From positions 5,952 through 69,951 of the IMG/VR virus record IMGVR_UViG_3300044801_000187: a stretch of DNA of 64,000 nucleotides; one strand, 5' to 3'. A program made the translations under genes and the position numbers. Origin of the DNA: a virus. Below, piece by piece: positions 1-64,000 of this stretch; positions within the stretch are counted from its first letter, which is position 1; each line of letters opens with the position of its first letter. The notes below the pieces were generated by a model. It worked only from the letters and a program-made list of their open reading frames with translations, searched no databases and had not been told where the DNA came from.

Positions 1-2
1 AG

Positions 3-1517
3 GACATCCTGAAGCGCGTCTTCGGGATGCTCAACGACAAGGTCCGCATCTACCAAATCCTGGAAGAGCGCGAGGTCCAGCGGGACGAGTTCGTGTACTG
101 CCAGGTCATGTTCCAGATCGTGTTCGGGGACAAAGGGTTCGCCGACACGCTTGGGCCGACGTGGAACATGATCCACGACCCGCGCTTCGTCGAGATCGAG
201 AACCTAATGGTCCAGAACCGTAAGGCCATCTTCGGCGGCGACGCCCGCCTCGGCAAGCAGTACATCAACGACGACGGCTCGTTCTCCTCCACCGTCTCCG
301 ACCTGGAGAAATACGCGGAGATCATGGGCGAGGGCCGCAACTTCCACAACGTCCTTGAGCACCCGGACCCGAAGTGCCAGAAGCGCCTGTGGCTGGAGCG
401 CATCTATCGGGGCTTCACCAACATCAAGCCGCACTACTCCCTCGGCTGCACCTGCACGGGCGGCGTGCCCCGCAACGTCAGGACCTTCAAGGATGCGGAC
501 GAGCACGACGTGTGGGACCTCATCCGCCAGGAGTGCCCGAACAGGGCGTTCGACCAGGGCGGCTACCCCAACGCCTACGGCAGGCTGATCTTCACCCTCA
601 TCCGCGCCGACCTGGTCGGCCTGGTCCACGACTACGCGGAGACCCCGCTCATCGACTCCTACGTCTACTTGCGGGACAACGGCGTGGTCACCTCCGCCGA
701 GGCCGTCGCGACGGTCGACCCGAACGGGCAGGACGCGCCCCGCGTGCTCCAGGAGATCGACATCCTTGAGCAGGCGCTCACGCACCGCGCCACGATGCGC
801 GTGACGGCGTACAAACTCCTCAGGAAGATCGGCTTCGAGCACGCCATCGAGAACCTCTACGGGGCCGTGGACCTGACGGACGTGGAGCGCGACGAGCTCC
901 TCAGGATCATCTACATGTCCGACTACCCGACCGAGGCGAGCGAGGTCGACTTCCGCTACAAGCTCCACCTGTGGGAGAAGGACATCAAGGAGAAGCTCCT
1001 GGCCTACGTGGCCTCCGTCGTCGGCACCCCCGTCGCGGACCGCGAGGCGGACCAGCTCGTCGCCCTGTCCGTGAACTCCCAGAGCACGGTCGAGGGGCTG
1101 CTCAAGGGCACCGTGCAGCCGATCAACTCCTACACCGAGCCGACCACCGAGATACCCGAGGGCAAGGACGAGTCCGAGGTCATGAAGTACGCCAAGATGA
1201 TGGAGGCGATCATGTCCAACGAGTTCAAGCAGGAGCTCTACCTAGTTCTGGTCGAGGCGGAGAAGCAGAACGACCACGCTGTCATCGACCTGCTCACCCC
1301 CGTGTTCCACACGCCAGACTACCCCCTGGACGAGAGGGCGTTCTACAACATCCTTGAGTCCATCCGCATCGGCAGCAGGAGCCTCCGCGCCGAGCGCCTG
1401 GACGCCATACGCGGCACCAAGCAGACTGGGCTGGCCCTGGACCCTAAGAAGGACATGAGGCAGACCGAGGGTGAGTTCCACAGCAAGGACAACCCTGGCG
1501 GCTTCTTCAGGAACTAG
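3..1517 (+). CDS. Hypothetical protein, 5'-open at the window edge
   Basis: Long ORF with high-GC3 codon usage; the frame stays open upstream of ATG 27 to the window start; no recognised motif. Confidence 0.75.
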   Translation, partial: DILKRVFGMLNDKVRIYQILEEREVQRDEFVYCQVMFQIVFGDKGFADTLGPTWNMIHDPRFVEIENLMVQNRKAIFGGDARLGKQYINDDGSFSSTVSDLEKYAEIMGEGRNFHNVLEHPDPKCQKRLWLERIYRGFTNIKPHYSLGCTCTGGVPRNVRTFKDADEHDVWDLIRQECPNRAFDQGGYPNAYGRLIFTLIRADLVGLVHDYAETPLIDSYVYLRDNGVVTSAEAVATVDPNGQDAPRVLQEIDILEQALTHRATMRVTAYKLLRKIGFEHAIENLYGAVDLTDVERDELLRIIYMSDYPTEASEVDFRYKLHLWEKDIKEKLLAYVASVVGTPVADREADQLVALSVNSQSTVEGLLKGTVQPINSYTEPTTEIPEGKDESEVMKYAKMMEAIMSNEFKQELYLVLVEAEKQNDHAVIDLLTPVFHTPDYPLDERAFYNILESIRIGSRSLRAERLDAIRGTKQTGLALDPKKDMRQTEGEFHSKDNPGGFFRN

Positions 1518-1520
1518 CGA

Positions 1521-2144
1521 ATGGCCAAGTTCACGCTCACTTTCTACACGGACGAGGACGAGGGCGGAGATCGCGGCGATAGGATCGCGAAGATCGCCTT
1601 CCAGCAGGGCATTGACGCCGACGGGCTGCACGACTTCGTGCGGAGCCACGTGGACTCCGGCTGGGTCACCTTGCAGTTCGACACCGAGGCCAACACCTGC
1701 ACGCTGGTTCCCCCGACCCAGCAGGGCGTGGACGACGACGCCGCAGCCAGGGCGTGGGCCGACGAGACCGCCGCCAAGGTCGGGGCGAACTTCAGCGTCG
1801 CCCGCGCGAAGCTGGAGTCCCGCCTGACGGAGGGCCCGAACGAGTACTACGAGGCCCACTGGAAGCTGGACTTCAGCCACAGCCCCGAGTACTGGGAGGG
1901 CGAGCTCCGCAAGTTCCTGCGGGGCAGGCCAGAGCTCCTGCGCAGCCGCAGCCTTCTGGACACCCGCGTGCACTACCTCACGCAGCGCATCTACGTCTCG
2001 GAGGACCACCTCGCCGCCAGCGCGGAGTTCAACCGCTCCGGGGTCGGCATCAACTTCGGGGGCATGCCCCTGAAGAGGGCCCACTACGAGCGGTGCCTCT
2101 GGGACTCCAACGCAACCTGGGACGCCGGGTGGGCATCTAACTAA
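1521..2144 (+). CDS. Hypothetical protein
   Basis: 207 aa ORF packed directly after the previous gene; phage-like codon usage. Confidence 0.7.
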   Translation: MAKFTLTFYTDEDEGGDRGDRIAKIAFQQGIDADGLHDFVRSHVDSGWVTLQFDTEANTCTLVPPTQQGVDDDAAARAWADETAAKVGANFSVARAKLESRLTEGPNEYYEAHWKLDFSHSPEYWEGELRKFLRGRPELLRSRSLLDTRVHYLTQRIYVSEDHLAASAEFNRSGVGINFGGMPLKRAHYERCLWDSNATWDAGWASN

Positions 2145-2146
2145 TC

Positions 2147-2563
2147 ATGACTACGGCATTCATCCATAGGAGCCTCGTGGAACTCAGGAGCATCCCCATG
2201 GATGAGTGCCCTTGCATGATCCCTGACGAGAACGACAACTGCCTCGACTGCGGGAAGCATATCGAGGGCCTGCCTGACGTCCCCGAGCCCCACCTGGGGG
2301 ACATCGTCGGCATCGCCAAGCTGATGGACGCGACGGCCAAGACCTTCGCCCAGCTCGTGCGCGAGAACACCGACCCCAAGAACCCCTCCCTCCCCCGCCT
2401 CCGCCTCGTCGGCGGCCAGATGATGCGCCTCCCCCACAAGATGCTGTTCAAGGACCTGCTCGGCCCGTCCTACGTCGCCGCCAAGTCCCTCGGTTACCGT
2501 GGCACGTTTGAGCGTTGGGGTGAGATGGTGCAGGAAGCCGTCCCCGCTACCGCCTCCCTCTGA
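2147..2563 (+). CDS. Hypothetical protein with Cys cluster
   Basis: 138 aa ORF with CPC...CLDC; adjacent to the previous gene. Confidence 0.6.
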   Translation: MTTAFIHRSLVELRSIPMDECPCMIPDENDNCLDCGKHIEGLPDVPEPHLGDIVGIAKLMDATAKTFAQLVRENTDPKNPSLPRLRLVGGQMMRLPHKMLFKDLLGPSYVAAKSLGYRGTFERWGEMVQEAVPATASL

Positions 2564-2582
2564 TCTCCGATACAATTCCCTC

Positions 2583-2888
2583 ATGCTCACCAGACGCGAC
2601 GCGAGCTGGACGCAAGGCACGCACATCACATTCCGCAACCTCGGCAAGATGAACGGCAGCCGGGGCTACCAGAGGAAGACGAACATCTACGAAGTGCTGG
2701 AGAAGGGCGGTGGTGTCTCCGCCCTGTGGCGCAAGTTCAAGGCGAACAAGCTCGACAGGGAGATGACTAGGGCAATGGCCATAGACATCATCCAGGACGC
2801 GGGACTGAGCGTGCTTGAGCTCGCGGCGATCGTGAAGGAGACCAAAGGCGCGTGCCCGCTCATAGACAACCTGGGGGTGGACGCATGA
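2583..2888 (+). CDS. Hypothetical protein, possibly a deletion chimera
   Basis: ATG 2583; stop overlaps the next start. Confidence 0.45.
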   Translation: MLTRRDASWTQGTHITFRNLGKMNGSRGYQRKTNIYEVLEKGGGVSALWRKFKANKLDREMTRAMAIDIIQDAGLSVLELAAIVKETKGACPLIDNLGVDA

Positions 2889-3574
2889 GGTACTTCGACT
2901 CGATACTGTTCTGCGGGGCCGGGCAGTTCAGCGAGGCGGACTGCGCCCTGCTGAGGAAGCAGCTGGACGAGGGGCTGTCTATCCTGAGCGGCATACAGCA
3001 AGGCGGGGACCAGATCGACGAGCAGGGCCTAGACTCCCGCGAGGAGGTGGTGCGCGACGTCGCGGCCGCGCTCCTCGGGAAGACGGTCATCATCGGCGAC
3101 GACCTGCCGTACCCAGGCGAGCTGGACGGCCCGAGGGCGGCGGGCACCGGGCGGCGCATCCGCGAGGTCCACGAGAGGTGGCGCGAGGCGCACGCCCTCG
3201 TGATGCGGAGGTGCGGGCTGCCCTGCAAGCTCAGGATCACGCCGGACGTGAAGATCGGGCGGCACAAGACGGAGGGCGGCAAGTGCTGGATCGAGGTCAA
3301 CGACTCACTGGACTTCGACACGCCGGAGCACCTGATCCTGCACGAGGCGGCGCACCACGCCGCCATGGACAAGGACATGTGCTTCGACAGCGCGGAGTCG
3401 TACGACTGTGTGTTCGGCCACTGCAAGCACTGGGCCGAGACCCTGTGCGACCTGTACGCGCAGGCGGGCGTAGAGCTGCCGGAGGGCACCAAGTTCGATG
3501 CGTTCGCCAAGGCGGCGGGCATCCTGCACCGCGAGTACACCCTGCTGGAGGAGAGGGAAGATGCAAGACAATGA
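2885..3574 (+). CDS. HExxH zincin/SprT-like putative metallopeptidase
   Basis: LILHEAAHH followed by FGHCKHW. Confidence 0.55.
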   Translation: MRYFDSILFCGAGQFSEADCALLRKQLDEGLSILSGIQQGGDQIDEQGLDSREEVVRDVAAALLGKTVIIGDDLPYPGELDGPRAAGTGRRIREVHERWREAHALVMRRCGLPCKLRITPDVKIGRHKTEGGKCWIEVNDSLDFDTPEHLILHEAAHHAAMDKDMCFDSAESYDCVFGHCKHWAETLCDLYAQAGVELPEGTKFDAFAKAAGILHREYTLLEEREDARQ

Positions 3575-3833
3575 CGAAGTGATGGAGCCACGCACGTTCG
3601 GCGGCCCGACCCTGATAGGCTGGGACGCGCTGAGAGAGTGCCTCCGCGACAAAGAACTGCGCGAGGGGAAGTTCCTGGAGTGCCTAGTTAACAGGATGAG
3701 GAAGCGCCAGCGCGTGGACATCCCGAAGGTGTCCCAGGCCGTCGCCAGGGAGCTCGGCGGGCAGTACGGGAAGTGGGCGTCCGACATCATGAGGAAGGGC
3801 GCGGCCATGACGAGCATAGAGGTGATCGGCTGA
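3561..3833 (+). CDS. Hypothetical protein
   Basis: RBS GAGGGA before ATG 3561; coupled to neighbours. Confidence 0.55.
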   Translation: MQDNDEVMEPRTFGGPTLIGWDALRECLRDKELREGKFLECLVNRMRKRQRVDIPKVSQAVARELGGQYGKWASDIMRKGAAMTSIEVIG

Positions 3834-4015
3834 TGGGTGAGATGCCCAACGCGTGGCAGTGCGACTACTGCCGCGAGCTCATGGTGCCAGTCGAGGTGAA
3901 GGACGCGCGATGGCACACGAAGTGGTGCTCCAAGTGCGGGGCGAAGCTCTACGACGTTTTCGTCGGCGGTGGCCAAGTCCATACCAGCCAGATATTTGAG
4001 GACGGCGAGATTTAG
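3833..4015 (+). CDS. Small Zn-ribbon protein
   Basis: CDYC...CSKC; TGATG overlap with the previous gene. Confidence 0.55.
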   Translation: MGEMPNAWQCDYCRELMVPVEVKDARWHTKWCSKCGAKLYDVFVGGGQVHTSQIFEDGEI

Positions 4016-4046
4016 CCGGACGTTTCCGCCCGACCCGTGGTATAAT
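4016..4046 (+). promoter_or_regulatory. Putative promoter CCGGAC-N19-TATAAT
   Basis: Same architecture recurs at 7967, 11994 and 55342; lies just upstream of the rIIA RBS. Confidence 0.65.
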
Positions 4047-4069
4047 GCAAGCGGGAAGAGGGAAACGGA

Positions 4070-6439
4070 ATGAGACTAGGAACAGCGGGCACGCCCACCG
4101 TCTCCACGGGCGTCCAAGAAGAGTCCGACTTCGCGTTCGCTAACAACGCCGTCGCGTTCGACGCGTTCTCCAGCAAGCTCTACACGGACAAGCCGCGAGC
4201 CATCATCCGCGAGCTGTCCTGCAACGCCTTCGACGCGCACGTCGCGGCGGGGCACCCCGACAAGCCCTTCGAAATCCACCTCCCGACGCCGCACGAGCCC
4301 TGGTTCGCAATCAACGACTACGGCACGGGCCTGAGCCACGAGGACATGAAGGCGCTGTTCTCCCTGTACTTCGGCTCCAACAAGCGCGACTCCGACAAGT
4401 TCATCGGGGCCCTCGGCCTCGGCTCCAAGTCCCCGTTCTGCTACGACGGCAACGGCGGCAGCTTCAGCGTCGTGAGCCGCCACGAGGGGATCACCCGCTG
4501 CTACGTCGCCTCCAAGACCAACGGGCGGCCCAAGCTTGAGCGGATGGGCGACGAGATGCAGACGCCCGCCGCGCCGAACGGCATAGAGATCAAGTTCGCG
4601 GTGGACACCAAGGACATCTGGGAGTTCGAGAACAAGGCGAAGCTCGTGTTCGAGTTCTTCGACCCGCTCCCGGCCATCAACCTTGAGAAGTTCGAGGTCG
4701 CCAGGCAGAAGTACGTCCTGAAGGCCGACAAATGGGGGCTGCGCCAGGAGCCGAGGACCACGTGGGGCAGCGGCGTCCGCGCCATCATGGGCAAGGTGCA
4801 GTACAGCGTCGGCGACATAGACATCAGCCGCGCGAGCCACACCCAGCAGCGCATCCTCCAGATGCCCATCGACCTGTTCTTCGAGATCGGGGACCTGGAC
4901 TTCTCCATCAGCCGCGAGGCGCTTGAGATGAAGCCGCGCACGGTGAACGCCATCCTCTCCGCCGTGGACGGCGTCTACGAGGAGTTCCTCAAGACCGTCA
5001 AGGAGAAGATCGAGGCGTGCGAGCACGTCTGGGAGGCGCGGATCATGCTGTACAGCCTCATCAACCAGGCGACGGGCCTCGGCAGCCTCATCAACGACGC
5101 CGTGAACTCCGGCAAGCTCTTCGGCAAGTACAAGAACTTCACCTACACGGAGCGCATGCCCCAGGTGAACGAGTCGCTGTACGACCACGCGACGGTCACC
5201 CGCTTCAGCCGCAACGGGCGCTCCAGCGCCAGGTCCAACAAGGCCAAGGTGATCGGCATCGGGCAGAACATGTCCGCCGACCAGGTGCGCGACTGCCGCG
5301 ACCGCGCGAAGAGGGACCAGAGCCTCTCCGCCCCGTGGAAGTTCAGCATCGACGTGCAGCCCGACGTCCACTTCGTCATCAACGACGCGAAGGTCCCGGG
5401 CGACAAGTACGTCCACTACTACATCCAGAACGCCAGCGACAACGGCGGCGTGAAGACCGTCTACCTGATCCACCGCCGCGAGAAAGAAAGCAAGCCCGAC
5501 CAGGTGGTCGCGGACGGCAAGAAGATGCTCGCCAGCATCGGCCAGCCGCCCTTCCTGCTCATGTCCGAGCTCCAGAAGCGGTACGGCGTCCACGTCGACC
5601 CGGCGGCGGGCGAGGCCCCGAAGCGCGAGCGCAGGGAGATCGTCACCCTGACGGACCCTGGCAGCCGCTACCGCTACACGACGGTCGGCTGGACCAAGAC
5701 CTGGCAGAAGGCGGGGGAGCCGCTGCCGCAGGGCAAGAAGTTCTACGTCGCCATCGACAAGCTCGTCGCGGCGGACACCAAGTTCGGCGACGCGTGGGAG
5801 TTCCACTCCTTCGTGGAGCTCGTGCGCTCCAGCGGCAAGTTCGGCCTAGACCACTCCACGCCAGTGTACGGCCTGAAGCGCGGGTCGAAGCAGATCAAGA
5901 ACAACGACGGGGAGTGGGTGGAGCTGATGACCCACGTGTTCGGGCGCATCAAGCGCATCATGACGCCCCAGAAGACGGCGCAGCTCAGCCTGTACCTCAA
6001 GCCGTTCGACGAGAGCATGTACCACGACCTGCTCAAGCACGTCGCGGCGGAGCAGCCGCTCTCGGCCGACAGCCCCGTGCAGTCCTTCGCCCTGGCCCTG
6101 GCCGAGGCGGACGCGCACGACGGGAAGAACTGGACGTCTTTCAGGAAGCTGCTCGACCTGGCCCAGGCGCGGGGCAAATACACGCCCGGCCAGCCGACGG
6201 ACTTCAACAAGCAGTGGCGTGCCGTGAAGGAGTTCTACCCGCTCCTCCAGGCGATCGCCGGGTACACCAAGGGCTTCAACACGGCCTCCGTTAGGGAGCC
6301 CGTGCTAGAATACATTAGGATGTGGGACGAGAAGATGGCGGACGAGGCGGCCGCGAAAGCGGCTGCGCTACAGGCGCAGCAGCAACAGCTCGCCCTCGCC
6401 GCTACTGCCTCAGGAGGGGACAATGCCGCAAGCAATTAA
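4070..6439 (+). CDS. rIIA: rIIA-like protein (N-terminal GHKL/Hsp90-type ATPase)
   Basis: LYTDKPRAIIRELSCNAFDAH, DYGTGLS and IGALGLGSKSPF motifs; followed by an rIIB-like gene. Confidence 0.88.
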   Translation: MRLGTAGTPTVSTGVQEESDFAFANNAVAFDAFSSKLYTDKPRAIIRELSCNAFDAHVAAGHPDKPFEIHLPTPHEPWFAINDYGTGLSHEDMKALFSLYFGSNKRDSDKFIGALGLGSKSPFCYDGNGGSFSVVSRHEGITRCYVASKTNGRPKLERMGDEMQTPAAPNGIEIKFAVDTKDIWEFENKAKLVFEFFDPLPAINLEKFEVARQKYVLKADKWGLRQEPRTTWGSGVRAIMGKVQYSVGDIDISRASHTQQRILQMPIDLFFEIGDLDFSISREALEMKPRTVNAILSAVDGVYEEFLKTVKEKIEACEHVWEARIMLYSLINQATGLGSLINDAVNSGKLFGKYKNFTYTERMPQVNESLYDHATVTRFSRNGRSSARSNKAKVIGIGQNMSADQVRDCRDRAKRDQSLSAPWKFSIDVQPDVHFVINDAKVPGDKYVHYYIQNASDNGGVKTVYLIHRREKESKPDQVVADGKKMLASIGQPPFLLMSELQKRYGVHVDPAAGEAPKRERREIVTLTDPGSRYRYTTVGWTKTWQKAGEPLPQGKKFYVAIDKLVAADTKFGDAWEFHSFVELVRSSGKFGLDHSTPVYGLKRGSKQIKNNDGEWVELMTHVFGRIKRIMTPQKTAQLSLYLKPFDESMYHDLLKHVAAEQPLSADSPVQSFALALAEADAHDGKNWTSFRKLLDLAQARGKYTPGQPTDFNKQWRAVKEFYPLLQAIAGYTKGFNTASVREPVLEYIRMWDEKMADEAAAKAAALQAQQQQLALAATASGGDNAASN

Positions 6440-7811
6440 CTATTCTCTGAAGGAAGGCGAAAGCGTCACCGTCATTCTGCTGAACAAGCAGACGGGGCTC
6501 CCCGAGTTTCACCCGCTGCACGCCACGCACCCGACGTTCAAGCCGCTCGTGCGGGCGCTCAAGCGCAAGGAGTGGGCCCGCGTGCCGAAGCTCGTCTCGA
6601 CCGCCGCGCTGATCGCGGACAAGTCGCAGGGCAGCGTCGAGGTCAAGAAGGGCGGCGTGTTCTACAAGGGCACGCTCGTGGACAACTCCCTGACCACGCG
6701 CATCCTCCAGATCATCAAGGAGGGCAAGCCCGTCTCCGCGATGCTCAAGTTCATGGACAACCTGTACCAGAACCCGGAGAGCTTCGCCATCGGCGAACTC
6801 TACGACTGGCTCAACGGCTGCAAGCTGCCGATCACCGACCGTGGCACGTTCATGGCGTACAAGCGCGTGAACACGTCCTACAAGGACTGCTACACGAACA
6901 CCATCGACAACAGCGTCGGCCAGATCGTGTTCATGAAGCGCGAGGACGTGTGCAAGGACCGCACGCAGACCTGCTCCCAAGGGCTGCACTTCTGCTCCAT
7001 CGCGTACCTGCCGAACTACCCCGGCGACAAGATCATGATGGTGGAGATCAACCCCAAGGACGTCGTGAGCATCCCGAACGACTACGACTACTCCAAGGGC
7101 CGGACCTGGCAGTACGAGGTCGTCGCCGAGGTGCCGGAGAACCAGCTCACGCGCCTGGTGAACCAGAAGATCGACATCAAGGAGTACCAGACCTCCGTGT
7201 TCAGCGTGGCGAAGGACCGCCGCAAGCTGCTCGCGGACATCCTGGCCCTGCCCGCCATCAAGAGCATGGTGCGGCACCAGCGCAAGCTGAAGGCCAAGAA
7301 GGTGAAGCGCGGGCGCAAGGCGAAGACCGAGAAGTTCATCCTGTCCGAGCGCAGCATCAAGAAGATGACCATCGGACGCCTGACGGCGCTCTACAAGAAG
7401 TTCGCGCCGACCGAGCCGCCCAAGCCGTCGTCCCTGACCGAGAACCGCCTGTACGACATTCGCGTGTCCTACGGCTTCTCGCGGGGCCAGGTCGCGGCGA
7501 AGATGGGGTGCTCCTACCGCAGCGTGGCGAACTACGAGAACGCGAAGTTCGTCCCGCAGGACACGGTGGACTCCTACCTGGACGCCCTCATCCGCCTCGC
7601 GCGGCTGGGGCCGACCGAGAAGACGGGCATCTCGTTCCCGAAGAAGACGGTCCAGAAGTCCAAGGCCGCCGCTGCCGCCGCCTACGCGCAGTACGACCCG
7701 CAGTCCGCCTCCAACTCCGTGGAGGACGACTCCGTGGAGGACGACTCCGTGGAGGACGGCGACGAGTTCGGGTACGAGGTGGAAGACGACGAGGTGGAAG
7801 TCGAGGACTAG
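6423..7811 (+). CDS. rIIB: rIIB-like protein with C-terminal XRE-type HTH and acidic tail
   Basis: LPITDRGTFMAYKRV, CSQGLHFCS and INPKDVVSIPNDY motifs; overlaps the rIIA stop. Confidence 0.88.
   Translation: MPQAINYSLKEGESVTVILLNKQTGLPEFHPLHATHPTFKPLVRALKRKEWARVPKLVSTAALIADKSQGSVEVKKGGVFYKGTLVDNSLTTRILQIIKEGKPVSAMLKFMDNLYQNPESFAIGELYDWLNGCKLPITDRGTFMAYKRVNTSYKDCYTNTIDNSVGQIVFMKREDVCKDRTQTCSQGLHFCSIAYLPNYPGDKIMMVEINPKDVVSIPNDYDYSKGRTWQYEVVAEVPENQLTRLVNQKIDIKEYQTSVFSVAKDRRKLLADILALPAIKSMVRHQRKLKAKKVKRGRKAKTEKFILSERSIKKMTIGRLTALYKKFAPTEPPKPSSLTENRLYDIRVSYGFSRGQVAAKMGCSYRSVANYENAKFVPQDTVDSYLDALIRLARLGPTEKTGISFPKKTVQKSKAAAAAAYAQYDPQSASNSVEDDSVEDDSVEDGDEFGYEVEDDEVEVED
7713..7757 (+). repeat. 15-bp tandem repeat x3 encoding (N/D)SVED
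   Basis: aactccgtggaggac gactccgtggaggac gactccgtggaggac. Confidence 0.85.
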
Positions 7812-7860
7812 GACTTCCCCACAAGATAGGGGCACCCCTCTTCCCGAGGAACGCCCCTTA

Positions 7861-7932
7861 AACCGGGCACCGGGCACCCCTCACCGTCAAGTCTCTCTAA
7901 ACTTCGAACGGCGGGTGCCCGGTTTCCTTTTT
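7861..7932 (+). terminator. Inverted repeat or possible terminator after rIIB
   Basis: AAACCGGGCACC...GGTGCCCGGTTT followed by a T-rich tract; contains a tandem CGGGCAC duplication. Confidence 0.45.
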
Positions 7933-7966
7933 GCCCCGCAAACGGCTGATTCCAGGGGGAATAAAG

Positions 7967-7997
7967 CCGGCCATTTCCCCCGCGCAAGGCGTATACT
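7967..7997 (+). promoter_or_regulatory. Putative promoter CCGGCC-N19-TATACT
   Basis: Upstream of the Ku RBS GGAGG; recurring motif. Confidence 0.65.
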
Positions 7998-8017
7998 GTG
8001 TCAGGAGGGAACATCAA

Positions 8018-8920
8018 ATGGCGAAGAAATCAGCAGCAGACGTGGCCGCCGACCTGAAGAGCAAGATCGACGAAGCCAACAGCACCCCGGAAATCCTACG
8101 CACCCCCGAAAAGAAGAACGCCTCGAAATCCGTGTGGAAGGGCTACATCAGCGCCTTCGGCGTGATGCTCATCCCCGCAGCCGCCTACAAGGCGACGGAC
8201 GAGGACAAGATCGAGCGTCACATGTACCACTCCGCCGAGTGCCTGAACTCGCTCCAGCAGGGCAAGATGAACTGCGCTGGCTGCGGCGCGACGGGCGTCG
8301 ACAAGTCCGCCGCCGTGAAGGGCGTCGAGATCAACGGCAAGATCGTGCTCCTGTCGGACGAGGAGATGGAGTCTCAGAAGCCCGCCTCCGACAAGGTCCT
8401 CAAGGTCACGGAGTTCGTCCCCGTTGACGCGGTGGACCCGACCTACTACGCCTCCAGCGAGTACCTCGCTGCGGGAGAGGGCGGCGAGAAGGCGTTCGCA
8501 ACCTTCCAACAGGCGCTCGCCAGCAAGAACCGCGTGGCGATCGGCACCTTCGTGAGCAAGGGGCACCAGTTCACGGTCGCCATCCGCGCGAAGGGTCAGT
8601 ACGGGCTGGTCATGTCCTACCTGTACGCGGAGCACGAGGTCCGCAACTGCGGCAAATGGAAATCCGTGCAGACCAACCCCGAAGAGGTCGCCCTGTGCGA
8701 GCAACTGATGACGGAGACCGAGTACGCGAAGGAAGTTTTCACAGCCGCCGCGTACGACCCGTTCATCGCAAAGACGCGCAAGATGATCGCGGACAAGGCC
8801 AACGGCATCGCGGCTGCGGAGCCGACGAAGTGCGAAGAGCCGAAGCAGGGCACCGACGACCTGCTCAGCTCGCTCAAGACGATGCTGAACCAGCAGAAGG
8901 CGAAGGCCGCGAAGGCGTAA
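8018..8920 (+). CDS. ku: Ku DNA end-binding protein
   Basis: SVWKGYISAFG...YKAT, VKGVEI..KIVLLSDEE, EFVPVDAVDPTYY...YL and DDLLSSLK match prokaryotic Ku; RBS GGAGG. Confidence 0.85.
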   Translation: MAKKSAADVAADLKSKIDEANSTPEILRTPEKKNASKSVWKGYISAFGVMLIPAAAYKATDEDKIERHMYHSAECLNSLQQGKMNCAGCGATGVDKSAAVKGVEINGKIVLLSDEEMESQKPASDKVLKVTEFVPVDAVDPTYYASSEYLAAGEGGEKAFATFQQALASKNRVAIGTFVSKGHQFTVAIRAKGQYGLVMSYLYAEHEVRNCGKWKSVQTNPEEVALCEQLMTETEYAKEVFTAAAYDPFIAKTRKMIADKANGIAAAEPTKCEEPKQGTDDLLSSLKTMLNQQKAKAAKA

Positions 8921-8929
8921 GACGTTGCA

Positions 8930-9058
8930 GGTGCGGCAAGGGCGGGGTGTAAAGCGGCTCAGACGTGAGCAACGACGAAGCCCCGCCGTCGCACCAGTTC
9001 CGTAGCGGCTCCGCCGAGAGCAACATGTTCACCTCCACTCGGCCCGAGCCGCTACGAA
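8930..9058 (+). ncRNA. Candidate structured RNA: two long imperfect hairpins
   Basis: Pairings GGTGCGGC/GTCGCACC, GGCGGGG/CCCCGCC and GCTC/GAGC; then GTAGCGGCTC/GAGCCGCTAC and GCCGAG/CTCGGC. Confidence 0.4.
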
Positions 9059-9077
9059 ACAGAGAGGAGACGGCACC

Positions 9078-9221
9078 TTGAAGACGGCGATGATCATTCT
9101 CGTATTGGCTGCGGTTCCCGCCCTGGCGCAGGAGCCGTCCGCCCCGATCAAGTCCGCTGAGACGGTGACCGTGGCCGCTTCCCACCCGTGCACGAGCGAG
9201 TGGAGGGAACGCTATGAGTGA
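9078..9221 (+). CDS. Small secreted peptide (47 aa)
   Basis: RBS GAGGAG with TTG start; MKTAMIILVLAAVPALA|QE is signal-peptide-like; below the ORF-track cutoff. Confidence 0.45.
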   Translation: MKTAMIILVLAAVPALAQEPSAPIKSAETVTVAASHPCTSEWRERYE

Positions 9222-9321
9222 CAAATTAGTCCTGCGAATTCCGGCTGAATCGAAAACCCTTCCCGACAACGACCAGTGGACGAATCGCTTCCAGATCAAC
9301 CGCAACCGACTCTACTCTTAG
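9214..9321 (+). pseudogene. Short, probably truncated phage gene (MSDKLVLRIP...RFQINRNRLYS)
   Basis: Strong RBS GGAGG but only 35 codons. Confidence 0.35.
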
Positions 9322-9331
9322 GAGAGAATTG

Positions 9332-9751
9332 ATGCCGCGCAAAGCCAAGTCGAATTTCGGCGGCAAGCCAGGATACTTCGAGAAGTTGGCGATGGGCACG
9401 TCCCACCCGACCTACGACCCGAAGGTGGAAGGCTACGGCTCCGAGTCGGAATGGCAGAGCATCTTCAACGTCGTGATGGGCTTCGAGGAGGCGTCCAACG
9501 TCCGCAGGAACAGCAAGCGCGGACAGACCGACTGGCAGGTCATCGCGGAGATCAGCGGCGTGCATGTGGACGAGAGCAGCGTGTGGAGCGAGATCAAGAG
9601 CGCGTTCCGCAAGGCGTCCATGAACTCGCACCCCGACCGCGTGACGCAGACGGGCATGGACCCCGCCGTCGCGGAGGAGACGTTCAAGGAAGTCACCGCC
9701 GCGTTCGTCATGCTTGAGGACATCTATCGTTCGAAGGGACGGATTGAGTAG
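9332..9751 (+). CDS. J-domain (DnaJ-like) protein
   Basis: IKSAFRKASMNSHPDR...AEETFKEVTAAFVML carries the HPD motif. Confidence 0.8.
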   Translation: MPRKAKSNFGGKPGYFEKLAMGTSHPTYDPKVEGYGSESEWQSIFNVVMGFEEASNVRRNSKRGQTDWQVIAEISGVHVDESSVWSEIKSAFRKASMNSHPDRVTQTGMDPAVAEETFKEVTAAFVMLEDIYRSKGRIE

Positions 9752-10022
9752 ATGAAACGGGCGCATCCAAAGACAAAGGCGGAGCGATCAGCGGAGAACA
9801 AGGCATTCCGCGACACGCATCCTGACTATTTTTACGCCTATTCGCGGACGCCCAAGGCACGCTATGCCAGCATCAGAAAGAGCGCACGGCAGCGCGGAAT
9901 CACTTTTGACTTAACGCTTGAACAGTTCGAGGCTATTACGGCTCGATGGTGTGTGTATTCAATACAGATTGAGTCTGGCATCCGGACAGGGGCGGACCGA
10001 AAAGACAACACACGCGGCTACA
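9752..10022 (+). pseudogene. Truncated homing endonuclease fused by deletion to the remnant of another gene
   Basis: Lower-GC ARQRGITFDLT..DRKDNTRGY motif stops before the C-terminal CxxC; coding then switches to frame AAKLHQALAR...EGPF* (ends 10214). Confidence 0.6.
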
Positions 10023-10213
10023 GCGGGGCGGGCCGCCAAGTTGCACCAGGCCTTGGCACGCATCCGCGCCATCGCGGCGCTTGGGGGGAACCTGCCCGAC
10101 GACCGCCTCACGGGGCGCACGGGGCCGAACGACGACGCGCAGCGCGGCCTGATGTACACCGAGGCACGCCGCCTCGCCAACGAGGCGCTCAAGTTCACGG
10201 AGGGGCCATTCTA

Positions 10214-10558
10214 ATGAACACGCCCAAGAGCACGCTGTACCTGCTAGTGTTCGTCGCGCTCGGCGTCTGCTGGGCGCTGGTGGTGACCGTGTACGCCCAA
10301 GGCGTCGCGCTCGCCGTCGCGCTCGCCGAGTACAACATCCCCGCGCCGTACGCGGGCATGGCGCTGGGCGTCCTCGCGGGCTGGCTTGTGATCGCGCTCG
10401 GCCTGCGCGTGTACTGCGGCATCCTGCACAAGAATGCCGTCCGCTGGGCGAGGTCCCGGCCGCCGATCCCCGTCACCAGCGGCAAGGACCCCCTGGTGCC
10501 GTGCCAGACCATGTACCGCCAGCCGTACATCAACTGGAGAGAGATGAGGTCGCACTGA
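10214..10558 (+). CDS. Membrane protein
   Basis: ATG 10214 (TAATG overlap); two or three hydrophobic segments. Confidence 0.6.
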   Translation: MNTPKSTLYLLVFVALGVCWALVVTVYAQGVALAVALAEYNIPAPYAGMALGVLAGWLVIALGLRVYCGILHKNAVRWARSRPPIPVTSGKDPLVPCQTMYRQPYINWREMRSH

Positions 10559-10866
10559 TGAGGACGCCAGCAGAACGTGCAGTACCAGGTCACCATCAAC
10601 AAGAGGTTCTACGGCCAGGAGGAGTCGTTCGACACGCGGGTCATGGAGATACTGGTGCGCGTGGCGCGGGCGACGGCCAGGTCAGCGACCTGGTGGGGTG
10701 GACGCCGGAAAGGTTCGCGGAGATATGGAAGCGGAGAGAGTCATAGTCATAGGCTGCCGGGACGCGCACGACCGGGAGACCCTCAAGAAGATCGCGGACT
10801 GGGCGCTCGTCCACGGCTACGCCGGCATTCAGGGCCATCTCCACGGACAAGCTGGACATCTACGAC

Positions 10867-11247
10867 ATGACGACAAGGCCCCACAAGGGCGACGGGGTGG
10901 ACGCGCTGAAGCGGCACCTGGACACCGTCGCGGTCATCACCCTGCACCTGTTCGGCCTGGACATGGAGCACGACGCCAGGTACGCCGACCTCCAGCGGTG
11001 CATGGAATCCTCCTTCGGGGGGCGGGGCTGGGGCAAGCACAAGAAGGACAGGTGGATGTACACCAAGTCCAACCATGAGATAATCGACATCTGCCTCGAA
11101 AGGGGCATCCCGCTAGTCTGCTTCGGCGACCAGCCGTTCCGCAAGACGGAGAAGCTGCCGCCCCGCGTCAAGAGGACGTGCGTGGCCAAGACGGCGACGT
11201 ACAGGTTCCCGATCCACATCTACGAGAAGATCGACATCCGCCTATGA
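10867..11247 (+). CDS. Hypothetical protein (5' end uncertain)
   Basis: High-GC3 ORF; stop overlaps the Nudix start. Confidence 0.5.
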   Translation: MTTRPHKGDGVDALKRHLDTVAVITLHLFGLDMEHDARYADLQRCMESSFGGRGWGKHKKDRWMYTKSNHEIIDICLERGIPLVCFGDQPFRKTEKLPPRVKRTCVAKTATYRFPIHIYEKIDIRL

Positions 11248-11769
11248 AGAAGACCAAGAAAAAGCGCCCGGAGATCGGCGTCGGCTGCCTGGTGGTGAAC
11301 GCCTCCGGGAAGATCATGCTATGCAAGCGCCTCAAGCCCTACGGCTACGGCAAGCTCCCTCCCCGGCGGCCACCTGGAGTGGCGAGAGTCGCTGGCGGAC
11401 TGCGCCAAGCGCGAGGTGCTTGAGGAGAGCGGCGTCGCACTGGGCGAGATCACCAACCTCGACCACTACACAGAGGAGATCACCAGGGGGCGGCACTACA
11501 TCACGTTCTACCTGATCGCCCCGCTGCCGGACGGCCAGGAGCCGAGGCGCACGGAGCCGAAGAAGCACGGCGAGTGGAACTGGTACGACCCGTTCGACCT
11601 GCCCGACCACGCCTGGGCACCCACGAAGCGCCTGGTGACCAAGTGCGGCCCGCGCATCATCGCCGCCATCAACAGGTTCGTGTTCGACGCCAGGAAGAGG
11701 CATGAGATGCGCGTGGAGGCGGTCACGAAGCCCTCCGGGCGGAAGGGCGTCAAGATCACCATCGGATGA
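11244..11769 (+). pseudogene. Nudix hydrolase, frameshifted near 11358
   Basis: RPEIGVGCLVVN...GYGKL in one frame, then LPGGHLEWRESLADCAKREVLEESG (Nudix box) in another. Confidence 0.75.
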
Positions 11770-11975
11770 AAAACTGCGAGCACATGTGCCACCAGGGCCG
11801 CGGCCTGAACCCGTGGGTAGAGACCTGCCGCGTCTGCGGCTGCGCGAACCCGCGCTACGACGCCGCGAACGCCTCCGCCCTGCGCGAGGCGTGGCTCGTG
11901 GAAATGGAGCAGATGGGCTGGCGTGACATCCGCGAGACCGTGGCCATGATCGACCTCGTGCGCGCAAGCCTCTGA
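11766..11975 (+). CDS. Small Cys-rich hypothetical protein
   Basis: ATGA overlap; CEHMC...CRVCGC. Confidence 0.5.
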   Translation: MKNCEHMCHQGRGLNPWVETCRVCGCANPRYDAANASALREAWLVEMEQMGWRDIRETVAMIDLVRASL

Positions 11976-11993
11976 TAACAGGATACTTTCAGC

Positions 11994-12024
11994 CCGGCCG
12001 AACCCGCCCCCTCCGGCGTATACT
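11994..12024 (+). promoter_or_regulatory. Putative promoter CCGGCC-N19-TATACT
   Basis: Upstream of the ligase RBS GGAGG; recurring motif. Confidence 0.65.
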
Positions 12025-12041
12025 GTTGGAGGAGGGACGCC

Positions 12042-12842
12042 TTGATTAAAGCCGAACTGCTCCAAGACGCCACGGACGCCCAGGTCAAGCGTTTCATGAC
12101 CGACCCGACCTACGTCTGGGAAGAGAAGCACAACGGCGACCGCCGCCTCATAGCTAAGCAAGGCCTGGACATCAACGACTTCAATCGGAACGGCGAGCCC
12201 GCGAAGGGGCTTCCGCCGAACGTCATTGACGCCCTGCGAAAGCACCCCCTCCACAAATTCGTGATCGACGCAGAGTACGTCTACGCCGAGCGCCCCGAGA
12301 AAATCTACGTGTTCGACATGCTGCACTCGGGCGACGACGCGATCGTCGCGCTGCCGCTGTCCGCACGCAAGGGATACCTGCACTCCGCGTTCGACGGCTT
12401 CCACCCCGACGTTCCCGTCGTGGAGAGCGCGGCGACCCCGCAGGAGAAGTTGGCGCTGATCGAGCGCATCATGCGCGAGCACGGCGAAGGGTTCGTGATG
12501 AAGGACCTGACCGCCCCGTACCGCCCGTCGGACGGCAACCGCCGCTGGAATTTCAAATATAAATTCTGGAAGACCACAGATTGTGTGGTTCTCGGACCTT
12601 CACCGAAAGGGCACGACAGCGTTCGAGTCGGGGTGTACGACGAGACCAATAAATTGATTGACATCGGCGGCATATCGCTAGTCAGCAAAGAAAAACTGGC
12701 TATAAGAACTGTAGTAGAGGTAAAATACTTGTATTCAACACGTAATCGTCACATAGTTCAACCATCGTTGCTACGCGTTAGAACGGATAAGGAAGCCAGA
12801 GAATGCACCACGAGCCAGCTTGTAACGGGCAAGGGCCAGTAG
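12042..12842 (+). CDS. Minimal ATP-dependent DNA ligase
   Basis: EEKHNGDR (motif I), IDAE, YVFDML, GEGFVMKD, W.KYK and OB-fold VEVKY...QPSLLRVRTDK; the last about 290 nt are lower GC. Confidence 0.85.
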   Translation: MIKAELLQDATDAQVKRFMTDPTYVWEEKHNGDRRLIAKQGLDINDFNRNGEPAKGLPPNVIDALRKHPLHKFVIDAEYVYAERPEKIYVFDMLHSGDDAIVALPLSARKGYLHSAFDGFHPDVPVVESAATPQEKLALIERIMREHGEGFVMKDLTAPYRPSDGNRRWNFKYKFWKTTDCVVLGPSPKGHDSVRVGVYDETNKLIDIGGISLVSKEKLAIRTVVEVKYLYSTRNRHIVQPSLLRVRTDKEARECTTSQLVTGKGQ

Positions 12843-13495
12843 TTTACAGAATACGAAACCTGCGTAACGGAAAGAGGTATATAGGCTCCACGATGAATTG
12901 TGCGTCGCGGATGTACTACCACATCAATAGTCTGCGCCGACGCAAAAGCAAATGCTTGAAATTGCAGAACGCATTTACCAAGCATGGAGAAGACAATTTC
13001 GTGTTCGAGATCATAGAGCATTGCACTGAGGAGAATCTGATCGAACGGGAGCAACACTACTTAGACCAAAGACCGGAGTACAATATCAGCTTTATCGCCG
13101 GACCGAAAACACGATATGGTTTGAAGTCAACACCAGAACATCTGGCGAACATGAGTAAGGCCCTAAAGGGGCGCATCAGCCCGATGAAGGGGAAAAAGTT
13201 CACGGTGGAACACAAGCAAAGGCTAAGTGAGTCCAACAAGAACAAGCATATAGGAAACACCAGCCGCCGCATAGACTTGACCGGAAAAAACTTCGGGAAG
13301 TGGTTTGTAATAGGGCCGGGTAAGCGGAACGCCGAAGGCAAACTATGGTGGAGAGTGCGATGCCGCTGCTGTAACACCGAGAAAGAAGTGGAAGGCTCAC
13401 TGCTTAGGAACGGACGTTCTCGAAGCTGCGGTAGTATCAAAAGGAATTCAAAAGAATGGCGAAGAAACGCAAACTCGACAAGGTTCAGATGGTGA
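12803..13495 (+). CDS. GIY-YIG homing endonuclease with NUMOD3-like repeats
   Basis: VYRIRNLRNGKRYIGST...REQHYLD...EYNI; low GC. Confidence 0.8.
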   Translation: MHHEPACNGQGPVVYRIRNLRNGKRYIGSTMNCASRMYYHINSLRRRKSKCLKLQNAFTKHGEDNFVFEIIEHCTEENLIEREQHYLDQRPEYNISFIAGPKTRYGLKSTPEHLANMSKALKGRISPMKGKKFTVEHKQRLSESNKNKHIGNTSRRIDLTGKNFGKWFVIGPGKRNAEGKLWWRVRCRCCNTEKEVEGSLLRNGRSRSCGSIKRNSKEWRRNANSTRFRW

Positions 13496-13545
13496 AGGAA
13501 ATGTCGCGTGACCGCATCGGTCAGATTCAGACCGAGAAGGTTGTG

Positions 13546-13756
13546 CCCCCCGCACCTCTTCCCCGACCAGGACTACGACAAGTGGGGCAACCCGCTCACG
13601 GAGAACGGAATGCGGATGCGCGGCGAGACGGCGGCGTGATCAAACTGCTGGAGTCCATGGGCGACGCGTGGACTCTTCTACGAGGAGCCCGTGCAGAAGG
13701 TCCTGGCGCAGTCAATGCACCTGTTCACCGACAGGATCAAGTACCCGCGCACCTAA
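13546..13756 (+). pseudogene. Orphan high-GC fragment of an RNA-ligase-linked gene, interrupted by a 45-bp insertion
   Basis: Reads PHLFPDQDYDKWGNPLTENGMRMRGE[45 bp]LFYEEPVQKVLAQSMHLFTDRIKYPRT*; IKYPRT recurs at the start of the gene at 14840. Confidence 0.7.
13628..13672 (+). repeat. Exact 45-bp copy of 33532-33576
   Basis: acggcggcgtgatcaaactgctggagtccatgggcgacgcgtgga is present at both loci. Confidence 0.95.
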
Positions 13757-13818
13757 ATCAAAGTTCAGAAGCACCAACTTATCGGCTCCGCATATTTGTA
13801 TGAACCTTTGGAGGGGGA

Positions 13819-14283
13819 ATGCTCTCAAACCGACTCAAGGCGATGATTGAGCAGTTCAAACAACAATATCAAGGGTACGGCGCGCAAAGCGGTGCCCTTT
13901 ACAAATGCGATGACGCTTCTAACCTTTTCATAAAGTTCGTTCGAGAAAAGGATAGCCTGTTAGTTTACGATCTGGACATCCACTGTTTCGAGTTCACCGT
14001 CAATGATTGCATCGGCCTCTGTCCATCGATCTATATGAAGGGGGAAAACGAAATGGGCCTATCGCGGGCAAGTTGGCATTGCATCGTGAATACCAAAAAC
14101 GTTCTGATCGACTGGACGGCAAAACAGTACGTAGAGACAGCGCCATTCCCGCTCATCATTGTCAAACGGTTTTTGACGATTCAGAAAATTGACGGAGACT
14201 ATTACAAAGCGATTCGTCCCGCTTATTTGCCGATCCGCAAGGCGGAACTTTTGGCGAAAGCTGCGGCAGTCGGACATGTGTAA
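13819..14283 (+). CDS. Transglutaminase/papain-like Cys-His-Asp domain protein
   Basis: KCDDAS...WHCIV...LIDWTAKQY resembles two modules in the 39-42 kb polyprotein. Confidence 0.5.
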   Translation: MLSNRLKAMIEQFKQQYQGYGAQSGALYKCDDASNLFIKFVREKDSLLVYDLDIHCFEFTVNDCIGLCPSIYMKGENEMGLSRASWHCIVNTKNVLIDWTAKQYVETAPFPLIIVKRFLTIQKIDGDYYKAIRPAYLPIRKAELLAKAAAVGHV

Positions 14284-14322
14284 AGTACCCACGGTTTACG
14301 AACTATGGTATACTTTGTATGA

Positions 14323-14856
14323 ATGGCATCTGCACAACTACGGCTCTATCATCGACGAAAAAAGCTTGGACTTTGTGTCACCTGCGGTAACGTGCCGCCA
14401 CGGGAGGGAATCGTCAGATGCAATCAATGTGCGTCCGACCGTTGCGAAGTCTCAAAGCGGCAGAAGGCTCGCCGCCCGAAAGGGGTTTGTAGGTCGTGTC
14501 TGAAACGAAAAACCGCGAAGGGCAAAAGCACTTGCCAAAAATGTAGAAGCAGAGAAGGATAAAGGTCTAAGCAGAAGTATCGAGAAATTCGACTTCAAGT
14601 AATCGTACTTTATGGAGGAAAGTGCCAGTGCCCTTGGTGCAACGTGACCAATCCGAAGTATCTCCAGTTGGATCACAAAAATAACGACGGTGGAAAAGAG
14701 CGGAAGTCATTACCCGCAACGCTTAGAGGGGGGCGGTTTTTTGAACTCGTGTTGAAACAAGGCAAGAGAGACGATTTACAGCTTTTGTGTGCAAATTGCC
14801 ATCAAGCTAAAAGGTATGGCGGCTGCGCTAAGGAAGATCATGACCACGCCAATTAA
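14323..14856 (+). pseudogene. HNH endonuclease with in-frame TAA at 14560-14562
   Basis: The frame continues after the stop: YGGKCQCPWC...LQLDHKNNDGG...LQLLCANCH. Confidence 0.75.
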
Positions 14857-15472
14857 ATACCCGAGAACTATGCATTTTTTGTGGAGCCCCGGCCTTCAAA
14901 ACGATGATCGTATGCTAGAATCCACCGCTGATTGGCGGGGTCGGCAGGTGATCGTCACCGAGAAGATGGACGGGTCCAATTGCAGTTGGTATCGTGACGG
15001 TATGCACGGTCGATCCCTTGAAATAGACTCCCACCCCCAATGGGACAAAGTCAAGGCCCTGCACGCCGAAATCGCGCACGAAATCCCCCTCGGTTGGCGA
15101 ATATCGGGGGAGAACATGACCGCCGTCCACTCGATCAAATATGACGATTTGCTCTCACTCTTCTTGGTGTACTCGATCTGGAACGAGGACAATTACTGCC
15201 TAAGCTGGAGTGAGACGGTGGAGTGGTGCGCGTTGCTCAATTTGGTGCATGTCCCCGTGATCTACTGGGGTGGGTATAGCGACGGTGTCTGTAAGGGTTT
15301 GTGCGGTCAGTTGGATACTAATGTACAGGAAGGGCTGGTTGTTCGCCCAGCCGATAGGTTCCATTTTCGTGATTTTTCTACCTCGGTTGCGAAGTGGGTT
15401 AGGGCTAATCACGTTCGTTCGAATTCGGAGCATTGGAGCACGGGAAATATTCAATTCAACGGGGTTAAATGA
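14840..15472 (+). CDS. RNA ligase (nucleotidyltransferase family)
   Basis: KYPRT.H..WS, VTEKMDGSN, ISGEN, EGLVVR and AKWVR..HV. Confidence 0.8.
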   Translation: MTTPIKYPRTMHFLWSPGLQNDDRMLESTADWRGRQVIVTEKMDGSNCSWYRDGMHGRSLEIDSHPQWDKVKALHAEIAHEIPLGWRISGENMTAVHSIKYDDLLSLFLVYSIWNEDNYCLSWSETVEWCALLNLVHVPVIYWGGYSDGVCKGLCGQLDTNVQEGLVVRPADRFHFRDFSTSVAKWVRANHVRSNSEHWSTGNIQFNGVK

Positions 15473-15812
15473 ACCCTGTGAATTTTGCTTTTTTGCGTTC
15501 CAGAAAGACTGTGGAACCGTCATACATATAGTGATAAACACGGCGCAAGTTTTCGATGTTAGAAATGCAAACGTTCCTACCCTTTTGTGCGTTTGGCGGA
15601 TTGGTCGTGCGGATGCCGTTGGCGTGTAGGCCATTCCGTAAGGCGGGAGCCGCAGAATGAATTGACCAACGCCCATAGTTGGAACGAACTGCGCCAATGT
15701 TTCCATCAGCGCCGAATAGACCCCGCACAAAATGACGGCGAAGATAGTTGGGAATATCGGGAAAGATGGCGGTAAACGTTGTGTTCCATACTATACAATA
15801 CTGTGGGCACAA
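15465..15812 (-). pseudogene. LAGLIDADG endonuclease C-terminal fragment
   Basis: HFVRGLFGADGNI ... YMYDGSTVFLERK. Confidence 0.6.
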
Positions 15813-15847
15813 AACATTTCTAAACTAACGAACACTGGATTGGTCGA

Positions 15848-16309
15848 ATGCCGCCGAAGATCAATGACGATTACACGTGGGTCAGCTTGGGGATCATTCG
15901 ATCTCCGATCCATCGGTGGGGTGTCATTGCCAAACAGACCATCCCGAAGAATAAGTACGTTATTGAGTACACGGGACAGTTGCTCAACCGTCGCCAAAAC
16001 AAAGCGATTAGAGCGGACGGACGGCGGTATTGCTTCACTTATCTTACTGATGACCGTGGATACTGGACACTAGACGGAGCCGTGCGAGGCAGCGGTGCCG
16101 AGCGCGTTAACCACTCCTGCGACCCAAACCTTTACGCGGAGATTCGCGGGCATCGAGTCTACTTCTACTCCCTTCGACGCATCAAGAAGGGCGAAGAACT
16201 GACCGTGGATTACCAGTTCGAGTACAGTAAGACCCCCGTTGCTTGTCTTTGCGGGATGAAGAAATGCCGAGGCACGATCAACCTGTTGAAAGGCCAAGCA
16301 TCCAAATGA
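15848..16309 (+). CDS. SET-domain lysine methyltransferase with post-SET Cys motif
   Basis: SPIHRWGV, EYTG, NHSCDPN, IKKGEELTVDY and CLCGMKKCRG. Confidence 0.88.
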   Translation: MPPKINDDYTWVSLGIIRSPIHRWGVIAKQTIPKNKYVIEYTGQLLNRRQNKAIRADGRRYCFTYLTDDRGYWTLDGAVRGSGAERVNHSCDPNLYAEIRGHRVYFYSLRRIKKGEELTVDYQFEYSKTPVACLCGMKKCRGTINLLKGQASK

Positions 16310-16804
16310 AACGCTCTCCCGTATCCAAACGAATTGACGTAACGGGCCTCCTGAAGCGTCCGACTCTCTACATCGACATCGACGATACCATCCTCGCCTG
16401 CATCTGGGATGGCAGTGGCTTCGATCTCCGACCGAACGTCATGACCCAACTTCGGGTGCTCAAAGAGCTTTACAACGTTCGCTGGCTCACCTGCTGGCCG
16501 TATGAGCCGCTGGAACTCCTCTTAAAGAGCCTGTACGGGCAGGACATCTGGCGGGATACCGTGTACGAAGACTGGCGTGCTGGCTGGGAGAGCGGCAAGG
16601 GAGAAGGTACACGCCGTGCTAGACGGCCCGAAGGACTGGTACTGGCTGGAAGACCCTCTTTACGGTGAAGACTTGCTTCAACTGCGCTCGGCGGGGCTAG
16701 AACACCGTTACATCCGTGTTGAGCCCAGAGGACCGTGGGGATTCGCCGATGCTTGCCGAAAACTTTTCGAACTCACAAACTCTCTCAGGTCCATGCCCGT
16801 ATAA
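16306..16804 (+). pseudogene. HAD-superfamily protein, frameshifted near 16600
   Basis: LYIDIDDTI and WLTCW in one frame; EKVHAVLDGPKDWYWLED in another. Confidence 0.6.
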
Positions 16805-16812
16805 TACCGGGT

Positions 16813-17166
16813 TTAGCCCTTCGGCCCCGCCGTCCCGGCGCTGGGGTCGGGGGCTGCGGGCGCGGGAGCCGCGCTGGCGCTGGCCGTCGCGGAGTTCGTG
16901 TTCGTGTTGTCGTTGTTCACGTTTACGTCGACCGTCGGGGCGGACGTCGGGTCCGGCCACTTCTGGTAGACGAGGGCGTGGCCGCCGAGGAAGCCGTAGA
17001 AGGCGTACAGGGAGCTCACGAACCCGGGCGGGAGGTCCTTGCCCGTGTGGGCGCAGTACGCAAACGTCACGCAGAACACGAAGATGGCGATCGGCACATG
17101 CGCGTCGTTGGTCAACTTGTCCAGGAAGGCCTGTATTTTGCTCTTTTGCTCGCCGAAGAATCCCAT
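16813..17166 (-). CDS. Small two-TM membrane protein (holin-like)
   Basis: Two hydrophobic helices and a low-complexity tail. Confidence 0.5.
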   Translation of the reverse strand: MGFFGEQKSKIQAFLDKLTNDAHVPIAIFVFCVTFAYCAHTGKDLPPGFVSSLYAFYGFLGGHALVYQKWPDPTSAPTVDVNVNNDNTNTNSATASASAAPAPAAPDPSAGTAGPKG

Positions 17167-17227
17167 TGTAGTCCCTCACTTAGGGGACGGAAAGTAGGGA
17201 AAATCCCGACTATCCGGTACTATAGTG

Positions 17228-17414
17228 CAGGAACGAAATCGCAGCGGATGATACGGACTGCCCGGAGGAACACCGGAACCGAACGCCGCTGGTAGTGGGG
17301 GGCTGAAACCCCTCATGGGGGAGCTCCCTTGCCCCTTTCCCGTGGTTGGGAGTCCGTCGCGAAGGACCACGGGACGCCTTCTTGGAACGCCGCCTCCGGG
17401 CGGCGTTCCTCTTT
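17228..17414 (+). ncRNA. Candidate independently transcribed structured RNA
   Basis: TATAGT -10-like box at 17221; stems CAGCGG/CCGCTG, TGGGGGG/CCCCTCA and TCCCGTGGT/ACCACGGGA; ends in a terminator. Confidence 0.45.
17384..17414 (+). terminator. Intrinsic terminator
   Basis: GGAACGCCGCC-TCCG-GGCGGCGTTCC-TCTTT. Confidence 0.7.
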
Positions 17415-17478
17415 CCGTTCTCCCCCGCCTTTTATTTGTCATCTCCCTTTGATACACTGGCATCTAAGAGGTGTGGAC

Positions 17479-17907
17479 ATGCCCAGAAGAGTGGAAGCCT
17501 ACGAGGACCCCATAACAGGAACCGTCTACAAGACCGCCCAGGAGGCGGCCGCCGCCGAGAACAAGCTCAGCAGGAAGAAGCTCGCGGAGCTGAAGCGCCG
17601 TATCAAGGCGGGCAAGTTCTGGCTGCCGCAGGTCGGCGAGTACATCTACACCCGCACCTCGATCTCCTGCGACCATGGGGAGACCGACGTCGCGGGCGGC
17701 CTGAGCACGGTCGTCAAGGTCTACTTCGGCATGAGCGGCGGGGACCCCAAGACCCCGTTCGTCGAGATCGCGCAGCACGACCGGGGCGGCTGGAACTGGC
17801 GGATACTACAGGAGGAGCAGAAGGAGCTCATGAAGAGGCACGGCAACAAGTTCGCCTACCCCGACCCGGACCCGCGCGACTTCTACGACCCGCACGAGTG
17901 GCAATGA
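17479..17907 (+). CDS. Hypothetical protein
   Basis: RBS GAGGTG; high-GC3 codons. Confidence 0.65.
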   Translation: MPRRVEAYEDPITGTVYKTAQEAAAAENKLSRKKLAELKRRIKAGKFWLPQVGEYIYTRTSISCDHGETDVAGGLSTVVKVYFGMSGGDPKTPFVEIAQHDRGGWNWRILQEEQKELMKRHGNKFAYPDPDPRDFYDPHEWQ

Positions 17908-18250
17908 TGGAGCCCGTGGGGTTCTTCAAGGACGGGAAGTGGCACCACCAATCGCCGAGGGCGAGTACAAGGCGATCTCCCGGTGGGGGCGGGCGTTCTA
18001 CGGCCCGCTGCTCGCCTCCGACGGCAGGAGCATGGTGATCTGCATCAACGGCAACGTCGTGACCTACGCCAAGGAGGACCTGCTCTGGTTCGCCACCCGC
18101 TGGACGGGCGAGCGCGACGCGGGCAACCCGACGTCCGCCAACCTCCAGGCCATGCACCCCGACGGCCTGCTGTACCCGGACGCCCACCCGAACGGATGCG
18201 GTCCAGTCAACGGCGGCACGGACGGGAAGGGCTGGCTGCCCCGCAAATGA
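17904..18250 (+). pseudogene. Hypothetical protein, frameshifted near 17946
   Basis: MMEPVGFFKDGKWH then PIAEGEYKAISRWG in another frame; tggcac-ca-ccaatc looks like a 2-nt insertion. Confidence 0.5.
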
Positions 18251-18456
18251 GCTACACCGTGGTGTTCCTCAGGAGGCCCTGCCAGATGCACGTGCTGATG
18301 AACCGCCCGGGGTTCCTGTGCGGGATGCCCACGGTGGACTTCGTGGAGCCGCCCCAGGGCGTGGCCGCGCAGGCGAGGTTCTGGCTCTGCGCCGAGCACT
18401 TTGACACGTTCACGAAGATCATGGGCTACCAGATATACGGCAGGTCCCTCAGATGA
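18247..18456 (+). CDS. Small hypothetical protein
   Basis: ATGA overlaps on both sides. Confidence 0.5.
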   Translation: MSYTVVFLRRPCQMHVLMNRPGFLCGMPTVDFVEPPQGVAAQARFWLCAEHFDTFTKIMGYQIYGRSLR

Positions 18457-19016
18457 TCCTGACCGAGTTCATCCTGGCCTTCCGCGAGAAGGCCGCGGAG
18501 CTGAGGGGGAAGTGCTTCTACTGCGGGGCGCAGACCGAGAAGGGGCTCAAGGAGTCCGCCGTGCTCTTCCAGACCATGGACCACGTCATCCCCAAGAGCA
18601 CGTGGAGCAGGAAGGGCCCCGACGCCCCCGTGAACCTCGTGGACGGCCACGCGAACCGGGTGGTGTGCTGCCGGAAGTGCAACGACCTGAAGGAGGACCT
18701 GACCCTCTTCGAGTTCAAGCGCCGGAGCGGGATCATGACGTTCTTCGCCGAGCAGACGCTCGGGGTCCTGATCGACGAACTGGACGACATCGACCACTGG
18801 GCGAAGCATGTCATCTACAACCGGAGGGTCGAGGGCAGGACCGTCAAGTTCCACGGCAAGAAGGTGGTCCGAGCGGTGCAGATGCCGCTGTACTTCGGGA
18901 AGGGCGAGCCGATATTCTGCGGGGAGGCGACGCCAGCGGCGGTCCAGCAAACTTTCGCGGAGCTGACGGGGGAGCAATGGCTGATCCTCTGGAGGCTGGC
19001 GGAGCAGAAGTACTGA
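18453..19016 (+). CDS. HNH endonuclease-domain protein (native high GC)
   Basis: CFYCG...MDHVIPKS...NRVVCCRKCNDLK. Confidence 0.75.
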   Translation: MILTEFILAFREKAAELRGKCFYCGAQTEKGLKESAVLFQTMDHVIPKSTWSRKGPDAPVNLVDGHANRVVCCRKCNDLKEDLTLFEFKRRSGIMTFFAEQTLGVLIDELDDIDHWAKHVIYNRRVEGRTVKFHGKKVVRAVQMPLYFGKGEPIFCGEATPAAVQQTFAELTGEQWLILWRLAEQKY

Positions 19017-19218
19017 TGGTTACCATCGTTTTTTCGAGCGCCGCTGCGGGCGCGGCCGCATCTAATAGACGAGGCGGATTTTACATGGTTACGAGGAAAA
19101 TACGCTGCGACGTGACAACGGTCGCAAACGGGGACTTTTCCGCCCCTAGAAAGAAGGGCTTGTGGGCGTAGTCCAGGCTGTGAAGCAGGCGCTAAGCCCG
19201 CAGGCGACAGGTGACCCG

Positions 19219-21738
19219 GTGAAGACTGGCATCAGGCAGCCCCTCGACCCAAGCAGGCGGAGTCAGGACGCACGAGACTTCGAAGACAAGATGCGGCGCA
19301 AGATCATCGGCCAGGACGCGGCCGTGGACAAGGTCGTCGGCATCTACCAGATGTTCCTCGCCGGGCTGAACCCTCCGGGGCGGCCGGTCGGCAACCTTCT
19401 ATTTTTGGGGCCGACGGGCAGCGGCAAGACCCGCGTGGTCGAGGCGATGGCCGAGACCCTCTTCGGGTCCACCAACGCCTGCATCAAGATCGACTGCGCC
19501 GAGTTCCAGCACTCCCACGAGATCGCCAAGCTGATTGGGTGTTTCGTTCCCGGTTCCCGAGTCCTCATGGCTGATGGTACGTCCAAACCCATAGAGGATG
19601 TCAAAGTCGGAGATTTGGTCATCACTAAGGATGGCACTGTTCGTCAGGTGACTTTCCTGCATAGATATGAGCAAAATGGGCCGATGGTGCGGTTAGACAT
19701 CGGAAATAGCAACGTGCCGGTAACCTGTACGCCAACACACATGATTTGGGCGATCAAGGCAAACCGGGGAAACAAAAGAGCGACTACCAAGGCGGGGCGT
19801 GATGTGGGGTCTCAGTATCTCCCGGAAAATTTGGAATATGTGGCGGCGGGGACGTTGCAAAAGGGAGACATAGTCGCCTACCCAAGGCAGAAATTCGTGT
19901 GGAACGCCGAACCCATGGCGATGGCGGCGAGTGTAGGAGCGGGGAGCGTGGGGGAAACAAGCTCCACACCAATGTCAGGAATCGTCGGTAAGACCATTGA
20001 TTTGGCGGAGTACGGGAAAGGAGTTAAAGGATTCTGTTTTGATGCTACGCATGTATGGTGCAGCCAGGGGTTTAACCTTTCTCGTTTTACTAAATACGCC
20101 AAGAAAATCGGACTAATTGAAAGGCGGTTATCTTGGGGGGCTAAGTTAACCCGCTTCATCAGAATTGATGAAGCATTTTGCAGATTGTCTGGATTTTATT
20201 TAAGCGAAGGAGGCAACAGCAAATCGCGGAGGAGCATAAATTTCACATTCGGAGGTCACGCACAAGATGGACCATGTGTACAGGAGGTTGTAGAGCTTCT
20301 TGAAAAAGTGTTCGGTGGCGGTACAGTTAATGCAAAAAACCGAGGAGGGAGTGTTCGAATCTACTACTTCTCTAAGATTATTGGGTTGTTAATGGCCGAC
20401 CTTTTTGGGGATTTCGTGCTAAGGAAACACTTGCCAGAGTGGTTCTTCAGGTTGGAGCCGAGGTTGCTGTGGAATTTCCTCGATACGGCGTTCCTCGGGG
20501 ATGGCGGCAAATCCGTGCCTCGCCGCTTGGACTATTCTACCTCGTCGCCCGACTTGGCCTCCCAGATGCGGCTGATGATCCACAATTTGGGGTACACCAC
20601 CCAGATGCAGCGGCATGAACGAAAAAAAGATAAACGCGGGTACAAGGTTTCACCGCGCTATCGGCTGTATGTCGCGGGGGATCAATTCATGCGGTTTGTT
20701 GACAATTTGCCCTCCATCCGCAGGAGTGCGAATGTGTTCAACCCCGGCAACGCTGGAATCCAACGTATGTCGCATGTGGATGACGACTATATCTATTTTC
20801 GCATCAAGGGTGCGGGCACGGTGCTTTACAAGGGGCTTGTCCATGATTTTTCTGTCAATGAAAAAACATCGTATGTTGTTGAAAATATGACAGTTAGCAA
20901 CAGCCCGCCCGGATACCTGGGGCACCGCGAGACGCACCCGCTGCTCACGCAGGAGGCGCTCAACCAGTGGCACACGGAAAAGCTGAAGCTGTCGATCCTG
21001 CTCTTTGACGAGATCGAGAAGTCCTCCGACGCCCTGTGGCAGCTCCTCCTCGGCGTCCTGGACAAGGCCACGCTCACGCTCGGCGACAACCGCCGCGTCG
21101 ACCTGTCCCAGTGCATCATCATCCTGACCTCAAACCTGGGCGCGGCCGACATGCAGACCCTCATGGAGGGCGGCATGGGCTTCAACGTCCCGAGGGAGCA
21201 GATCGTGGTCGACCAGGCGCTAGACGACAAGATCGACCGGACGGCCATCGACGCGGCGCGGCGCAAGTTCGCGCCGGAGTTCATGAACAGGATCGACGGC
21301 ACGGTCGTGTTCAAGACCCTGCGCGACGAGCACGTCCGGCAAATCCTCAACATCGAGCTCGCGATGGTGCAGCAGCGCATCCTCTGGGCCGTCGGCGGCA
21401 AGCAGTTCGTCTTCCAGTGCACGCAGCGGGCCCTGGACGCGGTCCTGGCCGAGGGCACCGACCCGAAGTACGGCGCTCGCCACCTCAAGCGCACGATCGA
21501 GCGCCAGCTGGTCTTCCCGCTCGCCAACATGACGGCGACGGACCAGATCAAGCTCGGAGACTACATCGAGGTCGACTACGAGGGGCCGATCCCCGCGAAC
21601 GGCCAGCCGTGCGAGGGCAAGTTCGTCTTCACGAAAGCTGCGGAGAACGTCATGGTCCCGAACCTCCTGAAGAACATCGGGGCGCTGGGGACCGCCGCCC
21701 CCACGGGCCGGGTGGTCATCCCGAAGAAGATCGTCTAA
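19219..21738 (+). CDS. ClpA/ClpB-family single AAA+ (D2-like) ATPase containing an intein
   Basis: IIGQDAAV, FLGPTGSGKT, KLIG|SPPGYLG, LLFDEIEK, PEFMNRID and YGARHLKR. Confidence 0.88.
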   Translation: MKTGIRQPLDPSRRSQDARDFEDKMRRKIIGQDAAVDKVVGIYQMFLAGLNPPGRPVGNLLFLGPTGSGKTRVVEAMAETLFGSTNACIKIDCAEFQHSHEIAKLIGCFVPGSRVLMADGTSKPIEDVKVGDLVITKDGTVRQVTFLHRYEQNGPMVRLDIGNSNVPVTCTPTHMIWAIKANRGNKRATTKAGRDVGSQYLPENLEYVAAGTLQKGDIVAYPRQKFVWNAEPMAMAASVGAGSVGETSSTPMSGIVGKTIDLAEYGKGVKGFCFDATHVWCSQGFNLSRFTKYAKKIGLIERRLSWGAKLTRFIRIDEAFCRLSGFYLSEGGNSKSRRSINFTFGGHAQDGPCVQEVVELLEKVFGGGTVNAKNRGGSVRIYYFSKIIGLLMADLFGDFVLRKHLPEWFFRLEPRLLWNFLDTAFLGDGGKSVPRRLDYSTSSPDLASQMRLMIHNLGYTTQMQRHERKKDKRGYKVSPRYRLYVAGDQFMRFVDNLPSIRRSANVFNPGNAGIQRMSHVDDDYIYFRIKGAGTVLYKGLVHDFSVNEKTSYVVENMTVSNSPPGYLGHRETHPLLTQEALNQWHTEKLKLSILLFDEIEKSSDALWQLLLGVLDKATLTLGDNRRVDLSQCIIILTSNLGAADMQTLMEGGMGFNVPREQIVVDQALDDKIDRTAIDAARRKFAPEFMNRIDGTVVFKTLRDEHVRQILNIELAMVQQRILWAVGGKQFVFQCTQRALDAVLAEGTDPKYGARHLKRTIERQLVFPLANMTATDQIKLGDYIEVDYEGPIPANGQPCEGKFVFTKAAENVMVPNLLKNIGALGTAAPTGRVVIPKKIV
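19540..20901 (+). mobile_element. Intein (454 aa) with LAGLIDADG endonuclease
   Basis: Starts CFVPGSRVLMADG and ends VVENMTVSN|S; contains GFYLSEGG and AFLGDGG; splicing restores KLIGSPPGY; lower GC. Confidence 0.9.
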
Positions 21739-21739
21739 C

Positions 21740-22114
21740 GTGGACCGCCTCACCAAGGGCCAGCGCAGCAAGCTGATGAGCAGGATCAGGTCCGTCTCCA
21801 AGCTTGAGCTCTCCGCCAGGGCGCACGCGGAGCGCAGGGCCGGGTGCGGGCTAGTCCACGGCACCAAGCGGTCCGGCCTGCCCGGGTCCCCAGACTACTA
21901 CTCCAAGAAGAACAAGGTCGCCGTCTTCGTCCACGGCTGCTTCTGGCACGGCTGCCCCAGGCACTACCGGGAGCCGAAGAGCAACGTAGAGTTCTGGCGG
22001 GCAAAGATCACCCGCAACCGATCGCGCGACCGCCGCGTCCGCAGGGAGTACAGGGCGCTGGGCTGGCGCGTGGTCTCCCTCTGGGAGCACGTCATAGCTT
22101 CTTCCCCATGCTGA
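21740..22114 (+). CDS. vsr: Very short patch repair endonuclease
   Basis: QRSKLMSRIRS, LPGSPD, VFVHGCFWHGCP, FW..KI..N..RD and LGWRV..LWE. Confidence 0.88.
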   Translation: MDRLTKGQRSKLMSRIRSVSKLELSARAHAERRAGCGLVHGTKRSGLPGSPDYYSKKNKVAVFVHGCFWHGCPRHYREPKSNVEFWRAKITRNRSRDRRVRREYRALGWRVVSLWEHVIASSPC

Positions 22115-22440
22115 TCGCGTTTGACAGGCTGACCGAGATTTTCATTAGTTCTTCCGGCGTAGCATTGTTCTTGATTACGTTCGCCCTAAAGCTGATGACC
22201 CATGTGTTGTCCAGAGTGTACCCCAACATTGGATTCTTCCGGTCGATCGACGGACTGTTCGGCTTGCGTTTGCCTATGCCCCCATCAATGGGAATTCCCA
22301 GCAACGGGCAGGTCTCTGGAATTTTTATGTCACGCGGGCTTAAATCGAATTCAAGATGATCACGTCTAGCTCGCCATTTGGCGGCTTTGTATAAACCGCC
22401 CTCTTTCGTGTGGCACATGCCGTGAGTGACATGCCCTCGC
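22092..22440 (-). pseudogene. Homing endonuclease remnant
   Basis: IPETCPLLGIP...SPSIDRKNPMLGYTLDNTWVISFRANVIK; N-terminus missing. Confidence 0.6.
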
Positions 22441-22502
22441 TTTAGATAAAATCCATAGAAGTAACCCTCCGCAATGACTTTGACCCCCAAGAACTAGAAC
22501 AG

Positions 22503-22904
22503 TTGTATGCAATCGAATGCGAGTGCTTCGAACCCGAGTTCCGCTGGACCGAGCGCGTCTTCCGCAAGGCGCTGCTAGACGCTCGCAAGAAGGGCTACGT
22601 CTGGGTCGCCACGATCTCCGGCCGCATCGCAGGCTTCCTGCTCGCGGGCAAGGAGAACGGCAAGGCCAGCATCGAGACCGTCAACATCCCCAAGGTACAC
22701 AGGCGCAAGGGCGTCGCGAGCAAGCTGATCATGGCCTGCGAGCGCGGGATGGACTCGCGCGGCTTCAAGGAGATCAAGCTGGAGGTCTGGACGGAGAACC
22801 CGGCTTTCATCGTCTATTGGAACCTGGGCTACCGCGTGAACGGGTTCAGGCGTAATTATTATAGATTGCATGCTCATGCGATTAGCATGTCAAAGAAACT
22901 TTGA
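22503..22904 (+). CDS. GNAT acetyltransferase (RimI-like)
   Basis: HRRKGVASKL, IKLEV..EN.A...Y..LGY and RRNYY; both ends are lower GC; start uncertain. Confidence 0.8.
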   Translation: MYAIECECFEPEFRWTERVFRKALLDARKKGYVWVATISGRIAGFLLAGKENGKASIETVNIPKVHRRKGVASKLIMACERGMDSRGFKEIKLEVWTENPAFIVYWNLGYRVNGFRRNYYRLHAHAISMSKKL

Positions 22905-22919
22905 CAGTATTAGTCAAAC

Positions 22920-23105
22920 ATGGGCAAGAAGTTAGACCTGGTAAGACAACAGTTTGGACAACTCCTAGTCCTCGCCCTAGCCCCCTCACGAAAAGGGCGC
23001 ACTTACTGGTTATGCAAGTGTCAGTGCGGGAACAAACGAGAAGTCGCAACCGCCAACCTGCGTCACGCCCAATGCCCAATGAAAAGCTGCGGATGTCTTC
23101 ACCTC
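22920..23105 (+). pseudogene. Truncated homing endonuclease N-terminus
   Basis: QFGQLLVL...YWLCKCQCGN...KSCGCL, then runs into the opposite-strand endonuclease. Confidence 0.6.
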
Positions 23106-23642
23106 AACAGCGTCGGCAATTTTTCTGAGTTCAACAGGCGTTGAAGCGTTTTTTAGAACGTTTGCTCGAAAACTAATAATCCAAATGTTGTTCAGAGTAT
23201 AGCCGAGAGACGAATCTATGCGGTCGATAGACGGGCTATTAGACGTTACTTTACCTTCTCCTTTTGCCAATGGCACGCCAAATACAGGACAGAATTCGGG
23301 GATTACTATGTCTTCTGGCCGGAGAGAAAACTTGACACCTTCCTTTTTTGCTCGTGTCTTAGCTGAGTTGTAAAGTGTATATTCGTATGTTCCCCTCAAG
23401 CCGTGTGTTTTGAATCGAGCCGAAGTGCGCTCCCTCGCTAAACATCCACAACTTTGAGACGCACCGTTAGGCAGGTTATTGGCGGCGACTTCTTTTTCCG
23501 TCCCACAGTCACAGCGGCACAGCCAGTATACTTGTTTGCCCTTCGTAGTTCCGCATTTAAGCACGAGCCAACGACCAAATCTTTGACCTTTAAGGCTGGC
23601 GGCATCTGGTTGAAACTGTCCCGTGGTATTACTATCTCGCAC
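23010..23642 (-). CDS. Homing endonuclease (native C-terminus probably lost)
   Basis: RFGRWLVL..WLCRCDCG..SCGC and CPVFG..SPSIDRID..GY..NIWIISFRAN. Confidence 0.65.
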   Translation of the reverse strand: MRDSNTTGQFQPDAASLKGQRFGRWLVLKCGTTKGKQVYWLCRCDCGTEKEVAANNLPNGASQSCGCLARERTSARFKTHGLRGTYEYTLYNSAKTRAKKEGVKFSLRPEDIVIPEFCPVFGVPLAKGEGKVTSNSPSIDRIDSSLGYTLNNIWIISFRANVLKNASTPVELRKIADAVEVKTSAAFHWALGVTQVGGCDFSFVPALTLA

Positions 23643-23645
23643 GCG

Positions 23646-25202
23646 CTACCTTGCGGCTTTCTTGACCTTCTTGATCTTCACGCCGAAGATGGCGTCCGCC
23701 TTCACCGGGCTGACGAGCTGCGCGACCACGCCCTTGTCCTTGGAGACGACGAAGGCCTGGAGCGCCCTGCCGGACGTGATGTAGCCCGCGTTGGAGTGCC
23801 AGCGGTCGATGCCGGAGAGGCTCTTGAGCTGGATGGCCGTCAGGCCGTGGATTTCGCGGATGACCTCATGGTGGAGGTGGCCCGTGAAGAAGTACTGGTA
23901 GTTGGACTGCGAGAACTTGTCGGCCGCTTCCTTGGTCATGACCGCCTGGAGGTCGCCTACCTTGACGCTGTCGCCGTGGTTGAAGCCGAGCAGCGAGTCG
24001 CCGTACAGGACGTACTGGCGGCGGGCCGGGGACACGCGGACGGTGACGTCCTTGGCGTTCTTGTACATGGCCTGGAGGTACAACATGGTCGTCATCGCGC
24101 TGGAGCGGTCATGGTTGCCTGGGACGGGAATCCACTCGACGGGCGCGATCTGGCGGAGCATCTCGACGTGGTCGTGGGCGAGCTCGCTGCCCTCGATGAG
24201 AATCTGGGAGAAGGTGCCGTCGCAGTCCTGCGGGGTGCCCCTCGTGGTGCCGCCCTGCGGGTTGTCGATGTGCAGCCAGTCGGACCCGGAGCCGCAGATG
24301 ATCTTCTCGGGCTTGCCGAACTTGGCGATCATCTCGCCCAGGTTCGTCGTGTGCTCGATCAGCAGGTTCCTCGCCTCCTGGCGGTTGTAACTCTGGCCGG
24401 TCTCGTCCTCCCAGCCGTGCTTGCCGTAGTGCAGGTCGAACGGGGAGAGCACGACGGCGAACGGCTCGTCGGCCTTGCCGATGTCGAGGACAGGCGGCTT
24501 GTAGTGCGGGAGGTTCTTCTGGACATGCGCCAGGAGCGGCTGGTAGACGTTCTGGTCGAAGTTCTGCCACTTCTCGTGGTCGCTCTGGATGAGCCTCCAC
24601 TTCTTCTTCTCGAACGCCTTGTAGAGGGACTGCTTCTTCTTCTGGATTATGTCCTCCACCATGTCGTCCTCGTTGCGCGTGAGGAGCTCCTCGGTGGTGA
24701 CAGGCTCGGAGTCGTGCGTCCAGCCGTGGACCGACTTGTACTCGATGAACCAGTCGCGCCGCATTCCGAACGTGCGGCATATCTCGTTGATGGTCTCGGG
24801 CTTGCCCGTCCAGTTCGAGTACGCGTCCTTCATGGCGCGGTGCTGCGAGCCGGAGAGCTGGATGCGGACCTTGCAGCGGTCCAGGAAGGTGATGTAGGTG
24901 TCGGTCTCCTTGTTGTACGTGTACTTCTCGTCGTAGATGAGGTTGCTGTCGGCCTCGGTCAGCTCGCTCTCCTTGGGCGGCTCGCTCGCCTCCAGCCTGC
25001 ACCCGGCCTCCTCAAGGAAGCCCTTAAAGCGCGACCAGTACTTGGCGAGCATCTTCTCGGGGTACTTCGCGTTCGCACGCCAGAAGTCGCGCCCGATCAC
25101 GATCTCGGGGTTCGCGTCCTGGAGGCGCTGGGCCTCATGGAGGAGGTCTTCGCGCTTAGCCTGCGGCTGCTCTGTCAAAGGTGCGTTCTTCTTAGTTGCC
25201 AA
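23646..25202 (-). CDS. Calcineurin-like metallophosphoesterase
   Basis: DLHYG, GSDWLH, PGNHD, NHGD and GHLHH. Confidence 0.8.
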   Translation of the reverse strand: MATKKNAPLTEQPQAKREDLLHEAQRLQDANPEIVIGRDFWRANAKYPEKMLAKYWSRFKGFLEEAGCRLEASEPPKESELTEADSNLIYDEKYTYNKETDTYITFLDRCKVRIQLSGSQHRAMKDAYSNWTGKPETINEICRTFGMRRDWFIEYKSVHGWTHDSEPVTTEELLTRNEDDMVEDIIQKKKQSLYKAFEKKKWRLIQSDHEKWQNFDQNVYQPLLAHVQKNLPHYKPPVLDIGKADEPFAVVLSPFDLHYGKHGWEDETGQSYNRQEARNLLIEHTTNLGEMIAKFGKPEKIICGSGSDWLHIDNPQGGTTRGTPQDCDGTFSQILIEGSELAHDHVEMLRQIAPVEWIPVPGNHDRSSAMTTMLYLQAMYKNAKDVTVRVSPARRQYVLYGDSLLGFNHGDSVKVGDLQAVMTKEAADKFSQSNYQYFFTGHLHHEVIREIHGLTAIQLKSLSGIDRWHSNAGYITSGRALQAFVVSKDKGVVAQLVSPVKADAIFGVKIKKVKKAAR

Positions 25203-25270
25203 AGTGTTCCCTCCGAGAAACAGCGTCTACGAAAGAGGCGCGTAGTCGTTCAATACTGCGGATTGCGCCA

Positions 25271-25711
25271 TTATTTCCAGTTCATGCTGGCGGTCGGGTT
25301 CAGCAAATACTCCGCTCCTTTGAGAAGCAAAGCGGGATCATCTTGTCCGTGTCCCAACATCCTGTTGCAGTTGGAGCACAATAGGCCCCTGACTTGCCCG
25401 GTTTCATGGTTATGGTCAACATCAAAAGCCCCTTCTTGAACCCTGTCGCATACGGCGCAACGCCCGCCTTGAGCCGTGAACAAAAGATCGTAGTCCGCCT
25501 GCGTAAACCCGTTGTACTTACGGGCCAAGTGTCTTTCCCTGGTTCGCTGATGATCCTTGCTGTATCTCTCCTTCTCGTAGTCAGGATAGGCTATCCGATG
25601 ACCTTTTTGTTTGCAGGTTCTATTACACCATTTCCTGTTTGACGAGCGGGGCTTTAGTATTTCCGCTCCGCATGCTCCGCAGATAACCGTACGATCCAAC
25701 GGAATAGTCAT
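25271..25711 (-). CDS. Endonuclease VII-like homing endonuclease
   Basis: QGGRCAVC...VDHNHETGQVRGLLCSNCNRMLG. Confidence 0.8.
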   Translation of the reverse strand: MTIPLDRTVICGACGAEILKPRSSNRKWCNRTCKQKGHRIAYPDYEKERYSKDHQRTRERHLARKYNGFTQADYDLLFTAQGGRCAVCDRVQEGAFDVDHNHETGQVRGLLCSNCNRMLGHGQDDPALLLKGAEYLLNPTASMNWK

Positions 25712-26886
25712 CGCCAGCCCAGACTAGCCTTTACGAACGCCGCCGCGACTTGGGGGACGATCGCGTTACCATATCCGCGTAGTAGCTCCACCCTTTTGGA
25801 TACCCCATAAGCCAGCGGGAAAGTTCCGGGTTCAGTCGGCCTTTGGCGGCCGTCCCTGTAGGGGAGCCACTCGCAGTCTGCCCAGAATCCTCCGGTTGCT
25901 GTTGGACCGTCCCCGCTATGTCCTTCAGGTCGCCCCTGTAGGAGCCCGGCTTGTTCGGGTCCCTCGTGTTGCCCTGCTCGCTCGGCGCGTTCCCCTTGTA
26001 CCGCAGGGGCTTCGGCAGGCCGTCCGACGACGCGTCGAACGCCTGCGGCGTCGGCCACCCCGTGTACTGCGCCAGCACCGCCAGCGAGGTTATCGCCGTC
26101 CTGTTCGCGCCCGTGCCGTCCCTCTCGCCCATCCGTTTCTTCATCGCGAGGTGAGCCTCCGGCGTCTTGTTGTCGTCCCCCGCGACTGGGGTCGGCCACG
26201 GGGCCTCCACCATGTCCGCCTGCTGGAACAGCCCTGGGTAGTCCTTCCCGTTCACCCGCGAGTAGCGCCCCATCGTCTCGCCCGCCTTCGGCGTCCTCCA
26301 CTCCGCGAGCAGCGCCGCGCCCCTGATCGTCAGGTTGCCGCGCTTGTAGGTCTGCGAGCCCCTGTCCCCGTCCGACTTCATCGGACTGGGCCATCCAATA
26401 GAGGCGCTGCCTTCTGTGCGGGGCACCGAGGCTATGTGCGCCCAAAACACACGACCCGACGGCGTAGCCTTGGGCTTCCAGGTCTGTCGAAACAAGGTCG
26501 AGCCATCCGTGCTTAATAGCCGCTTCAACCTGCTCCCCAAAAATTCGCTGAGGCCTATGGACCGCGATGAGCCTTTCCCATATAGGCCAGAGGTGTCGCT
26601 CGTCCTCGGTTCCTTTCCGCCTTCCTGCGGTGCTGAAGGGCTGGCAGGGGCAGGAGCCTGTCCAGACGGGGCCGTCCCAGCCTGCGAGCTCGAGGGCGTG
26701 GGCCCACCCGCCGATCCCGGCGAAGAAGTGGCACTGTCCGTAGCCCCTGAGGTCGTCCGCTGGCACGTCTGCGATGCTTCGTCCATCTACGTCTCCCTGG
26801 GGGATCAGCCCGTCCTGCATGAGCTTGCGGAGCCACTCGCAGCAGAAGGGGTCGATCTCGTTGTAGTAAACTTTCACCTCAATCAA
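25708..26886 (-). CDS. C5 DNA methyltransferase, catalytic (alpha) polypeptide
   Basis: Motifs FFAGIGG (I), CPCQPFS (IV), EQV (VI), HRRQRLY (VIII) and GYGNAIVP (X). Confidence 0.85.
   Translation of the reverse strand: MIEVKVYYNEIDPFCCEWLRKLMQDGLIPQGDVDGRSIADVPADDLRGYGQCHFFAGIGGWAHALELAGWDGPVWTGSCPCQPFSTAGRRKGTEDERHLWPIWERLIAVHRPQRIFGEQVEAAIKHGWLDLVSTDLEAQGYAVGSCVLGAHSLGAPHRRQRLYWMAQSDEVGRGQGLADLQARQPDDQGRGAARGVEDAEGGRDDGALLAGEREGLPRAVPAGGHGGGPVADPSRGGRQQDAGGSPRDEETDGREGRHGREQDGDNLAGGAGAVHGVADAAGVRRVVGRPAEAPAVQGERAERAGQHEGPEQAGLLQGRPEGHSGDGPTATGGFWADCEWLPYRDGRQRPTEPGTFPLAYGVSKRVELLRGYGNAIVPQVAAAFVKASLGWR
25731..26786 (-). CDS. Overlapping alternative-frame beta polypeptide of the methyltransferase
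   Basis: Four W(P/R)(T/S)P modules and motif-IX-like RLNPELSRWLMGYP, as in M.EcoHK31I beta. Confidence 0.75.
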   Translation of the reverse strand: MDEASQTCQRTTSGATDSATSSPGSAGGPTPSSSQAGTAPSGQAPAPASPSAPQEGGKEPRTSDTSGLYGKGSSRSIGLSEFLGSRLKRLLSTDGSTLFRQTWKPKATPSGRVFWAHIASVPRTEGSASIGWPSPMKSDGDRGSQTYKRGNLTIRGAALLAEWRTPKAGETMGRYSRVNGKDYPGLFQQADMVEAPWPTPVAGDDNKTPEAHLAMKKRMGERDGTGANRTAITSLAVLAQYTGWPTPQAFDASSDGLPKPLRYKGNAPSEQGNTRDPNKPGSYRGDLKDIAGTVQQQPEDSGQTASGSPTGTAAKGRLNPELSRWLMGYPKGWSYYADMVTRSSPKSRRRS

Positions 26887-27301
26887 TACCGGATTGACGG
26901 CTAAGCTGAGCTTCTAGCCAATCCGCGAGGCGGCGAATCACAGCGGGGTCAGTACAGTTCTGCTTCAGCATGCTCGCTATCCAGGAGATTACAGAGATGT
27001 TGCCCCTTACGTAGCCCTGCTCAGGGACAGCGCGGTCTAAGGTAGGTGAGTCGTAATGCGAGCCTTTACGAGTATTGATCTGAAACGGCATGCCGAAGAT
27101 CGGGCAGCAGTTATCGAGCGGCCAGGAGGCAAACACATCCTCCTTGGTGATGTTGAAAGGAAGGCCTCGCTTCTTCGCCCGGGACCTGGCCCCGTAGAAC
27201 ATTCCAGCAACCTGCGTGCATATTTTGCAGTTGTTATTGCCGTATCTGACGGGGGTTGGATGCCCCCGCCTACAGTGACTTTTTCGCCAACCTTTGGCCA
27301 T
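26879..27301 (-). CDS. Homing endonuclease
   Basis: HCRRGH, AKKRGLPFNIT, CPIFG and SPTLDR..GYVRGN. Confidence 0.7.
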   Translation of the reverse strand: MAKGWRKSHCRRGHPTPVRYGNNNCKICTQVAGMFYGARSRAKKRGLPFNITKEDVFASWPLDNCCPIFGMPFQINTRKGSHYDSPTLDRAVPEQGYVRGNISVISWIASMLKQNCTDPAVIRRLADWLEAQLSRQSGID

Positions 27302-27367
27302 TGAACTACCCGTATGCTGAATACTGAAGTTCGTTCTAACTTTTGAATTCTTAGGTGAGAGCCTCCC

Positions 27368-27478
27368 ATGAAAACCGTCACAGCAGGCAAGCTGCCGAAC
27401 ATGCACAGCACGACGTTCAGGGGCATCCACGTCGTGATTAGGGAAGGCTTTTGGGCGGGGCCGCGAAAGTGCCTGTAA
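27368..27478 (+). pseudogene. Orphaned original 5' end of the pyrophosphatase-RelA gene
   Basis: MKTVTAGKLPNMHSTTFRGIHVVI parallels MLKVSDKLPNMHSTMFRKIPVVI at 28027. Confidence 0.8.
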
Positions 27479-27479
27479 A

Positions 27480-28034
27480 ATGAACAAAAACATCAAAAAT
27501 TTGATCGGTCAGAGGTTCGGCAGGCTCGTAGTGACTGAATACGCAGGAGCCACGGCGGGCGGAAAAGCCCAATGGACCACCGTCTGTGACTGCGGCGTAG
27601 AGACCGTGAAGACCGGAGTCTATCTGCGCAAGGGCATTACAAAAAGCTGCGGCTGCCTGCGGGGAGAGAACACCAAACTGCCTGAGGGGGTATCGGCGAG
27701 AAACTCTATCCTGCGTTCCTACAAAAAGCACGCCAAGGAGCGAAACCTCGTCTGGGAAATCTCAGAGTCGTTGTTCAACGATTTGACTAGCCGTCCGTGT
27801 TTCTACTGCGGCGTAACTCCTGGCAACAAGTACTCTAAAAAGGACTCCAATGGCGTCTTCATCTACAACGGCGTTGACCGGAGTGATAGCCACAAGGGAT
27901 ACTTTTTGGAGAATGTGGTACCGTGCTGCGCGATGTGCAACCGGGCGAAGATGGTGATGATCCGGGAGGAGTTCCTCTCATGGGTCGATAGGGTTTACCT
28001 CCACCAGCACAAAAGCGAGGCGGCGCGTGCTTAA
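27480..28034 (+). CDS. HNH-type homing endonuclease
   Basis: RFGRLVV, CDCG, KSCGC, PCFYCG and NGVDR..GY..NVVPCCAMCNRAK. Confidence 0.8.
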   Translation: MNKNIKNLIGQRFGRLVVTEYAGATAGGKAQWTTVCDCGVETVKTGVYLRKGITKSCGCLRGENTKLPEGVSARNSILRSYKKHAKERNLVWEISESLFNDLTSRPCFYCGVTPGNKYSKKDSNGVFIYNGVDRSDSHKGYFLENVVPCCAMCNRAKMVMIREEFLSWVDRVYLHQHKSEAARA

Positions 28035-30090
28035 AGTGTCAGACAAGCTCCCCAACATGCACTCCACGATGTTCAGGAAAATCCCCGTCGTCATACAGTG
28101 GCCCAAAGGCTCCACAAGAGTTGGCGAGCGGGAGGACGGAACGCCGTTCAAAACTGAAATGACGGCTGACTACGGGTATATTCCCGACACGGTAGCCGCT
28201 GGAGATTCTGAGCGCCTGGACATCTACATCGGGCCGAACGAGGACGCCGAGAACGCCTACGTCGTGGAGCAGATGAAGGAGGACGGCGAGACCTTCGACG
28301 AGTACAAGGTGCTGCTCGGCTTCGACAGCCTGGACGAGGCGGAGGAGACCTACCTGGAGCACGTCGAGGAGCAGCAGCTCGGCGACATCTCCGAGGTGCC
28401 GTTCGAGTACCTCTTCGACACGGTCATGGAGGAGCGCGGCGAGGACGAGGAGCAGGAGCGCGAAGAGATCGGCGCGGAGCTGGAGCAGGACGAGCAGAAG
28501 GTCGCGGCCGTAGAGCCGGACAAGGTCGACACCGACCCCGGCGTAGAGTTCAAAAGGATGTTCGAGTACCTGAACTCCCTCGGCTGGCTAGGCAGGAACC
28601 CGTGGTACCCAGAGAAGTGGCCGTTCTTCGCGATGCGCCTGTACAGCGACGGGTGGAAGTGGTCGCGGTGGGACAAGCCCGAGGCGGAAGGGAACAACCT
28701 CGCGGACCTGAAGAAGTTCCTGGCGCAGTTCGACCTCGGCAAGCTGAAGACCCCGAAGACGCCGACAACCATCAACGCGCAGCCTGTGCCCAGGAAGCTG
28801 AACGCGGGGCACGACGAGGAGCAGCACGGGGAGAAGCTGTCCGTGATCGACGCCTTCGTCAAACTCTACAAGCACGAGGTGGACTTCTACGAGGAGGTCG
28901 CCGCCATGGTCGCGGAGGAGCTCGACGGGGCGATCCAGGACGCGGGCATCCGCGCCATTATCACGCACCGCGCCAAGAAGCCGAACAGGCTGCGCGGGAA
29001 GCTCGTGAAGCGGGACCAGAACAGGCACTACCAGTCCTTCAGGGACATCAAGGACGACATCGTGGACCTGGCCGGGGTGCGCGTCGCGCTGTACCTCCCG
29101 AAGGACAGGGACGCGGTCGGCGGGATCATCGAGAAGCTGTTCGCCCCCGTCCGCGCCCCCAAGCGGTTCCCGGAGAACAGGAGCGAGGGGGACGGCGTCG
29201 GCTACGTGGCCACGCACTACCTCGTCCAGCTGCGCCCCGAGAACCTGCACAAGAAGGAGCTCCGCTACGCGGACACGAACGTGGAGATACAGGTCGCGTC
29301 CGTGCTCATGCACGCCTGGAGCGAGGTCACGCATGACCTGACGTACAAGCCGATCGCGGGGCCGCTGACGGAGGACGAACTCCGCATGGTCAACGACCTC
29401 AACGACGTGGTGCAGTCCGGCGAGGCGATCCTCAACGAGCTCCAGGAGGCCGTAGAGGGCCGCACCTCCAAGGAGCTCAGGTTCGACATCACGGCGGCGC
29501 TCACCGCGCTGGCCGGGAAGACGGCGGCGGGCAAGGTCACGTGGACGGAGACCATAGGCGTCGCGTCCAGGCTGGCGGCGCTGGACCAGAGCGGGGCGCT
29601 GAACGGGTACATGAAGGCCCTCGGCTGGGAGCAGATGGGGCCGTCGCAGTGGTACAGCCCGACCCACCCGCAGGACGTGGTCCACGTGTTCCACGACGGC
29701 TGGATTCACGCCCAGTGGGGCAGGAACATAGGCTCCGGGGACGGCGAGCAGGACCTCAAGGCGTGGCTCGGCCAGGTGGGCCTCGGGGAGGCGCAGCACC
29801 CGCACAAGCAGAGGCCCGTCACGCTCGGCGAGGGCGGCGTGCACACGAGCTACCTGAGGGCCAGGCTGGCGCTGTGGAAGGCCCACAAGGCGGACGAGCT
29901 GGATGACAGGCTGAGGGCGTATAATGAGACTCTGCCGAAGCTCCCGGTCGGAGACGAAAGGTACATGGAGCGGGCGCTCGACGCCCTGCACCCCGGCAAG
30001 AGCATGACGGAACTCTGGGCCCTGCCCAAGGACGAGTATCACAAGGTAATCGCCCTGGCGCAGGACTTAAAAAAGCAGGCAAACACCTAA
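28027..30090 (+). CDS. Polyvalent protein: inorganic pyrophosphatase plus RelA/SpoT synthetase domains
   Basis: PPase: DYGYI...D.ERLDIYIG...FDEYKVLLGF. RelA/SpoT: RAK...DLAGVRV...GY.ATHY...EIQV.S..MHAWSE..HDL.YK. Confidence 0.85.
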   Translation: MLKVSDKLPNMHSTMFRKIPVVIQWPKGSTRVGEREDGTPFKTEMTADYGYIPDTVAAGDSERLDIYIGPNEDAENAYVVEQMKEDGETFDEYKVLLGFDSLDEAEETYLEHVEEQQLGDISEVPFEYLFDTVMEERGEDEEQEREEIGAELEQDEQKVAAVEPDKVDTDPGVEFKRMFEYLNSLGWLGRNPWYPEKWPFFAMRLYSDGWKWSRWDKPEAEGNNLADLKKFLAQFDLGKLKTPKTPTTINAQPVPRKLNAGHDEEQHGEKLSVIDAFVKLYKHEVDFYEEVAAMVAEELDGAIQDAGIRAIITHRAKKPNRLRGKLVKRDQNRHYQSFRDIKDDIVDLAGVRVALYLPKDRDAVGGIIEKLFAPVRAPKRFPENRSEGDGVGYVATHYLVQLRPENLHKKELRYADTNVEIQVASVLMHAWSEVTHDLTYKPIAGPLTEDELRMVNDLNDVVQSGEAILNELQEAVEGRTSKELRFDITAALTALAGKTAAGKVTWTETIGVASRLAALDQSGALNGYMKALGWEQMGPSQWYSPTHPQDVVHVFHDGWIHAQWGRNIGSGDGEQDLKAWLGQVGLGEAQHPHKQRPVTLGEGGVHTSYLRARLALWKAHKADELDDRLRAYNETLPKLPVGDERYMERALDALHPGKSMTELWALPKDEYHKVIALAQDLKKQANT

Positions 30091-30110
30091 CCGCACCCCG
30101 AAGAGGCAGA

Positions 30111-30506
30111 ATGCGATCCGACCGCACGCTCCGGAAATGGTATAAGAGGATCAACAAGTTCTTCGACGGCGCGTGCCCCGACCGGGTGTGCGTGCGGTAC
30201 GCGAAGCCGGGCGAGGAGAAGCGGGAGATCGAGAAGAAGTACTTCGGCTGGGCGGACGACCCGAGCACCCCCACCTGGCCCCACGGCGAGAAGACCTGCC
30301 CGAACTGCCGCCACGACTTCGAGATCGTCCTGGACGAGAAGGCCCCCTGGATCAGCATCCTGTCCACCCTGGCGCACGAGATGATCCACCTCGCCACGAA
30401 CATGAAGGACGACCACGGCCCCGCCTTTTCCCAATGGCATGAGTACATTACGGAGCGCGGCATCTTCCGGAAGCACGCACTCTATCGCAACCACACGCTT
30501 TTTTAA
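30111..30506 (+). CDS. SprT-like zinc metalloprotease
   Basis: TLAHEMIH...DDHGPAF. Confidence 0.75.
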   Translation: MRSDRTLRKWYKRINKFFDGACPDRVCVRYAKPGEEKREIEKKYFGWADDPSTPTWPHGEKTCPNCRHDFEIVLDEKAPWISILSTLAHEMIHLATNMKDDHGPAFSQWHEYITERGIFRKHALYRNHTLF

Positions 30507-30508
30507 CT

Positions 30509-31011
30509 ATGACGAACGCAAAAATTACTCTAGGACTGAGCAAAAGCCAAATTAAACAGTTGCAGATCGGACTGACAAAAGGGGAACGCACCAAGAACAA
30601 CAAGGCGCGATACTTACTTAAGAAAAAAGCGAGAGCGGCGGACTGCCATCCAGACCGAATTCTTTTCGCAAAAGGGCTGTGTTCGAAATGTTACAGAGAA
30701 AAATATCGCACAGAAACCGCTAAGGAATTCTACGCGAAACAGGCCAGCAAAAAATTTCGTGAACGACTGTATAACATGCCAGATGATGAGTTTCAGGCGC
30801 AACGAAAATCGCAAGATGACCGTTGCGCTAGTGTGTAGATCATAACCATGCAACCGGAGAACGACGTATGCTTCTGTGCCAGCGGTGCAACCGGGGGCTT
30901 GGGATGTTTTTGGAAAACATTCAAACCCTACGAAACGCCGCTGATTATTTAGAGCGGTTTGCTAAATCATTGATTTCAAATGCTAAATGTTCTGAAACTT
31001 CTCGGACCTAA
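30509..31011 (+). pseudogene. Endonuclease VII-like gene with internal deletion and frameshift near 30830
   Basis: SQDDRCA* then VDHNHATGERRMLLCQRCNRGLG in another frame. Confidence 0.7.
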
Positions 31012-31025
31012 GTAGGGGAAAATCA

Positions 31026-34000
31026 ATGAGTTTGTTGGACAAAAAAGCAGCGAAGTTACCTAAAGGCTTTCGCGTTACCCTCCAAAAAGATAAAAGCGGA
31101 GTGTATTACGGCGTTATCTGGAAAGATGGTATTTTCTCAGGCACGTGTCCCATCGCGCATCAGCTTCAAGATACAGCCCGTGCTGCCGCCATTGGGTATG
31201 CTTGGGACATGTCAGGAGAACAGAGACCACCGGACAAACAAGCGTCTATGGACAAAGACGCTAAACTCCACGAGAACGCCTCGACGCAGATCGACGTTCC
31301 GACCAATGTTGCGGCGAAAATACTTGAGCTTAGCAAAGGGCTGATTCCTGATGATGCCCTCTCTGGGGATGGTCGCGTTGAGCATCTGCATTTGACCTTG
31401 AAGTACGGCGTCAAGCCCGACGCGGAGCTCCTCCGCCAGGCCCTCGTCGGCCAGCAGCCCTTCACCGTCACCCTCGGCAAGGTCATGGTCTTCGAGCCGT
31501 CGGAGACGACGGAGTCCCCCGTGGTCGTCGAGGCGCGGGCGGCCGAGCTCGGCCCGCTGCACGAGTCCGTGGGCGAGAAGATGGGCACCTTCCGCGACAC
31601 CTTCCCCTACAACCCGCACGTCACGGTCGCCTACGTCCGCCCGGACGCGGCTGAGCAGTTCGCGGGCAGCGACGCGTTCGCCGGGATCACGTTCCGGGCC
31701 AGCGCGGTCACCCTCTCCAAGCAGGACGACGACAACCAGGTGAAGCTCCCGCTCGGCAAGACGGCCGCCAGCCCAGGCGTGGCCCCGGAGATTCCGCAGC
31801 GCCCCGAGGTGAAGCGCGACGAGCCAGCCGTGGAGCCGCAGCCCGAGCCGGGGCAGAAGAAGCCCGCGCCCAAGAAGCAGCCCAAGAAAAAAATGACGCC
31901 GCAGGACGCCGACAAGCTAGTCGGGGACGCGGCGAGGAGGACCAGGAAGAAGCAGAGGCCGATGCGACCCACGGAGACCCCGCAGTTCAAGGCGTGGTTC
32001 TCTGGGTCGAAGATAGTGGGAGCCGACCGCAAGCCCCTCATGCTGTTCCACGGCACCACGCACGAGATCACGGAGTTCGACCCCGCGAGGGCGAGCGCCG
32101 AAGCGTGGTACGGCCCCGGCCTGTACTTCACGGACTCGAAGATAGACGTGGCGGCGAACTACGCCACGGACAAGGGCCCGGACATCACCCGGAACATCGA
32201 GAACCGTGCGGACTCCATCATGGACGACCTGCGCGAGGAGTACGAGGAGGCGAACGAGCACAGCCTGGACTACAACTCCGAGGACTACAAGGAGCTGTGG
32301 GCCAAGGCGTACGACACGGTCAAGGGTGAGTTCGCGGGGCCGAACCTCGGCGTGACAATGCCCGTGTACGTCAACATGAAGAACCCGGTCTACGTGCTCA
32401 AGAAGGGCGGCACGGAGTTCAACATCGACTTCGACGAGGAGACGGGCGAGGAGTCCGGCAGCGGGCTGGCGCTGTACAACGCCCTCAACCTCGCGGGCGG
32501 GAACTTCGGGGGAGACACGGGCAAAATCTGGGAGAGGATCACGGAGAACGGCACCGAGTTCAGCGCGTGGGACTTCGAGGACGCCGTCCGCGCGAGCGAC
32601 GACATACAGGACGACGAGGGGCGCATGGTCCCCGGGAACCTCATCGCGCAAATCTACCAGAAGATGAACTTCGACGGCATCGTCCAGGACGCATGGAACA
32701 CGTTCGGCGGCGGCGCGTACAAGAAAGATTACGGCGACGACTCTGGGATAGGCATGAAGATGGACAAGGGCGCGAGGCACTACATCCTGTGGGACCCGTC
32801 CAAGGTCAAGAGCGCGATCGGGAACGTCGGCACGTTCAGCCCGAAGAGCCCCAGCATCGTCGCGTCCGCCAGCCCCGCGCTCAGGCGGTGGTTCGGCGCG
32901 TCCAAGGTCGTGGACGACAGCTTCGAGCCCCGCGTGGTCTTCCACGGCAGCAAGTCCCCGTGGGTCACGTCGTTCGACATGGGCATGGAGGGCACGGGCG
33001 TGCACGGCTCCATGAAGTGGGGCGCGATCTGGTTCACCTCCAGCGCGGAGAACGCCGAGGAGTTCGCCGACACGCCGGAGGAGAAGACCGAGGCCAGCAT
33101 CGACGAGGTCACGGTGTACGGCAATGACCCGTACTACGCGGCCGTGTTCGACATTAACGGTGAGAGCCTGTTCGAGGTCGGCCCACACCCGACTGAGGAG
33201 GAGGCGCAGCGCGACGGCGCGACGCAGGCGACGGAGTACAACAAGCACCTCGGCGAGAACACGAACGTGCAGGGCTACTACCTGAAGATCGTCAGGCCGT
33301 ACGTCACCGACCAGGTGCCGAGGGAGAAGGAGTTCGAGGCGGCTAGGGCGGGCAAGCACGACGGGATCATCGCCAAGGACGTGATAGACGGATACACCCG
33401 CAGCGACGTGTTCGTGGTGTTCAGCCCCGCGCAGGTCAAGTCCACGCGCAGCGTGAAGTTCGACCCCGCGAGCGCCCATCTCACGGCTGCGGGCGGGAAG
33501 TTCCCCTCGTTCGCGCAGTACATCAAGAAGAACGGCGGCGTGATCAAACTGCTGGAGTCCATGGGCGACGCGTGGAACCACTACGTGGAGACGGCGGGGA
33601 TGGCCGTTGACGGCTTTGACGAGCTCCCCCCGGCGGAGCAGGAGAAGGCGGCCGAACAGTACGCCTATGAGGACCTGGCGAACCAATACGGGGACAGGGT
33701 GCACTTCTTCCGGGGCGTGATGTACCCCACGGCGATCTACCGCAAGGTTAAGCTGAAGAGCCGCGAGGAGCTGAACACGGGGAAGGTCGGCGTGTTCTGG
33801 TCCTGGAGCGAAAGCAAGGCTGAGGCGCATTGGAGCACGGGCGGCGGGAACACCGTCACGCTGAGGGCGGAGCTGGACAGCCCCAACCAGGTTGACTGGG
33901 ACGACACGATGTTCGTCAACCTCGACCCCAGCACCGGGGAGAACGAGGACGAGTGCCGCCTGAAGGAGGGCGCTAAGCTGAGGCTCACGGGCGTAAACTG

Positions 34001-37000
34001 GGGCGACGAGCAGCAGCTCTCCGGCCAATGGGGCCAGCCCCCGCAGGCAACGGTCACGGCGGCGGTGGAGCCGGAGGCGAAGGAGCGCCTCGACACGCTG
34101 GGCCAGGACGTAGTGGAGGAGAGGACGATCGGAGACTACGACCTGTTCGTCACCTACGACAGGAACTTCGGCGTGTACCAGATCGGCATGCAGCGCGTCG
34201 GGATGGACGCCTCCGACATCGGGCAGCAGGCCGAGCGGCAGCGGCAGGACAGGGGGCGCGGCGACAGGCGCGAGCTCGTGGCCACGGTGCAGGGCTGGGT
34301 CGACAAGTACCACCTGCTCATCATCGGCAGCATGAACCCCGCAAAGACCGAGAAGTACGTCCGCCTGCTCCGCATGCTGGGGTTCAAGCCGATCCAGAAA
34401 GAGCTCATGGGCATCCCGTTCGCCATGCTGACGGACGGAACGGTGAAGCTCGGCTCCATCAAGATCGCGGGGCGCAAGGACGCCGTGACCAGCCTCGTGA
34501 TGAGGGCGGACGCGGAGGGCTTCCCGGAGGTGCGGGTGCGCTGGGAGGGGCTGCGCTGGCGTCAGGTGCTCAAGGCGGTCAAGGCGATCGCGGGCGAGGT
34601 CGCGGGCCATCGCGTGCCGTGGGACGACATCCAGATATTCAACTCGCCGTGGAAGAGCCTGGACGAGCAGGAGGCTGGCTGGCACAGCAGCAAGTCGAGC
34701 GGGCAGGTCATGTTCGACGTGCTCAAGAACGGCTCGTGGGTCTCCGTGGGGGCGTCGTACAGGCCCGAGGCGGAGGCGCTGGGGGCCACGGAGCACCCGT
34801 GGGATGGCAACGCCGCCTACGAGCAGCACGCGCTCAACATGTTCGCCGCGAAGCAGGTAGGCAAGGACATCGGCGGGCAGCCCGAGTGGGTGCTGGGGCG
34901 CGTCGCCGCGTGGGAGAAGGTCGCGACGGAGATGGTCCTCCCGGCGGGCACCGCCCTGTACCGGGGCGTGGGCGAGGAGAAGGTCGAGCCAGCCAGCGTA
35001 GCGGCGGACGGCTGCCTGTGGACCACGCAGAGCCCGACCATGGCGAGGACGTACATCCCCGCGTCCGGCCTCACGCTGTACACCAGCCTGAGGGCGCTCG
35101 TCTCGCCGCCCGACGACCGCAGCGGCACGGGGGACGTCCAGAAGCAGCTCGGGTACGAGTTCACGGACGTCGACTACAAGGGGCAGATCAGGGCGCAGTC
35201 GTTCCGCTACCCCGCCGTCCGCGAGCGGCTCGTCTCCGGCACTCCGGTGCCCGAGAGGCCCGCCGACACGAAGGACAAGGCGGCGATGAACGCCTACTAC
35301 GAGGCCTGGGACAGGCGCAACGCCGAGGCCGACACGAAGTTCGCGGAGTGGGTGAAGGCGAGGCTGAAGGAGTACGGGTACGAGCCGGAGAAGCGCGGCG
35401 GCGAGGAGAGCTACAAGCTCTACGTCACGCTCAAGAACGGCAAGGAGGAGCTGCTCCAGAACGAGTACCAGCAGGGCACGCTGCTCACGTTCGAGACGCT
35501 TGAGCCGCTCCGCATCTTCGACATGACGGAGGGCGGCAGGCGCGAGGGCGACCTGATGGACCCGCAGTACCGCGAGTACTCCAAGTTCGAGCAGCTGGCG
35601 AAGGCCGGGTACGACGGGGTCAGGATCGCGGACTTCGCGCAGTCCGAGGACCAGGGCAACGTGGGGCACGACGCCATCGGCCTGTTCCAGCGGGCGCTCC
35701 CGAAGATCAGGGAGGCGAGGCGCGAAGCGGCCGCGCACCCGAAGGACCTGTGGGCGGAGGCGAAGAAGTACGGCTCGCACAAGACGCCGCCGCTCAGCGA
35801 CACGCGGTACGAGAACCCGGAGCGGGGCATGGAGACCAACGCCTACGCGGACATCCCGGAGAGGGTGAAGGGCATCTACGAGACGCCGTCCCTGGAGGAG
35901 CTCGCCCCGCAGATGTTCAAGCGGTCGTCGCACTTCCAGTTCCCGTCCTTCGCGGACTACCTGAAGGCGCACCCGGAGACCCTGGAGAACCCTGGCGACG
36001 AGGAGGAGTACGCCCACAAGGAGATCAACTACGACGACACGGTCGCCGGGCTGGACTTCGACTTCCCGCTCATCGTGTACCGCTCCGTGGAGCTGCCGGA
36101 GGGCACGCCGCCGAACTTCGAGGAGACGGGCGTGTTCTGGTCGTCCAACGCGGACTCCGCGCAGGCGTACTTCGGCTCCACGTCCATTTGGAGCCCGAAG
36201 ACGACGGAGCCGAAGGCGGAGACGCACGAGGTCATGATCGCGGCGCAGGTGCTCAAGCCCGAGGACGTAGAGTGGTACCAGACGCTCGTGGCAAACGTGC
36301 TCAACCCGGAGGAGAACGAGGTCACCGTCGTCAAGGGCTCCCAGCTCCGCCTCGTGGCCGTAGACGGCAAGAAGGTGAAGAGGCGCATGATCACCGCCGC
36401 GTTCTCGGAGCAGCAGAATCAGGTGCAGCACACCGACCACAAGGCGATCGGCATGAGCAAAACGCTCAAGGGTGACCCGTTCGCCGAGGAGTACGCCCTC
36501 CTGCACGGCGGGGCGCAGCCGAGCCTGGGTCCGCCCGCGTCCGACGCCCCGCCGAAGGGCATCGCCCCGCACGCGGAGGGCGAGGAGGACCTCGCGGTAA
36601 TGCAGGGCCAGGCGATGAAGCAGGGCGCTTCCCCGTTCGTCTTCGGCGACCCGTCGGAGAGAGACAAGACCTACACGACGGACAAGGGCGAGACATTCGA
36701 GCGCCTGCCGGGCGAGCAGGGCGACGAAACGCCCCCGAACAAACTGTTCGAGAAGCAGTACGGCAAGCCGTTCGACACGAGGAAGTTGCCCGAGTCGCCG
36801 AAGCGCCCCGTCACGGAGACGCCCGAGTTCAGGGCGTGGTTCGGGGACTCCAAGGCCGTGAACGCCAAAGGCGAGCCGCAGATGGTGTTCCACAGCACGC
36901 GGGCGAAGGTGGACTTCGAGGAGTTCAAGACGTCCCCCGTGAAGGAGGAGGGCGGCTGGGCGGCGAAGTCTAAGCCCGGCGACCCGTTCGACGCGATAGG

Positions 37001-38048
37001 CGCGTGGTTCGCGGCGGACAAGAAGCTGCTCAACGAGGTGTTCGAGTTCTACAGGATGCGCCGCAGGGGGCCGCCGAGGACGGTGCCCGTCTACCTCAGC
37101 ATCAAGACTCCGCTCGTCGTGGAGCACCGCACCGACCTTGAGGGGAGGATGCACGAGCTCATCCAGAAGTACCTCCCGAAGGTCTGGGCGAAGTGGCACA
37201 GGATGTGGAACGAGCAGGGCATGAAGTCCCCGTCCAGGCTCGCCAAGGCCAAGGCCGCCAGGAAGGCGTGCGAGATGGCGGGGTACGACGGCGTCAAGAT
37301 CGTGAACGACTACCACGGCGAGGCGTGGGTCGCGTTCTACCCGAACCAGATCAAGTCGGCGATCGGCAACACCGGGAAGTTCGACCCCTCCAGCCCGTCC
37401 ATCACGGCGTCGGAGACGGCGCTGTTCGCCAGGGTCGCGGGCGACGTGCCCAGGCCCGTCCTGGACGCGGCGCAGCGGATGCTCGACGACTTGCACGGCA
37501 ACACGCGGCTCTGCGGGGACAGCGGGGTTGTCGACGGATGGTGGGTCGAGACGCACACCCTCGGGTGCCGCGACGCGGCCGACGAGCCTGAGGAGAGCTG
37601 GCAGGAGAGCCACGACCGCATCCTTGACGAGTACGAAAATGACGGCATCAGCCACGTCATCATGGATGACAGCGGAATATTCGCCACCATGACGCCGCAG
37701 AGGGGGATCGAGAAGAACGCGGCCAAGCACGGGAAGTTCACGGGCGAGGTCTGGGCTAAAGAGTTAGCTCCGCCTCCGGTCATCTTCCAGATAGAGGTGC
37801 CGAAGGAGTCCCGTGATCATTTTAGTCAAGAGTCTGTGAAAGGAATGCTAGAGTTTTGGGCGTTCAAAGATCGCCCGCGCTGCTTTGTCAACGAGAGGAT
37901 CGTATTCACGTTCGACGGGCGACCGTTCGCGGAAGCAAGGGTCCTGAGAATAGAGGAGCCCGGGAACTCCGCCTGTGCACAAACTAAAAAATACCGAGAT
38001 TACTATAAGGTTCTGTGGTCTCCCAATACTGTTGTGAAGTATCAATAA
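31026..38048 (+). CDS. Giant polyvalent protein: 2H phosphoesterase plus multiple ADP-ribosyltransferase-like modules
   Basis: HLTL/HVTV; three F..WF..SK.V...P...(F/Y)H(G/S)...DG...(V/I)KS modules; two FPSFA.Y...YR...GVFWS...ExE modules; LYRG...WTT...YDG. Confidence 0.85.
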   Translation: MSLLDKKAAKLPKGFRVTLQKDKSGVYYGVIWKDGIFSGTCPIAHQLQDTARAAAIGYAWDMSGEQRPPDKQASMDKDAKLHENASTQIDVPTNVAAKILELSKGLIPDDALSGDGRVEHLHLTLKYGVKPDAELLRQALVGQQPFTVTLGKVMVFEPSETTESPVVVEARAAELGPLHESVGEKMGTFRDTFPYNPHVTVAYVRPDAAEQFAGSDAFAGITFRASAVTLSKQDDDNQVKLPLGKTAASPGVAPEIPQRPEVKRDEPAVEPQPEPGQKKPAPKKQPKKKMTPQDADKLVGDAARRTRKKQRPMRPTETPQFKAWFSGSKIVGADRKPLMLFHGTTHEITEFDPARASAEAWYGPGLYFTDSKIDVAANYATDKGPDITRNIENRADSIMDDLREEYEEANEHSLDYNSEDYKELWAKAYDTVKGEFAGPNLGVTMPVYVNMKNPVYVLKKGGTEFNIDFDEETGEESGSGLALYNALNLAGGNFGGDTGKIWERITENGTEFSAWDFEDAVRASDDIQDDEGRMVPGNLIAQIYQKMNFDGIVQDAWNTFGGGAYKKDYGDDSGIGMKMDKGARHYILWDPSKVKSAIGNVGTFSPKSPSIVASASPALRRWFGASKVVDDSFEPRVVFHGSKSPWVTSFDMGMEGTGVHGSMKWGAIWFTSSAENAEEFADTPEEKTEASIDEVTVYGNDPYYAAVFDINGESLFEVGPHPTEEEAQRDGATQATEYNKHLGENTNVQGYYLKIVRPYVTDQVPREKEFEAARAGKHDGIIAKDVIDGYTRSDVFVVFSPAQVKSTRSVKFDPASAHLTAAGGKFPSFAQYIKKNGGVIKLLESMGDAWNHYVETAGMAVDGFDELPPAEQEKAAEQYAYEDLANQYGDRVHFFRGVMYPTAIYRKVKLKSREELNTGKVGVFWSWSESKAEAHWSTGGGNTVTLRAELDSPNQVDWDDTMFVNLDPSTGENEDECRLKEGAKLRLTGVNWGDEQQLSGQWGQPPQATVTAAVEPEAKERLDTLGQDVVEERTIGDYDLFVTYDRNFGVYQIGMQRVGMDASDIGQQAERQRQDRGRGDRRELVATVQGWVDKYHLLIIGSMNPAKTEKYVRLLRMLGFKPIQKELMGIPFAMLTDGTVKLGSIKIAGRKDAVTSLVMRADAEGFPEVRVRWEGLRWRQVLKAVKAIAGEVAGHRVPWDDIQIFNSPWKSLDEQEAGWHSSKSSGQVMFDVLKNGSWVSVGASYRPEAEALGATEHPWDGNAAYEQHALNMFAAKQVGKDIGGQPEWVLGRVAAWEKVATEMVLPAGTALYRGVGEEKVEPASVAADGCLWTTQSPTMARTYIPASGLTLYTSLRALVSPPDDRSGTGDVQKQLGYEFTDVDYKGQIRAQSFRYPAVRERLVSGTPVPERPADTKDKAAMNAYYEAWDRRNAEADTKFAEWVKARLKEYGYEPEKRGGEESYKLYVTLKNGKEELLQNEYQQGTLLTFETLEPLRIFDMTEGGRREGDLMDPQYREYSKFEQLAKAGYDGVRIADFAQSEDQGNVGHDAIGLFQRALPKIREARREAAAHPKDLWAEAKKYGSHKTPPLSDTRYENPERGMETNAYADIPERVKGIYETPSLEELAPQMFKRSSHFQFPSFADYLKAHPETLENPGDEEEYAHKEINYDDTVAGLDFDFPLIVYRSVELPEGTPPNFEETGVFWSSNADSAQAYFGSTSIWSPKTTEPKAETHEVMIAAQVLKPEDVEWYQTLVANVLNPEENEVTVVKGSQLRLVAVDGKKVKRRMITAAFSEQQNQVQHTDHKAIGMSKTLKGDPFAEEYALLHGGAQPSLGPPASDAPPKGIAPHAEGEEDLAVMQGQAMKQGASPFVFGDPSERDKTYTTDKGETFERLPGEQGDETPPNKLFEKQYGKPFDTRKLPESPKRPVTETPEFRAWFGDSKAVNAKGEPQMVFHSTRAKVDFEEFKTSPVKEEGGWAAKSKPGDPFDAIGAWFAADKKLLNEVFEFYRMRRRGPPRTVPVYLSIKTPLVVEHRTDLEGRMHELIQKYLPKVWAKWHRMWNEQGMKSPSRLAKAKAARKACEMAGYDGVKIVNDYHGEAWVAFYPNQIKSAIGNTGKFDPSSPSITASETALFARVAGDVPRPVLDAAQRMLDDLHGNTRLCGDSGVVDGWWVETHTLGCRDAADEPEESWQESHDRILDEYENDGISHVIMDDSGIFATMTPQRGIEKNAAKHGKFTGEVWAKELAPPPVIFQIEVPKESRDHFSQESVKGMLEFWAFKDRPRCFVNERIVFTFDGRPFAEARVLRIEEPGNSACAQTKKYRDYYKVLWSPNTVVKYQ

Positions 38049-38081
38049 CTTGACTTTCACCGCCGCTAGCGGAGGTCAAAA

Positions 38082-39044
38082 ATGCCGAATAACGGATACA
38101 AGTTCTCCGATGAAAGCCGCGCTAAAATGCGTGCGGCTTGGAAACGCAAAAAGGCTCGCGGATACAAGCATTTTCGGGTGCTGGGGGGCGAGGAGCAGGA
38201 AATAAGGGACGAGGCCCGCCAGCGGGGGGACAAGTACTATTTTTTCCAGCGCCCGTGCAAGTTCGGGCACAAGGCTAAGAGATTTGTTAAATCCACAGCC
38301 TGTGCAAAGTGTTCATATGACCAGCGGTATAGGCGGAGAAAAATCCGCCTCAAAAAGGAGCCTGAACTAATGCTGTACTACTCCGCCAAGCGGCGAGCGC
38401 AGGAACTAGGTGTCCCGTTCTCCCTTACGTTAGATATTATTCGATCCGTTTGGCCGAATGACGGACGCTGCCCGGTTCTCGGCCTAGCCCTAGAGCGCCA
38501 CGGCGAGGCGCGTAACAATTCCGCCTCTCTGGATAGGATTGACCCCCGCTGCGGCTATGTGCCGGGCAACGTCTCCATAATCTCGCATTTGGCCAACAGA
38601 ATAAAGTACACGGTTACAGACCCAGAATTTTTTGAGCGCCTAGCGGGCTGGATGGCCTTCCCGCGAGCCGGATTCGGTGATCCCCAGCATGCCTGTGTTC
38701 GACCGCGTAGTCGACGCTCCTGTTACCGCATGTGGGACACCGCGAGGCGCTACGCCTTGAAAAACAACGTCTCCTTCAACCTAAGCCCGGAAGACATATT
38801 GCCGGTCTGGCCGCGCGGCAATCGCTGCCCCATCCTGCTGGTTCCGTTTGAGAGGAACACTACAAGGGGGCCGTGCCCAACTTCACCGACCCTGGATAGG
38901 ATAATCCCAAAACTGGGGTACACAAAGGGAAATGTGGCGGTTATATCCTATACCGCTAACAGAGCAAAAAGCGATGAGATTGATCCAGAAACCTTCAGGA
39001 AGATCGCCGCGTGGCTGAGGAGACTGGGAGGGGAAAATGGGTAA
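38082..39044 (+). CDS. Homing endonuclease with tandemly duplicated nuclease-like domain
   Basis: Two copies of WP...CP.L...S..LDRI.P..GY..GNV..IS..AN; lower GC. Confidence 0.75.
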   Translation: MPNNGYKFSDESRAKMRAAWKRKKARGYKHFRVLGGEEQEIRDEARQRGDKYYFFQRPCKFGHKAKRFVKSTACAKCSYDQRYRRRKIRLKKEPELMLYYSAKRRAQELGVPFSLTLDIIRSVWPNDGRCPVLGLALERHGEARNNSASLDRIDPRCGYVPGNVSIISHLANRIKYTVTDPEFFERLAGWMAFPRAGFGDPQHACVRPRSRRSCYRMWDTARRYALKNNVSFNLSPEDILPVWPRGNRCPILLVPFERNTTRGPCPTSPTLDRIIPKLGYTKGNVAVISYTANRAKSDEIDPETFRKIAAWLRRLGGENG

Positions 39045-39819
39045 GTCTCCGTTGCTTAGGGCCGTGCTACATAAGGGCTTCGCAGTGACGGCGACCGAGG
39101 TCTGGGACCCTACGAAGTTCGTCAAGTACGAGGCCAAGACGGCGGCGGAGGCCAGCCCCGCGTTCTACCACCTCAGCAGGCGCACCAACCGTGGCTCCAT
39201 CAAGGCCAAGGGGCTGCTGCCGATGATCAAGGAGTACAAGGACCTCAAGCGCAGGCCGGGGGTGTTCTTCTTCAAGGCCGAGGACATGGCCAAGAACTAC
39301 GGCTTCTACTTCGCGCAGTACATCAACCAGGCCGTGGACGTATGGGAGGTCAGGTTGCCGGACGGCTACAAGATCAGCCCCGACACGCACCCCGACATGG
39401 AGGGCTTCAACGCGTGGGTCGGCTACGACTCCGTCCCGCCGGAGAACCTCAGGTTCGTCGTAGACACCGTCCTAGTGCCCACGTCAAAGAGCGAGCCGAC
39501 CCAAGTCAAGAGCGCGGCGGAGGAGCACGAGGACTCGTTCTACTGGTTCGAGCCGGGCTTCCCCGAAGACGCCAGGAAGTTCGTCATGGCGAACAAGGAC
39601 CAGGGCAGGACGGAGTTCTGCGAGAAGGAGTCCCGCGCCTGGGCCAGCAGGCTAGCGGCGGCGGGCTTCCCCGTAGAGCTCGTCAAGGGCGACTACCCCA
39701 GGCATGCCCGACGTCGCGCTGGTGGCGGAGCACTGGTGGGTGGAGGTCGGCGGCAGGATATTCGACCCGACCGCGATCCAGTTCGGCGACGCCAAGCCCG
39801 AGCGCGGCATGTACGTTGA
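39037..39819 (+). CDS. Polyvalent protein part 2a (ART-like module, start of Cys-His-Asp module); frameshift near 39697
   Basis: FYHLS...SIKAKGL...GVFFF; FCEKES whose HWW/DPT residues lie in the 39704 frame. Confidence 0.7.
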   Translation: MGKSPLLRAVLHKGFAVTATEVWDPTKFVKYEAKTAAEASPAFYHLSRRTNRGSIKAKGLLPMIKEYKDLKRRPGVFFFKAEDMAKNYGFYFAQYINQAVDVWEVRLPDGYKISPDTHPDMEGFNAWVGYDSVPPENLRFVVDTVLVPTSKSEPTQVKSAAEEHEDSFYWFEPGFPEDARKFVMANKDQGRTEFCEKESRAWASRLAAAGFPVELVKGDYPRHARRRAGGGALVGGGRRQDIRPDRDPVRRRQARARHVR

Positions 39820-42800
39820 GTGGGACAGGCACAAGCAGGACTCCGACCTGGTGAAGGACCCGGCGAAGGGCGGCTGGTGGCTGAACAGGACAAGCGCGGA
39901 CAAGGTGCTCGACGTCGGCGGCGAGGGCGAGGAGGGCGACGAGTACTGGGCGGGCGAGGGCAACGCCGCGTCCGGCGTCCTGCCCGTGTGCCCGAAGAAG
40001 GGGACGGTGTGCCTCGCGTGGCGCTCCTCCCAGGTCGTGTCCCCGAACTGCTGGGGCACGATCGGGGGCGCTGTGCAGGAGGGAATGAGCCCGCGCCAGA
40101 GCGCGAAGAGCGAGATGGCGGAGGAGACGGGCTTCGGCGGCGGCATCACGCTCATCCCGGCCTACGTCTTCACCGACCGTGGCTTCTCGTACCACAACTT
40201 CATCGGCGTCGTGGGCGCGGAGTTCTCGTTCCACCCCGGCGAGGGGCACGGCTGGGAGACGGACCACATCGCGTGGGTGCCGTACCAGGAGGTCCTGGCG
40301 GACATGAAGAAGAGCCCGGGCGACTACCACCCAGGCATGCTCAAGCTGTTCTCCGCGTCGGGGGCCAAGATCGAGCAGGCGCTAGGCATCAAGAAGCAGG
40401 CCGCCTACACGCCGCTCCCGCCCGAGCTACAGGCGCTACGCGCCAAGTACGAGGCGCGGGGCGTGGCCGTGGAGCTCGCGGCGAGCGACAGGAACGGGCC
40501 GACCCTGAGCCTGGACGCGATCGTCGTCCCCAAGGAGAGGAGGGGCGAGGGGATCGGGTCCGAGTTCATGGAGGAGCTCGTGCGCTGGGCGGACGCGAAC
40601 GGGACGACCGTGTTCCTGACGCCGTCCAGGGACTTCGGGGCGACCTCCGTGGGCAGGCTGCGCGACTTCTACGCCAGGTTCGGCTTCAAGCGCAACATGG
40701 GGCGCAACAAGGACTTCCGCTCCTGGGACGCGATGGTGCGCCAGCCGCGCAAGGCCAAGCAGGCGTGGCAGGAGATCGTCCACAGCGACCCCAAGGGCGA
40801 CACGACGGGCGGCATCCTGGAGAGCGACGAGGAGCTGGCGGAGTGGGCCAGGGACTCGGCGAGCGTCGAGGACATGGAGGGCTTCATGAAGGCCCTCGCG
40901 GGGACGAAGAAGGTCGGCGTCATAGACGCCATGAACTCCTGGTTCCCGGGCGTCGGCAACGGCACGGACATGCTCAACAAGTTCGTCGCCGAGTGCAAGG
41001 CGAAGGGCTGCGACGCGGTCGTGCTCCAGGCGGCGGTCATGAACCAGCAGCGCGAGGGGTTCAGCCTCGTGAAGTGGTACGAGCGCCACGGCTTCAGGGA
41101 GTTCGGCTACAGCAAGGGCATCGGGCCGATGATGGTCAAGTGGCTGAAGCCAAGCCTCCTCAAGAGCAAAAAGAAGAAGGGCGGCGCGGTCGAGTTCAGG
41201 GACGAGAACCGCGACTACCACAACGAGCAGAGCGACATGACGCTCCGCGCCTTCGCCGACGGCAAGGAGGTCGGCCGCGTGGAGTACGCCATCTTCCGTG
41301 GCGAGCCGTCCGTGCAGTGGATCGAGGTCAACGACAAGGGGAAGGGCTACGGCCCCGCGCTGCTCAAGGAGCTCCAGCGCATGTTCCCCGACAAGCAGAT
41401 CGACCTCGGCTACACGACGGACGAGGGCACCAAGATGGTGGACAAGCTCAAGTTCCGCGAGGAGCCGACGGAGGAGGCCCCGCTCTTCGAGGAGCTGAAG
41501 GAGCTCGTCAAGGAGAGGGACTGGCTACAGGGGATCGCGGACAGGTTCTTCACCAAGGAGACGCACACCGAGGAGGAGAAGGCCGAGTTCAGCAAGCAGA
41601 TGGAGCGCATGAACGCCGTGCACGACCGCATCTGGGAGGTGGAGCAGGCTACCTACGGCAAGTCCCCCGCGAAGCGCCTCATCGCGTCTAGGGTCAACCC
41701 CGAGATGCTCAAGCAGGTGGCCTGGGAGGTGCGGGAGAGGATGCTGCCGGACAGGGACGCCCAGGGCGGCGACTGTCAGGAGGTCTCCGACTGTCAGGAG
41801 GTCTCCGACGCGATCGTGGACGAGCTGCACAAGCGCGGCTTCGAGGACGCCTTCACCATGCACGGCCAGTGGGAGGGGCTGCCGCAGCACCCCCACGCCT
41901 GGGTGGAGGTCGCGGGCTACCAGGTAGACGCGACGCGGGACCAGTTCGCCATGTTCATGGACGACCCCGCCAAGGAAGAGGAGCTCCTCGACAACCCCGT
42001 CATGGTCAAGAAGGCGGCGCAGGGACAGCTCTTCCCCGACTCCATGGACGCGAGGTTCCGCCGCTGGTTCGACGGCTCCAAGGTCGTCGACAAGCGGGGC
42101 CAGCCCCTCTCCGTCTACCACGGCACCCGCTCGTCCGTGGACTTCCAGGAGTTCAGCGTGTCCGGCCCGCCGTACCAGGACAAGTTCTTCGAGGACCAGC
42201 CGACGTCCTCGGGCAGCGGCGCGGACCCGACGGCCGTGATGGGGGCGCACTTCGCCGAGGAGGCGAACGTGGCCAACCAGTTCGCCATGGGCGAGGGGTG
42301 GACGCGCTCGCGCTACGAGGGCGAGAACCCGATGCCCCGCGTGCTCAAGGTCTACCTGAGGATCACCAACCCCAAGGACTTCGGCAGCGAGCACAACCTG
42401 CGCGAGTTCATCAACCAGGGGAAGGTGCACGGCGACGCGACGGACCTGGCCATGCAGTACCAGCTCGGCGTGGACGCGTGGGAGGCCGAGGACAACGCGG
42501 CGGCGCAGGAGTGGTACCAGAAGTACGACAGCGACACGGCGTTCCGCGCCGAGGCTAACCGCTACCTGTTCGAGGAGCACCGCAACGTGGAGGGCGACGA
42601 CGTCCTCCTGAGCGACGCGGCGTACGACCTCGCCATGGAGGCCAGGCAAAGGCTCCAGACGGCGGGCCACGACGGCGTCCGCTACAAGAACGTGGTGGAG
42701 GGCGGCCACGCCTGGATCGCCTTCGAGCCGAACCAGATCAAGTCCGCCTGGGCGCAGCAGTACGACCCGAGCAGCCCGAGCATCACGGCGTCCAAGAGGG

Positions 42801-44743
42801 CGGACTGGACGAGGGTCGTCGGCCTGGAGGAGGCGGGGCCGGGCGAGTGGGTCAACGTGTGGGACAGGCTGCCGACGCAGGACGGCACGTACCGCGTCCG
42901 CATGTTCACGGGCATAGAGCGCGAGGCGTGGTGGAACAGCGAGCGCCGCCGCTGGCAGCAGAACGAGAAGCCAGCCAAGGGGCGCAACTTCCACCGCCAG
43001 CTCCAGAAGGCCATGAACTCCCGCAACTCCTGGTGGCTGGACCCGGCCGCCGCGCCGAAGACGGCGAGCGCCACGACCTACTACCACGGCGGGGCCAACA
43101 TCCCAGACGCGGTCCTGGACGTCAGGAAGGGCCGGAGCGGGGCGATTTTCGTCACGACGGACGTGGACTACGCCAAGCAGTACGTCAAGACCATGGGCGG
43201 CGGCCTGTACGCTGTCACGCTGGACGACCGCAAGATATTCGACCCGAGGAACCCGGAGCACCTGGAGAACCTCCAGCAGGGATACCTCAACCTCGTCCCT
43301 GAGGACTACGCCGACGAGGATGACGCATTGAGCGACTATGAACGGTTCGTCGGGCAGAGCCCCGAGATGATGATGGACTGGGGCGTCGCGCCGGACGCCT
43401 TCGACGCCATCAAGTCGCTGGGCGAGTACCAGGGTATGTTCATGCGCGAGCGCCCGGGCAAGATCACAAAAGGGGAGAAAGGCTACGAGGTCAGCGGCCA
43501 GCCGATCGAGAGCGTGGCGCTGTTCGACAGGAAGGTGCCCGCCCGCAGGATCGCGTCCAAGACCGCCGAGGTGTTCACCAGGCAGGACCCGCAGCAGGAC
43601 CCGCCCCAGCTCCGCAGCTTCGAGGAAGTCACCAAACCCCAGGAGGAGACGACCGCGCCCATCAAGCTAGCGGGCTGGGAGCCGCCGAAGGGCACATACT
43701 GGCACGGCACCACGTGGGAGGCGGCGAAGAAGATCGACAAAGAGGGACTGAAAGCCGGGCACGGCTCGAACCCGAAGTACCAGGACAAGTACATCTGGTG
43801 CACGACGTATCCCGGCAAGGCCTTCGAGCACGGGCAGTCGATCTCCTGGCACGAGCTAGACAAGCCCGACGAGGCGGCCGTGGTCGAGTTCGCGTGGGAC
43901 GGCGAAGTAGAGCAGGACCCGGAGCACCCAGGCCAGCCTGAGTACCTGCGCGTCTCCTCGGACATCCCGCGCTCCGCGATCAAGCGCATCGAATGGTACA
44001 AGGGCGGGGAGAAGGTCAAGACGGCGAACCTCCAGTGGGTCAAGAGGGCGGCGGGCTTCGCGTTCAAGTCCTTCAGGAAGCTGTGGCACGTCGGAACCCT
44101 GAACCCGAGGGACAAGCGGGACGACAGCTACGAAGGCGCGGGGCTGTCCGTCAGCGTGAACCCCGAGGAGTGGCAGCAGATCGCCGGGATCGGTGGGGAC
44201 CTGTGGGAGCTGGCGAAGAGCGGCAACAGGTTCGTGAACTTCCGCCGCATGACCAAGGCGCAGAGGAAGGCCATCCGCGAGTGGGGCGTGAAGGAGGGCT
44301 ACGCCGCCCCGGCGGAGCTGTGGCGTCACTCCTACTGGGACGACGAGGTCGGGGAGGGGGAGTGGCGCTACTCGGACTTCGACTCGAAGGCGGAGGCGGA
44401 GGCGGAGGCGGAGGCGGAGCTCGGCGGATACGGCGGCGGCGAGCAGGAGAAGGTCGAGCCAGTGGAGGGCGGCCTGAAGGCGACGCCGAAGCTGGAGCAG
44501 AAGACCCTGAGGAAGAACATCAGCCCCGTGGAAATGGACGACCTGCTGGTCACCGCCTACGCCGAGGACGTGCTGGACTGCGACGGCGTGTGGTGGGCGG
44601 ACACGCTGGACCCGGAGAACCTCTCCGCACCGAGGGGCGTGATCTTCCCGTCGAAGCTCCCCGAGTGGGCGAAGAAGAGGGTCAGCGGGCGGAGAAGAAA
44701 AAGCTCCGCGACGCGAGGAAGAAGGGGCGGTCTACCAGGCTAG
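39704..44743 (+). CDS. Polyvalent protein part 2b: Nudix, three GNAT-like, Cys-His-Asp and several ART-like modules
   Basis: GGAVQEGMSPRQSAKSEMAEETG; RRGEGIG..FY.RFGF; GVGNG..WYERHGF; KGKGYG; DCQEVS..HAW..DAT; VYHGT, YYHGG, YWHGT and LWHVG. Confidence 0.85.
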   Translation: MPDVALVAEHWWVEVGGRIFDPTAIQFGDAKPERGMYVEWDRHKQDSDLVKDPAKGGWWLNRTSADKVLDVGGEGEEGDEYWAGEGNAASGVLPVCPKKGTVCLAWRSSQVVSPNCWGTIGGAVQEGMSPRQSAKSEMAEETGFGGGITLIPAYVFTDRGFSYHNFIGVVGAEFSFHPGEGHGWETDHIAWVPYQEVLADMKKSPGDYHPGMLKLFSASGAKIEQALGIKKQAAYTPLPPELQALRAKYEARGVAVELAASDRNGPTLSLDAIVVPKERRGEGIGSEFMEELVRWADANGTTVFLTPSRDFGATSVGRLRDFYARFGFKRNMGRNKDFRSWDAMVRQPRKAKQAWQEIVHSDPKGDTTGGILESDEELAEWARDSASVEDMEGFMKALAGTKKVGVIDAMNSWFPGVGNGTDMLNKFVAECKAKGCDAVVLQAAVMNQQREGFSLVKWYERHGFREFGYSKGIGPMMVKWLKPSLLKSKKKKGGAVEFRDENRDYHNEQSDMTLRAFADGKEVGRVEYAIFRGEPSVQWIEVNDKGKGYGPALLKELQRMFPDKQIDLGYTTDEGTKMVDKLKFREEPTEEAPLFEELKELVKERDWLQGIADRFFTKETHTEEEKAEFSKQMERMNAVHDRIWEVEQATYGKSPAKRLIASRVNPEMLKQVAWEVRERMLPDRDAQGGDCQEVSDCQEVSDAIVDELHKRGFEDAFTMHGQWEGLPQHPHAWVEVAGYQVDATRDQFAMFMDDPAKEEELLDNPVMVKKAAQGQLFPDSMDARFRRWFDGSKVVDKRGQPLSVYHGTRSSVDFQEFSVSGPPYQDKFFEDQPTSSGSGADPTAVMGAHFAEEANVANQFAMGEGWTRSRYEGENPMPRVLKVYLRITNPKDFGSEHNLREFINQGKVHGDATDLAMQYQLGVDAWEAEDNAAAQEWYQKYDSDTAFRAEANRYLFEEHRNVEGDDVLLSDAAYDLAMEARQRLQTAGHDGVRYKNVVEGGHAWIAFEPNQIKSAWAQQYDPSSPSITASKRADWTRVVGLEEAGPGEWVNVWDRLPTQDGTYRVRMFTGIEREAWWNSERRRWQQNEKPAKGRNFHRQLQKAMNSRNSWWLDPAAAPKTASATTYYHGGANIPDAVLDVRKGRSGAIFVTTDVDYAKQYVKTMGGGLYAVTLDDRKIFDPRNPEHLENLQQGYLNLVPEDYADEDDALSDYERFVGQSPEMMMDWGVAPDAFDAIKSLGEYQGMFMRERPGKITKGEKGYEVSGQPIESVALFDRKVPARRIASKTAEVFTRQDPQQDPPQLRSFEEVTKPQEETTAPIKLAGWEPPKGTYWHGTTWEAAKKIDKEGLKAGHGSNPKYQDKYIWCTTYPGKAFEHGQSISWHELDKPDEAAVVEFAWDGEVEQDPEHPGQPEYLRVSSDIPRSAIKRIEWYKGGEKVKTANLQWVKRAAGFAFKSFRKLWHVGTLNPRDKRDDSYEGAGLSVSVNPEEWQQIAGIGGDLWELAKSGNRFVNFRRMTKAQRKAIREWGVKEGYAAPAELWRHSYWDDEVGEGEWRYSDFDSKAEAEAEAEAELGGYGGGEQEKVEPVEGGLKATPKLEQKTLRKNISPVEMDDLLVTAYAEDVLDCDGVWWADTLDPENLSAPRGVIFPSKLPEWAKKRVSGRRRKSSATRGRRGGLPG
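41771..41806 (+). repeat. Perfect 18-bp tandem duplication (DCQEVS x2)
   Basis: gactgtcaggaggtctcc gactgtcaggaggtctcc. Confidence 0.9.
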
Positions 44744-44875
44744 CCAGGTGACGCGGTGCTTAGGAGGCGCGGGCGGCTCAAAGATGGCCCGCACCAGCAC
44801 GGCGACGAGCCAGAGCACGCACCAAACAATCGCTGCGGACAAGACCAGCCCGGCGGTCGCTGCGGAGCGTCTCAT
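44732..44875 (-). CDS. Small single-TM protein (47 aa)
   Basis: MRRSAATAGLVLSAAIVWCVLWLVAVLVRAIF...; below the ORF-track cutoff. Confidence 0.4.
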   Translation of the reverse strand: MRRSAATAGLVLSAAIVWCVLWLVAVLVRAIFEPPAPPKHRVTWLAW

Positions 44876-44946
44876 TGCCCTATTCTACCCTATCCCGCAA
44901 GCCCCGAGTCGGATGACTTTCGGCCTCCAAGTAGGAGGCCGAAGCC

Positions 44947-45675
44947 ATGCCCAACCGCTCTCAGTACCTTCTAGGAAAGAAGGCGTTCAAGTTCGACTCC
45001 CGCACGCTGAAGCTGCGGGACTACCTCGCCAAGTCCCTCCCCGCCGCACCCGCCGGGATCAACTGGATGCCGGGCGTCACGTCCTGGCCGATGTTGATGA
45101 ACGACACGCTCGGGGACTGCACGATCGCCTCCGCGCTCCACGCCGTCATGGTGTGGATGGCCAACCAGGGCAAGACTTACGTCCCCACGGACGCCACGGC
45201 GCTGAAGTACTACGAGCGTTTCGACGGCTACGTCAACGGCGACCCGAACACGGACCAGGGCGGCGACGAGAACAACGTCCTGACGCAGTGGAGGAAGTAC
45301 AGCCTCGACACGCACGTCCTGAAGGGCTGGGTCGACCCGCAGCCCGGCAACGCCACGCACATCCAGCAGTCGATCGCCTTCTTCGGCGGGGTCTACATCG
45401 GGCTCCAGCTGCCGGTCTCGGCGCAGACGCAGACGGAGTGGGCGGTCGTGCCGAACGACGGAGGGGTGTGGGGAGGCCACGCGGTCTACTGCCACGCCTA
45501 CAACTCCACGGGGCCGATCTGCTCCACCTGGAACGAGACGATGCAGATGACCTGGGGGTTCTGGGACAAGTACTGCGACGAGGCTCACACCCTGCTCGGC
45601 GCGGCCTGGTACCCGAAGAAGGACGCCATCAACTTCAAGGACTTCGAGGCGGACCTGCAACTGCTGGCGGGCTAG
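44947..45675 (+). CDS. Papain-like (C1-type) cysteine peptidase
   Basis: NDTLGDCTIA, GGHAV and STW; RBS GGAGG. Confidence 0.7.
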   Translation: MPNRSQYLLGKKAFKFDSRTLKLRDYLAKSLPAAPAGINWMPGVTSWPMLMNDTLGDCTIASALHAVMVWMANQGKTYVPTDATALKYYERFDGYVNGDPNTDQGGDENNVLTQWRKYSLDTHVLKGWVDPQPGNATHIQQSIAFFGGVYIGLQLPVSAQTQTEWAVVPNDGGVWGGHAVYCHAYNSTGPICSTWNETMQMTWGFWDKYCDEAHTLLGAAWYPKKDAINFKDFEADLQLLAG

Positions 45676-45916
45676 CAACAGCCCAGTTCGTAGATAATCT
45701 CGGGCGCTGTGTCGCCTATGTAGCCGGATGCGGGGTTATTTCTCCGGCTTATTGGCGTCCCGCCGAACCTTCACGTCTCGCAGGTCTGCGTCTTCTCGCA
45801 GGCGTTGCGTTCCGATCTTGCGACAAGGTAGAGGGGGGACCCACCAGAAGCAGACCATCAGGAGTGCGAAGGCGACCACCAGCAAGCTCACGTTGGGCGG
45901 TTTTTCGTCCATGCGC

Positions 45917-46507
45917 CTATTCTACCAGCAGTTTCGGCTCCCCGCCATTCTTCGGCTCCAGCCCCATCTCGCGCATGTGCCTGCGGGACTCGCGGCAGTC
46001 GGCGCACGGGGAGACCTCGCCGCACTCCGCCTTGCGCCTGGTCTTCCAGTCAGCCTCGAAGTCGTAGTCCCCGTAGTGCTCCAGGACAAGCCCGGCGAGC
46101 TCAACCAGGGCGGCGTCGAACGTCGGCCCGCCGCAGTCCAGGTCCGGGTCGTGGAACTCCATCCTGTCCGTCTCCTGGTACCAGTCGCACGGGTAGTCGT
46201 ACTCCTCCGGGCCGAACTCCAGCCAGACCTCCGTCGCCGTGTTCCTGCTGCGGTCGTCCTTGTTGACGCGCCCCGTCTCGTCGACCTTGGCGTAGAACAT
46301 GCTGAGGTTCATCTCGATGGCGTGGCGGTGCAGGTGCCTCATCTCGCGCCAGCACTTGCCGCCCCTGTCCTTGGTGACCAGGTAGCCGTCGGCCGAGCCT
46401 TTGGCGTACTCCTCCGGCGTGATCTCGTGCCGCTCGCGCAGCATGAAGCTCGGGTGGTCGTGGATGAACCAAAAAGCTGCATGGGCATCGGTAATTTTCT
46501 TCTTCAC
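45917..46507 (-). CDS. Hypothetical protein
   Basis: High-GC3 ORF with a lower-GC first segment. Confidence 0.65.
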   Translation of the reverse strand: MKKKITDAHAAFWFIHDHPSFMLRERHEITPEEYAKGSADGYLVTKDRGGKCWREMRHLHRHAIEMNLSMFYAKVDETGRVNKDDRSRNTATEVWLEFGPEEYDYPCDWYQETDRMEFHDPDLDCGGPTFDAALVELAGLVLEHYGDYDFEADWKTRRKAECGEVSPCADCRESRRHMREMGLEPKNGGEPKLLVE

Positions 46508-46872
46508 TGTTTTCTCCTACAATTATTCCCGTGCCACTTGCTGCAAAACCGTTCCGGTACTGTCTTTCCGCAGTGTGGACAGGTTGTGCGGGCTGCTGTC
46601 TGCCAGTACAAACTGATCGCCTCCCGGAACTCCTCCAGCGTCTTGTCCAGCACACTGGGGTGCTCGCCCCACGGGTCCGCCACGGAGAGCAGAAGCGCAG
46701 CCCCCATGACGTACACCTCGGCGTGCCAGTCCTGGCACACGTTGTCGTACTCCGCCCCGAGGTGGACGAAGTAGAACTCCGCCCAGCCGTACTCCTTGCG
46801 GTGCGTGACCTCGCGCCACTGGCAGGCCGAGAAGCCCGCCGTCCACCAGTTCCCGTATCCGAGCATGGTCAT
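46504..46872 (-). CDS. Hypothetical protein fused to an endonuclease tail (TCPHCGK...KWHGNNC)
   Basis: Paralog of 47081-47338; GC drops after EFREAI. Confidence 0.55.
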   Translation of the reverse strand: MTMLGYGNWWTAGFSACQWREVTHRKEYGWAEFYFVHLGAEYDNVCQDWHAEVYVMGAALLLSVADPWGEHPSVLDKTLEEFREAISLYWQTAARTTCPHCGKTVPERFCSKWHGNNCRRKQ

Positions 46873-47080
46873 TTCCTCTCGTTCGTCTTTTTCTTGATGC
46901 CGCTGTTCTTCCCCTTCTTGCTGCGGGAGCCGTGGCATGAGTTGCGGTAGGCCCTGGTGCGGCGGGCCTCCTTGGGGCGCATCCTGCAATAGGTGCAGTC
47001 GCTTATGTGCCCGTGGCGGTTTGTGCGTTTCCACCCATAGGTCAGTCCCAGAGGCTCCAGTAGCAAAGTGCTGAACGAGA

Positions 47081-47338
47081 TCATTCCTTCTTCATAGACT
47101 CCGCGACCGCTTTGATCGCTTCCATGATTTCGTCTGTGGGTGGTTCCCAACCAAAGGACACCCACACACGAAGTCCCATCAGGTAAGCTTCCACCGTCCA
47201 ATCCCGCATCTTCCGGTCGTAGTCAATCCACAGGCTGATGAACGTGAAGTCCACCCAGTTGTAGTCCTTCGGTTTGAAAATGGCGTTCCATTGACAGGCG
47301 GTGAAACCCGCTGTCCAGTATTCTCCGTATCCAAGCAT
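47081..47338 (-). CDS. Hypothetical protein (lower-GC paralog of the 46872 gene)
   Basis: MLGYGEYWTAGFTACQW versus MLGYGNWWTAGFSACQW. Confidence 0.65.
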   Translation of the reverse strand: MLGYGEYWTAGFTACQWNAIFKPKDYNWVDFTFISLWIDYDRKMRDWTVEAYLMGLRVWVSFGWEPPTDEIMEAIKAVAESMKKE

Positions 47339-47712
47339 TAGTGTTTCCCTTTCCGTGAGATTACCCAATCAAGGTAGCGAATAACCTTCGACGCCCACGA
47401 CTGCTTCTCAGCGTATTGAGCACGAAGTTTCTTCGCGATCTTCAACGCCTCCGCTCGTGCTTCTTTCTTCGTCTTGCAGATGAAGCCGTTGCATGTGTGA
47501 ATGCTCCCCGGTTTGTCATCCGGGTCATCGGGATCAACTGAGTCCGGGTGTTCTGTTGCCCAGTGCTGACTGAACGCGGTGTAGCCGCTGCCGTCTTCAC
47601 ACTCACCTGTCACCGTAATGAGTTCTGGCTTGCCCCACTCCCCACCGCCGATCCAATAGATTTTGTCGCCGACCTTAGCCGGACAAACTTCGCGTTGTTT
47701 CCACTGCGCCAT
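47338..47712 (-). CDS. Hypothetical protein
   Basis: 124 aa ORF translationally coupled on both sides. Confidence 0.6.
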   Translation of the reverse strand: MAQWKQREVCPAKVGDKIYWIGGGEWGKPELITVTGECEDGSGYTAFSQHWATEHPDSVDPDDPDDKPGSIHTCNGFICKTKKEARAEALKIAKKLRAQYAEKQSWASKVIRYLDWVISRKGKH

Positions 47713-47987
47713 TATTCGTCCTCGCTGGCGTCGTGCCAGTTCAACTCGTTCATCGCCTTACGCATCTTCTCCGGGTCATCTCCTAGCGCGTCCGCGATTA
47801 GCATCTTCGTGCGATCTGACGGCTCTGAGATCGGATAGTGCTCCGCCTCGAACTTCTCGATGGCCGCTGTCAGGCGATCAATGTAACCAACTTCGGCGTC
47901 CGTAGGTTTTTCCTTGTCGGACAGCAGTTCGAGTTCTTGAAGAGCGCGTTCGTTTTCTTCTTCAGTGGTAATGACTATTTCGTCCAT
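47712..47987 (-). CDS. HigA-like antitoxin N-terminal domain without HTH
   Basis: ITTEEENERALQELELL...L.AAIEKFEAEHYPI; RBS AGAGGG. Confidence 0.55.
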   Translation of the reverse strand: MDEIVITTEEENERALQELELLSDKEKPTDAEVGYIDRLTAAIEKFEAEHYPISEPSDRTKMLIADALGDDPEKMRKAMNELNWHDASEDE

Positions 47988-47988
47988 G

Positions 47989-48651
47989 TTAGTCCCTCTT
48001 TTTGCAGTTATCGAAATGCCAACGTAAAATATTTGGTGGTGTCCCCTTGTGGTCACAGTGCGGGCAAACAATTTGTTCTGGTCGCTTTCCACAATTTTCA
48101 AAGTGCCAACGCTTCATGTTGACATATTGACCGCACTTACCACAGCGTGGGCACTTGACCTCTTTTTTGTTCAACTCATGGAAGCCCATATTGGCTACGT
48201 GCTTTTTCGTTTTTGGCTTTCCTTTCAATCGACTTGATTGAGCATCACGGTATTCCTTTGTTGGTGCTGGTGGATGCCAACCAATTTTCCGTCTACGTGC
48301 AGCTTCTTTCTTAGCCGCCTGCGACATTTTTCTTCGAGTTTCAAGGGACTTTGGACCTTCTTTCAAAAATTTGCCGCACACGTTTTGGTTTAACCAATCT
48401 GCTCGACGTAATACATCTAGCCGCCGTAACACTCGTTCCTCCCATGCGCGGGCTTGTTGTCCTGTTGCAAACACTTTCCGAACTTCAAACTCAAAGCTGT
48501 CCCTGCCGTATGAAGCAATCCTTCGAGCAATGACTTTGGACGAAGAGAAATACGTCACCCAAAGTTCTACTGGATTACAGCCTTTAGCGTATCTGACGCC
48601 GTAGTACTTCTCACCTGTGATTTTATTCCTCAAATAGTATGTGTATGGCAT
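47989..48651 (-). CDS. GIY-YIG-like homing endonuclease with C-terminal CPxC repeats
   Basis: YTYYLRNKITGEKYYGVR...YFSSS...WE..VL...WLN; low GC. Confidence 0.7.
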   Translation of the reverse strand: MPYTYYLRNKITGEKYYGVRYAKGCNPVELWVTYFSSSKVIARRIASYGRDSFEFEVRKVFATGQQARAWEERVLRRLDVLRRADWLNQNVCGKFLKEGPKSLETRRKMSQAAKKEAARRRKIGWHPPAPTKEYRDAQSSRLKGKPKTKKHVANMGFHELNKKEVKCPRCGKCGQYVNMKRWHFENCGKRPEQIVCPHCDHKGTPPNILRWHFDNCKKRD

Positions 48652-48692
48652 ACGCAGTCCCTATTATACGCTACGTATTACACTTTTTGGGA

Positions 48693-49340
48693 CTAATCCC
48701 ACAACGAGTGGTAGTGCTCAGCGAACAGAGCCATCCCTTCCTCGAAGATTTTCTGGTCGCGCTCCTCGAGCTTGGAGGAGGCGGCCATGCGGGCGTCGGC
48801 CCTCGCCTCGGCCTCAGGCGTGCGGGGGCGGTCGAGCGGGTACTCCCCGAGCTCGTCCTCGTACAGGCCCTCTTGGATGCGGCGGCTGGCCTCGAAGGCG
48901 GCGACTATCTTGTCGAGGGCGGCGTCCCAGCGGTCCTCCGCGATCTTGAAGGTCTCGTCGGAGTGGGTGTAGCCGTCGTCGTTCTCGGTGGGCAGCCCCT
49001 CGAACATGGTTCCGGGGATGCCGTGCTTGTCCTCTTTGAGCTTGCGCAGCATGGCTGGCATCTTGTCGTCCAGCCACCAGTCGATGCTCCACGCGGCGCG
49101 GTCGTCCCAGCCGCGTGTGAGGCGCTGCCAGGCGTACTTGGCGGAGTAGTAGGCGTCGGACGGGGCGTCCCAGGCTCGTTTGGACCAGCGGCGGGCGAAC
49201 CAGTAGGCTCGGGTGCGGGCGGGGTCGTGGCACTCCTCGAACAGGGACTCGAACGGTACGAGGCGGCACTCCTCGGAGGGGGTGGTGTTGCGGAGCCAGC
49301 AGTCCAGGCGGACCAGGCCCTTCTTGATCTTCTCGAACAT
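48693..49340 (-). CDS. Phage hypothetical protein
   Basis: 215 aa ORF; RBS GGAG. Confidence 0.7.
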   Translation of the reverse strand: MFEKIKKGLVRLDCWLRNTTPSEECRLVPFESLFEECHDPARTRAYWFARRWSKRAWDAPSDAYYSAKYAWQRLTRGWDDRAAWSIDWWLDDKMPAMLRKLKEDKHGIPGTMFEGLPTENDDGYTHSDETFKIAEDRWDAALDKIVAAFEASRRIQEGLYEDELGEYPLDRPRTPEAEARADARMAASSKLEERDQKIFEEGMALFAEHYHSLWD

Positions 49341-49518
49341 GACGATGCTCTCCTAGTTACTACTAACGAAATCGCATTGTCATGCTCTCTCCTTGGGCTG
49401 GTTTGCCCCAGCGTGACCCCACACGCCAGAGCCTATTTGTAGACCGCTGCTAAGCGGATGCCTTATCGCCTTGCGGCGTATCGGGTCGGACATGTCCTAA
49501 TAATACCACGGAAAGGCG

Positions 49519-49549
49519 AAAAATAGGCGGGAGCATGGCTGCCCCCGCC
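49519..49549 (-). terminator. Intrinsic terminator
   Basis: GGCGGGGGCA-GCCA-TGCTCCCGCC-TATTTTT on the minus strand. Confidence 0.65.
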
Positions 49550-49620
49550 CCGTAGGCGCTCCGTGCCCGCCGGGTCTGAGCCCTCCTGCGGCGCTCCGGG
49601 CTGGTATGAAATGAACGTCT

Positions 49621-49752
49621 CTACTTAAAGGTTCCCGTATCTGCCGCCCTGATGGCGGCCGACAAGAACTTGCCCCGCGCCCATCCGAGGACGTTGTAGG
49701 AGGCAATCAGGAACCTGATCCAGTACCGCTTAAAACCCTTGTGGGTGTTCAT
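49621..49752 (-). CDS. Small hypothetical peptide (43 aa)
   Basis: RBS AGGGGG; MNTHKGFKRYWIRFLIASY... Confidence 0.4.
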   Translation of the reverse strand: MNTHKGFKRYWIRFLIASYNVLGWARGKFLSAAIRAADTGTFK

Positions 49753-49770
49753 GTTGCCCCCTGTGTTCTG

Positions 49771-50691
49771 TTACATGGATGTGCGCCGCGACCGCCCCTT
49801 CGTCCGCCCCACCGCTCCGGTTCCCTGTTTCTTCCCCTCGTCCAGAAGCGCCCGCATCACCTTCGGCCTGCCCTGCGCCGCGTAGTAGCGGTTGGAGAGC
49901 TTGTCGTTGACGCCCGTGTCGTCCTGGCCCTCCCACATGCGCTCCTTCCAGTGCACGACCGCCGCCGCGCCCTTCGGCCCGATCTGCGGGTGCCACACGT
50001 GGAGCACCTGCCCGGGCAGGGTCTTGTGCGGGCCGTAGAGCGTGTCCATGGCCCTCATGGCCGCGTGGTCCTCGCCACCCCAGCCACGGAACCTCTCGTC
50101 CCAGCCGCCCACGGCCTCGAACGCCTCGCGGGGCATGATCTGGAGCATGGCCCCGTACCAGTGCCCGACCGCCGGGTCCGTGTCGCCAAGGACGTGCTCC
50201 TGGGCCAGCGGCTCGGAGAACGGGAAGGGGGACCTCGGGTCCGACGCGAGCAGGAGCCTGGACGCCTCCTCCGTCATGCGGAAGAACAGCCTGTACGGCA
50301 CGAACCAGAGCCTCTGGCCCTTCTTCCTCGCGGACCTGATCTCCTCGACGCAGTGCATCACGGAGTCGGCGGAGACGTAGCCGTCCGCGTCCGCGATCAC
50401 GAACACGTCACCCCTCGCCTTCGCGGCGGCGTTGTTCACCGCCACGGACTTGGAGAACGGCAGGTCCGTCTCGGGGTCGTCGCCCATGACGACCTCGGCC
50501 CCTGGGAGCTGCGCCTTCCAGTAGCTCTTCAGCCACTCCACGTTCCGCACCCTCGGGTTGCCCCTGTCAGGGCAGCGGAACGGGATCAGGATGCTGACCC
50601 CGCGCCCGCGCCTCGGCCACAGCGCGGCCGCCGCGACGCTCGCGCCCGCCGCCCCGAGGAGTGCTGCCTCGACCATCATGTGCGGGTTCAT
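49771..50691 (-). CDS. Glycosyltransferase (GT-A fold, GT2/GT7-like)
   Basis: SILIPFR, VIADAD and GGWDERFRGWGGED..HVWH. Confidence 0.8.
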   Translation of the reverse strand: MNPHMMVEAALLGAAGASVAAAALWPRRGRGVSILIPFRCPDRGNPRVRNVEWLKSYWKAQLPGAEVVMGDDPETDLPFSKSVAVNNAAAKARGDVFVIADADGYVSADSVMHCVEEIRSARKKGQRLWFVPYRLFFRMTEEASRLLLASDPRSPFPFSEPLAQEHVLGDTDPAVGHWYGAMLQIMPREAFEAVGGWDERFRGWGGEDHAAMRAMDTLYGPHKTLPGQVLHVWHPQIGPKGAAAVVHWKERMWEGQDDTGVNDKLSNRYYAAQGRPKVMRALLDEGKKQGTGAVGRTKGRSRRTSM

Positions 50692-51458
50692 CCCAGTTCC
50701 TTCCCCAGCGCCCTGTAGGCGTCGTAGATTGCGAATTTCACATCCTCCACCCTGAACCTGGAGGCCTCCGACATCTTCCCCGGCTCCCACTTCGTCTGAA
50801 TGGACGCGCTGTAGTCCCTGAACTTGAAGTCCCCGCCGTCCTTCGCCAGGGTCTTCGCCACCTCGACGCGGCGCGGGATGCCGAAGGCGTCGCTGACGAT
50901 CATGCCGTGCAGGGACGAGGTCACGATCCGCTTGCAGCCGCCGACCTGGCGGAGCACGTTGAGCGGGTCGCCGCCCGGGTCGATCACCTTGATCACAGTG
51001 CCCTTGGGCATGAGCGCGGTGAAGCGGGGCACCAGCTCGGCGTCGCTGAAGTGCGGGAGGATACCGAGGTCCCACTGCTTTTCTTGGAGGCCGACCAGCT
51101 CGTCCGCCAGTATCCCCGGGTCGCCGAGGGCGTAGTTGCCGGGCACGCAGCGGGCGGTCAGCGGCCCGCGCAGGGCCAGTATCTTGGCCGTGACGCCCGA
51201 CTTCATCTGGTGAATCTGTAGCCTGGAGTTCTCGAGCAGCATGCCCGAGCCGAGGATGTAGCCGTCCCACAGCGGCGGGATGTGCTCAAGGATGGAGCCG
51301 ATGGACGCCACCCGCGAGCGCGAGACGGTGTCCCAGGCCACCCTGATCCCCGCGAAACGCTCAAGCAAGAGGGGGGCCAGGGCGTCGCCGAAGTTCGGGA
51401 CTTCGCGCCACCAGTACGCCTTGACCGGGGTTGGGCTGAATGGGTTGATGAGTTTCAC
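50688..51458 (-). CDS. Polysaccharide pyruvyl transferase family protein
   Basis: NFGD, IGSIL, LRGPLT, LGDPG and SSLHGMI..DAFGIP. Confidence 0.85.
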   Translation of the reverse strand: MKLINPFSPTPVKAYWWREVPNFGDALAPLLLERFAGIRVAWDTVSRSRVASIGSILEHIPPLWDGYILGSGMLLENSRLQIHQMKSGVTAKILALRGPLTARCVPGNYALGDPGILADELVGLQEKQWDLGILPHFSDAELVPRFTALMPKGTVIKVIDPGGDPLNVLRQVGGCKRIVTSSLHGMIVSDAFGIPRRVEVAKTLAKDGGDFKFRDYSASIQTKWEPGKMSEASRFRVEDVKFAIYDAYRALGKELG

Positions 51459-51527
51459 CGCAGGCCTCTACTGAGGATTTTCGATGCGGCGAAATTTTTG
51501 GATTGGCGGGCGGAGGGTTTCGAGGGG

Positions 51528-52151
51528 TTACGTTTTGAGGGCGGGGTACTCGGATTCGTCCCGCGTGGACCCAACGGCGGTCACGGTGACTTCCTCGCCG
51601 TTGACGACCATCGTGTCGCCGGGCTTGACCGGCTCCCGGACGGGCGCGTCCGTCGACAGCGTGACGGGGCTCTCGCCGGGCACGACGAGCGGCACCTCGT
51701 GCGTGTGCTTCAGGTCCTTCGGGAGGTTGCAGTTCGGGTCGGTGCACTCGACGAACTCGGTGGCTGGCTGCACGGGCGTCTGCTTGGGCGCGTCCTGGAG
51801 CTCGTAGGCGAAGGTGAACTCCGTGGCGGTCGTCACGTCCTGGCCGTCCGGCACCTCCCACTTGATGTTGATGCGCTTGTCCTGGTAGGCCTCCAGCTCG
51901 CCCTTAGTCATGACGACGTTGTCCCCGAGCTTCTTGATGAGCGCGGCGGCGAGGACGGACAGGCGGCTGTTCTGAGAGTACATCTCGCGGAACTGGCCGA
52001 TGAACTGGCCGACGACGGTCTTGGGGTCGTTCTTGAGCGCGTAGTTCTCCGCCTCAAGCTGCTCGGCGTGCTTCTTGCAGGACACCAGCATGCTCTTCTT
52101 GACCGCGTTCTGCTGCCGGACCAGGTCAAGCCCTTTTGCGCGTTTTCCCAT
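51528..52151 (-). CDS. Hypothetical protein
   Basis: 207 aa high-GC3 ORF; RBS GGAGAGG. Confidence 0.65.
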   Translation of the reverse strand: MGKRAKGLDLVRQQNAVKKSMLVSCKKHAEQLEAENYALKNDPKTVVGQFIGQFREMYSQNSRLSVLAAALIKKLGDNVVMTKGELEAYQDKRINIKWEVPDGQDVTTATEFTFAYELQDAPKQTPVQPATEFVECTDPNCNLPKDLKHTHEVPLVVPGESPVTLSTDAPVREPVKPGDTMVVNGEEVTVTAVGSTRDESEYPALKT

Positions 52152-52398
52152 TTTGCCTCTCCTTAGCTTTTTTCAGTATAGCTCGGGTCTCGCCCTCGTC
52201 CACCCTGCGGACGCCAGCGACCGGGGGCCTGACGGGGTAGCGGGTCACGGGGTCGGCCAGCGCCCTGTCGTAGTGCGCCTTCATCGAGCAGTTCACGCAC
52301 ACGTGCTTCCCGTTGCGGATTTCCTCTTCGCTGCCTTCGCAGGGCCAGTGCATCAGCCACTCGGGCGTCGTGCAGCCCTCCGTCGCGCACCTGACCAT
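52126..52398 (-). CDS. Small Cys-rich hypothetical protein
   Basis: C...C...CVNC. Confidence 0.5.
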   Translation of the reverse strand: MVRCATEGCTTPEWLMHWPCEGSEEEIRNGKHVCVNCSMKAHYDRALADPVTRYPVRPPVAGVRRVDEGETRAILKKAKERQNGKTRKRA

Positions 52399-52434
52399 GC
52401 ACCAGTTGCTAGGACCGATCATACCACCGCCGTG

Positions 52435-52719
52435 TCAAAAGTCACCATCGTCGCCTTCATCCGAGTCTATGTCCAGGTCGATGTCTTCCTCGGGGGTGTC
52501 CTCACCCTCGAACTCGGCGGTTGGCGTCCACGAGCCCTCGCCGTGTTCCGCCTCGAACTCGTCGAAACACTCCGCGCAGAGCCACAGGGCTATGCGGCCG
52601 CTCAAGCTCTGCTGCCTGAAGCGGGCTGGCTTGCCGCAGGCCTCAGGGTCGTCGGCCTTCTCCGTGACTTGGAAGCCGTGGACGGAGCGGCGGACTATCC
52701 TCTGGCAGGTCTGGGGCAC
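52435..52719 (-). CDS. Small Zn-finger-like protein with acidic tail
   Basis: C..CGKP..LCAECF. Confidence 0.5.
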   Translation of the reverse strand: MPQTCQRIVRRSVHGFQVTEKADDPEACGKPARFRQQSLSGRIALWLCAECFDEFEAEHGEGSWTPTAEFEGEDTPEEDIDLDIDSDEGDDGDF

Positions 52720-52722
52720 GGC

Positions 52723-53040
52723 CTATTTCGCGACCTTGCGGAGCGGAGCTCCGTGCTGCTCCATGCAGCGGACGGCGAGCGCCGCGACCTTGCAGACCTC
52801 GTGGAGGGAGATTGGGAACTCGTCGGGGCTGGCCGCGTCGGTGTGGTGCGTCCACTTCTCCTGGGCCTGCGCCGCGTACTGGTTGAGCATGAGGACGAAC
52901 TCGCCGAGCGTGTGGGCGCGGTAGTAGCGCCGCTCCGGCATGACGAAGTTGTCCTGGTAGTCGCGCTCCGAGTCGATGGCCCTGTAGACCTCGGGCCTCG
53001 TCGTCACGCACGTCTCTACGTCCCTCGGTTCCGTCGCCAT
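52723..53040 (-). CDS. Hypothetical protein
   Basis: AIDSERDYQD...KVAALAVRCMEQHG. Confidence 0.6.
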   Translation of the reverse strand: MATEPRDVETCVTTRPEVYRAIDSERDYQDNFVMPERRYYRAHTLGEFVLMLNQYAAQAQEKWTHHTDAASPDEFPISLHEVCKVAALAVRCMEQHGAPLRKVAK

Positions 53041-53045
53041 TGTCG

Positions 53046-53309
53046 CTATACCTTCCCCGTGCCCTGGCACGTCGGGCAGACCTTGGTGCCGACCACGCGG
53101 GCGCTGGTGTCCACGAGGGGCTGGCCCGGCTTGATCTCCGCGCCGATCTTCTTGTCGAAGAACTTGTCCCAGTAGTGCTCGATCCCCACGGAGTCCGTGT
53201 AGATGAGGTCGTCGTACTTCCTGAACACCTCGCCGTCGGACGTGGTGAACGACGCGCCCCTCGTGATCTGCGAGAATCTCGTTGCTGGTCCTGCTGGTTG
53301 GTCCGCCAT
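53046..53309 (-). CDS. Hypothetical protein with C-terminal CxxCxGxG
   Basis: CPTCQGTG; RBS GGAG. Confidence 0.6.
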   Translation of the reverse strand: MADQPAGPATRFSQITRGASFTTSDGEVFRKYDDLIYTDSVGIEHYWDKFFDKKIGAEIKPGQPLVDTSARVVGTKVCPTCQGTGKV

Positions 53310-53328
53310 GTGGTGTTTCTCCTGCGTC

Positions 53329-53731
53329 CTAATACTCTGAAATCCTTAACTTCGTTTGTACGGCGTCCGCGAGTACGCCGTAAAACCCGAAATGCTCTCC
53401 CCTGACCCGTACCTGCCACTTCCCCTTCTGTCTGCTCCAGACAACGCCTTTGTGCCCGGATCGTCCTGGCGGGTGTGACGCGCTGATCCTGTCTTTGATT
53501 TCCTGGGCGAGGTGCCTGCCGAGGCAGTTGGTGTTGCTCATCATCCGCTCGGACAGGCCTTTGCGTGTCGCCGCCGAGTGCGTCCATCCCCTCCCGCGAG
53601 TGGCCTTGCCTTTTTTAGAACGCCGTATTTTTTGGCGACTCTTTTTAGTCCCCTATCCTTCGCTTTGTCTCTTCAGTGTGCTTGAGCCCAAGCCTGCCCT
53701 CTCCGCCCTCCGTTAAGTTCGTCAGGCGGCA
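53329..53731 (-). pseudogene. Degraded homing endonuclease remnant (NUMOD3/AP2-like)
   Basis: LTNLTEGGEG..HTEETKRRI*, then a frameshifted SGHKGVVW...KW segment. Confidence 0.55.
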
Positions 53732-53798
53732 TTCTGTGCCTCTCATCCTAATACTGCATTTATGTGGATTTTTCAGCTAATTTCTTACGTTCGGTGGT

Positions 53799-54608
53799 TT
53801 GTCACGAAAGAAAGACAATTGTCACGATAAAAAGCGACTACCATCCGTATTATATAGAATGAAATCACGAACATGCATCACCTGTAACACCGAATTTTCG
53901 TATATCTCTCAAACAGGCGGACGAAGATTCCACTGTTCACCCGAGTGCAGGGCCAAATACAAAGAACAGCGTGCTCAAGAACGGAAACGAGCGAAGAGGG
54001 GGCTCACACGGCATCGAACCTGTCCTGTGTGCAAAAATCCGTTTTCTTATGAAATCGGGCAGGGGAAAGACAGGAAATTCTGTTCGCCCGAGTGTTACGC
54101 TGAGAACGCGCTGCGACTAAAAAAGGAATACCCCAAGCGATACGCCCCCTGTAGCACCGAGGGGTGTAAAAATCTAGCGAACCGTGTCGGGCTGGAACTT
54201 TGCGAAGCTTGCTATGGTCGCCTTCGCAGAAATGGGAGTGTGGCACGACGCGGGGCTAAGCTACGCAGTAAAAACAAAGCGGGATATATCAGTTTGATTA
54301 TGGATCACCCCCTGGCCAGTCCTAGTACAGGATGTGTTTATGAACACCGAAAAGTGGTTTTTGACAGAGTTGGAGCAGGACCCCACCCTTGTTACTGGTG
54401 CGGAAAAATTCTTGAGTGGTCCCGTATCGTCATTGACCATTTGAATGAAGTAAAAGACGATAACAGGTTTGAAAATTTAGCAATCTCGTGCAGCCCATGC
54501 AACCGTGCGAGAGGCGCGATACTTCCATTCATCAAGCGAATGCAAAAAGAATCATTTCTCACGTTCGTTCAGTGTGCGACCTTGTGGAATCAGGCGGGGG
54601 TTGCTTAA
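53799..54608 (+). CDS. HNH homing endonuclease
   Basis: YEHRKV..CYWCG..IDHLNEVKDDNRFENL..SC..CN; low GC. Confidence 0.75.
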   Translation: MSRKKDNCHDKKRLPSVLYRMKSRTCITCNTEFSYISQTGGRRFHCSPECRAKYKEQRAQERKRAKRGLTRHRTCPVCKNPFSYEIGQGKDRKFCSPECYAENALRLKKEYPKRYAPCSTEGCKNLANRVGLELCEACYGRLRRNGSVARRGAKLRSKNKAGYISLIMDHPLASPSTGCVYEHRKVVFDRVGAGPHPCYWCGKILEWSRIVIDHLNEVKDDNRFENLAISCSPCNRARGAILPFIKRMQKESFLTFVQCATLWNQAGVA

Positions 54609-54612
54609 AGAT

Positions 54613-54996
54613 ATGACTAGAAAAGGTCAACAATTCTCGTGGGATTCATTCCCCGCTCGTAAAGACGCTGAGGGCTACCATTGCCGGAAATGCGGCGTGA
54701 TGCTGACGGGCCGTAAGACCGCATGGTGCAGTAAAGAATGTCTTAAGGAAGTTCGTCTGCTGGTGGACTGGAGTTACATCCGATCTCGTATCCTCCGACG
54801 CGATAAATGGAAGTGTCAAATTTGCGGCGGACGTGCTACGGATGTAGATCACATTATAGAACTCGCAGACGGGGGATCATTCCATGATTGGAGCAACCTG
54901 CGTGCGATATGCGTTATCCCATGTCACCGAGAAAAAACCGCACGTTCGCGCAAAGAACGTGCTGAAAAGAAAAAACAGGAACTTAAGATTCGGTAG
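54613..54996 (+). CDS. HNH endonuclease
   Basis: RDKWKCQICG..VDHII..GG...NL..IC..CH..KT. Confidence 0.75.
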   Translation: MTRKGQQFSWDSFPARKDAEGYHCRKCGVMLTGRKTAWCSKECLKEVRLLVDWSYIRSRILRRDKWKCQICGGRATDVDHIIELADGGSFHDWSNLRAICVIPCHREKTARSRKERAEKKKQELKIR

Positions 54997-55341
54997 TGGT
55001 CTCTTTCTTTGCTACGCCCCAGAGGGCCCGTAAGTCCCGTGATTTCCAGTTCATAGAGACTCCGCAGCTTGATGCGATGATATTCAAGTGCTCCCTCAAC
55101 CGACCCGTGTTCGCCACGGGAGATGCTCAGGGCGGCACGCATGGCATCCTTCACGCGGGTCAACGACTCACGCCGCTTGTCCTCATCGCGATATTCCTTC
55201 CGCAGGCGGTTGATGTGCTCGTAACGGCGCGACGCAGTACGAGCAGTTCGAGGGGACGCTGGGCGTGGCCCCGGGCGACGGGCAGGGCGACAGGGCCGTG
55301 TCGGCGACGGGTGGAGGTAGCATGAAGGTGCCATCCCGCGC

Positions 55342-55376
55342 CCGGACGAAAAAGCCCGCCCGCCCGCCCGTATACT
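55342..55376 (+). promoter_or_regulatory. Putative promoter CCGGAC-N23-TATACT with a (GCCC)4 spacer
   Basis: Same boxes as the other three copies; spacer longer by one 4-nt unit. Confidence 0.55.
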
Positions 55377-55393
55377 GTGGACGGAGGGAACAC

Positions 55394-55804
55394 ATGAAAA
55401 CGATTCTGGCGGTCATCGGGATTCTGGTTCTGGCAGTGGTCAGCTTCGGTGTCATCGAAAACCATCAGGAACTCAGTCGCCAAGATGCGGCCCGCACCGC
55501 CGTCCGCGCCGAGAAACTGGACTCTTGCCTCGCGCTGGCTGACGACGCTTTGGACGGCATCCTCGCGGCTTTCAACGGCATCCTCGCGTGCAACTCCGCT
55601 GACGCCAACCACGAGTTTGACGGACTGGCGAAACGCGCCGACTGGAACGCCAAGGTGAAGCGGATGGAAGCCAAGGTTCAAGCCGATGCACAGCGCAGTG
55701 TGAAGTACAGCGAGTGCGTTGACAGCGTGGTGCGCACTCACCCCAATCCCGCCGACTCAGCAGCCGATGCCTTCGGCGCGTGCGCCTCAAAATATCTGTT
55801 CTAA
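55394..55804 (+). CDS. Secreted or membrane-anchored hypothetical protein
   Basis: RBS GGAGG; hydrophobic N-terminus MKTILAVIGILVLAVVSFG. Confidence 0.65.
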   Translation: MKTILAVIGILVLAVVSFGVIENHQELSRQDAARTAVRAEKLDSCLALADDALDGILAAFNGILACNSADANHEFDGLAKRADWNAKVKRMEAKVQADAQRSVKYSECVDSVVRTHPNPADSAADAFGACASKYLF

Positions 55805-55852
55805 CTGGAGGAAACACGACCGCAGTCCGGAAACTCACATGCACCCGTCATG

Positions 55853-56542
55853 TCAGCCCCCGATCCCCACCGTCATCGGCTCCTCGACGGGCTCGTCCTC
55901 GGTCGCGTGCGTGCTGAGGTCGACCGTGAAGTCGGCTGTGCCTGAGACGCTTGAGTTGTACAGGTTGACTGTCGGCGTTGTGCTTGTCCAAGCCACAGTG
56001 CCGTCGCCGCTCGTCGAGAGCACGGAGCCAATGCCAGAACCGCCGTTGTCGACCGTGTTGCTCATCTGAACGTTGTTGCACGTCGCCAGCCCACCAGCAT
56101 TTGATGTGTAGGTAAAGGACGATGGTGTGGTGTTGATGCAGTTGGTGCCCGTGGTCAGCAGACTGCCGCCTTGCAGCGTACCGTAGGTCTGCGTCTGCGC
56201 GTTGCCGATTGTGTAGGTATGGCCGTTACCATTCCAGCACCAGCCATACGGATTGGGGTAAACCCAGTTTGGGTACGTGTAGACATAACGAACGTTATGG
56301 GGCGGCTCTGTGCCCTCTACAAGAGCTTTTAGAGAGCGTTCCACCATGTCTAGCCGAGCGACCTCAGATAGAAGGTCTTGGTGAGTTTTGGTAACTTTCG
56401 CGAGAGCTTTTTCAGCCTTGACGAGAGCCTTTTTCTTAGCTTCCAACTCTTTGGAGGCTGCAAGCATCAATTTTGAATACTTGTTAGCCTTTATCGAGCC
56501 TTTTGTGACTTTCGTTGACTTCTTTTTCGATTTATTTGCCAT
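55853..56542 (-). CDS. Hypothetical protein (basic coiled-coil N-terminus, Thr/Ser-rich C-terminus)
   Basis: 229 aa ORF; RBS GAGG; 5' half lower GC. Confidence 0.6.
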   Translation of the reverse strand: MANKSKKKSTKVTKGSIKANKYSKLMLAASKELEAKKKALVKAEKALAKVTKTHQDLLSEVARLDMVERSLKALVEGTEPPHNVRYVYTYPNWVYPNPYGWCWNGNGHTYTIGNAQTQTYGTLQGGSLLTTGTNCINTTPSSFTYTSNAGGLATCNNVQMSNTVDNGGSGIGSVLSTSGDGTVAWTSTTPTVNLYNSSVSGTADFTVDLSTHATEDEPVEEPMTVGIGG

Positions 56543-56646
56543 AAGGCACCTCTAAATGGACATCTGGTAGTTGAATTTTGTGAAATGACACCAGAGTTGC
56601 CGATTTCTGAAGGTGTAATACTTCCCAATTTGCGGTATTGACAAAT

Positions 56647-56800
56647 ATGGGGTATGTGCTAAAACTGGTAGGTAAAAAATTTGGACGGCTAATCGTTATC
56701 GAGCGGGCTGGAAGTTCAGCACGAGGCGATAGCATGTGGCTTTGCCGTTGCGATTGTGGTAATGAAAAGAAAGTCCAAGGAAAGCTCCTAACACATGTGA
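56647..56800 (+). pseudogene. Truncated homing endonuclease N-terminus
   Basis: KKFGRLIVI..WLCRCDCGNEK, then unrelated sequence. Confidence 0.55.
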
Positions 56801-56952
56801 ACGAGTTTAGCCGGAACGTGCATCCAGCGGAGAAGGTCCCCGCCGTAATGGATGGCTACGTTGGCGATGACCGTGGCCACGATGGATACGCCGATGGAGA
56901 TCATGAAGTGGTCGAAGTTCTTGGAGATGTAAAACGAAGTCGCCCACAAATG

Positions 56953-56982
56953 AAAAAGCCCCGGTTTTGAGGACCGGGGCTT
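56953..56982 (-). terminator. Intrinsic terminator
   Basis: AAGCCCCGGT...ACCGGGGCTT followed by a T-run on the minus strand. Confidence 0.7.
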
Positions 56983-57004
56983 CAGTTTAGAGGCTTGTCA
57001 GCTA

Positions 57005-58669
57005 TTAGCTGGCCGGAGCTACGAACTGACGGTAGAACACGGTGATGCGAACCTCGCCCTGACCTCCACCAGCCAAAGTCTGGTCGAGGGTGACACGTAC
57101 TTTATCAGCCGAAGCTTGTGTTGGACCGGTGACTGCGTCTATCGCCAAAGCCGGATTCCACTGGTTTGTGCCCACCTGCGTATCTCCAAAACCCAAAGTA
57201 GCAGCGGCGGTTGTAAACCGCGCTGCGGTTGTCGGGTCACCAAGCGCCATCGTTATAGGACTTGCTCCGCCTTGGACAGATACCAAGACACGAGCAACAA
57301 CGGCTTCGATGATCGCGCCTGCGGGAAGTAAATTACCAGAAGTGTCAGTGAAAGCTGCTGCAACATCGAGAACAAGGTCTTCTGTCGCCTGCCCGTTGAT
57401 CCATTGTTCGCCATGCGCCCCCGCCAGCGTTGTGCTACCGGTGAAATCCGGACCAGCCAAACGAGCGAGTTGCGCGGTGTCTGACAAATCGGTTGATGCA
57501 AGTGTGCCGACTGTAATATCTGCGCCCGTGCTGGATTGACGCAGAACTTGACCAGCACCGCCTGTTGACGCAAGGCTAACATGGGTGCCGCCGTTAGCAA
57601 GGGCAAGCAAGCCAGTCGTAATGTTCGCGGCATTAGTAGTGTCAGTCGTAGCCGAGGCTACCAAGCCCGAAACTTGACCGCTCGCGATTGCTAGCGAAGA
57701 TTGAGCCAACCACGCGGTGGCCGTGCCCGTGGAACTGAGCAGATTGCCGCTGGAACCAACATAAGCCGATCCGTCCATCAAGGTGCCACTGAGGACTGCT
57801 CTGGTGATCGTGGCGTAGTGGCTTGTAGCGGGGGTGATGCCGATGCCACCCGCATTATCCATAGTGATATGGGCGCTCGCGGTGGCCAAATCCATGCCGC
57901 CGCCAGTGCCGAGGAAGTCGAACGTGCCCGTGGCGGTGGCGATGCGAACTTTATTTGTACTAGCTGCGGTGAAAATCAAATCGCTGCTAGCTGTGGCATT
58001 GACAGCAGAAGGTAGTACGACCGTGCCCGTGAAAGTCGCGCCAGCCAACGGAGCGAGGGCGGAAAGCGGAGTGCCGCTGTCCTGGACGCTGCCGTCGACG
58101 GTGTAGGTCAGCACGTCTCCAGCGGCGATCGTCTGGCTCGTGTTGGTCGTCTGGACCGCGTTGCCCGTGCCCACTTTGGAGTTGATGTCCGCAACCGCAA
58201 GTTGACGGTATGTCGGAGCCGCTGCGGACGGTCCGGAAGCCGGTCCGGCAAGAATCGTGTTTGCCGCCGCCGTGGCGAGCGCTGCCGCAACCGTGCCTGA
58301 TGCGGTGACTGCGATGCTTGGGGTCGAAGACAGAACCGTGCCGTCGCCTGTAAAGGTGACGCTGGTGACCGTGCCCGCGCCCGGGATCATCGAGGTCGGA
58401 ACCCAGTTGGTGCCGTTCCACTCGATGGTCTGGTTGGTGGTCGCGCCGGACTGCGTGATCTGCGACAGGCTGACGCTGGATGACGCCGAGGACCAGCCCA
58501 TCACGACGGTGCTGCCGTTCAGGGCCGTCGCGGTCATGAGCTGCCCGACGATCGGCGGGATGTTCGGGAGCTGGAAGGTCAGGTTGCCGCCGATGGGCTG
58601 CGACTGGATGGACGCCTGCCCCGCGATGGACCCTGTGAAGATCAGTGTGTCGACTGTTGCTGTTGCCAT
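57005..58669 (-). CDS. Putative virion structural or fibre-like protein
   Basis: Ala/Thr/Gly/Ser-rich; GTVTSV and LALANGGT fibre-type motifs. Confidence 0.55.
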   Translation of the reverse strand: MATATVDTLIFTGSIAGQASIQSQPIGGNLTFQLPNIPPIVGQLMTATALNGSTVVMGWSSASSSVSLSQITQSGATTNQTIEWNGTNWVPTSMIPGAGTVTSVTFTGDGTVLSSTPSIAVTASGTVAAALATAAANTILAGPASGPSAAAPTYRQLAVADINSKVGTGNAVQTTNTSQTIAAGDVLTYTVDGSVQDSGTPLSALAPLAGATFTGTVVLPSAVNATASSDLIFTAASTNKVRIATATGTFDFLGTGGGMDLATASAHITMDNAGGIGITPATSHYATITRAVLSGTLMDGSAYVGSSGNLLSSTGTATAWLAQSSLAIASGQVSGLVASATTDTTNAANITTGLLALANGGTHVSLASTGGAGQVLRQSSTGADITVGTLASTDLSDTAQLARLAGPDFTGSTTLAGAHGEQWINGQATEDLVLDVAAAFTDTSGNLLPAGAIIEAVVARVLVSVQGGASPITMALGDPTTAARFTTAAATLGFGDTQVGTNQWNPALAIDAVTGPTQASADKVRVTLDQTLAGGGQGEVRITVFYRQFVAPAS

Positions 58670-58713
58670 GTTATGCTCCTACCTTTGAATGCTTTAGTTG
58701 AACTTTTTCAAGC

Positions 58714-59736
58714 TTAATGTGCAATTAAACTGTATCGTTTTTTGGCAGCGTCGCTCATTCTCAAACGAGTCTCCAAGGAATGACGCTTGCCCTTCATCGG
58801 GGAAACTCGTCCTTTGGCGGCTTCGCTCAGTTTGAGGCGGGTCTTCGGGGAATGCCGTCTTCCAGCCCTGCCCCTCAAAGCATCGCCTATTTTGCGACGA
58901 CGTTCTTCAGAAAATGGTTTTTTAGAGACCTCGCGTAATTTACGGATATGATCCTCGGAAAACTGTCGCGGCTCATATAGCAAACAGCCACAGCTTTTTA
59001 CGTTACCGCTTTTCAAATGTGCTGCCGTGACATTCTTGACAGTTCCGCAATCGCATTGGCAAGTCCAAACCGCCGCGAAATTTTTGCGAGTTGGATTGTA
59101 ATGACCTGCAAATTCTAAGACCGTAAGACGACCAAACTTTTTTCCTTGCAAGAGTTCCAATCGTCGGACGCAACCGCAACTTTTGGTATTCCCGCTGCAC
59201 AAGCTAGCCCCTAACGTAGTAAAAATTTTCCCGCAATGACAACGGCATAGCCAATGTGCTTTTTTCCCGCCACTTTTGGACGCGGTGACCTTACTTAGCA
59301 CTTCAATTCCATTTATAACTTTGCCAGTCATATCTATGGCGAGTGTACTAGGCGGATATTTATAGCCCTGCGCTTTTCTCCTAAGCCACGCTTCCCGCAT
59401 CTTACTTTTCCATTCGTTAGTATGCGGTCCGCTGAACCCCTCCCCACCCCTACAGATGTTGTAGCCGTACTCTGGGTCTTGGGACTTGAGGAATGCTATG
59501 AAGTCGCGTTCGTAAGCGTCAAGCTCGGGGCGAGTCTGGACGTCGGGGAGGAGGGCATGGATTGACCATACTTCCTTCGGGTGCTTGCGCATTGAGTTGA
59601 ACAAGCGGGATGCCCCGCCACGGTTGTGTGAGGCATCGGAGAGCTTAGTCTGAAGGTACTTCTTCAAATTGTTGCCCTTATGCTGTCCGACGTAATACTT
59701 CCCAGTGACGCGATTGACGATTAAATAGATGAACAT
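58714..59736 (-). CDS. GIY-YIG homing endonuclease with NUMOD3-like repeats
   Basis: FIYLIVNRVTGKYYVGQ...GYNICRGGEG; two CxCG..KSCGC domains. Confidence 0.8.
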   Translation of the reverse strand: MFIYLIVNRVTGKYYVGQHKGNNLKKYLQTKLSDASHNRGGASRLFNSMRKHPKEVWSIHALLPDVQTRPELDAYERDFIAFLKSQDPEYGYNICRGGEGFSGPHTNEWKSKMREAWLRRKAQGYKYPPSTLAIDMTGKVINGIEVLSKVTASKSGGKKAHWLCRCHCGKIFTTLGASLCSGNTKSCGCVRRLELLQGKKFGRLTVLEFAGHYNPTRKNFAAVWTCQCDCGTVKNVTAAHLKSGNVKSCGCLLYEPRQFSEDHIRKLREVSKKPFSEERRRKIGDALRGRAGRRHSPKTRLKLSEAAKGRVSPMKGKRHSLETRLRMSDAAKKRYSLIAH

Positions 59737-59781
59737 TAGAAGCCTCTATGCTCAATACTCCAAAAGTCAAATTTCCTGTCA

Positions 59782-60303
59782 CTATAGGCTTCTCACGTAC
59801 ACGTAGACGAGGTTGCTGCTCGCCTGGAACTGCACCCAGCCGCTCGCCTGCGTGAACACGGAGGACGGTAGCACCAGGAATTCGACGGCCGTTGCGGTGG
59901 TGTCGAAGACCGGGACGGGGTAGTTGAGGATGTTCGCCGTGCGCCCCGTGCACGAGTCGGGGGCTGAGAAAACAGTGACCTCCGAGCTCGTGTAGAGCGC
60001 CCAGAACGTCGGGCTGGACGACGGAATCTGCGCCAAGTTCGGAGACGCGTTTGCGACGGCGATGTACGCTATGCTTAAGTAGTTCACGACCTGGCCCTGC
60101 GTATAGGTCGTCGTCGAGACCCACACAGGGGCGTCAGCCGCCGGGATCGCCAGGAAGGTCACGAGGTCGCGGCCTATGGCCGTGAAGTAGTTCCCGTTGA
60201 GCGGGTCGCACGCCTGATACAGCGCGTTCAGCTGGGTCGTGAGCGTGGGGTAGTACGCCAACAGGTTGATCGCCGGGTTGTTCGGTACCGCTGTGTACGC
60301 CAT
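59782..60303 (-). CDS. Putative structural protein with CBM5/12-like insert
   Basis: WVSTTTYTQGQVVNY...Y.A...P....FW. Confidence 0.5.
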   Translation of the reverse strand: MAYTAVPNNPAINLLAYYPTLTTQLNALYQACDPLNGNYFTAIGRDLVTFLAIPAADAPVWVSTTTYTQGQVVNYLSIAYIAVANASPNLAQIPSSSPTFWALYTSSEVTVFSAPDSCTGRTANILNYPVPVFDTTATAVEFLVLPSSVFTQASGWVQFQASSNLVYVYVRSL

Positions 60304-60313
60304 AGTTTCTCTC

Positions 60314-60663
60314 CTACTTCATGCGGCGAAGGATTTCCTTCTTCCACTGGTGGTTGTGGCGCAAGGTCTGAGACCCCGCCGGATAACCTTCCCTGCGGAG
60401 TCTGAAGTAAAAATTGTTTCCAGAGGCGTATCCAGACGTACGCCCGTGAACTCTACGCTCCTCCGCGCCACTGTCATCAGCGTGATCCACGCTTAACTGT
60501 CGGGGTCGATCACCTGACAGTCCGGCCATGAACAACGCAACTGCCCAGCAGGCCCGTAATGAGCCAGCACGTCCAACTTGATTGACTGCGCGTATTCCCT
60601 GTCCGCGCCTGGGTGAGCCAGACGATACCGCTGCGAATTGCTGAGCCCATCGTTTTTCCGCAT
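60314..60663 (-). pseudogene. HNH endonuclease, frameshifted near 60497
   Basis: MRKNDG...LAHYG..CSWPDC..DPDS*, then LSVDH.DDSG...GYPAG.QTLRHNH in another frame. Confidence 0.65.
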
Positions 60664-60664
60664 G

Positions 60665-60922
60665 TCACCTCAAGTACGGCACTATCTTGTGCACGAAGCC
60701 GTGCCAGAACAGGTGGAGGATCACCTCGTGCAGGTGAGCCGCCGCCTTCGGGGCCAGGAACTCGAACACGCCCCATGCCGAAGCCACCGCGCCCAAGTGC
60801 AGCTTCACGACGTTGCGCCTGATCCAGGAGTCCGCCTTGACCGCCTTCGCCACCGCGACGTCGGCGGCGTGGTCGACGTTCACCGTGACGTTGAAGTCAA
60901 GGAACTGCGGGTCCTGCGGCAT
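60665..60922 (-). CDS. Small hypothetical protein
   Basis: 85 aa ORF within a minus-strand run. Confidence 0.5.
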   Translation of the reverse strand: MPQDPQFLDFNVTVNVDHAADVAVAKAVKADSWIRRNVVKLHLGAVASAWGVFEFLAPKAAAHLHEVILHLFWHGFVHKIVPYLR

Positions 60923-60926
60923 GCGC

Positions 60927-61211
60927 TTAGGCCTTCGGGGCCGCCGCTGGCGCTGCCGGAGCCGGGTTGGCCTTCACGTACAGGTAGGCCGCGAGGCCGC
61001 CGCTGGCGAGGGACACCAGGATGAGCAGGTCGAGCTCGCTGTGCAGGCCGTTGGTCACGTTGAACTTCGTCGAGTCGAGGATCGAAGCGCCGACCACGGA
61101 CGAGATGCCGGACCACGCGCCGTGCAGCGCGGCCGTGCCGACCGCCTTGATGTAGACGATCCAACGCTTTCCAGCGGCTTCCTCAGCCGCGAACCAGGAT
61201 GAGATAGACAT
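60927..61211 (-). CDS. Small two-TM membrane protein (holin-like)
   Basis: Two hydrophobic segments; RBS GGAGG. Confidence 0.5.
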   Translation of the reverse strand: MSISSWFAAEEAAGKRWIVYIKAVGTAALHGAWSGISSVVGASILDSTKFNVTNGLHSELDLLILVSLASGGLAAYLYVKANPAPAAPAAAPKA

Positions 61212-61277
61212 GGGGACGAAGCCCTCCTATCCTTGTAGTGAAAAGTCAATCTAAAAAATCTTAATGATACGCAGCCC

Positions 61278-61844
61278 TTGGGTGGAGAAGATTCTATGGG
61301 ACGTAAACCCCTCGATCTGGCGGGAAAGACCTTCGGCAGGCTCACAATAGTGCGTTTTCACTCCATCCAAAACCCAAAATGGAAAGGCAGCAAAGTGCCC
61401 AGCTTGTCCATGTGGGTTGTGCAGTGCGCGTGCGGGAGCCCTGAAAAAGTTATACGCGGCGTCGCGCTTACTTCAGGGAACACAAAGAGTTGCGGCTGCA
61501 TCAGCGGGAGGGGTCGCGGCTGGCCGTCCGGGGAAAGCGACGTTCTTTGGAAGTACAGGCATCAGGCAAAAAAGAGGGGGCTAGTTTGGGCGCTGTCAGA
61601 CTTGGAGTTTGACAGGCTAGTCACAGACAACTGTCATTATTGCGGTGACCCGCCCTCAAACGTACGGCATGGACTGTTCACGTATAACGGCATTGACCGC
61701 AAGGACAACATGGAGGGCTATGTGCCCGGCAACGCGGTTTCCTGCTGTTTCCCCTGCAATCAAGCTAAACGGGAGATGTCCTATGAACAGTTCCTCGCAT
61801 TCATTGCCAAGGTAAGCCGCCATCTAAACCTCATTAAGGGTTAA
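61278..61844 (+). CDS. HNH-type homing endonuclease
   Basis: TFGRLTI, CACG, KSCGC, CHYCG and NGIDR..GY..NAVSCC..CNQAK; paralog of 27480. Confidence 0.8.
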   Translation: MGGEDSMGRKPLDLAGKTFGRLTIVRFHSIQNPKWKGSKVPSLSMWVVQCACGSPEKVIRGVALTSGNTKSCGCISGRGRGWPSGESDVLWKYRHQAKKRGLVWALSDLEFDRLVTDNCHYCGDPPSNVRHGLFTYNGIDRKDNMEGYVPGNAVSCCFPCNQAKREMSYEQFLAFIAKVSRHLNLIKG

Positions 61845-62548
61845 AATGGCCCCCGTGATTCCCTGTACTCGTACTCGCGCTGCTCCACCTTGCCCATGAG
61901 GGTGATGTAGCCGCCGCGCTCCCCGACCCAGTCCCCCGTGTTCCAATACTCGATGTTGTCGCGAACCTCGTGCCACTGCTGGTGGGTGTGCCCGCAGAAC
62001 ACGTGCCGCGCCCCCGCGTGCGCCGCCCGCCTCAGCGCCCCGTCGCAGACCTTGCGGTCCAGCCTTTCCCAGTGCGTGTGCATCTTGTCGAGCAGGCGCG
62101 GGAGCCACTTCTTCAGGAGGTCGACCTTCTGCGCCCAGAGGTACAGCGGGGTGAAGACGCGCCCGAGCAGCGGCACGCCCTTGGCCCACAAGGCGTCGAA
62201 CTGGTGCCCGTGGATCGCCAGGCACTTGACCCCGTTCCACTCCCACTCATACTCCTGGTGCACCTTGACTCCGATCAGGTGCTCCATGACCTCCGCGATC
62301 CCGGCGTCGTGGTTGCCCTCCACCCACACCACCTCGACTCCGCGCTTCGGGTTCGAGAGCCTGCGGATGTGGCCGATGAGCCTCCACTGCTCGCGGGTGA
62401 GCCGGGAGAAGTCGAGGTCCTGGAAGATGTCGCCGAGGAGGATGAGGCGCTTGAACCTGGAAGTCTTGAGGAGATGGAGGAGGTCGGCCGCCAGCGAGGC
62501 GCTGGAGCCGAGGTGCACGTCGGACACGATCAACGTATCACACTGCAT
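61841..62548 (-). CDS. LpxH-like metallophosphoesterase (UDP-2,3-diacylglucosamine hydrolase family)
   Basis: SDVHLG, LGDI, GNHD, HGHQFD, CGHTH and NTGDW. Confidence 0.8.
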   Translation of the reverse strand: MQCDTLIVSDVHLGSSASLAADLLHLLKTSRFKRLILLGDIFQDLDFSRLTREQWRLIGHIRRLSNPKRGVEVVWVEGNHDAGIAEVMEHLIGVKVHQEYEWEWNGVKCLAIHGHQFDALWAKGVPLLGRVFTPLYLWAQKVDLLKKWLPRLLDKMHTHWERLDRKVCDGALRRAAHAGARHVFCGHTHQQWHEVRDNIEYWNTGDWVGERGGYITLMGKVEQREYEYRESRGPF

Positions 62549-63060
62549 GCGCGAGTGCTCCCCTGTGATGCGGGCAAACGCCATTGTTCTTCACCTTCCC
62601 CATCTGACAGTTGGCGCAGAGAATCTGAAATTCAGGAGGAAAATTGTTCCGCACTACCCAACTGTAGGTCTGGGAGACACCGCCTATTTGGCGACGGTGT
62701 TCAGCGCCGTCGTTGTTCTTGTGGTCAAGGGTCAGAAAATCCTCGATGGACTCCCCGCAGCACGCGCAGGTGCGCCCGTAATGGTCGAGAATCTGGTTGC
62801 GGTACCTGAGGCGTTTGGCGGCCTGCGAGACACATTGGTCGGCTGCGCAGGTAATGCAATGAACCTTGCCGTCCTGTGCTGGGGCAGGGCACCTCAGGCA
62901 GGTCCCGGCCTTCCTCCGCTTGTCGCGGTCATACCTACCGTTTGCTTGTTTCTGTTTTTTGTTGTATTTAGCCGTCGCAGTCCATCGCCTTCTACATATT
63001 GGACGCGAAGGCGTGTTAATTTCGTGCGAAATTAGAGCAGGACTCCGCCGTGAGCTCCGT
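62538..63060 (-). pseudogene. HNH endonuclease lacking a canonical start codon (absent from the ORF track)
   Basis: Open frame ...HYGRTCACCGE..LTLDHKNNDG...FQILCANCQMGK*; paralog of 14323. Confidence 0.7.
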
Positions 63061-64000
63061 CATCCTGCGCTCGTAGCGCAGCACGAACGACCCGATCAGC
63101 GCGGGGATCACCGGGGTGCAGGCGTTGCCTACGGCCTTGAGTCTGTCCACGCAGTCGGGAATCCCAAGAATGTCTCGCACGCCTCGGGCGTAGGCATCAG
63201 CGAGGGGTTCATCCGCGTCACCGCGAGGACGAGCATCTCCTGCGCCCAGCTCATGCTTCCAGTGATGCCACCCTTTGATTGCTTGCGCCACCTTCCGCTC
63301 GCATTCTGCCGGAACCTCCCATCCTCGGGCCACGTCCTCTCCAATATCGCAATGGCCGTGGGAGTTGTCACGGCACAGGACGAAAACTCGCCGCCTCTGG
63401 TACGGGGCCCCGAGCACGTCAGCACCCACCACGGCCGGCCAGCAGACGTAGCCTGCCTCCTCCATGTCGGAGACGACCCTGTCAGCTCCGTGATTCTTGA
63501 GGTTAGGAACGTTCTCAACGAGGACCCAACGGGGTCGGCATTCCCTGATGATTCTGTGGAACTCGAACCAAAGTCCGCTCCTCCTGGTGGGTTTGTCGCT
63601 GGTCCCGATGCCCCGTTTCCTGCCAGCGATACTGATGTCCTGGCAGTTGTGGACGATTGCTCCGTTGGCGACGTAGGACTCGTCGCCAGCGACGGAGATG
63701 TTGAAGACTGTTCTTCCATGTACTGCCTCGCTTTTCCTTATGGGCTTCCAGCCGTAGCTTTCGTCTACAAACGCCTGGCTGTTGACTTTCGCTAAACAAA
63801 CCCTGTATTGGTATCTCTGCCTGGCAGTCCTGCCTTCTATGACGGCGGTGGGGGCGGGGTCACGGCCGCTCAGTGAGGCGACGGTGGCGTATCCCCTCTG
63901 AGAGAGCAGGGCGATTCCCAGGGCTAGAGCCGGGCTAACTGTGGTAGCCCTGAAGTAGCCAGAGCTTCCGGCCTTGCGGTAGAAGGACCCGTCTCCCGTA
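63016..64000 (-). CDS. C5 DNA methyltransferase (alpha), intein-containing, 5'-open at the window end
   Basis: |CQDISIAG...RSGLWFEF...VENV...APYQRRRVF...LKAVGNA. Confidence 0.85.
   Translation of the reverse strand, partial: TGDGSFYRKAGSSGYFRATTVSPALALGIALLSQRGYATVASLSGRDPAPTAVIEGRTARQRYQYRVCLAKVNSQAFVDESYGWKPIRKSEAVHGRTVFNISVAGDESYVANGAIVHNCQDISIAGRKRGIGTSDKPTRRSGLWFEFHRIIRECRPRWVLVENVPNLKNHGADRVVSDMEEAGYVCWPAVVGADVLGAPYQRRRVFVLCRDNSHGHCDIGEDVARGWEVPAECERKVAQAIKGWHHWKHELGAGDARPRGDADEPLADAYARGVRDILGIPDCVDRLKAVGNACTPVIPALIGSFVLRYERRMTELTAESCSNFARN
63129..63719 (-). CDS. Overlapping alternative-frame beta polypeptide of the second methyltransferase
   Basis: Ends in motif-IX-like PTPEACETFLGFPTAWT; contains TTPTA and W...TxxGR, as in the 25731 ORF. 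Confidence 0.6.
   Translation of the reverse strand: MEEQSSTSPSLATSPTSPTEQSSTTARTSVSLAGNGASGPATNPPGGADFGSSSTESSGNADPVGSSLRTFLTSRITELTGSSPTWRRQATSAGRPWWVLTCSGPRTRGGEFSSCAVTTPTAIAILERTWPEDGRFRQNASGRWRKQSKGGITGSMSWAQEMLVLAVTRMNPSLMPTPEACETFLGFPTAWTDSRP
63646..64000 (-). mobile_element. Intein C-terminal part (LAGLIDADG type) at the catalytic Cys
   Basis: TGDGS...VFNISVAGDESYVANGAIVHN|CQD. Confidence 0.85.

Follow-up and report, generated by a model that had tools for sequence, protein, structure and literature searches.

An exact 45-bp self-copy in a relic RNA-ligase gene of a Ku-encoding phage: a probable scar of end joining

Introduction

Capture of DNA fragments at chromosomal breaks has been demonstrated experimentally in bacteria. 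Breaks made with I-SceI in Streptomyces ambofaciens and healed by NHEJ were reported to contain self-derived inserts of 30, 42 and 83 bp (Hoff et al. 2018, PMC5869714), and in Sinorhizobium meliloti NHEJ captured DNA at a chromosomal break (2019, PMC6379672). Among phages, the mycobacteriophages Corndog and Omega encode Ku, which is thought to work with host LigD to recircularise the genome (PMC4351075, PMC7719229), and the use of phage Ku for end joining is recorded for Corndog (PMC4351075, citing Pitcher 2006). Eukaryotic filler DNA forms a further group, in which ectopic pieces, including yeast mitochondrial DNA, captured Ty cDNA and NUMTs, are trapped at end-joined breaks in neutral DNA (PMC6379672, PMC2567098).

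In this study, we examined a 45-bp segment that occurs twice in the genome of a phage with its own Ku homologue, once in a gene for a giant protein and once within the relic of an unrelated gene. The second copy resembles the S. ambofaciens scars in its size class, its self origin, its lack of mobile-element features and its high-GC setting with Ku and an ATP-dependent ligase; in that work, however, chromosomal breaks were induced at known cut sites and with genetic controls, whereas the phage case is natural, its break and enzymes are deduced, and no base was lost (PMC5869714). As in S. meliloti, a fragment would have entered a break without homology, a process that was Ku- and LigD-dependent there, but the bacterial insert was an electroporated cassette of kilobase size recovered by selection, while the phage insert is 45 bp long, self-derived and unselected (PMC6379672). 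The phage shares with Corndog and Omega a Ku homologue of its own; unlike them, it carries a probable internal repair scar, none being described in the portions of the accounts cited here (PMC4351075, PMC7719229), and it has its own ATP-dependent ligase beside Ku. The likeness to eukaryotic filler DNA lies in the trapping of ectopic pieces at neutral sites, although there the machinery is eukaryotic and the sources are organellar or cDNA, whereas the phage fragment came from the phage itself (PMC6379672, PMC2567098). A non-exhaustive search of the literature found no description of filler-DNA capture in phage genomes. What is new here is the setting only: a self-copy, in a Ku-encoding phage, within a relic at a homing-endonuclease hot spot.

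Materials and methods

The window, that is, the whole stretch of 64,000 nucleotides that was analysed, comprises bases 5952-69951 of the IMG/VR virus record IMGVR_UViG_3300044801_000187 (69,951 bp; CheckV completeness 38%). Positions are those of the window throughout.

Homologous loci were collected by a metagenome scan with the RNA ligase downstream of the relic as query and by an IMG/VR scan with a full-length homologue as query, which together gave 41 loci (L003-L043). A tblastn search against these 41 loci returned 22 rows that span the insertion site, 21 of which were examined; L003 was omitted because it is the same contig as L014.

Contigs, rather than raw reads, of four public runs (X1-X4) were placed on window positions 11000-17000; those of X1 were built at k=31. 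X1 is the probable source run and may be the same data as the record's assembly, and X2 is a different peat sample from a different study.

Results

The phage and its Ku and DNA ligase genes

The gene content of the window is that of a large high-GC phage from a soil or peat setting (features of the locus are listed in Table 1), and nothing similar to window positions 12000-16500 was found among GenBank phages. Measured against bacterial-type Ku (TIGR02772 / PF02735), the Ku homologue scores above the Pfam cut-off and just under the NCBIfam cut-off. The DNA ligase scored 67.5 bits against TIGR02779 (cut-off 227.75) and 59 bits against TIGR02776 (cut-off 373.2), and so falls outside the NHEJ ligases as defined by the LigD ligase domain; every NCBIfam match of this protein lies under its cut-off, and only a generic ATP-dependent ligase domain is established. 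No relative of it was found in IMG/VR, and it may be just the replicative ligase of the phage. Two 44-nt stretches that are 70% identical (7967-8010 and 11994-12037; repeat family D19) precede the Ku gene and the DNA ligase gene, respectively, and contain GGCGTATACTGT and a GGAGGGA ribosome-binding site.

Several other genes of the window deserve mention. Two giant polyvalent proteins with ART-PolyVal domains are encoded. A gene for a Clp-type AAA+ ATPase (19162-21738) contains an intein, whose Hint and LAGLIDADG domains separate the AAA parts, and this intein is a further homing element of the same genome. At 28027-30090, one gene joins an inorganic-pyrophosphatase domain with a RelA/SpoT synthetase domain, and a gene for a SET-domain protein (15848-16309) stands at the end of the low-GC island. 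Across the whole record, many 6-bp palindromes are extremely avoided, as seen in the observed and expected counts of GGCGCC (0/42), CCGCGG (2/56), AGCGCT (1/30), GCGCGC (2/38), CTGCAG (0/17), AGATCT (0/11) and GGATCC (0/7), whereas GAGCTC and GAATTC are not avoided; this pattern may be a fingerprint of the restriction systems that the phage has met.

Table 1. Positions of the insert, its source, the recipient relic and neighbouring genes in the window.
Feature	Position	Strand	Evidence	Remark
Ku homologue, phage-encoded	7931..8920	+	Pfam Ku 3.7e-29, 102.4 bits (cut-off 25); NCBIfam Ku_bact 147.7 bits (cut-off 150)	
ATP-dependent DNA ligase	12042..12842	+	Pfam DNA_ligase_A_M 1.1e-15	266 aa
GIY-YIG homing-endonuclease gene	12803..13495	+	Pfam GIY-YIG 6.4e-11, NUMOD3 1.2e-5	Low GC
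Relic, left half	13520..13627	+	DNA alignment to L007-L013; tblastn	High GC, about 0.63 vs 0.45-0.52 in flanks
Six-C run with one extra base	13546..13551	+	One-column gap in 7/7 aligned homologues	Frameshifts relic
Inserted 45-bp copy (putative filler DNA)	13628..13672	+	Identical to 33532-33576	TGA as fourth codon in the relic's frame
Relic, right half	13673..13754	+	DNA alignment; tblastn	Ends ...DRIKYPRT, then stop codon directly; homologues go on with MHF...
Low-GC cassette replacing rest of native gene	13755..15780	+	Near-identity to L006; Pfam RNA_ligase 2.5e-29, weak HNH match	
154-aa ORF in right cassette	13819-14283	+	ORF list	No named family
Degenerate HNH gene in right cassette, two ORFs	14323-14562, 14644-14856	+	Weak Pfam HNH match	
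Short-form RNA ligase gene in right cassette	ATG 14840 to 15472	+	Pfam RNA_ligase 2.5e-29	
Source copy, coding	33532..33576	+	NGGVIKLLESMGDAW	In frame in gene for 2340-aa polyvalent protein, 31026-38048

An exact and isolated copy

The initial annotation described an exact fragment from elsewhere in the genome, captured within another gene without junction homology. We found the two segments to be identical at 45/45 positions and in direct orientation, and the letters that flank them differ on both sides (left G vs A, right C vs A). Self-comparison of the 69,951-bp record for other isolated exact copies gave 18 nt as the length of the next-longest dispersed exact direct repeat; repeats of 30, 26, 22 and 20 nt are tandem or overlapping, and exact inverted repeats are at most 16 nt long. 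The identity of the 45-bp pair against this background excludes chance and indicates a single event rather than a repeat family, and since the two copies are identical, the insertion should be recent.

The details of the insert agreed with the initial description as well. The in-frame TGA is present in the recipient frame, no target duplication was found at the junctions and no terminal repeats were found, and removal of the insert rejoins GGC GAG / CTC TTC in frame, as is evident from the tblastn alignment of one homologue (L008), which has one gap of 15 residues exactly at the insert. Within a 115-codon frame (13456-13803), the insert is read just as it is in the source gene; the 115-aa translation of this frame had no match in a collection of 5.8 billion proteins (63-202 aa range). 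With or without its right flank, the insert was on no other IMG/VR contig, in a search from which the phage's own record and near-identical ones were possibly left out.

The source in a polyvalent-protein gene

The 2340-aa protein that contains the source segment has ART-PolyVal domains in four stretches and a 2'-5' RNA ligase domain (Pfam). A paralogous module near 35935 of the same protein aligns across the source segment (E 5e-11), and five further jumbo-phage records have giant ORFs with distant relatives of the source module. Since 33532-33576 is native to a module that aligns with a paralogous one, the copy at 13628 is the derived one. The direction of copying is therefore from the polyvalent-protein gene to the relic, with the source 19.9 kb downstream of the relic.

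The recipient and its homologues

The claim that the fragment was captured inside another gene stood as regards the insertion but not as regards an intact gene, the recipient being a short relic that was already frameshifted. In many of the 41 loci, the native gene encodes a protein of roughly 337 aa that consists of an HNH-like domain, a linker and an RNA-ligase domain. The window keeps the linker only: residues 82-137 of L008 align to 13541-13753 (tblastn, E 3.5e-19), and residues 1-81 have no counterpart upstream of 13541, the GIY-YIG gene standing in place of the native N-terminal HNH domain. At the extra C of the six-C run, the X1 contigs have no other letter. On the right, the short-form RNA ligase of the cassette starts again at ...IKYPRT, the very motif where the relic stops. 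Fusions of this kind, with the order HNH-like domain, linker (...YDKWGN...GELF...KYPRT) and RNA ligase, recur in soil and peat jumbo phages (L033-L042 from IMG/VR, 105-463 kb; L007-L013); of the version in the window, Pfam names the ligase part only.

The right cassette matches a low-GC metagenome contig, L006 (1178-2234), at 100% over 100 nt and 97.9% over 957 nt. The neighbours of the matching stretch in L006 are quite different from those in the window, and identity of 98-100% amid such different neighbours points to recent transfer of the cassette between very different phages. The cassette also varies in content: L006 and an X4 contig are without 13855-14835 (981 bp, a multiple of three), and an X3 contig is without 14299-14825, that is, most of the HNH gene. 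The small-share runs X3 and X4, as evidence of low weight, show relatives with an uninterrupted gene across 13752/13755 to 14952, and one X4 contig skips 13594-13710; stretches lacking cover in these runs carry no information. Judged from these alignments, the recipient is a dead relic of 168 bp that is frameshifted and has a low-GC homing-endonuclease cassette in place of the native sequence on either side. Given that it is a pseudogene relic in a homing-endonuclease hot spot, the insert is better described as a neutral scar in dead DNA than as the disruption of a gene.

Natural presence of the segment in homologues, which the initial annotation had named as a refuting condition, was not seen: homologues do not contain it. 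G-E-L-F is uninterrupted in 21/21 of the loci that span the site; among the remaining loci, L040 and L041 are without the whole sub-region, eight match only from KYPRT onward and nine gave no tblastn row. In the DNA alignment, all seven homologues have a gap of 45 columns at the insert, exactly between GGCGA(G/A) and CTCTTC, so that the insertion point parts the Glu codon from the Leu codon in the invariant GELF motif. By these comparisons, the 45-bp insertion is real and lineage-specific.

The state of the site before the insertion bears on how the junctions are read. The Glu codon of GELF is GAA in 13/21 and GAG in 8/21 homologues, and the combination GAG/CTC occurs in none of them. The simplest parse would be a GAG/CTC site with exactly 45 nt inserted; a parse that would be indistinguishable from it has GAA, one untemplated G, 44 nt and a 1-nt overlap.

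Contigs across the junctions

Contigs of X1 meet at the insert in a characteristic way. On the left, a contig of 14,836 nt (depth 11.1) covers the first 30 nt of the insert and stops at 13657; on the right, a contig of 2152 nt (depth 7.3) starts at 13643, 30 nt before the insert ends; and the insert itself forms a separate 45-nt contig at depth 20.2, about double and close to the sum of the two copies. At 13628 and 13672 there are also loose ends, whose letters are those that flank the segment in the source gene. A genuine 45-mer with two copies should look like this in a k=31 graph, and both recipient junctions are accordingly represented in the reads. The second peat sample, X2, yielded one contig of 761 nt (depth 8.29) that covers 13628-14271 with zero differences, indicating that the insert and its right junction are inherited in a population; the insertion is thus present in at least two peat samples. 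An assembly chimera, raised in the initial annotation as a possible undoing of its claim, does not fit contigs that carry both junctions in X1 and the right junction in X2. No contig of runs X1-X4 joins the flanks without the insert, which is a weak negative because contigs drop rare variants. Pairing the four flanks in the other way was considered and rejected; neither the 2340-codon ORF nor its module alignment would survive it, and it would part the relic halves that are contiguous in 21 homologues.

The left side differs in X2. The first 117 letters of the 761-nt contig, which lie to the left of the insert, are unlike the window, positions 13395-13627 have no cover in that run, and by bin depth there is no second contig on the insert. 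In X2, then, another sequence joins on precisely where the insert begins, which makes the history of the left junction more complex than one clean capture, and of all the observations this left flank alone could alter the conclusions. Elsewhere in the same run, contigs at depths from several hundred to about 2,200 match 16528-16686, differing at 6 of 55 nt and skipping 70 nt, which means that a related sequence is very abundant in that sample in another genome or element.

Features of the junctions

No recipient base was lost or duplicated, and under the simplest parse there is no microhomology at either junction. The lack of junction homology that had been claimed was upheld, in that the flanks differ on both sides and the similarity of the left flanks is ordinary (p 0.86). 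Beyond the junctions themselves, a number of likenesses were noted. CTACG[A/T]GGAG is common to the right flanks of the two copies, where it is offset by one base (empirical p 0.014, post hoc). The left junction is spanned by the 10-mer GAGACGGCGG, which has a second occurrence in the source at 33588-33597, 12 nt past the copied segment; the source region also holds ACGGCGG twice. The shared right-flank motif and the recurring 10-mer hint at a synthesis-based route. Both ends of the source segment fall at GA/AC inside an AAC codon (chance 0.005, post hoc), and a GAG ancestor would put the target at the centre of GAGCTC, the centres of 6-bp palindromes making up 0.76% of positions. These end and flank features were all sought after the fact, and they did not add up to a coherent model.

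Specific cutting and switching schemes were tried and rejected. A restriction cut at GAG^CTC sits poorly with the frequency of GAGCTC (43 seen against 40.0 expected) in a genome from which many other palindromes are almost absent, and with the lack of any homologue that has GAG/CTC. A GA/AC-specific cut at all three break points predicts a product that differs from the real one by two single-base indels, and a switch at GAAC microhomology from a GAA ancestor also gives a product two single-base indels off. An attachment of the GIY-YIG enzyme to the RNA-ligase gene was not borne out by its relatives: 0/80 have a gene for an RNA or DNA ligase at a distance of 3 kb or less, so that nothing ties this endonuclease to the target.

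Discussion

We propose that the 45-bp insert is probably filler DNA, captured by homology-independent end joining at a flush break, and that it is an ordinary neutral scar with no function. The native gene for an HNH-linker-RNA ligase protein was reduced to 168 bp by the GIY-YIG cassette on the left and the HNH cassette on the right. A double-strand break, flush or made flush, would then have opened in the relic, with endonuclease traffic at the locus as its likely source, and a short 45-bp duplex from another replicating copy of the genome would have been ligated between the ends by end joining. Phage Ku, together with either the phage's own ligase or host LigD, would be the obvious candidate for this reaction, and the scar presumably persists because the relic is under no selection. 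This is close to the blunt capture by Ku and a ligase that was first suggested for the locus: the insertion, its self origin, the lack of homology and the presence of the genes were all borne out, the ligated blunt fragment and the enzymes are deduced, and the assignment of the ligase to the NHEJ class failed. Since the ligase is generic by every curated model, the naming of the enzymes is presumptive. The zero loss of recipient bases is somewhat cleaner than typical NHEJ and needs a flush break. SegB, of the known class of homing endonuclease found next door, is reported to leave staggered ends, mostly 2-nt 3' ends (PMC2330249), and such staggered cutting by the adjacent class of enzyme counts against capture at a flush break.

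The main rival of end-joining capture is templated synthesis, in which a 3' end at a break or stalled fork would have switched to the polyvalent-protein gene of another genome copy as template, been extended there by 45 nt and then switched back, with no free fragment being ligated. Copying and returning would naturally preserve all recipient bases, and the imperfect homeology that lies 6-7 nt past the right junction, together with the recurrence of the junction 10-mer just downstream of the source and of ACGGCGG within the source region, is in keeping with it. Yet terminal microhomology is zero at each of the four candidate switch points if the ancestor was GAG/CTC, primer extension predicts a register one base away from that of the homeology, and the statistics are post hoc; we regard template switching as possible, though on balance unlikely. 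The insertion could instead have been made by end joining and then kept by selection, as an immunity allele rather than a neutral scar, because it split the recognition or cleavage site that a homing endonuclease, such as the neighbouring GIY-YIG enzyme, would have in the GELF stretch; cutting would then have recurred until an imprecise repair did away with the site. No part of the linker DNA is more conserved than the place of the insertion, a seemingly intact GIY-YIG gene is about 130 bp away, a GAG ancestor would put the insertion at the centre of a palindrome, and the second, different sequence at the same left boundary in X2 is what a recurrent break point would give. Against this stand the absence of ligase genes beside any of the 80 GIY-YIG relatives, the predominance of GAA as the Glu codon with no GAG/CTC among the 21 homologues, and the full complement of GAGCTC sites in the record, and cleavage of the site is predicted only; that the scar is such an allele seems quite improbable to us. 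We find distinctly unlikely a wider proposal, namely that phage Ku, with the phage's own or a host ligase, mends nuclease cuts inside replicating genomes and not only at their ends, that the filler is a selected immunity allele at the hot spot and a fossil of end joining against endonucleases, and that the left sequence of X2 is a second repair at the same cleavage point.

Two further explanations would remove the capture altogether. The insert could be an artefact of assembly or library construction, from a chimeric read or a mis-resolved repeat; the record is, after all, a metagenome assembly that was assessed from contigs, and X1 may be the very data from which it was made. Junction k-mers are nevertheless present in X1 at the depths of the left and right contigs, the right junction is present in a second sample at similar support (depth 8.29), and the flanks can be paired otherwise only at the cost of the 2340-codon ORF, the module alignment and the continuity of the relic in 21 homologues, which makes an artefact very improbable. 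Gene conversion or homologous exchange, or insertion of a mobile or regulatory element such as a MITE, a CRISPR-like spacer or a decoy RNA, might be considered because the copies are in direct orientation and the frame at 13456-13803 reads the insert as the source does. The recipient and source genes are unrelated, however, and the 115-aa product of that frame is unmatched among 5.8 billion proteins. The features of a transposable element, MITE or integrase-type insertion were not found, there being no duplication, no inverted ends and just two copies, of which one lies in an ORF; the flanking repeats that a CRISPR-type spacer would have are absent; and a stop codon in the relic's frame speaks against an intein. 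In a search of 12000-17500 for group I and II introns, Rfam yielded nothing with E of 1 or less, bar an unrelated sRNA at E 0.95, and the insert region has no significant fold, no hairpin element and no tRNA. An exchange or element of this kind is hardly credible.

Taken alone, the insert is a single neutral scar in dead DNA. If capture by end joining is the true explanation, it would be a natural, base-resolved case of filler-DNA capture in a Ku-encoding phage, of a process that has been shown experimentally for bacterial chromosomes (PMC5869714, PMC6379672). This raises the question of whether short dispersed self-copies without target duplication are enriched in Ku-encoding phages, and the 45-bp scar would provide a concrete substrate for asking what phage Ku does beyond circularisation.

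Follow-up and report, generated by a model that had tools for sequence, protein, structure and literature searches.

Intronless homing by free-standing endonucleases has been described in T-even phages for SegF/gene 56, SegG/gene 32 and MobE/nrdB, and the review that covers these cases also summarises, for T4, one-sided homing, illegitimate repair at microhomologies, promoter-less seg and mob cassettes with overlapping open reading frames, and co-conversion tracts (Edgell, Gibb & Belfort 2010, PMC2988022). Illegitimate, 'one-sided' double-strand-break repair was reported for homing of the td intron in T4 (Parker, Belisle & Belfort 1999, as summarised in PMC2988022), and the same review lists genes that are split by a homing endonuclease (Aeh1 nrdA/mobE and T4 gene 60/mobA). 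In fungal mitochondria, 'gene hybrids' associated with endonuclease open reading frames were described for atp6 of Allomyces macrogynus and for atp6, atp9, cox2 and nad3 of Glomus (Beaudet et al. 2013, PMC3630166). The T4 seg and mob genes and the mitochondrial gene hybrids are the closest precedents for the phage locus presented here.

The locus lies in a 64,000-nucleotide stretch (hereafter the window) of the IMG/VR virus record IMGVR_UViG_3300044801_000187 (positions 5,952 to 69,951 of that record). We consider it very probable that a free-standing HNH-type homing endonuclease (HNH#3) invaded the 5' end of a gene encoding InPase (PF18823) and RelA/SpoT (PF04607) domains here, by DNA-level 'intronless homing' during which the donor allele was co-converted. 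Read along the plus strand, a leader (27303..27367) precedes a stub open reading frame of 36 aa (27368-27478), whose homologous part (27368..27439) corresponds to the displaced codons 1-24 of the InPase-RelA/SpoT gene; a leader-like tail (27440..27479) then leads to the gene of HNH#3 (27480..28034, 184 aa, of the beta-beta-alpha-metal type). The working copy of the InPase-RelA/SpoT gene is a 687-aa open reading frame that starts with a GTG at 28027, overlapping the stop codon of HNH#3, and begins MLKVSDKLPNMHSTMFRKIPVVI; its first 61 codons (28027..28209) appear to be foreign and donor-derived, while the remainder (28210..30090) is resident, as judged by its identity to the closest relative. 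The source annotation's call for this gene starts at M11. Stub, nuclease and working gene occupy three different frames, and HNH#3, with its own start and stop and a frame unlike that of either neighbour, behaves as a free-standing gene. The stub, the HNH gene and the restart of the same peptide after it had already been pointed out in the initial annotation, and all three are present at these positions.

Two syntenic relatives (L021 and L022, 86-96% nucleotide identity in the flanks) carry the order methylase, 85-nt leader and intact InPase-RelA/SpoT gene, and both lack 26890-27374 and HNH#3, as well as the neighbouring nuclease gene HNH#2. The comparison with endonuclease-free relatives, which the initial annotation had proposed as a check, thus shows an intact gene of which the stub is the displaced start; the stub is codons 1-24 of the same gene, present in duplicate, rather than a separate gene. 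Inspection of the flanks of 22 related loci that encode the N-terminus recovered neither a homologue of HNH#3 or HNH#2 nor a second copy of the N-terminus. Wider searches returned no close relatives of the whole 687-aa protein in IMG/VR, only distant jumbo-phage loci with an alignment query for the InPase-RelA/SpoT gene, and only weak methylase matches when 26000-31000 was compared by megablast with phages. The middle region of the methylase was also checked in an alternative frame against Pfam and gave no match there.

The record comes from a metagenome and its contig has a modest depth (about 5 in each of the sequencing runs X1 and X2), so that a chimeric assembly of two co-existing strains could in principle mimic such an arrangement. 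Logan contigs of run X1 (27011-27886 and 27868-28536) show 0 differences to the window, and so do those of run X2, which derives from a different sample and study (26928-27497 and 27612-28573, with 27498-27611 uncovered); the latter run across both junctions of the nuclease gene, with the stub and with the working gene, and across position 28210. With both junctions recovered again in contigs of a second study, a fault peculiar to one assembly does not explain the arrangement. The stub/tail junction also holds no long shared sequence able to mislead an assembler, and we regard a chimera as extremely improbable.

The stub matches the N-terminus of the working gene over codons 1-24, with 42 of 54 nucleotides in agreement over codons 7-24, and is closer still to L022 (58/64 identical, 27375-27438); its GC3 is 0.83. 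By tblastn it matched 22 of 37 related loci, once each and at the true N-terminus only (E 5e-10 to 3e-6), and the repeat between stub and working gene exceeds chance. The stub nevertheless seems to be decaying, since it carries D->G and P->H changes at two positions where 24 aligned homologues, and 20 of 20 translated loci, show no variation; these two substitutions imply no more than that the stub peptide itself is free of constraint. A candidate ribosome-binding site (AGGTGAG) lies about 8 nt 5' of its ATG, and its use by the stub is plausible.

The working gene changes character sharply within its first two hundred nucleotides. Mismatches to L022 amount to 47/168 comparable nt (28%) before 28210 and 30/298 (10%) after it, values to be read against an identity between window and L022 that is mosaic in general (72-100% per 75 nt), so that low identity alone is not unique to the 28027..28209 tract. 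A likelihood change-point on mismatches to this closest relative nevertheless falls exactly at 28210 (0 of 1000 permutations reach the observed value; Fisher p = 1.1e-6): identity is 42/54 and 79/114 nt before the boundary, 67/72 directly after it and 87% further on. The GC3 profile, from which the initial annotation had proposed that high-GC3 sequence resumes near 28210, agrees with this estimate: GC3 is 0.77 in 28027-28116 and 0.57 in 28117-28206, and all 90-nt bins between 28207 and 29916 have 0.90-1.00. Codon differences to L022 that are synonymous only drop from 30/56 before the boundary to 7/99 after it, and nonsynonymous differences affect 7 of the 56 codons before it (of the 37 codons that differ, 30 do so synonymously only). 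In the protein, residues 1-61 share 77-85% identity with close relatives and 84-85% with distant ones, and are thus no more similar to the former; one homologue (P0020) has the same N-terminus, MLKxSDKL, which is one codon shorter. A diverged allele thus does follow the nuclease and joins resident-like sequence sharply, as expected if the cassette supplied its own divergent copy of the lost segment; the term 'recoded replacement', by which this tract had been described, stands in its second word only, as 'recoded' suggests design. The preponderance of synonymous differences and the natural start shared with P0020 make the tract look like an ordinary foreign allele, which most likely arrived as donor DNA flanking the nuclease gene, giving a co-conversion tract beside the HNH#3 insertion.

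These properties bear on the simplest alternative, in which the 5' end of the gene was duplicated in tandem, the nuclease landed between the copies and the copies diverged later in place. The two copies do lie in direct orientation, 659 nt apart. They differ, however, at 12 of 54 nt, yet the stub is identical to L022 at 48 of the same 54; the divergence of the working gene runs 114 nt past the duplicated part and stops sharply at 28210; and it is mostly synonymous and accompanied by a GC3 shift. None of the three would be expected from divergence in place, which disfavours the tandem duplication and leaves it very unlikely.

A location inside a conserved coding stretch is also where introns and inteins are often found, and the stub could then be a first exon, spliced to the downstream gene around a nuclease housed in a group I or group II intron or in an intein. 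Rfam returned 0 matches at E <= 1 over 26700-28600, and no two of the stub, the nuclease and the gene share a frame, in line with the initial reading that intron and intein features are missing. The working gene moreover keeps its own start and a complete N-terminus, which aligns from residue 1 with the homologues; splicing would therefore duplicate residues, and the hybrid gene needs none. We judge splicing at this locus to be as remote as an assembly error. Elsewhere in the window there is a true Hint + LAGLIDADG intein (open reading frame 19162-21738).

The 40 nt 5' of the HNH#3 ATG (the tail) resemble a native gene leader. They provide the stub open reading frame with its last 12 codons and TAA stop, end 1 nt before the HNH#3 ATG, and align with the native leaders of L022 and L021 at a local score of 14.5, with a 12/12 run and a shared GTAAAA before the ATG; none of 300 shuffles reached the score against L022. 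The leaders of L031, L020 and L026-L028 match less well (scores reached by 2-6 of 300 shuffles). That the best match is a resident-type leader would be unexpected for a distant donor and counts against one. RNA structure was considered as further support for the leader-like nature of the tail and was rejected: native leaders and the tail fold with a hairpin 15-25 nt before the ATG, and the z-score of the window tail is -0.05. A scan for promoters and terminators in 26800-28300 found nothing above shuffled expectation.

The leader upstream of the stub resembles the native one in part. Its first nucleotides (27303-27315) match the L022 leader at 12/13 positions, after which 36 AT-rich nt without counterpart in L022 are followed by TAGGTGAG...CCC, which abuts the stub ATG; the local alignment score is 11 (reached by 4 of 300 shuffles), and about 31 nt that L022 has before its ATG are missing. 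Any history of the locus must consequently allow for a resident leader that was different by nature, or else for an additional deletion. One contig of a further run (X3, low depth) has a similar leader before an uninterrupted gene, and supports the former.

HNH#3 matches the PHROG HNH and endonuclease families (E 3.9e-19 and 1.6e-18) and the HNH region of PacI (E 1.5e-5); in Pfam, no HNH model reached E 10 and no family passed the threshold. All 33 columns that are invariant among 9 homologues are conserved, including the Cys pairs, D133-R134, N145 and N154, so that the enzyme looks intact as judged from its motifs. Its nearest homologues (P0122 and P0123) share 62-63% identity. Searches for a donor-type order (leader, nuclease and gene, without a stub) that started from HNH#3 and from P0020 did not find one: HNH#3 reached 33% identity at best among viral contigs, in unrelated contexts, and at most 42% in the phage collection; an alignment of HNH#3 with its two nearest homologues gave <=44% over most of the length among genome contigs (up to 61% over the N-terminal 61 aa only); and P0020 had no matches among viral contigs.

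We propose the following history. In the donor phage, the nuclease gene probably sat between the leader and the start codon of the InPase-RelA/SpoT gene, rather than inside the coding sequence. HNH#3 would probably have cut a naive allele near codons 23-30, within the stretch that encodes the conserved VVIQWPKGS. Between codons 21 and 29 there are 9 differences between the carrier allele and L022, made up of 7 third positions and the TCC/AGC serine codon. Repair would then have copied a remnant of the donor leader, the nuclease gene and the first 61 donor codons into the recipient, with the 3' side resolved by homologous recombination at about 28210 and the 5' side joined non-homologously, or through a microhomology of a few bases, at about 27436-27441. 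Joined in this way, the 5' side would have kept the first 24 codons of the recipient, now redundant, as a stub. The initial annotation had likewise read one junction as homologous and the other as illegitimate, and both halves of that reading hold: there is a sharp boundary at 28210, and the stub ends abruptly on leader-like DNA.

Since the stop codon of the stub lies 1 nt before the HNH#3 ATG and the stop codon of the nuclease overlaps the GTG of the working gene, the cassette probably uses the resident promoter and translational coupling; the sequencing runs listed as holding this DNA included no RNA run. The stub may, in addition to this origin and not as an alternative to it, have been retained as a useful short upstream open reading frame that drives expression of the nuclease. 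The spacing (TAA-A-ATG, i.e. stub stop, a single A and the start of HNH#3), the presence of AGGTGAG before the stub ATG with no Shine-Dalgarno-like motif before that of HNH#3, and the promoter-less T4 seg and mob genes, which are described as coupled to upstream open reading frames (PMC2988022), would agree with such a role, but native leaders also have no obvious Shine-Dalgarno motif and we hold it to be rather unlikely.

Two further endonuclease genes adjoin the locus on the minus strand. HNH#2 (26879..27301; phrog_3322, E 1.6e-25), also free-standing, occupies what remains of the divergent intergenic region, reaching to within 2 nt of the methylase start. HNH#1 (25271..25711; endonuclease VII-type, PF02945, E 1.1e-22), which is absent from L022, lies at the 3' end of the methylase gene beside a putative replacement 3' end (25708..25785) that shows 16 mismatches to L022 in 78 nt and then none for 644 nt. 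On its other side, the last 6 codons and stop of HNH#1 (25271-25291) resemble the native methylase tail (ASMNWK* versus ASLDWK* in L022), and 25155-25291 is 73-79% identical to L022. By these alignments, the arrangement mirrors that of HNH#3: a foreign gene end, an endonuclease open reading frame and a displaced native end occur together at a 5' end in one case and, in mirror image, at a 3' end in the other. Two of the four nuclease islands within 6 kb (HNH#3 at a 5' end and HNH#1 at a 3' end) show this composite arrangement. A mirror-image case in the same 3 kb suggests that the stub-type outcome is not a one-off. As a tentative extension, which we hold to be somewhat improbable, the homing endonucleases of this lineage may routinely colonise the ends of coding sequences as cassettes of a nuclease and a replacement gene end, with the displaced end as a regular by-product or as a co-opted coupling open reading frame; if true, this would be a phage counterpart of the mitochondrial gene hybrids and a third way, besides introns and inteins, to sit in a gene without destroying it.

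The neighbourhood also bears on where the first aberrant join took place. It might have happened earlier, in the genome of another phage, with the low-GC block 26890-28209 (HNH#2, leader, stub, tail, HNH#3 and 5' tract) then entering the window's lineage as a unit by two-sided recombination, in which case the stub-bearing cassette is what moves. The block is indeed low in GC without a break, with resident-like sequence bordering it at 26889 and 28210; the two flanks of HNH#1 are both diverged from L022 to the extent given above, as expected under such an entry; and the run from the second study has the identical arrangement. The stub itself, however, has the GC3 and the identity to L022 that are typical of resident DNA, and the single X3 contig (depth 2.5) carries an HNH#2-like gene and a similar leader before the uninterrupted gene, which suggests that the arrangement existed without HNH#3. 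We regard entry as a ready-made block as unlikely, though a serious contender, and prefer a join formed during homing of HNH#3 into a resident allele.

Read in this way, the locus is a well-resolved natural record of a free-standing homing endonuclease entering a coding region without an intron or intein: the cut end was exchanged for that of the donor allele, and the old end, left over from an imperfect repair, persists as a datable fossil. From where the stub ends, the cut is predicted to lie in the VVIQWPKGS-coding stretch of a phage InPase-RelA/SpoT gene, and a matched pair of alleles is at hand, of which one is presumed to be sensitive and the other immune. Gene callers and single-gene phylogenies can be misled by stubs and hybrid 5' ends of this kind, and the HNH#1 case links phage intronless homing with the gene hybrids of fungal mitochondria.

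Compared with the T-even cassettes as reviewed in PMC2988022, HNH#3 is likewise a promoter-less nuclease gene between genes, overlaps the start and stop codons of its neighbours, has its presumed target in the adjacent gene, is patchily distributed among close relatives, and is flanked by a co-converted donor tract. It differs in belonging to another lineage, which resembles the HNH region of PacI and has no Pfam HNH model above threshold, and in that its cleavage of the target is a prediction. Unlike the natural T4 cases as summarised in that review, one flank is non-homologous: homologous resolution is seen downstream only, and the upstream flank keeps a 24-codon duplicate of the target start. 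This retained duplicate departs from the canonical outcome and not from the family of free-standing homing endonucleases. We found no phage report of a duplicated or displaced gene end beside a homing endonuclease in the literature searched, which mostly excluded subscription journals, where such a report may be in print. One-sided repair during td homing, in the account given by the same review, relies on strong homology at one side of the break, with little or none at the other, and forms its junctions at microhomologies. It offers a nuclease cassette a route into an ectopic or poorly matched site, and the locus would share this course of events; the td case is a laboratory intron system, whereas ours is natural, concerns a free-standing gene and has a junction deduced from its end product. 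As in nrdA/mobE and gene 60/mobA, a coding region that relatives have in one piece contains a free-standing nuclease gene, but in those two systems both halves are needed and reassemble into one enzyme (PMC2988022), whereas the downstream gene of the window is complete and the stub, whose residues it also encodes, is redundant; there are no two non-redundant halves.

With the mitochondrial gene hybrids (PMC3630166) the locus shares a foreign gene end that travels with an endonuclease open reading frame, a native end left unused beside it, and differences that are mostly synonymous. The identity of native and inserted ends to relatives is 91-98% versus 64-81% in the gene hybrids and 58/64 versus 69-78% in the window. 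The gene hybrids concern 3' ends in organelles, with LAGLIDADG or GIY-YIG open reading frames that are often in frame with the host gene, whereas the main case here concerns the 5' end of a phage gene and an HNH enzyme in a separate frame, and thus falls outside the mitochondrial, in-phase type. HNH#1 at the methylase gene is the closer structural match, with a 3' end and an endonuclease VII-type open reading frame that runs into the displaced tail. Set beside these systems, the HNH#3 locus is a clear natural footprint of a known process and not a new mechanism.

The source virus record (69,951 bp; completeness 38%, as estimated by CheckV) carries in this region an endonuclease VII-type gene (HNH#1, 25271-25711, minus strand; PF02945, E 1.1e-22), a C5-cytosine methylase ORF (25708-26886, minus), a second endonuclease gene (HNH#2, 26879-27301, minus; phrog_3322, E 1.6e-25), a 36-codon ORF (the stub, 27368-27478, plus), a third endonuclease gene (HNH#3, 27480-28034, plus; 184 aa) and an InPase-RelA/SpoT gene (GTG 28027 onward, plus; 687 aa, with PF18823 at residues 14-127 and PF04607 at residues 314-441). 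The last three lie in three separate frames: a single A stands between the stub stop and the HNH#3 ATG, and the HNH#3 stop (28032-28034) falls just within the long InPase-RelA/SpoT gene.

Residues 1-24 of the stub reproduce the N-terminus typical of the homologues of the long gene (MISVTADKLPNMHST.FRGIPVVIQWPKGS or MKT/MKS.TADKLPNMHST...), which the long gene itself repeats, shorter by one codon (MLKVSDKLPNMHSTMFRKIPVVIQWPKGS). The same peptide was thus correctly recognized in the initial annotation on both sides of HNH#3, as the match spans 24 residues and tblastn with the stub, run on 37 related loci, gave a single hit in each of 22 of them, always at the true N-terminus and nowhere else. 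Over codons 7-24 stub and long gene share 42/54 nt. Against L022 (a relative lacking HNH#3) the stub is identical at 58/64 nt, and the long gene at 42/54 (codons 7-24), 79/114 (next stretch) and 67/72 (right after 28210); this per-segment comparison covered 20 loci, leaving out L003 and L004 (which repeat, from the viral collection, the contigs underlying L031 and L034) as well as L005 (its match begins at residue 16). In the stub, G replaces D and H replaces P at two sites where neither the 24 aligned homologues nor the translated loci (20/20) vary, a pattern that fits relaxed constraint.

In a 466-nt ungapped alignment to L022, a likelihood change-point was placed at 28210 (mismatches 47/168 before and 30/298 after; Fisher p 1.1e-6; observed value reached by 0/1000 permutations). 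Before it 37/56 codons differ (30 by synonymous changes only) and after it 25/99 (7 synonymous-only). In the long gene GC3 is 0.77 in the first 90-nt bin and 0.57 in the second, and it stays at 0.90 or above over 28207-29916 (L022, corresponding bins: 0.87-0.93), so that the reported lower-GC codons, with high GC3 resuming near 28210, agree with the change-point. At the protein level, residues 1-61 are 77-85% identical to close relatives and 84-85% to distant ones, and residues 62-140 clearly split the two (85-96% versus 52-59%). Based on these identity, codon-difference, GC3 and protein comparisons, the first 61 codons are best read as a long-diverged, functional allele of another lineage. 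Their diverged, mostly synonymous-only differences and foreign-allele pattern led us to reject a decayed or designed sequence; hence, the proposed 'recoded replacement 5' end' stands as a divergent copy of the gene start, and is a long-diverged natural allele rather than a designed one. The shortened start MLKxSDKL also occurs in the homologue P0020, which was rejected as the donor, since its residues 1-61 are only 69% identical.

One metagenome scan yielded 19 loci. Between the exonuclease gene and a point past the long gene, L021 and L022 keep synteny with the window (86-96% nucleotide identity). As the alignment with endonuclease-free relatives proposed earlier brought out, both lack HNH#3 and keep the gene intact, behind an 85-nt leader that in L022 separates the methylase start from the long-gene ATG. 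Relative to L022 the window has four additional blocks: 25292-25707 (HNH#1), 26890-27374 (HNH#2 and an altered leader), the stretch between the stub's end and the gene restart (HNH#3) and 30485-31251 (containing an endonuclease VII fragment; PF02945, E 6.5e-6). Neither an HNH#3 or HNH#2 homologue nor a second N-terminus copy was found in the fetched flanks of the 22 loci encoding the gene's N-terminus, flanks whose upstream part spans 363 to 6000 nt, such that a nuclease beyond the short ones could be missed.

An intron or intein at HNH#3 was rejected, in line with the original reading: Rfam returned nothing at E <= 1 across 26700-28600, the three frames differ, and the downstream gene is complete without the stub. 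(By contrast, the same genome does carry a true intein, Hint plus LAGLIDADG, which lies elsewhere in the window, in frame at about residues 117-580 of a ClpB-like AAA ATPase ORF (19162-21738), and coincides with the low-GC island 19451-21050.) An assembly chimera was likewise rejected, as the junctions are covered with 0 differences by Logan contigs of two sequencing runs from different studies (X1, which may be the source of this DNA: 27011-27886 and 27868-28536; X2: 26928-27497 and 27612-28573).

The 40 nt between the homologous part of the stub and the HNH#3 ATG align with the native leader of relatives (L022/L021: local score 14.5, a 12/12 run and a common GTAAAA before the ATG, reached by 0/300 shuffles; L031, L020 and L026-L028: reached by 2-6/300). 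This alignment puts the HNH#3 ATG in the place of the relatives' gene ATG, from which we infer a donor arrangement with the nuclease between leader and gene. The stub end (...GTCGTGATT) directly abuts this leader-like DNA, at a join placed at 27436-27441 and no finer, with at most 5 bases common to both sides. The view that one junction is homologous and the other illegitimate is borne out by this abutment and the sharp change-point at 28210. The best explanation is intronless homing with one-sided, illegitimate repair: HNH#3 would have cut a naive allele; the donor's leader remnant, nuclease gene and 5' end would have been copied in during repair; the right side would have been resolved through homology at 28210, and the left joined without homology, stranding the recipient's first 24 codons.

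Two features are untidy for this model: the leader-like tail is closer to the L022 leader than to those of more distant relatives, and the leader before the stub keeps the native first 13 nt (12/13) and misses about 31 nt of the L022 pre-ATG leader. An X3 contig (339 nt, depth 2.5, <95% identity), from a third run, aligns to part of HNH#2, then to 27328-27424, and jumps to 28081. It seems to come from a relative in which an HNH#2-like gene and a short leader of similar kind precede an uninterrupted gene, and lends weak support to that leader being natural. Alternatively, and in our judgement with rather lower probability, the aberrant join arose in an earlier carrier and the whole low-GC block 26890-28209 was imported afterwards. 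Three features recur in the InPase-RelA/SpoT leaders compared (L022 5946-6000, L038 2083-2132, L031 5939-5988, L020 1639-1688): the motif ..ACTAnnCGTATCATAGATG.., a hairpin whose sequence varies, and TAAAAC[A/T]ATG; these may represent a phage promoter and leader element.

HNH#3 looks intact. It matches HNH and endonuclease families in PHROG and, at E 1.5e-5, the restriction enzyme PacI in its HNH region; no Pfam model scored above threshold. In a set of 5.8 billion proteins its closest relatives reach 62-63% identity. Each of the 33 columns that do not vary among 9 homologues is retained, including two N-terminal-module Cys pairs and a C..C / DR / N / CC..CN..K core. Under one-sided homing, the position at which the stub ends suggests a cut near codons 23-30; within codons 21-29 there are 9 sites at which the working allele and L022 differ, consistent with its immunity.

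Homing-endonuclease genes are numerous in the window (roughly ten in 64 kb). Besides the four islands and the intein, low-GC islands hold ORFs of the GIY-YIG plus NUMOD3 (12803-13495), SegE-like GIY-YIG (47989-48651), HNH (53799-54608, a weak match at E 5e-4 to 9e-4, under Pfam's cut-off; 54505-54996) and NUMOD3 (58714-59736) types, as well as an RNA ligase (14789-15472; PF09414), a SET-domain protein (15848-16309; PF00856) and a GNAT acetyltransferase (22503-22904). Identity to L022 is mosaic (72-100% per 75 nt), and together with the nuclease richness this fits the published view (PMC10448857) that nuclease genes mark boundaries of phage-phage exchange. The fourth low-GC island (30485-31251), absent from L022, contains an ORF of 109 aa (30509-30838) together with a C-terminal endonuclease VII fragment of 47 aa (30868-31011), probably a broken nuclease gene; L021 has a different endonuclease VII-like gene (L021 4823-5137) at the same intergenic site. 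The adjacent 2340-aa ORF is open from 31026, and the initial 74 codons are perhaps not part of it, since L022 homology begins only at ATG 31248.

The InPase-RelA/SpoT protein has two additional Trp-rich modules of about 90 aa missing in L022 (28508-28802, LGWLGRNPWYPEKW...; 29580-29850, LGWEQMGPSQWYSP...DGWIHAQW), the first present in P0008 and the second in P0009-P0012, P0014-P0016 and others; as GC3 is high in both, they do not look recently imported. Among cultured phages, Tunturiibacter phage Tunturi_5 (308,711 bp) comes closest in the InPase region (28027-28500), with 75% of the query aligned at 50.8% identity. The DNA of the window occurs in runs from peat metagenomes, and the host may be acidobacterial.

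The process itself is already known. In the review by Edgell et al. (2010, PMC2988022), every ingredient of the mechanism proposed for HNH#3 is described for T4: seg and mob cassettes that have no promoter and whose ORFs overlap, neighbouring-gene cleavage, co-conversion tracts, and 'one-sided' homing with microhomology junctions (credited there to Parker et al. 1999). A phage 5'-end replacement with a stranded stub was not found in the literature searched, whose scope excluded most subscription journals. The main value of the case lies in a precise, testable cut-site prediction, and in the connection it may offer from phage endonuclease biology to that of mitochondria.

HNH#1 adjoins the methylase 3' end, its ATG overlapping the methylase TGA. 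Over the last 78 nt of the methylase (25708-25785) there are 16 differences from L022, and over the adjoining 644 nt there are none. The HNH#1 ORF end (25271-25291; six codons and a stop, ASMNWK*) resembles the L022 methylase tail (ASLDWK*; 16/21 nt), and the working methylase tail is ASLGWR* (15/21 nt); that HNH#1 ends in a copy of the native methylase tail is suggestive, the repeat being only 21 nt. The 392-aa methylase ORF matches PF00145 at profile positions 66-161 of 324 only, is rich in Arg/Gly/Ala in its middle and overlaps an alternative frame (25731-26786, minus; 351 aa, four WPTP-like repeats) for which Pfam returned no match; sequencing error is unlikely, since the ORFs of L022 are near-identical in either frame, and identity to L022 is 100% over 25786-26429. 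The HNH#1/methylase arrangement is the mirror image of the HNH#3 5'-end case, and its layout is that of the mitochondrial endonuclease 'gene hybrids' described by Beaudet et al. (2013, PMC3630166), in which a foreign C-terminus is followed by an endonuclease ORF and, downstream, the native C-terminus (identity to relatives in Glomus: native ends 91-98%, inserted ends 64-81%).

Follow-up and report, generated by a model that had tools for sequence, protein, structure and literature searches.

Do the short peptides that recur between the modules of giant phage proteins mark points at which those proteins are cut, and if so, by which enzyme? The question is raised by a 64,000-nucleotide stretch of viral DNA (hereafter the window; positions 5,952 to 69,951 of IMG/VR record IMGVR_UViG_3300044801_000187), in which four ORFs were originally predicted to encode effector polyproteins punctuated by a [K/I/V/L]-x-A-[A/S/G] tetrapeptide, packaged in the virion and cut at that motif by a phage protease. 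Proteolytic processing of polyvalent proteins has been proposed before: Iyer et al. (2017) predicted that these proteins are delivered with DNA and released by proteolysis. As the processing enzyme they put forward an embedded zincin metallopeptidase or, alternatively, an assemblin-like domain at the C-terminus; the zincin is the commonest hub domain, and about 36% of members have an embedded peptidase (PMC5512222). The ORFs of the window and the genes that bear on their processing are as follows.

28027..30090, + strand: ORF A, polyvalent protein of 687 amino acids (Pfam, and comparison with the 447-amino-acid ortholog in the related genome G003)
30111..30506, + strand: SprT-like zincin metallopeptidase ORF with the motif HEMIH (Pfam PF10263, E 5.9e-7)
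31026..38048, + strand: ORF B, polyvalent protein of 2340 amino acids (Pfam)
38082..39044, + strand: HNH-like homing endonuclease cassette that splits a polyvalent gene
39037..39819, + strand: ORF C, 260 amino acids (reading frames)
39704..44743, + strand: ORF D, polyvalent protein of 1679 amino acids (Pfam)
44947..45675, + strand: probable papain-like (C1-type) cysteine peptidase (phrog_19005)

ORF A comprises, in order, an InPase domain (aa 14–127), an inserted module of ~100 amino acids, a RelA/SpoT domain (aa 314–441), a second extra module and a C-terminal part. ORF B has an N-terminal module, a 2H phosphoesterase domain, four ART-PolyVal matches and several unnamed modules, and ORF D a NUDIX, a GNAT, a C..H..D and an ART-PolyVal domain together with further modules. 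The public gene call for ORF B (P0008) begins at M75. ORF C is probably continuous with ORF D by way of a frame change near 39697–39704, which the C..H..D domain straddles. Matches in these ORFs reached E-values of 1.1e-47 and 1.9e-16 for ART-PolyVal (PF18760, matched five times in the whole record) and 1.5e-29 for InPase (PF18823). This multi-enzyme content agrees with the original identification of the ORFs as polyvalent proteins, and, like the proteins described by Iyer et al., they are phage-encoded and combine ART-PolyVal, InPase, 2H, NUDIX, GNAT and RelA/SpoT domains in single polypeptides (PMC5512222).

The neighboring genes provide a phage context (rIIA/B, Ku and an exonuclease). The window is syntenic with positions 291–331 kb of G003, a complete 332-kb relative of the Tunturiibacter jumbo phage Tunturi_5, and both G003 and a second related genome, G001, share with Tunturi_5 the head protease (61–64% identity) and the major capsid protein (72–73%). 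The source is thus a soil jumbo phage of the Tunturi_5-like lineage that infects soil Acidobacteriota, and the ORFs at 28027, 31026 and 39037/39704 are its polyvalent proteins. In both the window and G003, the polyvalent genes stand among early and DNA-metabolism genes, outside the head module, a placement that tells against a head-protease reading; the polyvalent gp321 of Tunturi_5, by contrast, is encoded among virion genes.

All 21 tetrapeptides listed in the original prediction were in frame at their coordinates, and the MKTVTAG noted at 27368 was present. Using expected counts from shuffles of the window ORFs, and reversed motifs as controls, we found that the motif as originally written was too degenerate: it occurred 33 times in the four ORFs, near the chance expectation of 24.4 (P~0.055), and 59 times in the remaining window proteome, where 63.2 were expected. 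A looser form that allows T or N at the fourth position gave 45 matches versus 33.1 expected (P~0.026), of which the list had included 21. A narrow core of the motif was nonetheless strongly enriched in the four ORFs, with 10 occurrences of [KIVL]TA[AS] versus 0.8 expected and 10 of KxAA versus 3.0, and reversed controls of the two showed no enrichment there. The refined motif, defined as K.A[AS] or [ILVM]TA[AS], was found 18 times in the four ORFs (5.2 expected) and 17 times in the other 64 ORFs (12.3 expected), which placed all four polyvalent ORFs within the top 5 of 68.

The same core recurred in relatives. Twelve related polyvalent proteins (P0009–20) contained 57 [KIVL]TA[AS] sites versus ~5.0 expected (reversed control, 3 versus ~4.7), whereas 29 distant polyvalent proteins contained 24 versus ~22.7. 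Ranking 79 long ORFs out of 79 IMG/VR ART-PolyVal loci by the observed-to-expected ratio, which had a median of 1.12, we found that the top seven came from only four records (L019, L013, L012 and L042). Because the codons at the motif sites vary, the signal lies at the level of the peptide. The junction peptide is specific to this lineage and takes the form K-x-A-[A/S] or [I/L/V/M]-T-A-[A/S], occasionally with G, T or N in the last position.

To judge whether the peptide sits at module boundaries, as had been claimed for nearly every recognizable boundary, we counted a site as supported if a homolog had the motif at the aligned position, if homology broke there, or if the boundaries of local matches clustered there. 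By this measure 17 of the 21 listed sites had independent support, and those at 31041, 43058, 43664 and 44042 had none. Of the 24 loose matches that the list had passed over, about 18 fell inside domains or had no boundary evidence, and some boundaries have no motif, such as those near B1575 (KYGS) and B1630 (FKRS). The supported sites, together with LNAG at 28798, are given below.

28498..28509, + strand: KVAA (A aa158), bordering the inserted module on its upstream side; the G003 ortholog has KIAG there and is without the next ~100 amino acids
28798..28809, + strand: LNAG (A aa258), bordering the inserted module on its downstream side, absent from the original list; the match to the G003 ortholog restarts directly after it
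29518..29529, + strand: KTAA (A aa498), KTAS at the same point in the G003 ortholog, which is without the extra module that follows the site in the window
31758..31769, + strand: KTAA (B aa245), after the 2H domain; aligned KQAA, KTAA, KTAA and KAAA, with 3 HSP ends nearby
32856..32867, + strand: IVAS (B aa611), after ART-PolyVal 1; aligned ITAS/ITAA in homologs
33480..33491, + strand: LTAA (B aa819); aligned VTAA/ITAA/VTAS, with 31 local-match ends and 12 starts nearby
34053..34064, + strand: VTAA (B aa1010); aligned VTAA/ITAA, with 15 ends and 4 starts nearby
34461..34472, + strand: KIAG (B aa1146); aligned KTAG/KIAG/RLAG, with 13 local-match starts nearby
34917..34928, + strand: KVAT (B aa1298); 20 local matches begin directly after it
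36390..36401, + strand: ITAA (B aa1789); aligned VTAA/ITAS/ITAA, with 11 ends nearby
37401..37412, + strand: ITAS (B aa2126), after ART-PolyVal 4; aligned ITAS/ITAA/FTAS, with 12 HSP ends nearby
37713..37724, + strand: KNAA (B aa2230), before a C-terminal module of ~110 amino acids; aligned KQAA in P0009 and KTAA in P0020
39136..39147, + strand: KTAA (C aa34); the peptide that follows the same upstream module is ITAS in P0020 and KVAA in the G003 ortholog of ORF D
39508..39519, + strand: KSAA (C aa158); P0020 and P0018 alignments stop 4–5 amino acids earlier, and P0018 carries LTAS at the corresponding module end
40394..40405, + strand: KQAA (D aa231), after NUDIX; the P0020 alignment stops exactly here, and P0020 has KTAS two residues further on
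42008..42019, + strand: KKAA (D aa769), before ART-PolyVal; 15 HSPs start in the 25 amino acids that follow, the motif not being kept in aligned homologs
42782..42793, + strand: ITAS (D aa1027), after ART-PolyVal; aligned ITAS/ITAA/FTAS/VTAS, with 8 HSP ends nearby
44018..44029, + strand: KTAN (D aa1439); aligned KTAA in P0020, with the HSP stopping 2 amino acids later

Homology itself tended to begin and end at these peptides. A BLAST HSP ended within 6 amino acids of 40 of 67 motif sites, compared with 10.5 for random positions (maximum of 20 in 1000 trials), and the ends peaked exactly on the fourth motif residue (41 versus about 5 per offset) and the starts on the first (24 versus about 8), although these HSP-end tests are partly circular because a shared motif itself prolongs alignments to the junction. 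In a search of 1.84 billion proteins, all five listed sites in B 612–1811 fell on clusters of local-match boundaries. Comparisons among relatives placed module exchange exactly at the motif, bearing out the suggestion that modules are added, swapped and split. The G001 and G002 orthologs diverge directly after KTAA/KTAS or directly before VTAS/KTAA, and ORF A differs from its G003 ortholog by two extra modules, one at KVAA..LNAG and one after KTAA. The module of ~110 amino acids flanked by KNAA..KTAA in the window is flanked by KTAA..ITAS in P0020 and is N-terminal in G003, where KVAA follows it. The homing endonuclease cassette at 38082..39044, for which the sole family match was a weak one to NUMOD3 (E 0.23), separates modules that are contiguous in P0020, and the end of the last module of ORF B is duplicated across it at the start of ORF C.

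The proposal that a head protease does the cutting had to be examined in relatives, which are the source of all the protease, scaffold and capsid observations that follow. No head protease gene was matched in the 69,951-b source record; this phage's own protease is unseen because the record is only 38% complete and without head genes. The protease is present in G003, G001, G006 and Tunturi_5 and has 547 homologs at E≤1e-5. It occurs in three of the four motif-rich records (the fourth being a 70% fragment) and in none of eight records with ≥90% completeness and motif-poor polyvalent proteins, a co-occurrence confounded by shared descent, as one lineage carries all these genes. Among 120 listed homologs we analyzed the 62 for which both core anchors could be located. 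In these, K.A[AS] was abundant in the N-terminal arm (104 versus 9.5 expected, with at least one site in 61 of 62) and the C-terminal arm (48 versus 5.8, with at least one site in 58 of 62) but depleted in the core (4 versus 7.8). The x position varies freely in the arms while K, A and [AS] are kept, the N-termini carry K-T-A-N-A, and both arms are of low confidence and apparently disordered in an AlphaFold2 (AF2) model.

The same model (pLDDT 57) suggested, weakly, a gp21/assemblin-like fold for the protease, which had no Pfam match: the top three Foldseek matches were T4 gp21 (best E 0.015), and the best VIA match was again T4 gp21 (5jbl_C; Z 6.8, which the tool grades as middling; rmsd 3.4 over 128 aligned amino acids), with herpesvirus proteases at Z 4.8–5.5. 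A scaffold-like protein also has the motif near its C-terminus. Its C-terminal tails contained the motif in 107 of 120 cases versus 65 after shuffling, usually as [VI][TV]AS and, in 62 of 120, with exactly 17 residues after it; like the protease counts, these are not independent events, because the homologs are related by sequence. Relative to local composition the enrichment in G003 was moderate (10 versus 2.6; reversed control, 5), and the G001 scaffold-like protein fell outside the 22 proteins most enriched in the motif.

In Tunturi_5, K.A[AS] was concentrated in the ejection protein (10 versus 1.74), gp332 (6 versus 1.23), the polyvalent gp321 (4 versus 1.43), the protease (2 versus 0.33) and the capsid protein (2 versus 0.22), compared with 4 versus about 3.4 in total in 15 other proteins tested. 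The KLAA of the capsid protein is uninformative, because the capsid N-terminus is conserved throughout. An N-terminal leader followed by the motif showed no proteome-wide excess (8 versus 6.7 and 5 versus 5.6), and the term 'mass spectrometry' is absent from the text of the Tunturi paper. The head-protease proposal thus gains from the motif in the protease arms and scaffold tail of relatives, while no head protease gene was matched in the record itself.

Several other accounts of the junction peptides deserve weighing. One is that Ala/Lys/Thr-rich composition, together with after-the-fact picking of examples, produced the pattern, as the near-chance count of the original motif and the selection of fewer than half of its loose matches might suggest; T/A/S-rich tail-fiber-like proteins of G003 also bear LTAS/VTAA. 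However, the narrow motif recurs in independent relatives, where its reversed control is flat, and lies at junctions to the residue, and we regard this account as largely refuted and most improbable. The tetrapeptide might instead serve as a conserved linker or domain cap, carried along with its module in duplication and recombination and never cut, the giant proteins acting intact; the N4 virion RNA polymerase is reportedly packaged unprocessed. In many cases the site is indeed the conserved end of a duplicated ART-PolyVal module, an upstream F-D-P-x-S-P-S consensus dominates the logo, and P0016 has GSNS-ITAA about ten times in what resembles a recent internal duplication. Iyer et al. also refer to polyvalent proteins that remain uncut on transfer, which counts for this account (PMC5512222). 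We nevertheless consider it rather unlikely: the motif also comes after unrelated modules in varied upstream context, its x position and codons vary while K, A and [AS] are kept, the same ART-PolyVal modules occur without it outside the lineage, and the enrichment in the protease arms and scaffold tail would be unaccounted for.

If the junctions are cut, two other peptidases could be responsible. A zincin-type metallopeptidase, either the SprT-like ORF at 30111–30506 or the embedded HELCH domain of relatives, might act in cis or in trans, in the head or after injection. It would leave unexplained both the motif flanking the head protease core and that of the scaffold tail; an embedded HExxH is missing from all four window ORFs, G001, G002 and Tunturi_5 have no standalone SprT homolog at E≤0.001, and no tetrapeptide specificity is known for SprT/Wss1-type enzymes. 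Even so, the SprT-like ORF separates ORF A from ORF B, with an ortholog at the same place in G003 (58–63% identical), PF10263 is fused within P0012, P0014 and P0015, a HELCH/HELAH zincin motif is embedded in P0009, P0012–15 and Tunturi gp321, and zincin processing is what was already predicted in print (PMC5512222), but on this evidence we judge a zincin to be an unlikely agent. Far less probable is the papain-like cysteine peptidase at 44947–45675, which the original prediction put forward and which adjoins ORF D directly downstream. The only ortholog found, in G003, comes after other large K-T-A-[AS]-bearing proteins at 272–283 kb, its Cys/His motifs look papain-like by eye, and one Atlas neighbor cluster is 20% Peptidase_C1. 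Yet it had no Pfam, NCBIfam or PDB sequence match, would not explain the protease-arm and scaffold sites, and had no homolog at E≤0.001 in G001, G002 or the complete genome of Tunturi_5, which makes it a weak candidate because Tunturi_5 has the junction motif (KAAA/KSAA).

The motif, then, is enriched, specific to the lineage, placed at junctions where modules are exchanged, and common to polyvalent junctions, protease arms and scaffold tail. This shared distribution points to the prohead protease, and because the motif also flanks the capsid protease of the lineage, the polyproteins are probably cut into many effectors inside the head. We therefore favor, as somewhat better than an even bet, the reading in which the junction motifs are prohead-protease cleavage sites in head-packaged polyproteins. 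From the same distribution we infer packaging, cleavage itself, the scissile bond and the identity of the protease as a sequence of steps: the polyproteins would be built into the prohead, where the head-maturation protease, with its putative gp21/herpesvirus-assemblin-type fold, would cut the junction peptides, presumably after the Ala by analogy with assemblins, dicing them during capsid maturation into some 25 free effector modules that would be delivered with the DNA, as T4 delivers Alt. Alt, an ADP-ribosyltransferase, is packaged in the head, has both its ends trimmed by gp21 and is ejected (PMC9026906, PMC10052503).

As with T4 gp21, phiKZ gp175 and SPN3US gp245, a degenerate motif is common to protease termini, scaffold or core, capsid and ejected proteins. 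Their motifs end in Glu (L/I-x-E, S/A-x-E or S/A/G-x-E, and A-x-E), after which the cut is made, whereas the junction motif (K/hydrophobic-x-A-[A/S]) contains none, and if the junctions are substrates the specificity of the protease differs accordingly. Moreover, the substrates of those phages mostly lose propeptides, whereas each protein considered here would be cleaved at as many as a dozen internal junctions, which would amount to true polyprotein dicing. Another parallel is the herpesvirus assemblins, whose R- and M-sites likewise have Ala followed by Ser or Thr, one site releasing the protease and one lying near the scaffold C-terminus; the scaffold-like tail motif resembles the M-site, and pseudorabies virus assemblin cuts after Ala in YLQA-T and VQA-S (PMC4498786). 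Unlike herpesviruses, this is a bacterial virus in which Lys is preferred at the first position and effector polyproteins are the putative substrates, and the fold match is moderate. Polyproteins of eukaryotic RNA viruses similarly string modules together with short conserved protease sites between them, but their domains, protease and genome type are unrelated, and the processing considered here would occur inside a DNA-phage prohead. With respect to Iyer et al., whose passages on processing give no cleavage motif, our analysis defines a lineage-specific junction tetrapeptide, and the evidence points to a separate head-maturation protease acting in trans rather than to embedded peptidases (PMC5512222).

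We advance only tentatively the fuller proposition that throughout a large soil jumbo-phage lineage a prohead protease of herpesvirus-like specificity (K/hydrophobic-x-A|A/S) dices head-packaged polyproteins at every junction. If it is true, each virion would inject about 25 separate, ready-made anti-host enzymes. As one and the same short site closes each module, modules could be inserted, swapped or split without loss of processing. The universal junction would be a plug-and-play adaptor through which recombination and homing-endonuclease cassettes could add, swap or split modules while their processing is kept.

ORFs A, B and D, which begin at 28027, 31026 and 39704, are polyvalent proteins as defined by Iyer et al. 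(2017; PMC5512222), and ORFs C (39037) and D look like one gene split by a frame change near 39697–39704. The two lie in different frames and share a 116-nt overlap, and a Cys..His..Asp domain (transglutaminase/papain-like) seems to cross the frame change beside a CCCC run; a second, intact copy of the domain lies at residues ~690–750 of ORF D. An assembly error, a true frameshift and programmed slippage are all conceivable origins of the frame change. The window is high in GC, and besides the polyvalent ORFs it encodes rIIA/rIIB, a Ku-like protein, an exonuclease and a methyltransferase. A near-identical DNA search of the region against the phage collection gave no match. The features referred to below are:

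27480–28034 and 38082–39044, HNH-like cassettes that interrupt polyvalent genes
28027, ORF A, 687 aa, InPase and RelA/SpoT domains
30111–30506, SprT-like zincin ORF between ORFs A and B (PF10263, E 5.9e-7)
31026, ORF B, 2340 aa, 2H phosphoesterase and four ART-PolyVal matches
39704, ORF D, 1679 aa, NUDIX, GNAT and ART-PolyVal
44947–45675, probable papain-like peptidase downstream of ORF D

Beside an HNH-like cassette, a stub at 27368 (MKTVTAGKLPNMHST...) duplicates the N terminus of ORF A. Similarly, the end of the last ORF B module (...YYKVLWSPNTVVKYQ, then stop) recurs across an HNH-like cassette at the start of ORF C (...EVWDPTKFVKYEA-KTAA); both modules flanking the 38082–39044 cassette are contiguous in the ORF B homologue P0020, and the cassette is absent from the related phage record G003. 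A ClpX/ClpB-like AAA+ protein (19162–21738, 858 aa) carries an intein with Hint and LAGLIDADG at residues ~117–515, which its 405-aa G003 orthologue lacks.

The original prediction held that the modules of ORFs A–D are punctuated by a tetrapeptide, [K/I/V/L]-x-A-[A/S/G], and the 21 tetrapeptides that it listed are all present where it placed them, among 45 matches in these ORFs to a loose form that also takes T or N at the fourth position. As written, the motif was not clearly enriched (33 strict matches versus 24.4 expected from shuffles, P ~ 0.055), and the remaining window proteome had no excess of it (59 versus 63.2 expected). Narrower forms, in contrast, were strongly enriched in ORFs A–D, with 10 [KIVL]TA[AS] sites versus 0.8 expected and 10 KxAA sites versus 3.0, while reversed and other control motifs were flat. 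A refined motif, K.A[AS] or [ILVM]TA[AS], occurred 18 times versus 5.2 expected (reversed motif, 7) but only 17 times versus 12.3 in the other 64 window ORFs, and it placed all four polyvalent ORFs among the top 5 of 68. The observation is thus partly confirmed, in narrower form. At the motif sites threonine is mostly encoded by ACG, but this codon accounts for 63% of all threonine codons in these genes, and the alanines use varying codons; a DNA-level signal is thereby ruled out, and the signal lies in the peptide. Upstream of [YFW]HG[TSG] anchors the motif was weakly concentrated (within 30 aa of 12 of 62 anchors, versus 6.1 expected), and a proteome-wide count of N termini with a leader followed by the motif showed no excess in G003 (8 versus 6.7) or in G001, another related record (5 versus 5.6). 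The Ku-like protein (7931–8920) ranked third of the 68 window ORFs by the refined motif, with four sites versus 1.17 expected (KSAA 33, KNAS 62, KSAA 125 and KPAS 150), two of which fall within the first 65 residues and outside the Ku match; packaging and processing are conceivable for this protein as well.

We located module boundaries by the ends of local homology. Within the clade set, an all-against-all BLAST put an HSP end within 6 residues of 40 of 67 sites, versus 10.5 for random positions (maximum of 20 in 1000 trials), and matches to the motif as originally written that lay outside the narrow form were at background level (35 of 191). HSP ends peaked exactly at motif residue four (41, versus about 5 per neighboring offset) and HSP starts at motif residue one (24 versus about 8), peaks that the reversed motif did not produce. 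The test is to some extent circular, since alignments are carried on to the junction by the shared motif. As an independent check, we compared ORF B residues 612–1811 with 1.84 billion representatives, which gave 149 local matches, not counting the query protein. The five listed sites in this segment (residues 819, 1010, 1146, 1298 and 1789) all fell on clusters of match boundaries, with at least 11 boundaries each, where a count of 8 was reached by a random position in 24% of cases, and none of three unlisted loose matches (residues 1084, 1344 and 1754) did so. A MAFFT alignment of the segment with 59 of the matches (4811 columns) had clearly misaligned rows and was left aside. Overall, the placement of the motif at module boundaries was independently supported for 17 of the 21 listed sites and went without support for those at 31041, 43058, 43664 and 44042. 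The first 74 residues of ORF B, including the KKAA at 31041, are of uncertain translation because the public gene call (P0008, 2266 aa) begins at Met75. Another tetrapeptide, KQAS at 31236, immediately precedes the 2H domain, and six homologue alignments start there. Two boundaries that lack the motif in the window bear it in relatives (KYGS versus TTAS near residue 1575 of ORF B, and FKRS versus FTAA near residue 1630).

Comparisons between relatives placed module changes at copies of the motif, which bears out the claim that modules are added, swapped and split there. Orthologues from G001 and the related record G002 were similar until KTAA/KTAS and then divergent, and at other places they were divergent until VTAS/KTAA and then similar. 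ORF B ends in a ~110-aa module bordered by KNAA and, on the far side of the HNH cassette, KTAA; its borders in P0020 are KTAA and ITAS, and in G003 it forms the N terminus of the next gene, with KVAA and then another module after it. ORF A carries two ~100-aa modules that are missing from its 447-aa G003 orthologue, one lying between KVAA and LNAG, the G003 counterpart of which is one KIAG, and the other following KTAA, the equivalent of which in G003 is KTAS.

Homologues of ORF B showed how far the motif extends. Among 41 other large proteins, the 12 closest (P0009–P0020) contained 57 [KIVL]TA[AS] sites versus about 5.0 expected (reversed motif, 3 versus about 4.7), whereas the 29 distant polyvalent proteins contained 24 versus about 22.7. 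One of the close homologues, P0016, has about ten copies ending in S-ITAA that separate different modules. Querying with the aligned ART-PolyVal modules of the window, four in number, we collected 79 IMG/VR loci holding ART-PolyVal and ranked their 79 long ORFs by observed/expected ratio: the top seven all came from four records (L019, L013, L012 and L042), and the median ratio was 1.12. Searches for related loci with P0002 or P0016 as whole-protein queries returned no relatives. The motif is therefore specific to one phage lineage rather than a property of the ART-PolyVal domain.

This lineage can be followed into more complete genomes. The window from 14.8 to 62.6 kb is syntenic, in inverted orientation, with 291–331 kb of G003 (332,300 b, completeness rating 100%), with the order ORF A, SprT-like ORF, ORF B and ORF D preserved, and both G001 and G003 encode the head protease and major capsid protein of Tunturi_5 (61–64% and 72–73% identity, respectively), a cultured 309-kb Tunturiibacter myovirus of Acidobacteriota (PMC11924767). 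In gp321, the polyvalent protein of Tunturi_5, the junctions directly ahead of ART-PolyVal starts are KAAA (three times), KSAA and ITAG, and the tight [ILV]TA[AS] form was not found. Another block of G003 (272195–284661) encodes proteins of 619, 1493 and 1339 aa with K-T-A-[AS] sites and no Pfam domains, followed by the orthologue of the 44947 papain-like gene.

The head protease itself carries the motif. In three aligned proteases, copies lie in weakly conserved arms that flank a conserved core, with K-T-A-N-A at the N terminus. The family comprises 547 homologues at E ≤ 1e-5, on contigs of up to 894 kb, and its protease/scaffold/capsid set belongs to a widespread soil jumbo-phage lineage. 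Among 120 listed homologues, 62 had both core anchors placed, and in these K.A[AS] occurred 104 times in the N-terminal arm (mean 51 aa) versus 9.5 expected, 48 times in the C-terminal arm (mean 43 aa) versus 5.8, and 4 times in the core versus 7.8, counts that exceed the number of independent events because the sequences are related. At least one site was present in 61 of 62 N-terminal arms (19.5 expected) and 58 of 62 C-terminal arms (14.6 expected). Position x varied freely (KTAS, KIAA, KTAA, KVAS, KLAA, KMAA and others) around a fixed K, A and [AS], which argues for selection on the motif. An AF2 model of the protease (43 sequences, pLDDT 57) had low confidence in the arms and moderate confidence in the core; its three best Foldseek chains were T4 gp21 (E 0.015), and VIA-align gave Z 6.8 for gp21 (rmsd 3.4 over 128 aa) and 4.8–5.5 for three herpesvirus proteases, weak evidence that is suggestive of a gp21/herpesvirus-protease-like fold. 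Sequence searches of the PDB with the protease and the 44947 protein returned nothing or noise. Pfam matched none of the G003 protease, scaffold-like and capsid proteins (240102–245088, L103), and of seven further G003 proteins four had no match and three had weak, uninformative ones; NCBIfam named the capsid protein alone, as an HK97-fold major capsid protein.

The protease is followed by a gene for a scaffold-like protein. Of 120 C-terminal tails of this protein, 107 bore the motif, versus 65 after shuffling, usually as [VI][TV]AS and with exactly 17 residues beyond it in 62 of the 120, a position that recalls the herpesvirus scaffold M-site. By K.A[AS], the scaffold-like protein and the protease ranked first and second of 363 G003 proteins, the former with a moderate excess over local composition (10 versus 2.6; reversed motif, 5). 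The G001 ranking was headed by polyvalent proteins with the protease fifth of 272, and the scaffold-like protein was outside the 22 most enriched. In Tunturi_5 the ejection protein (10 versus 1.74 expected) and gp332 (6 versus 1.23) were enriched, as were the protease, gp321 and the capsid protein, the KLAA of which is uninformative because the entire capsid N terminus is conserved; 15 other Tunturi_5 proteins had 4 sites in total versus about 3.4. The protease family was present in three of the four motif-rich records, the fourth being a 70% fragment, and in none of eight records at least 90% complete with motif-poor polyvalent proteins, a co-occurrence that is confounded by shared descent.

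We lean toward a reading in which the lineage's prohead protease cleaves at the junctions. On this view the polyproteins would be packaged into the head and diced by this protease during head maturation, and the modules would be delivered with the DNA, as T4 delivers Alt (PMC9026906). The original prediction, of packaged polyproteins cut into separate effectors, is partly supported, through the junction peptide, the module exchange and the motif copies in the protease and scaffold-like protein, which point to the prohead protease. The motif as first written gives no such support, the polyvalent genes sit among early-type genes in the window, and the window's own record, a 69,951-b IMG/VR phage sequence estimated at 38% complete, contains no head genes. 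The reading is further weakened by the rank of the G001 scaffold-like protein, the moderate excess in its G003 counterpart, the uninformative capsid KLAA, the flat proteome-wide leader count and the weak fold evidence. The strongest competitor, itself unlikely, is that the junction is a conserved linker that is left uncut. Cutting by a zincin peptidase, as proposed in print, has in its favor that the peptidase is conserved beside or within these proteins, but it leaves the motif in the protease and scaffold unexplained, and we hold it to be improbable too. Processing by the papain-like 44947 protein, for which the complete Tunturi_5 genome gave no homologue, seems quite doubtful, and chance is the least credible explanation of all.

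That peptidases process polyvalent proteins was predicted in 2017 (PMC5512222), with neither a defined site nor a defined enzyme. Literature searches and passages of PMC5512222, PMC10052503, PMC7824862, PMC11924767, PMC4498786 and PMC9026906 gave no cleavage motif for these proteins. Well-known prohead-protease motifs have Glu as their last residue (T4 L/I-x-E, phiKZ S/A-x-E and SPN3US A-x-E; PMC9026906, PMC10052503), unlike the junction motif here, which has no Glu and instead resembles herpesvirus A|S sites such as YLQA-T and VQA-S of pseudorabies virus (PMC4498786). A defined, Glu-less junction motif of this kind, and its use at nearly every polyvalent-protein module boundary, appear to be new. 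Because a concrete motif is now tied to a protease family and to the cultivable Tunturi_5, virion mass spectrometry can put the processing prediction to a direct test. If correct, the reading would define a third specificity class of gp21/assemblin-type phage proteases, mirroring the herpesvirus enzymes, and would allow giant phage ORFs to be divided by rule into single effectors, such as the candidate alarmone, cyclic-nucleotide, NAD and ADP-ribosylation enzymes encoded here. It would also account for the evolution of polyvalent proteins through module exchange.
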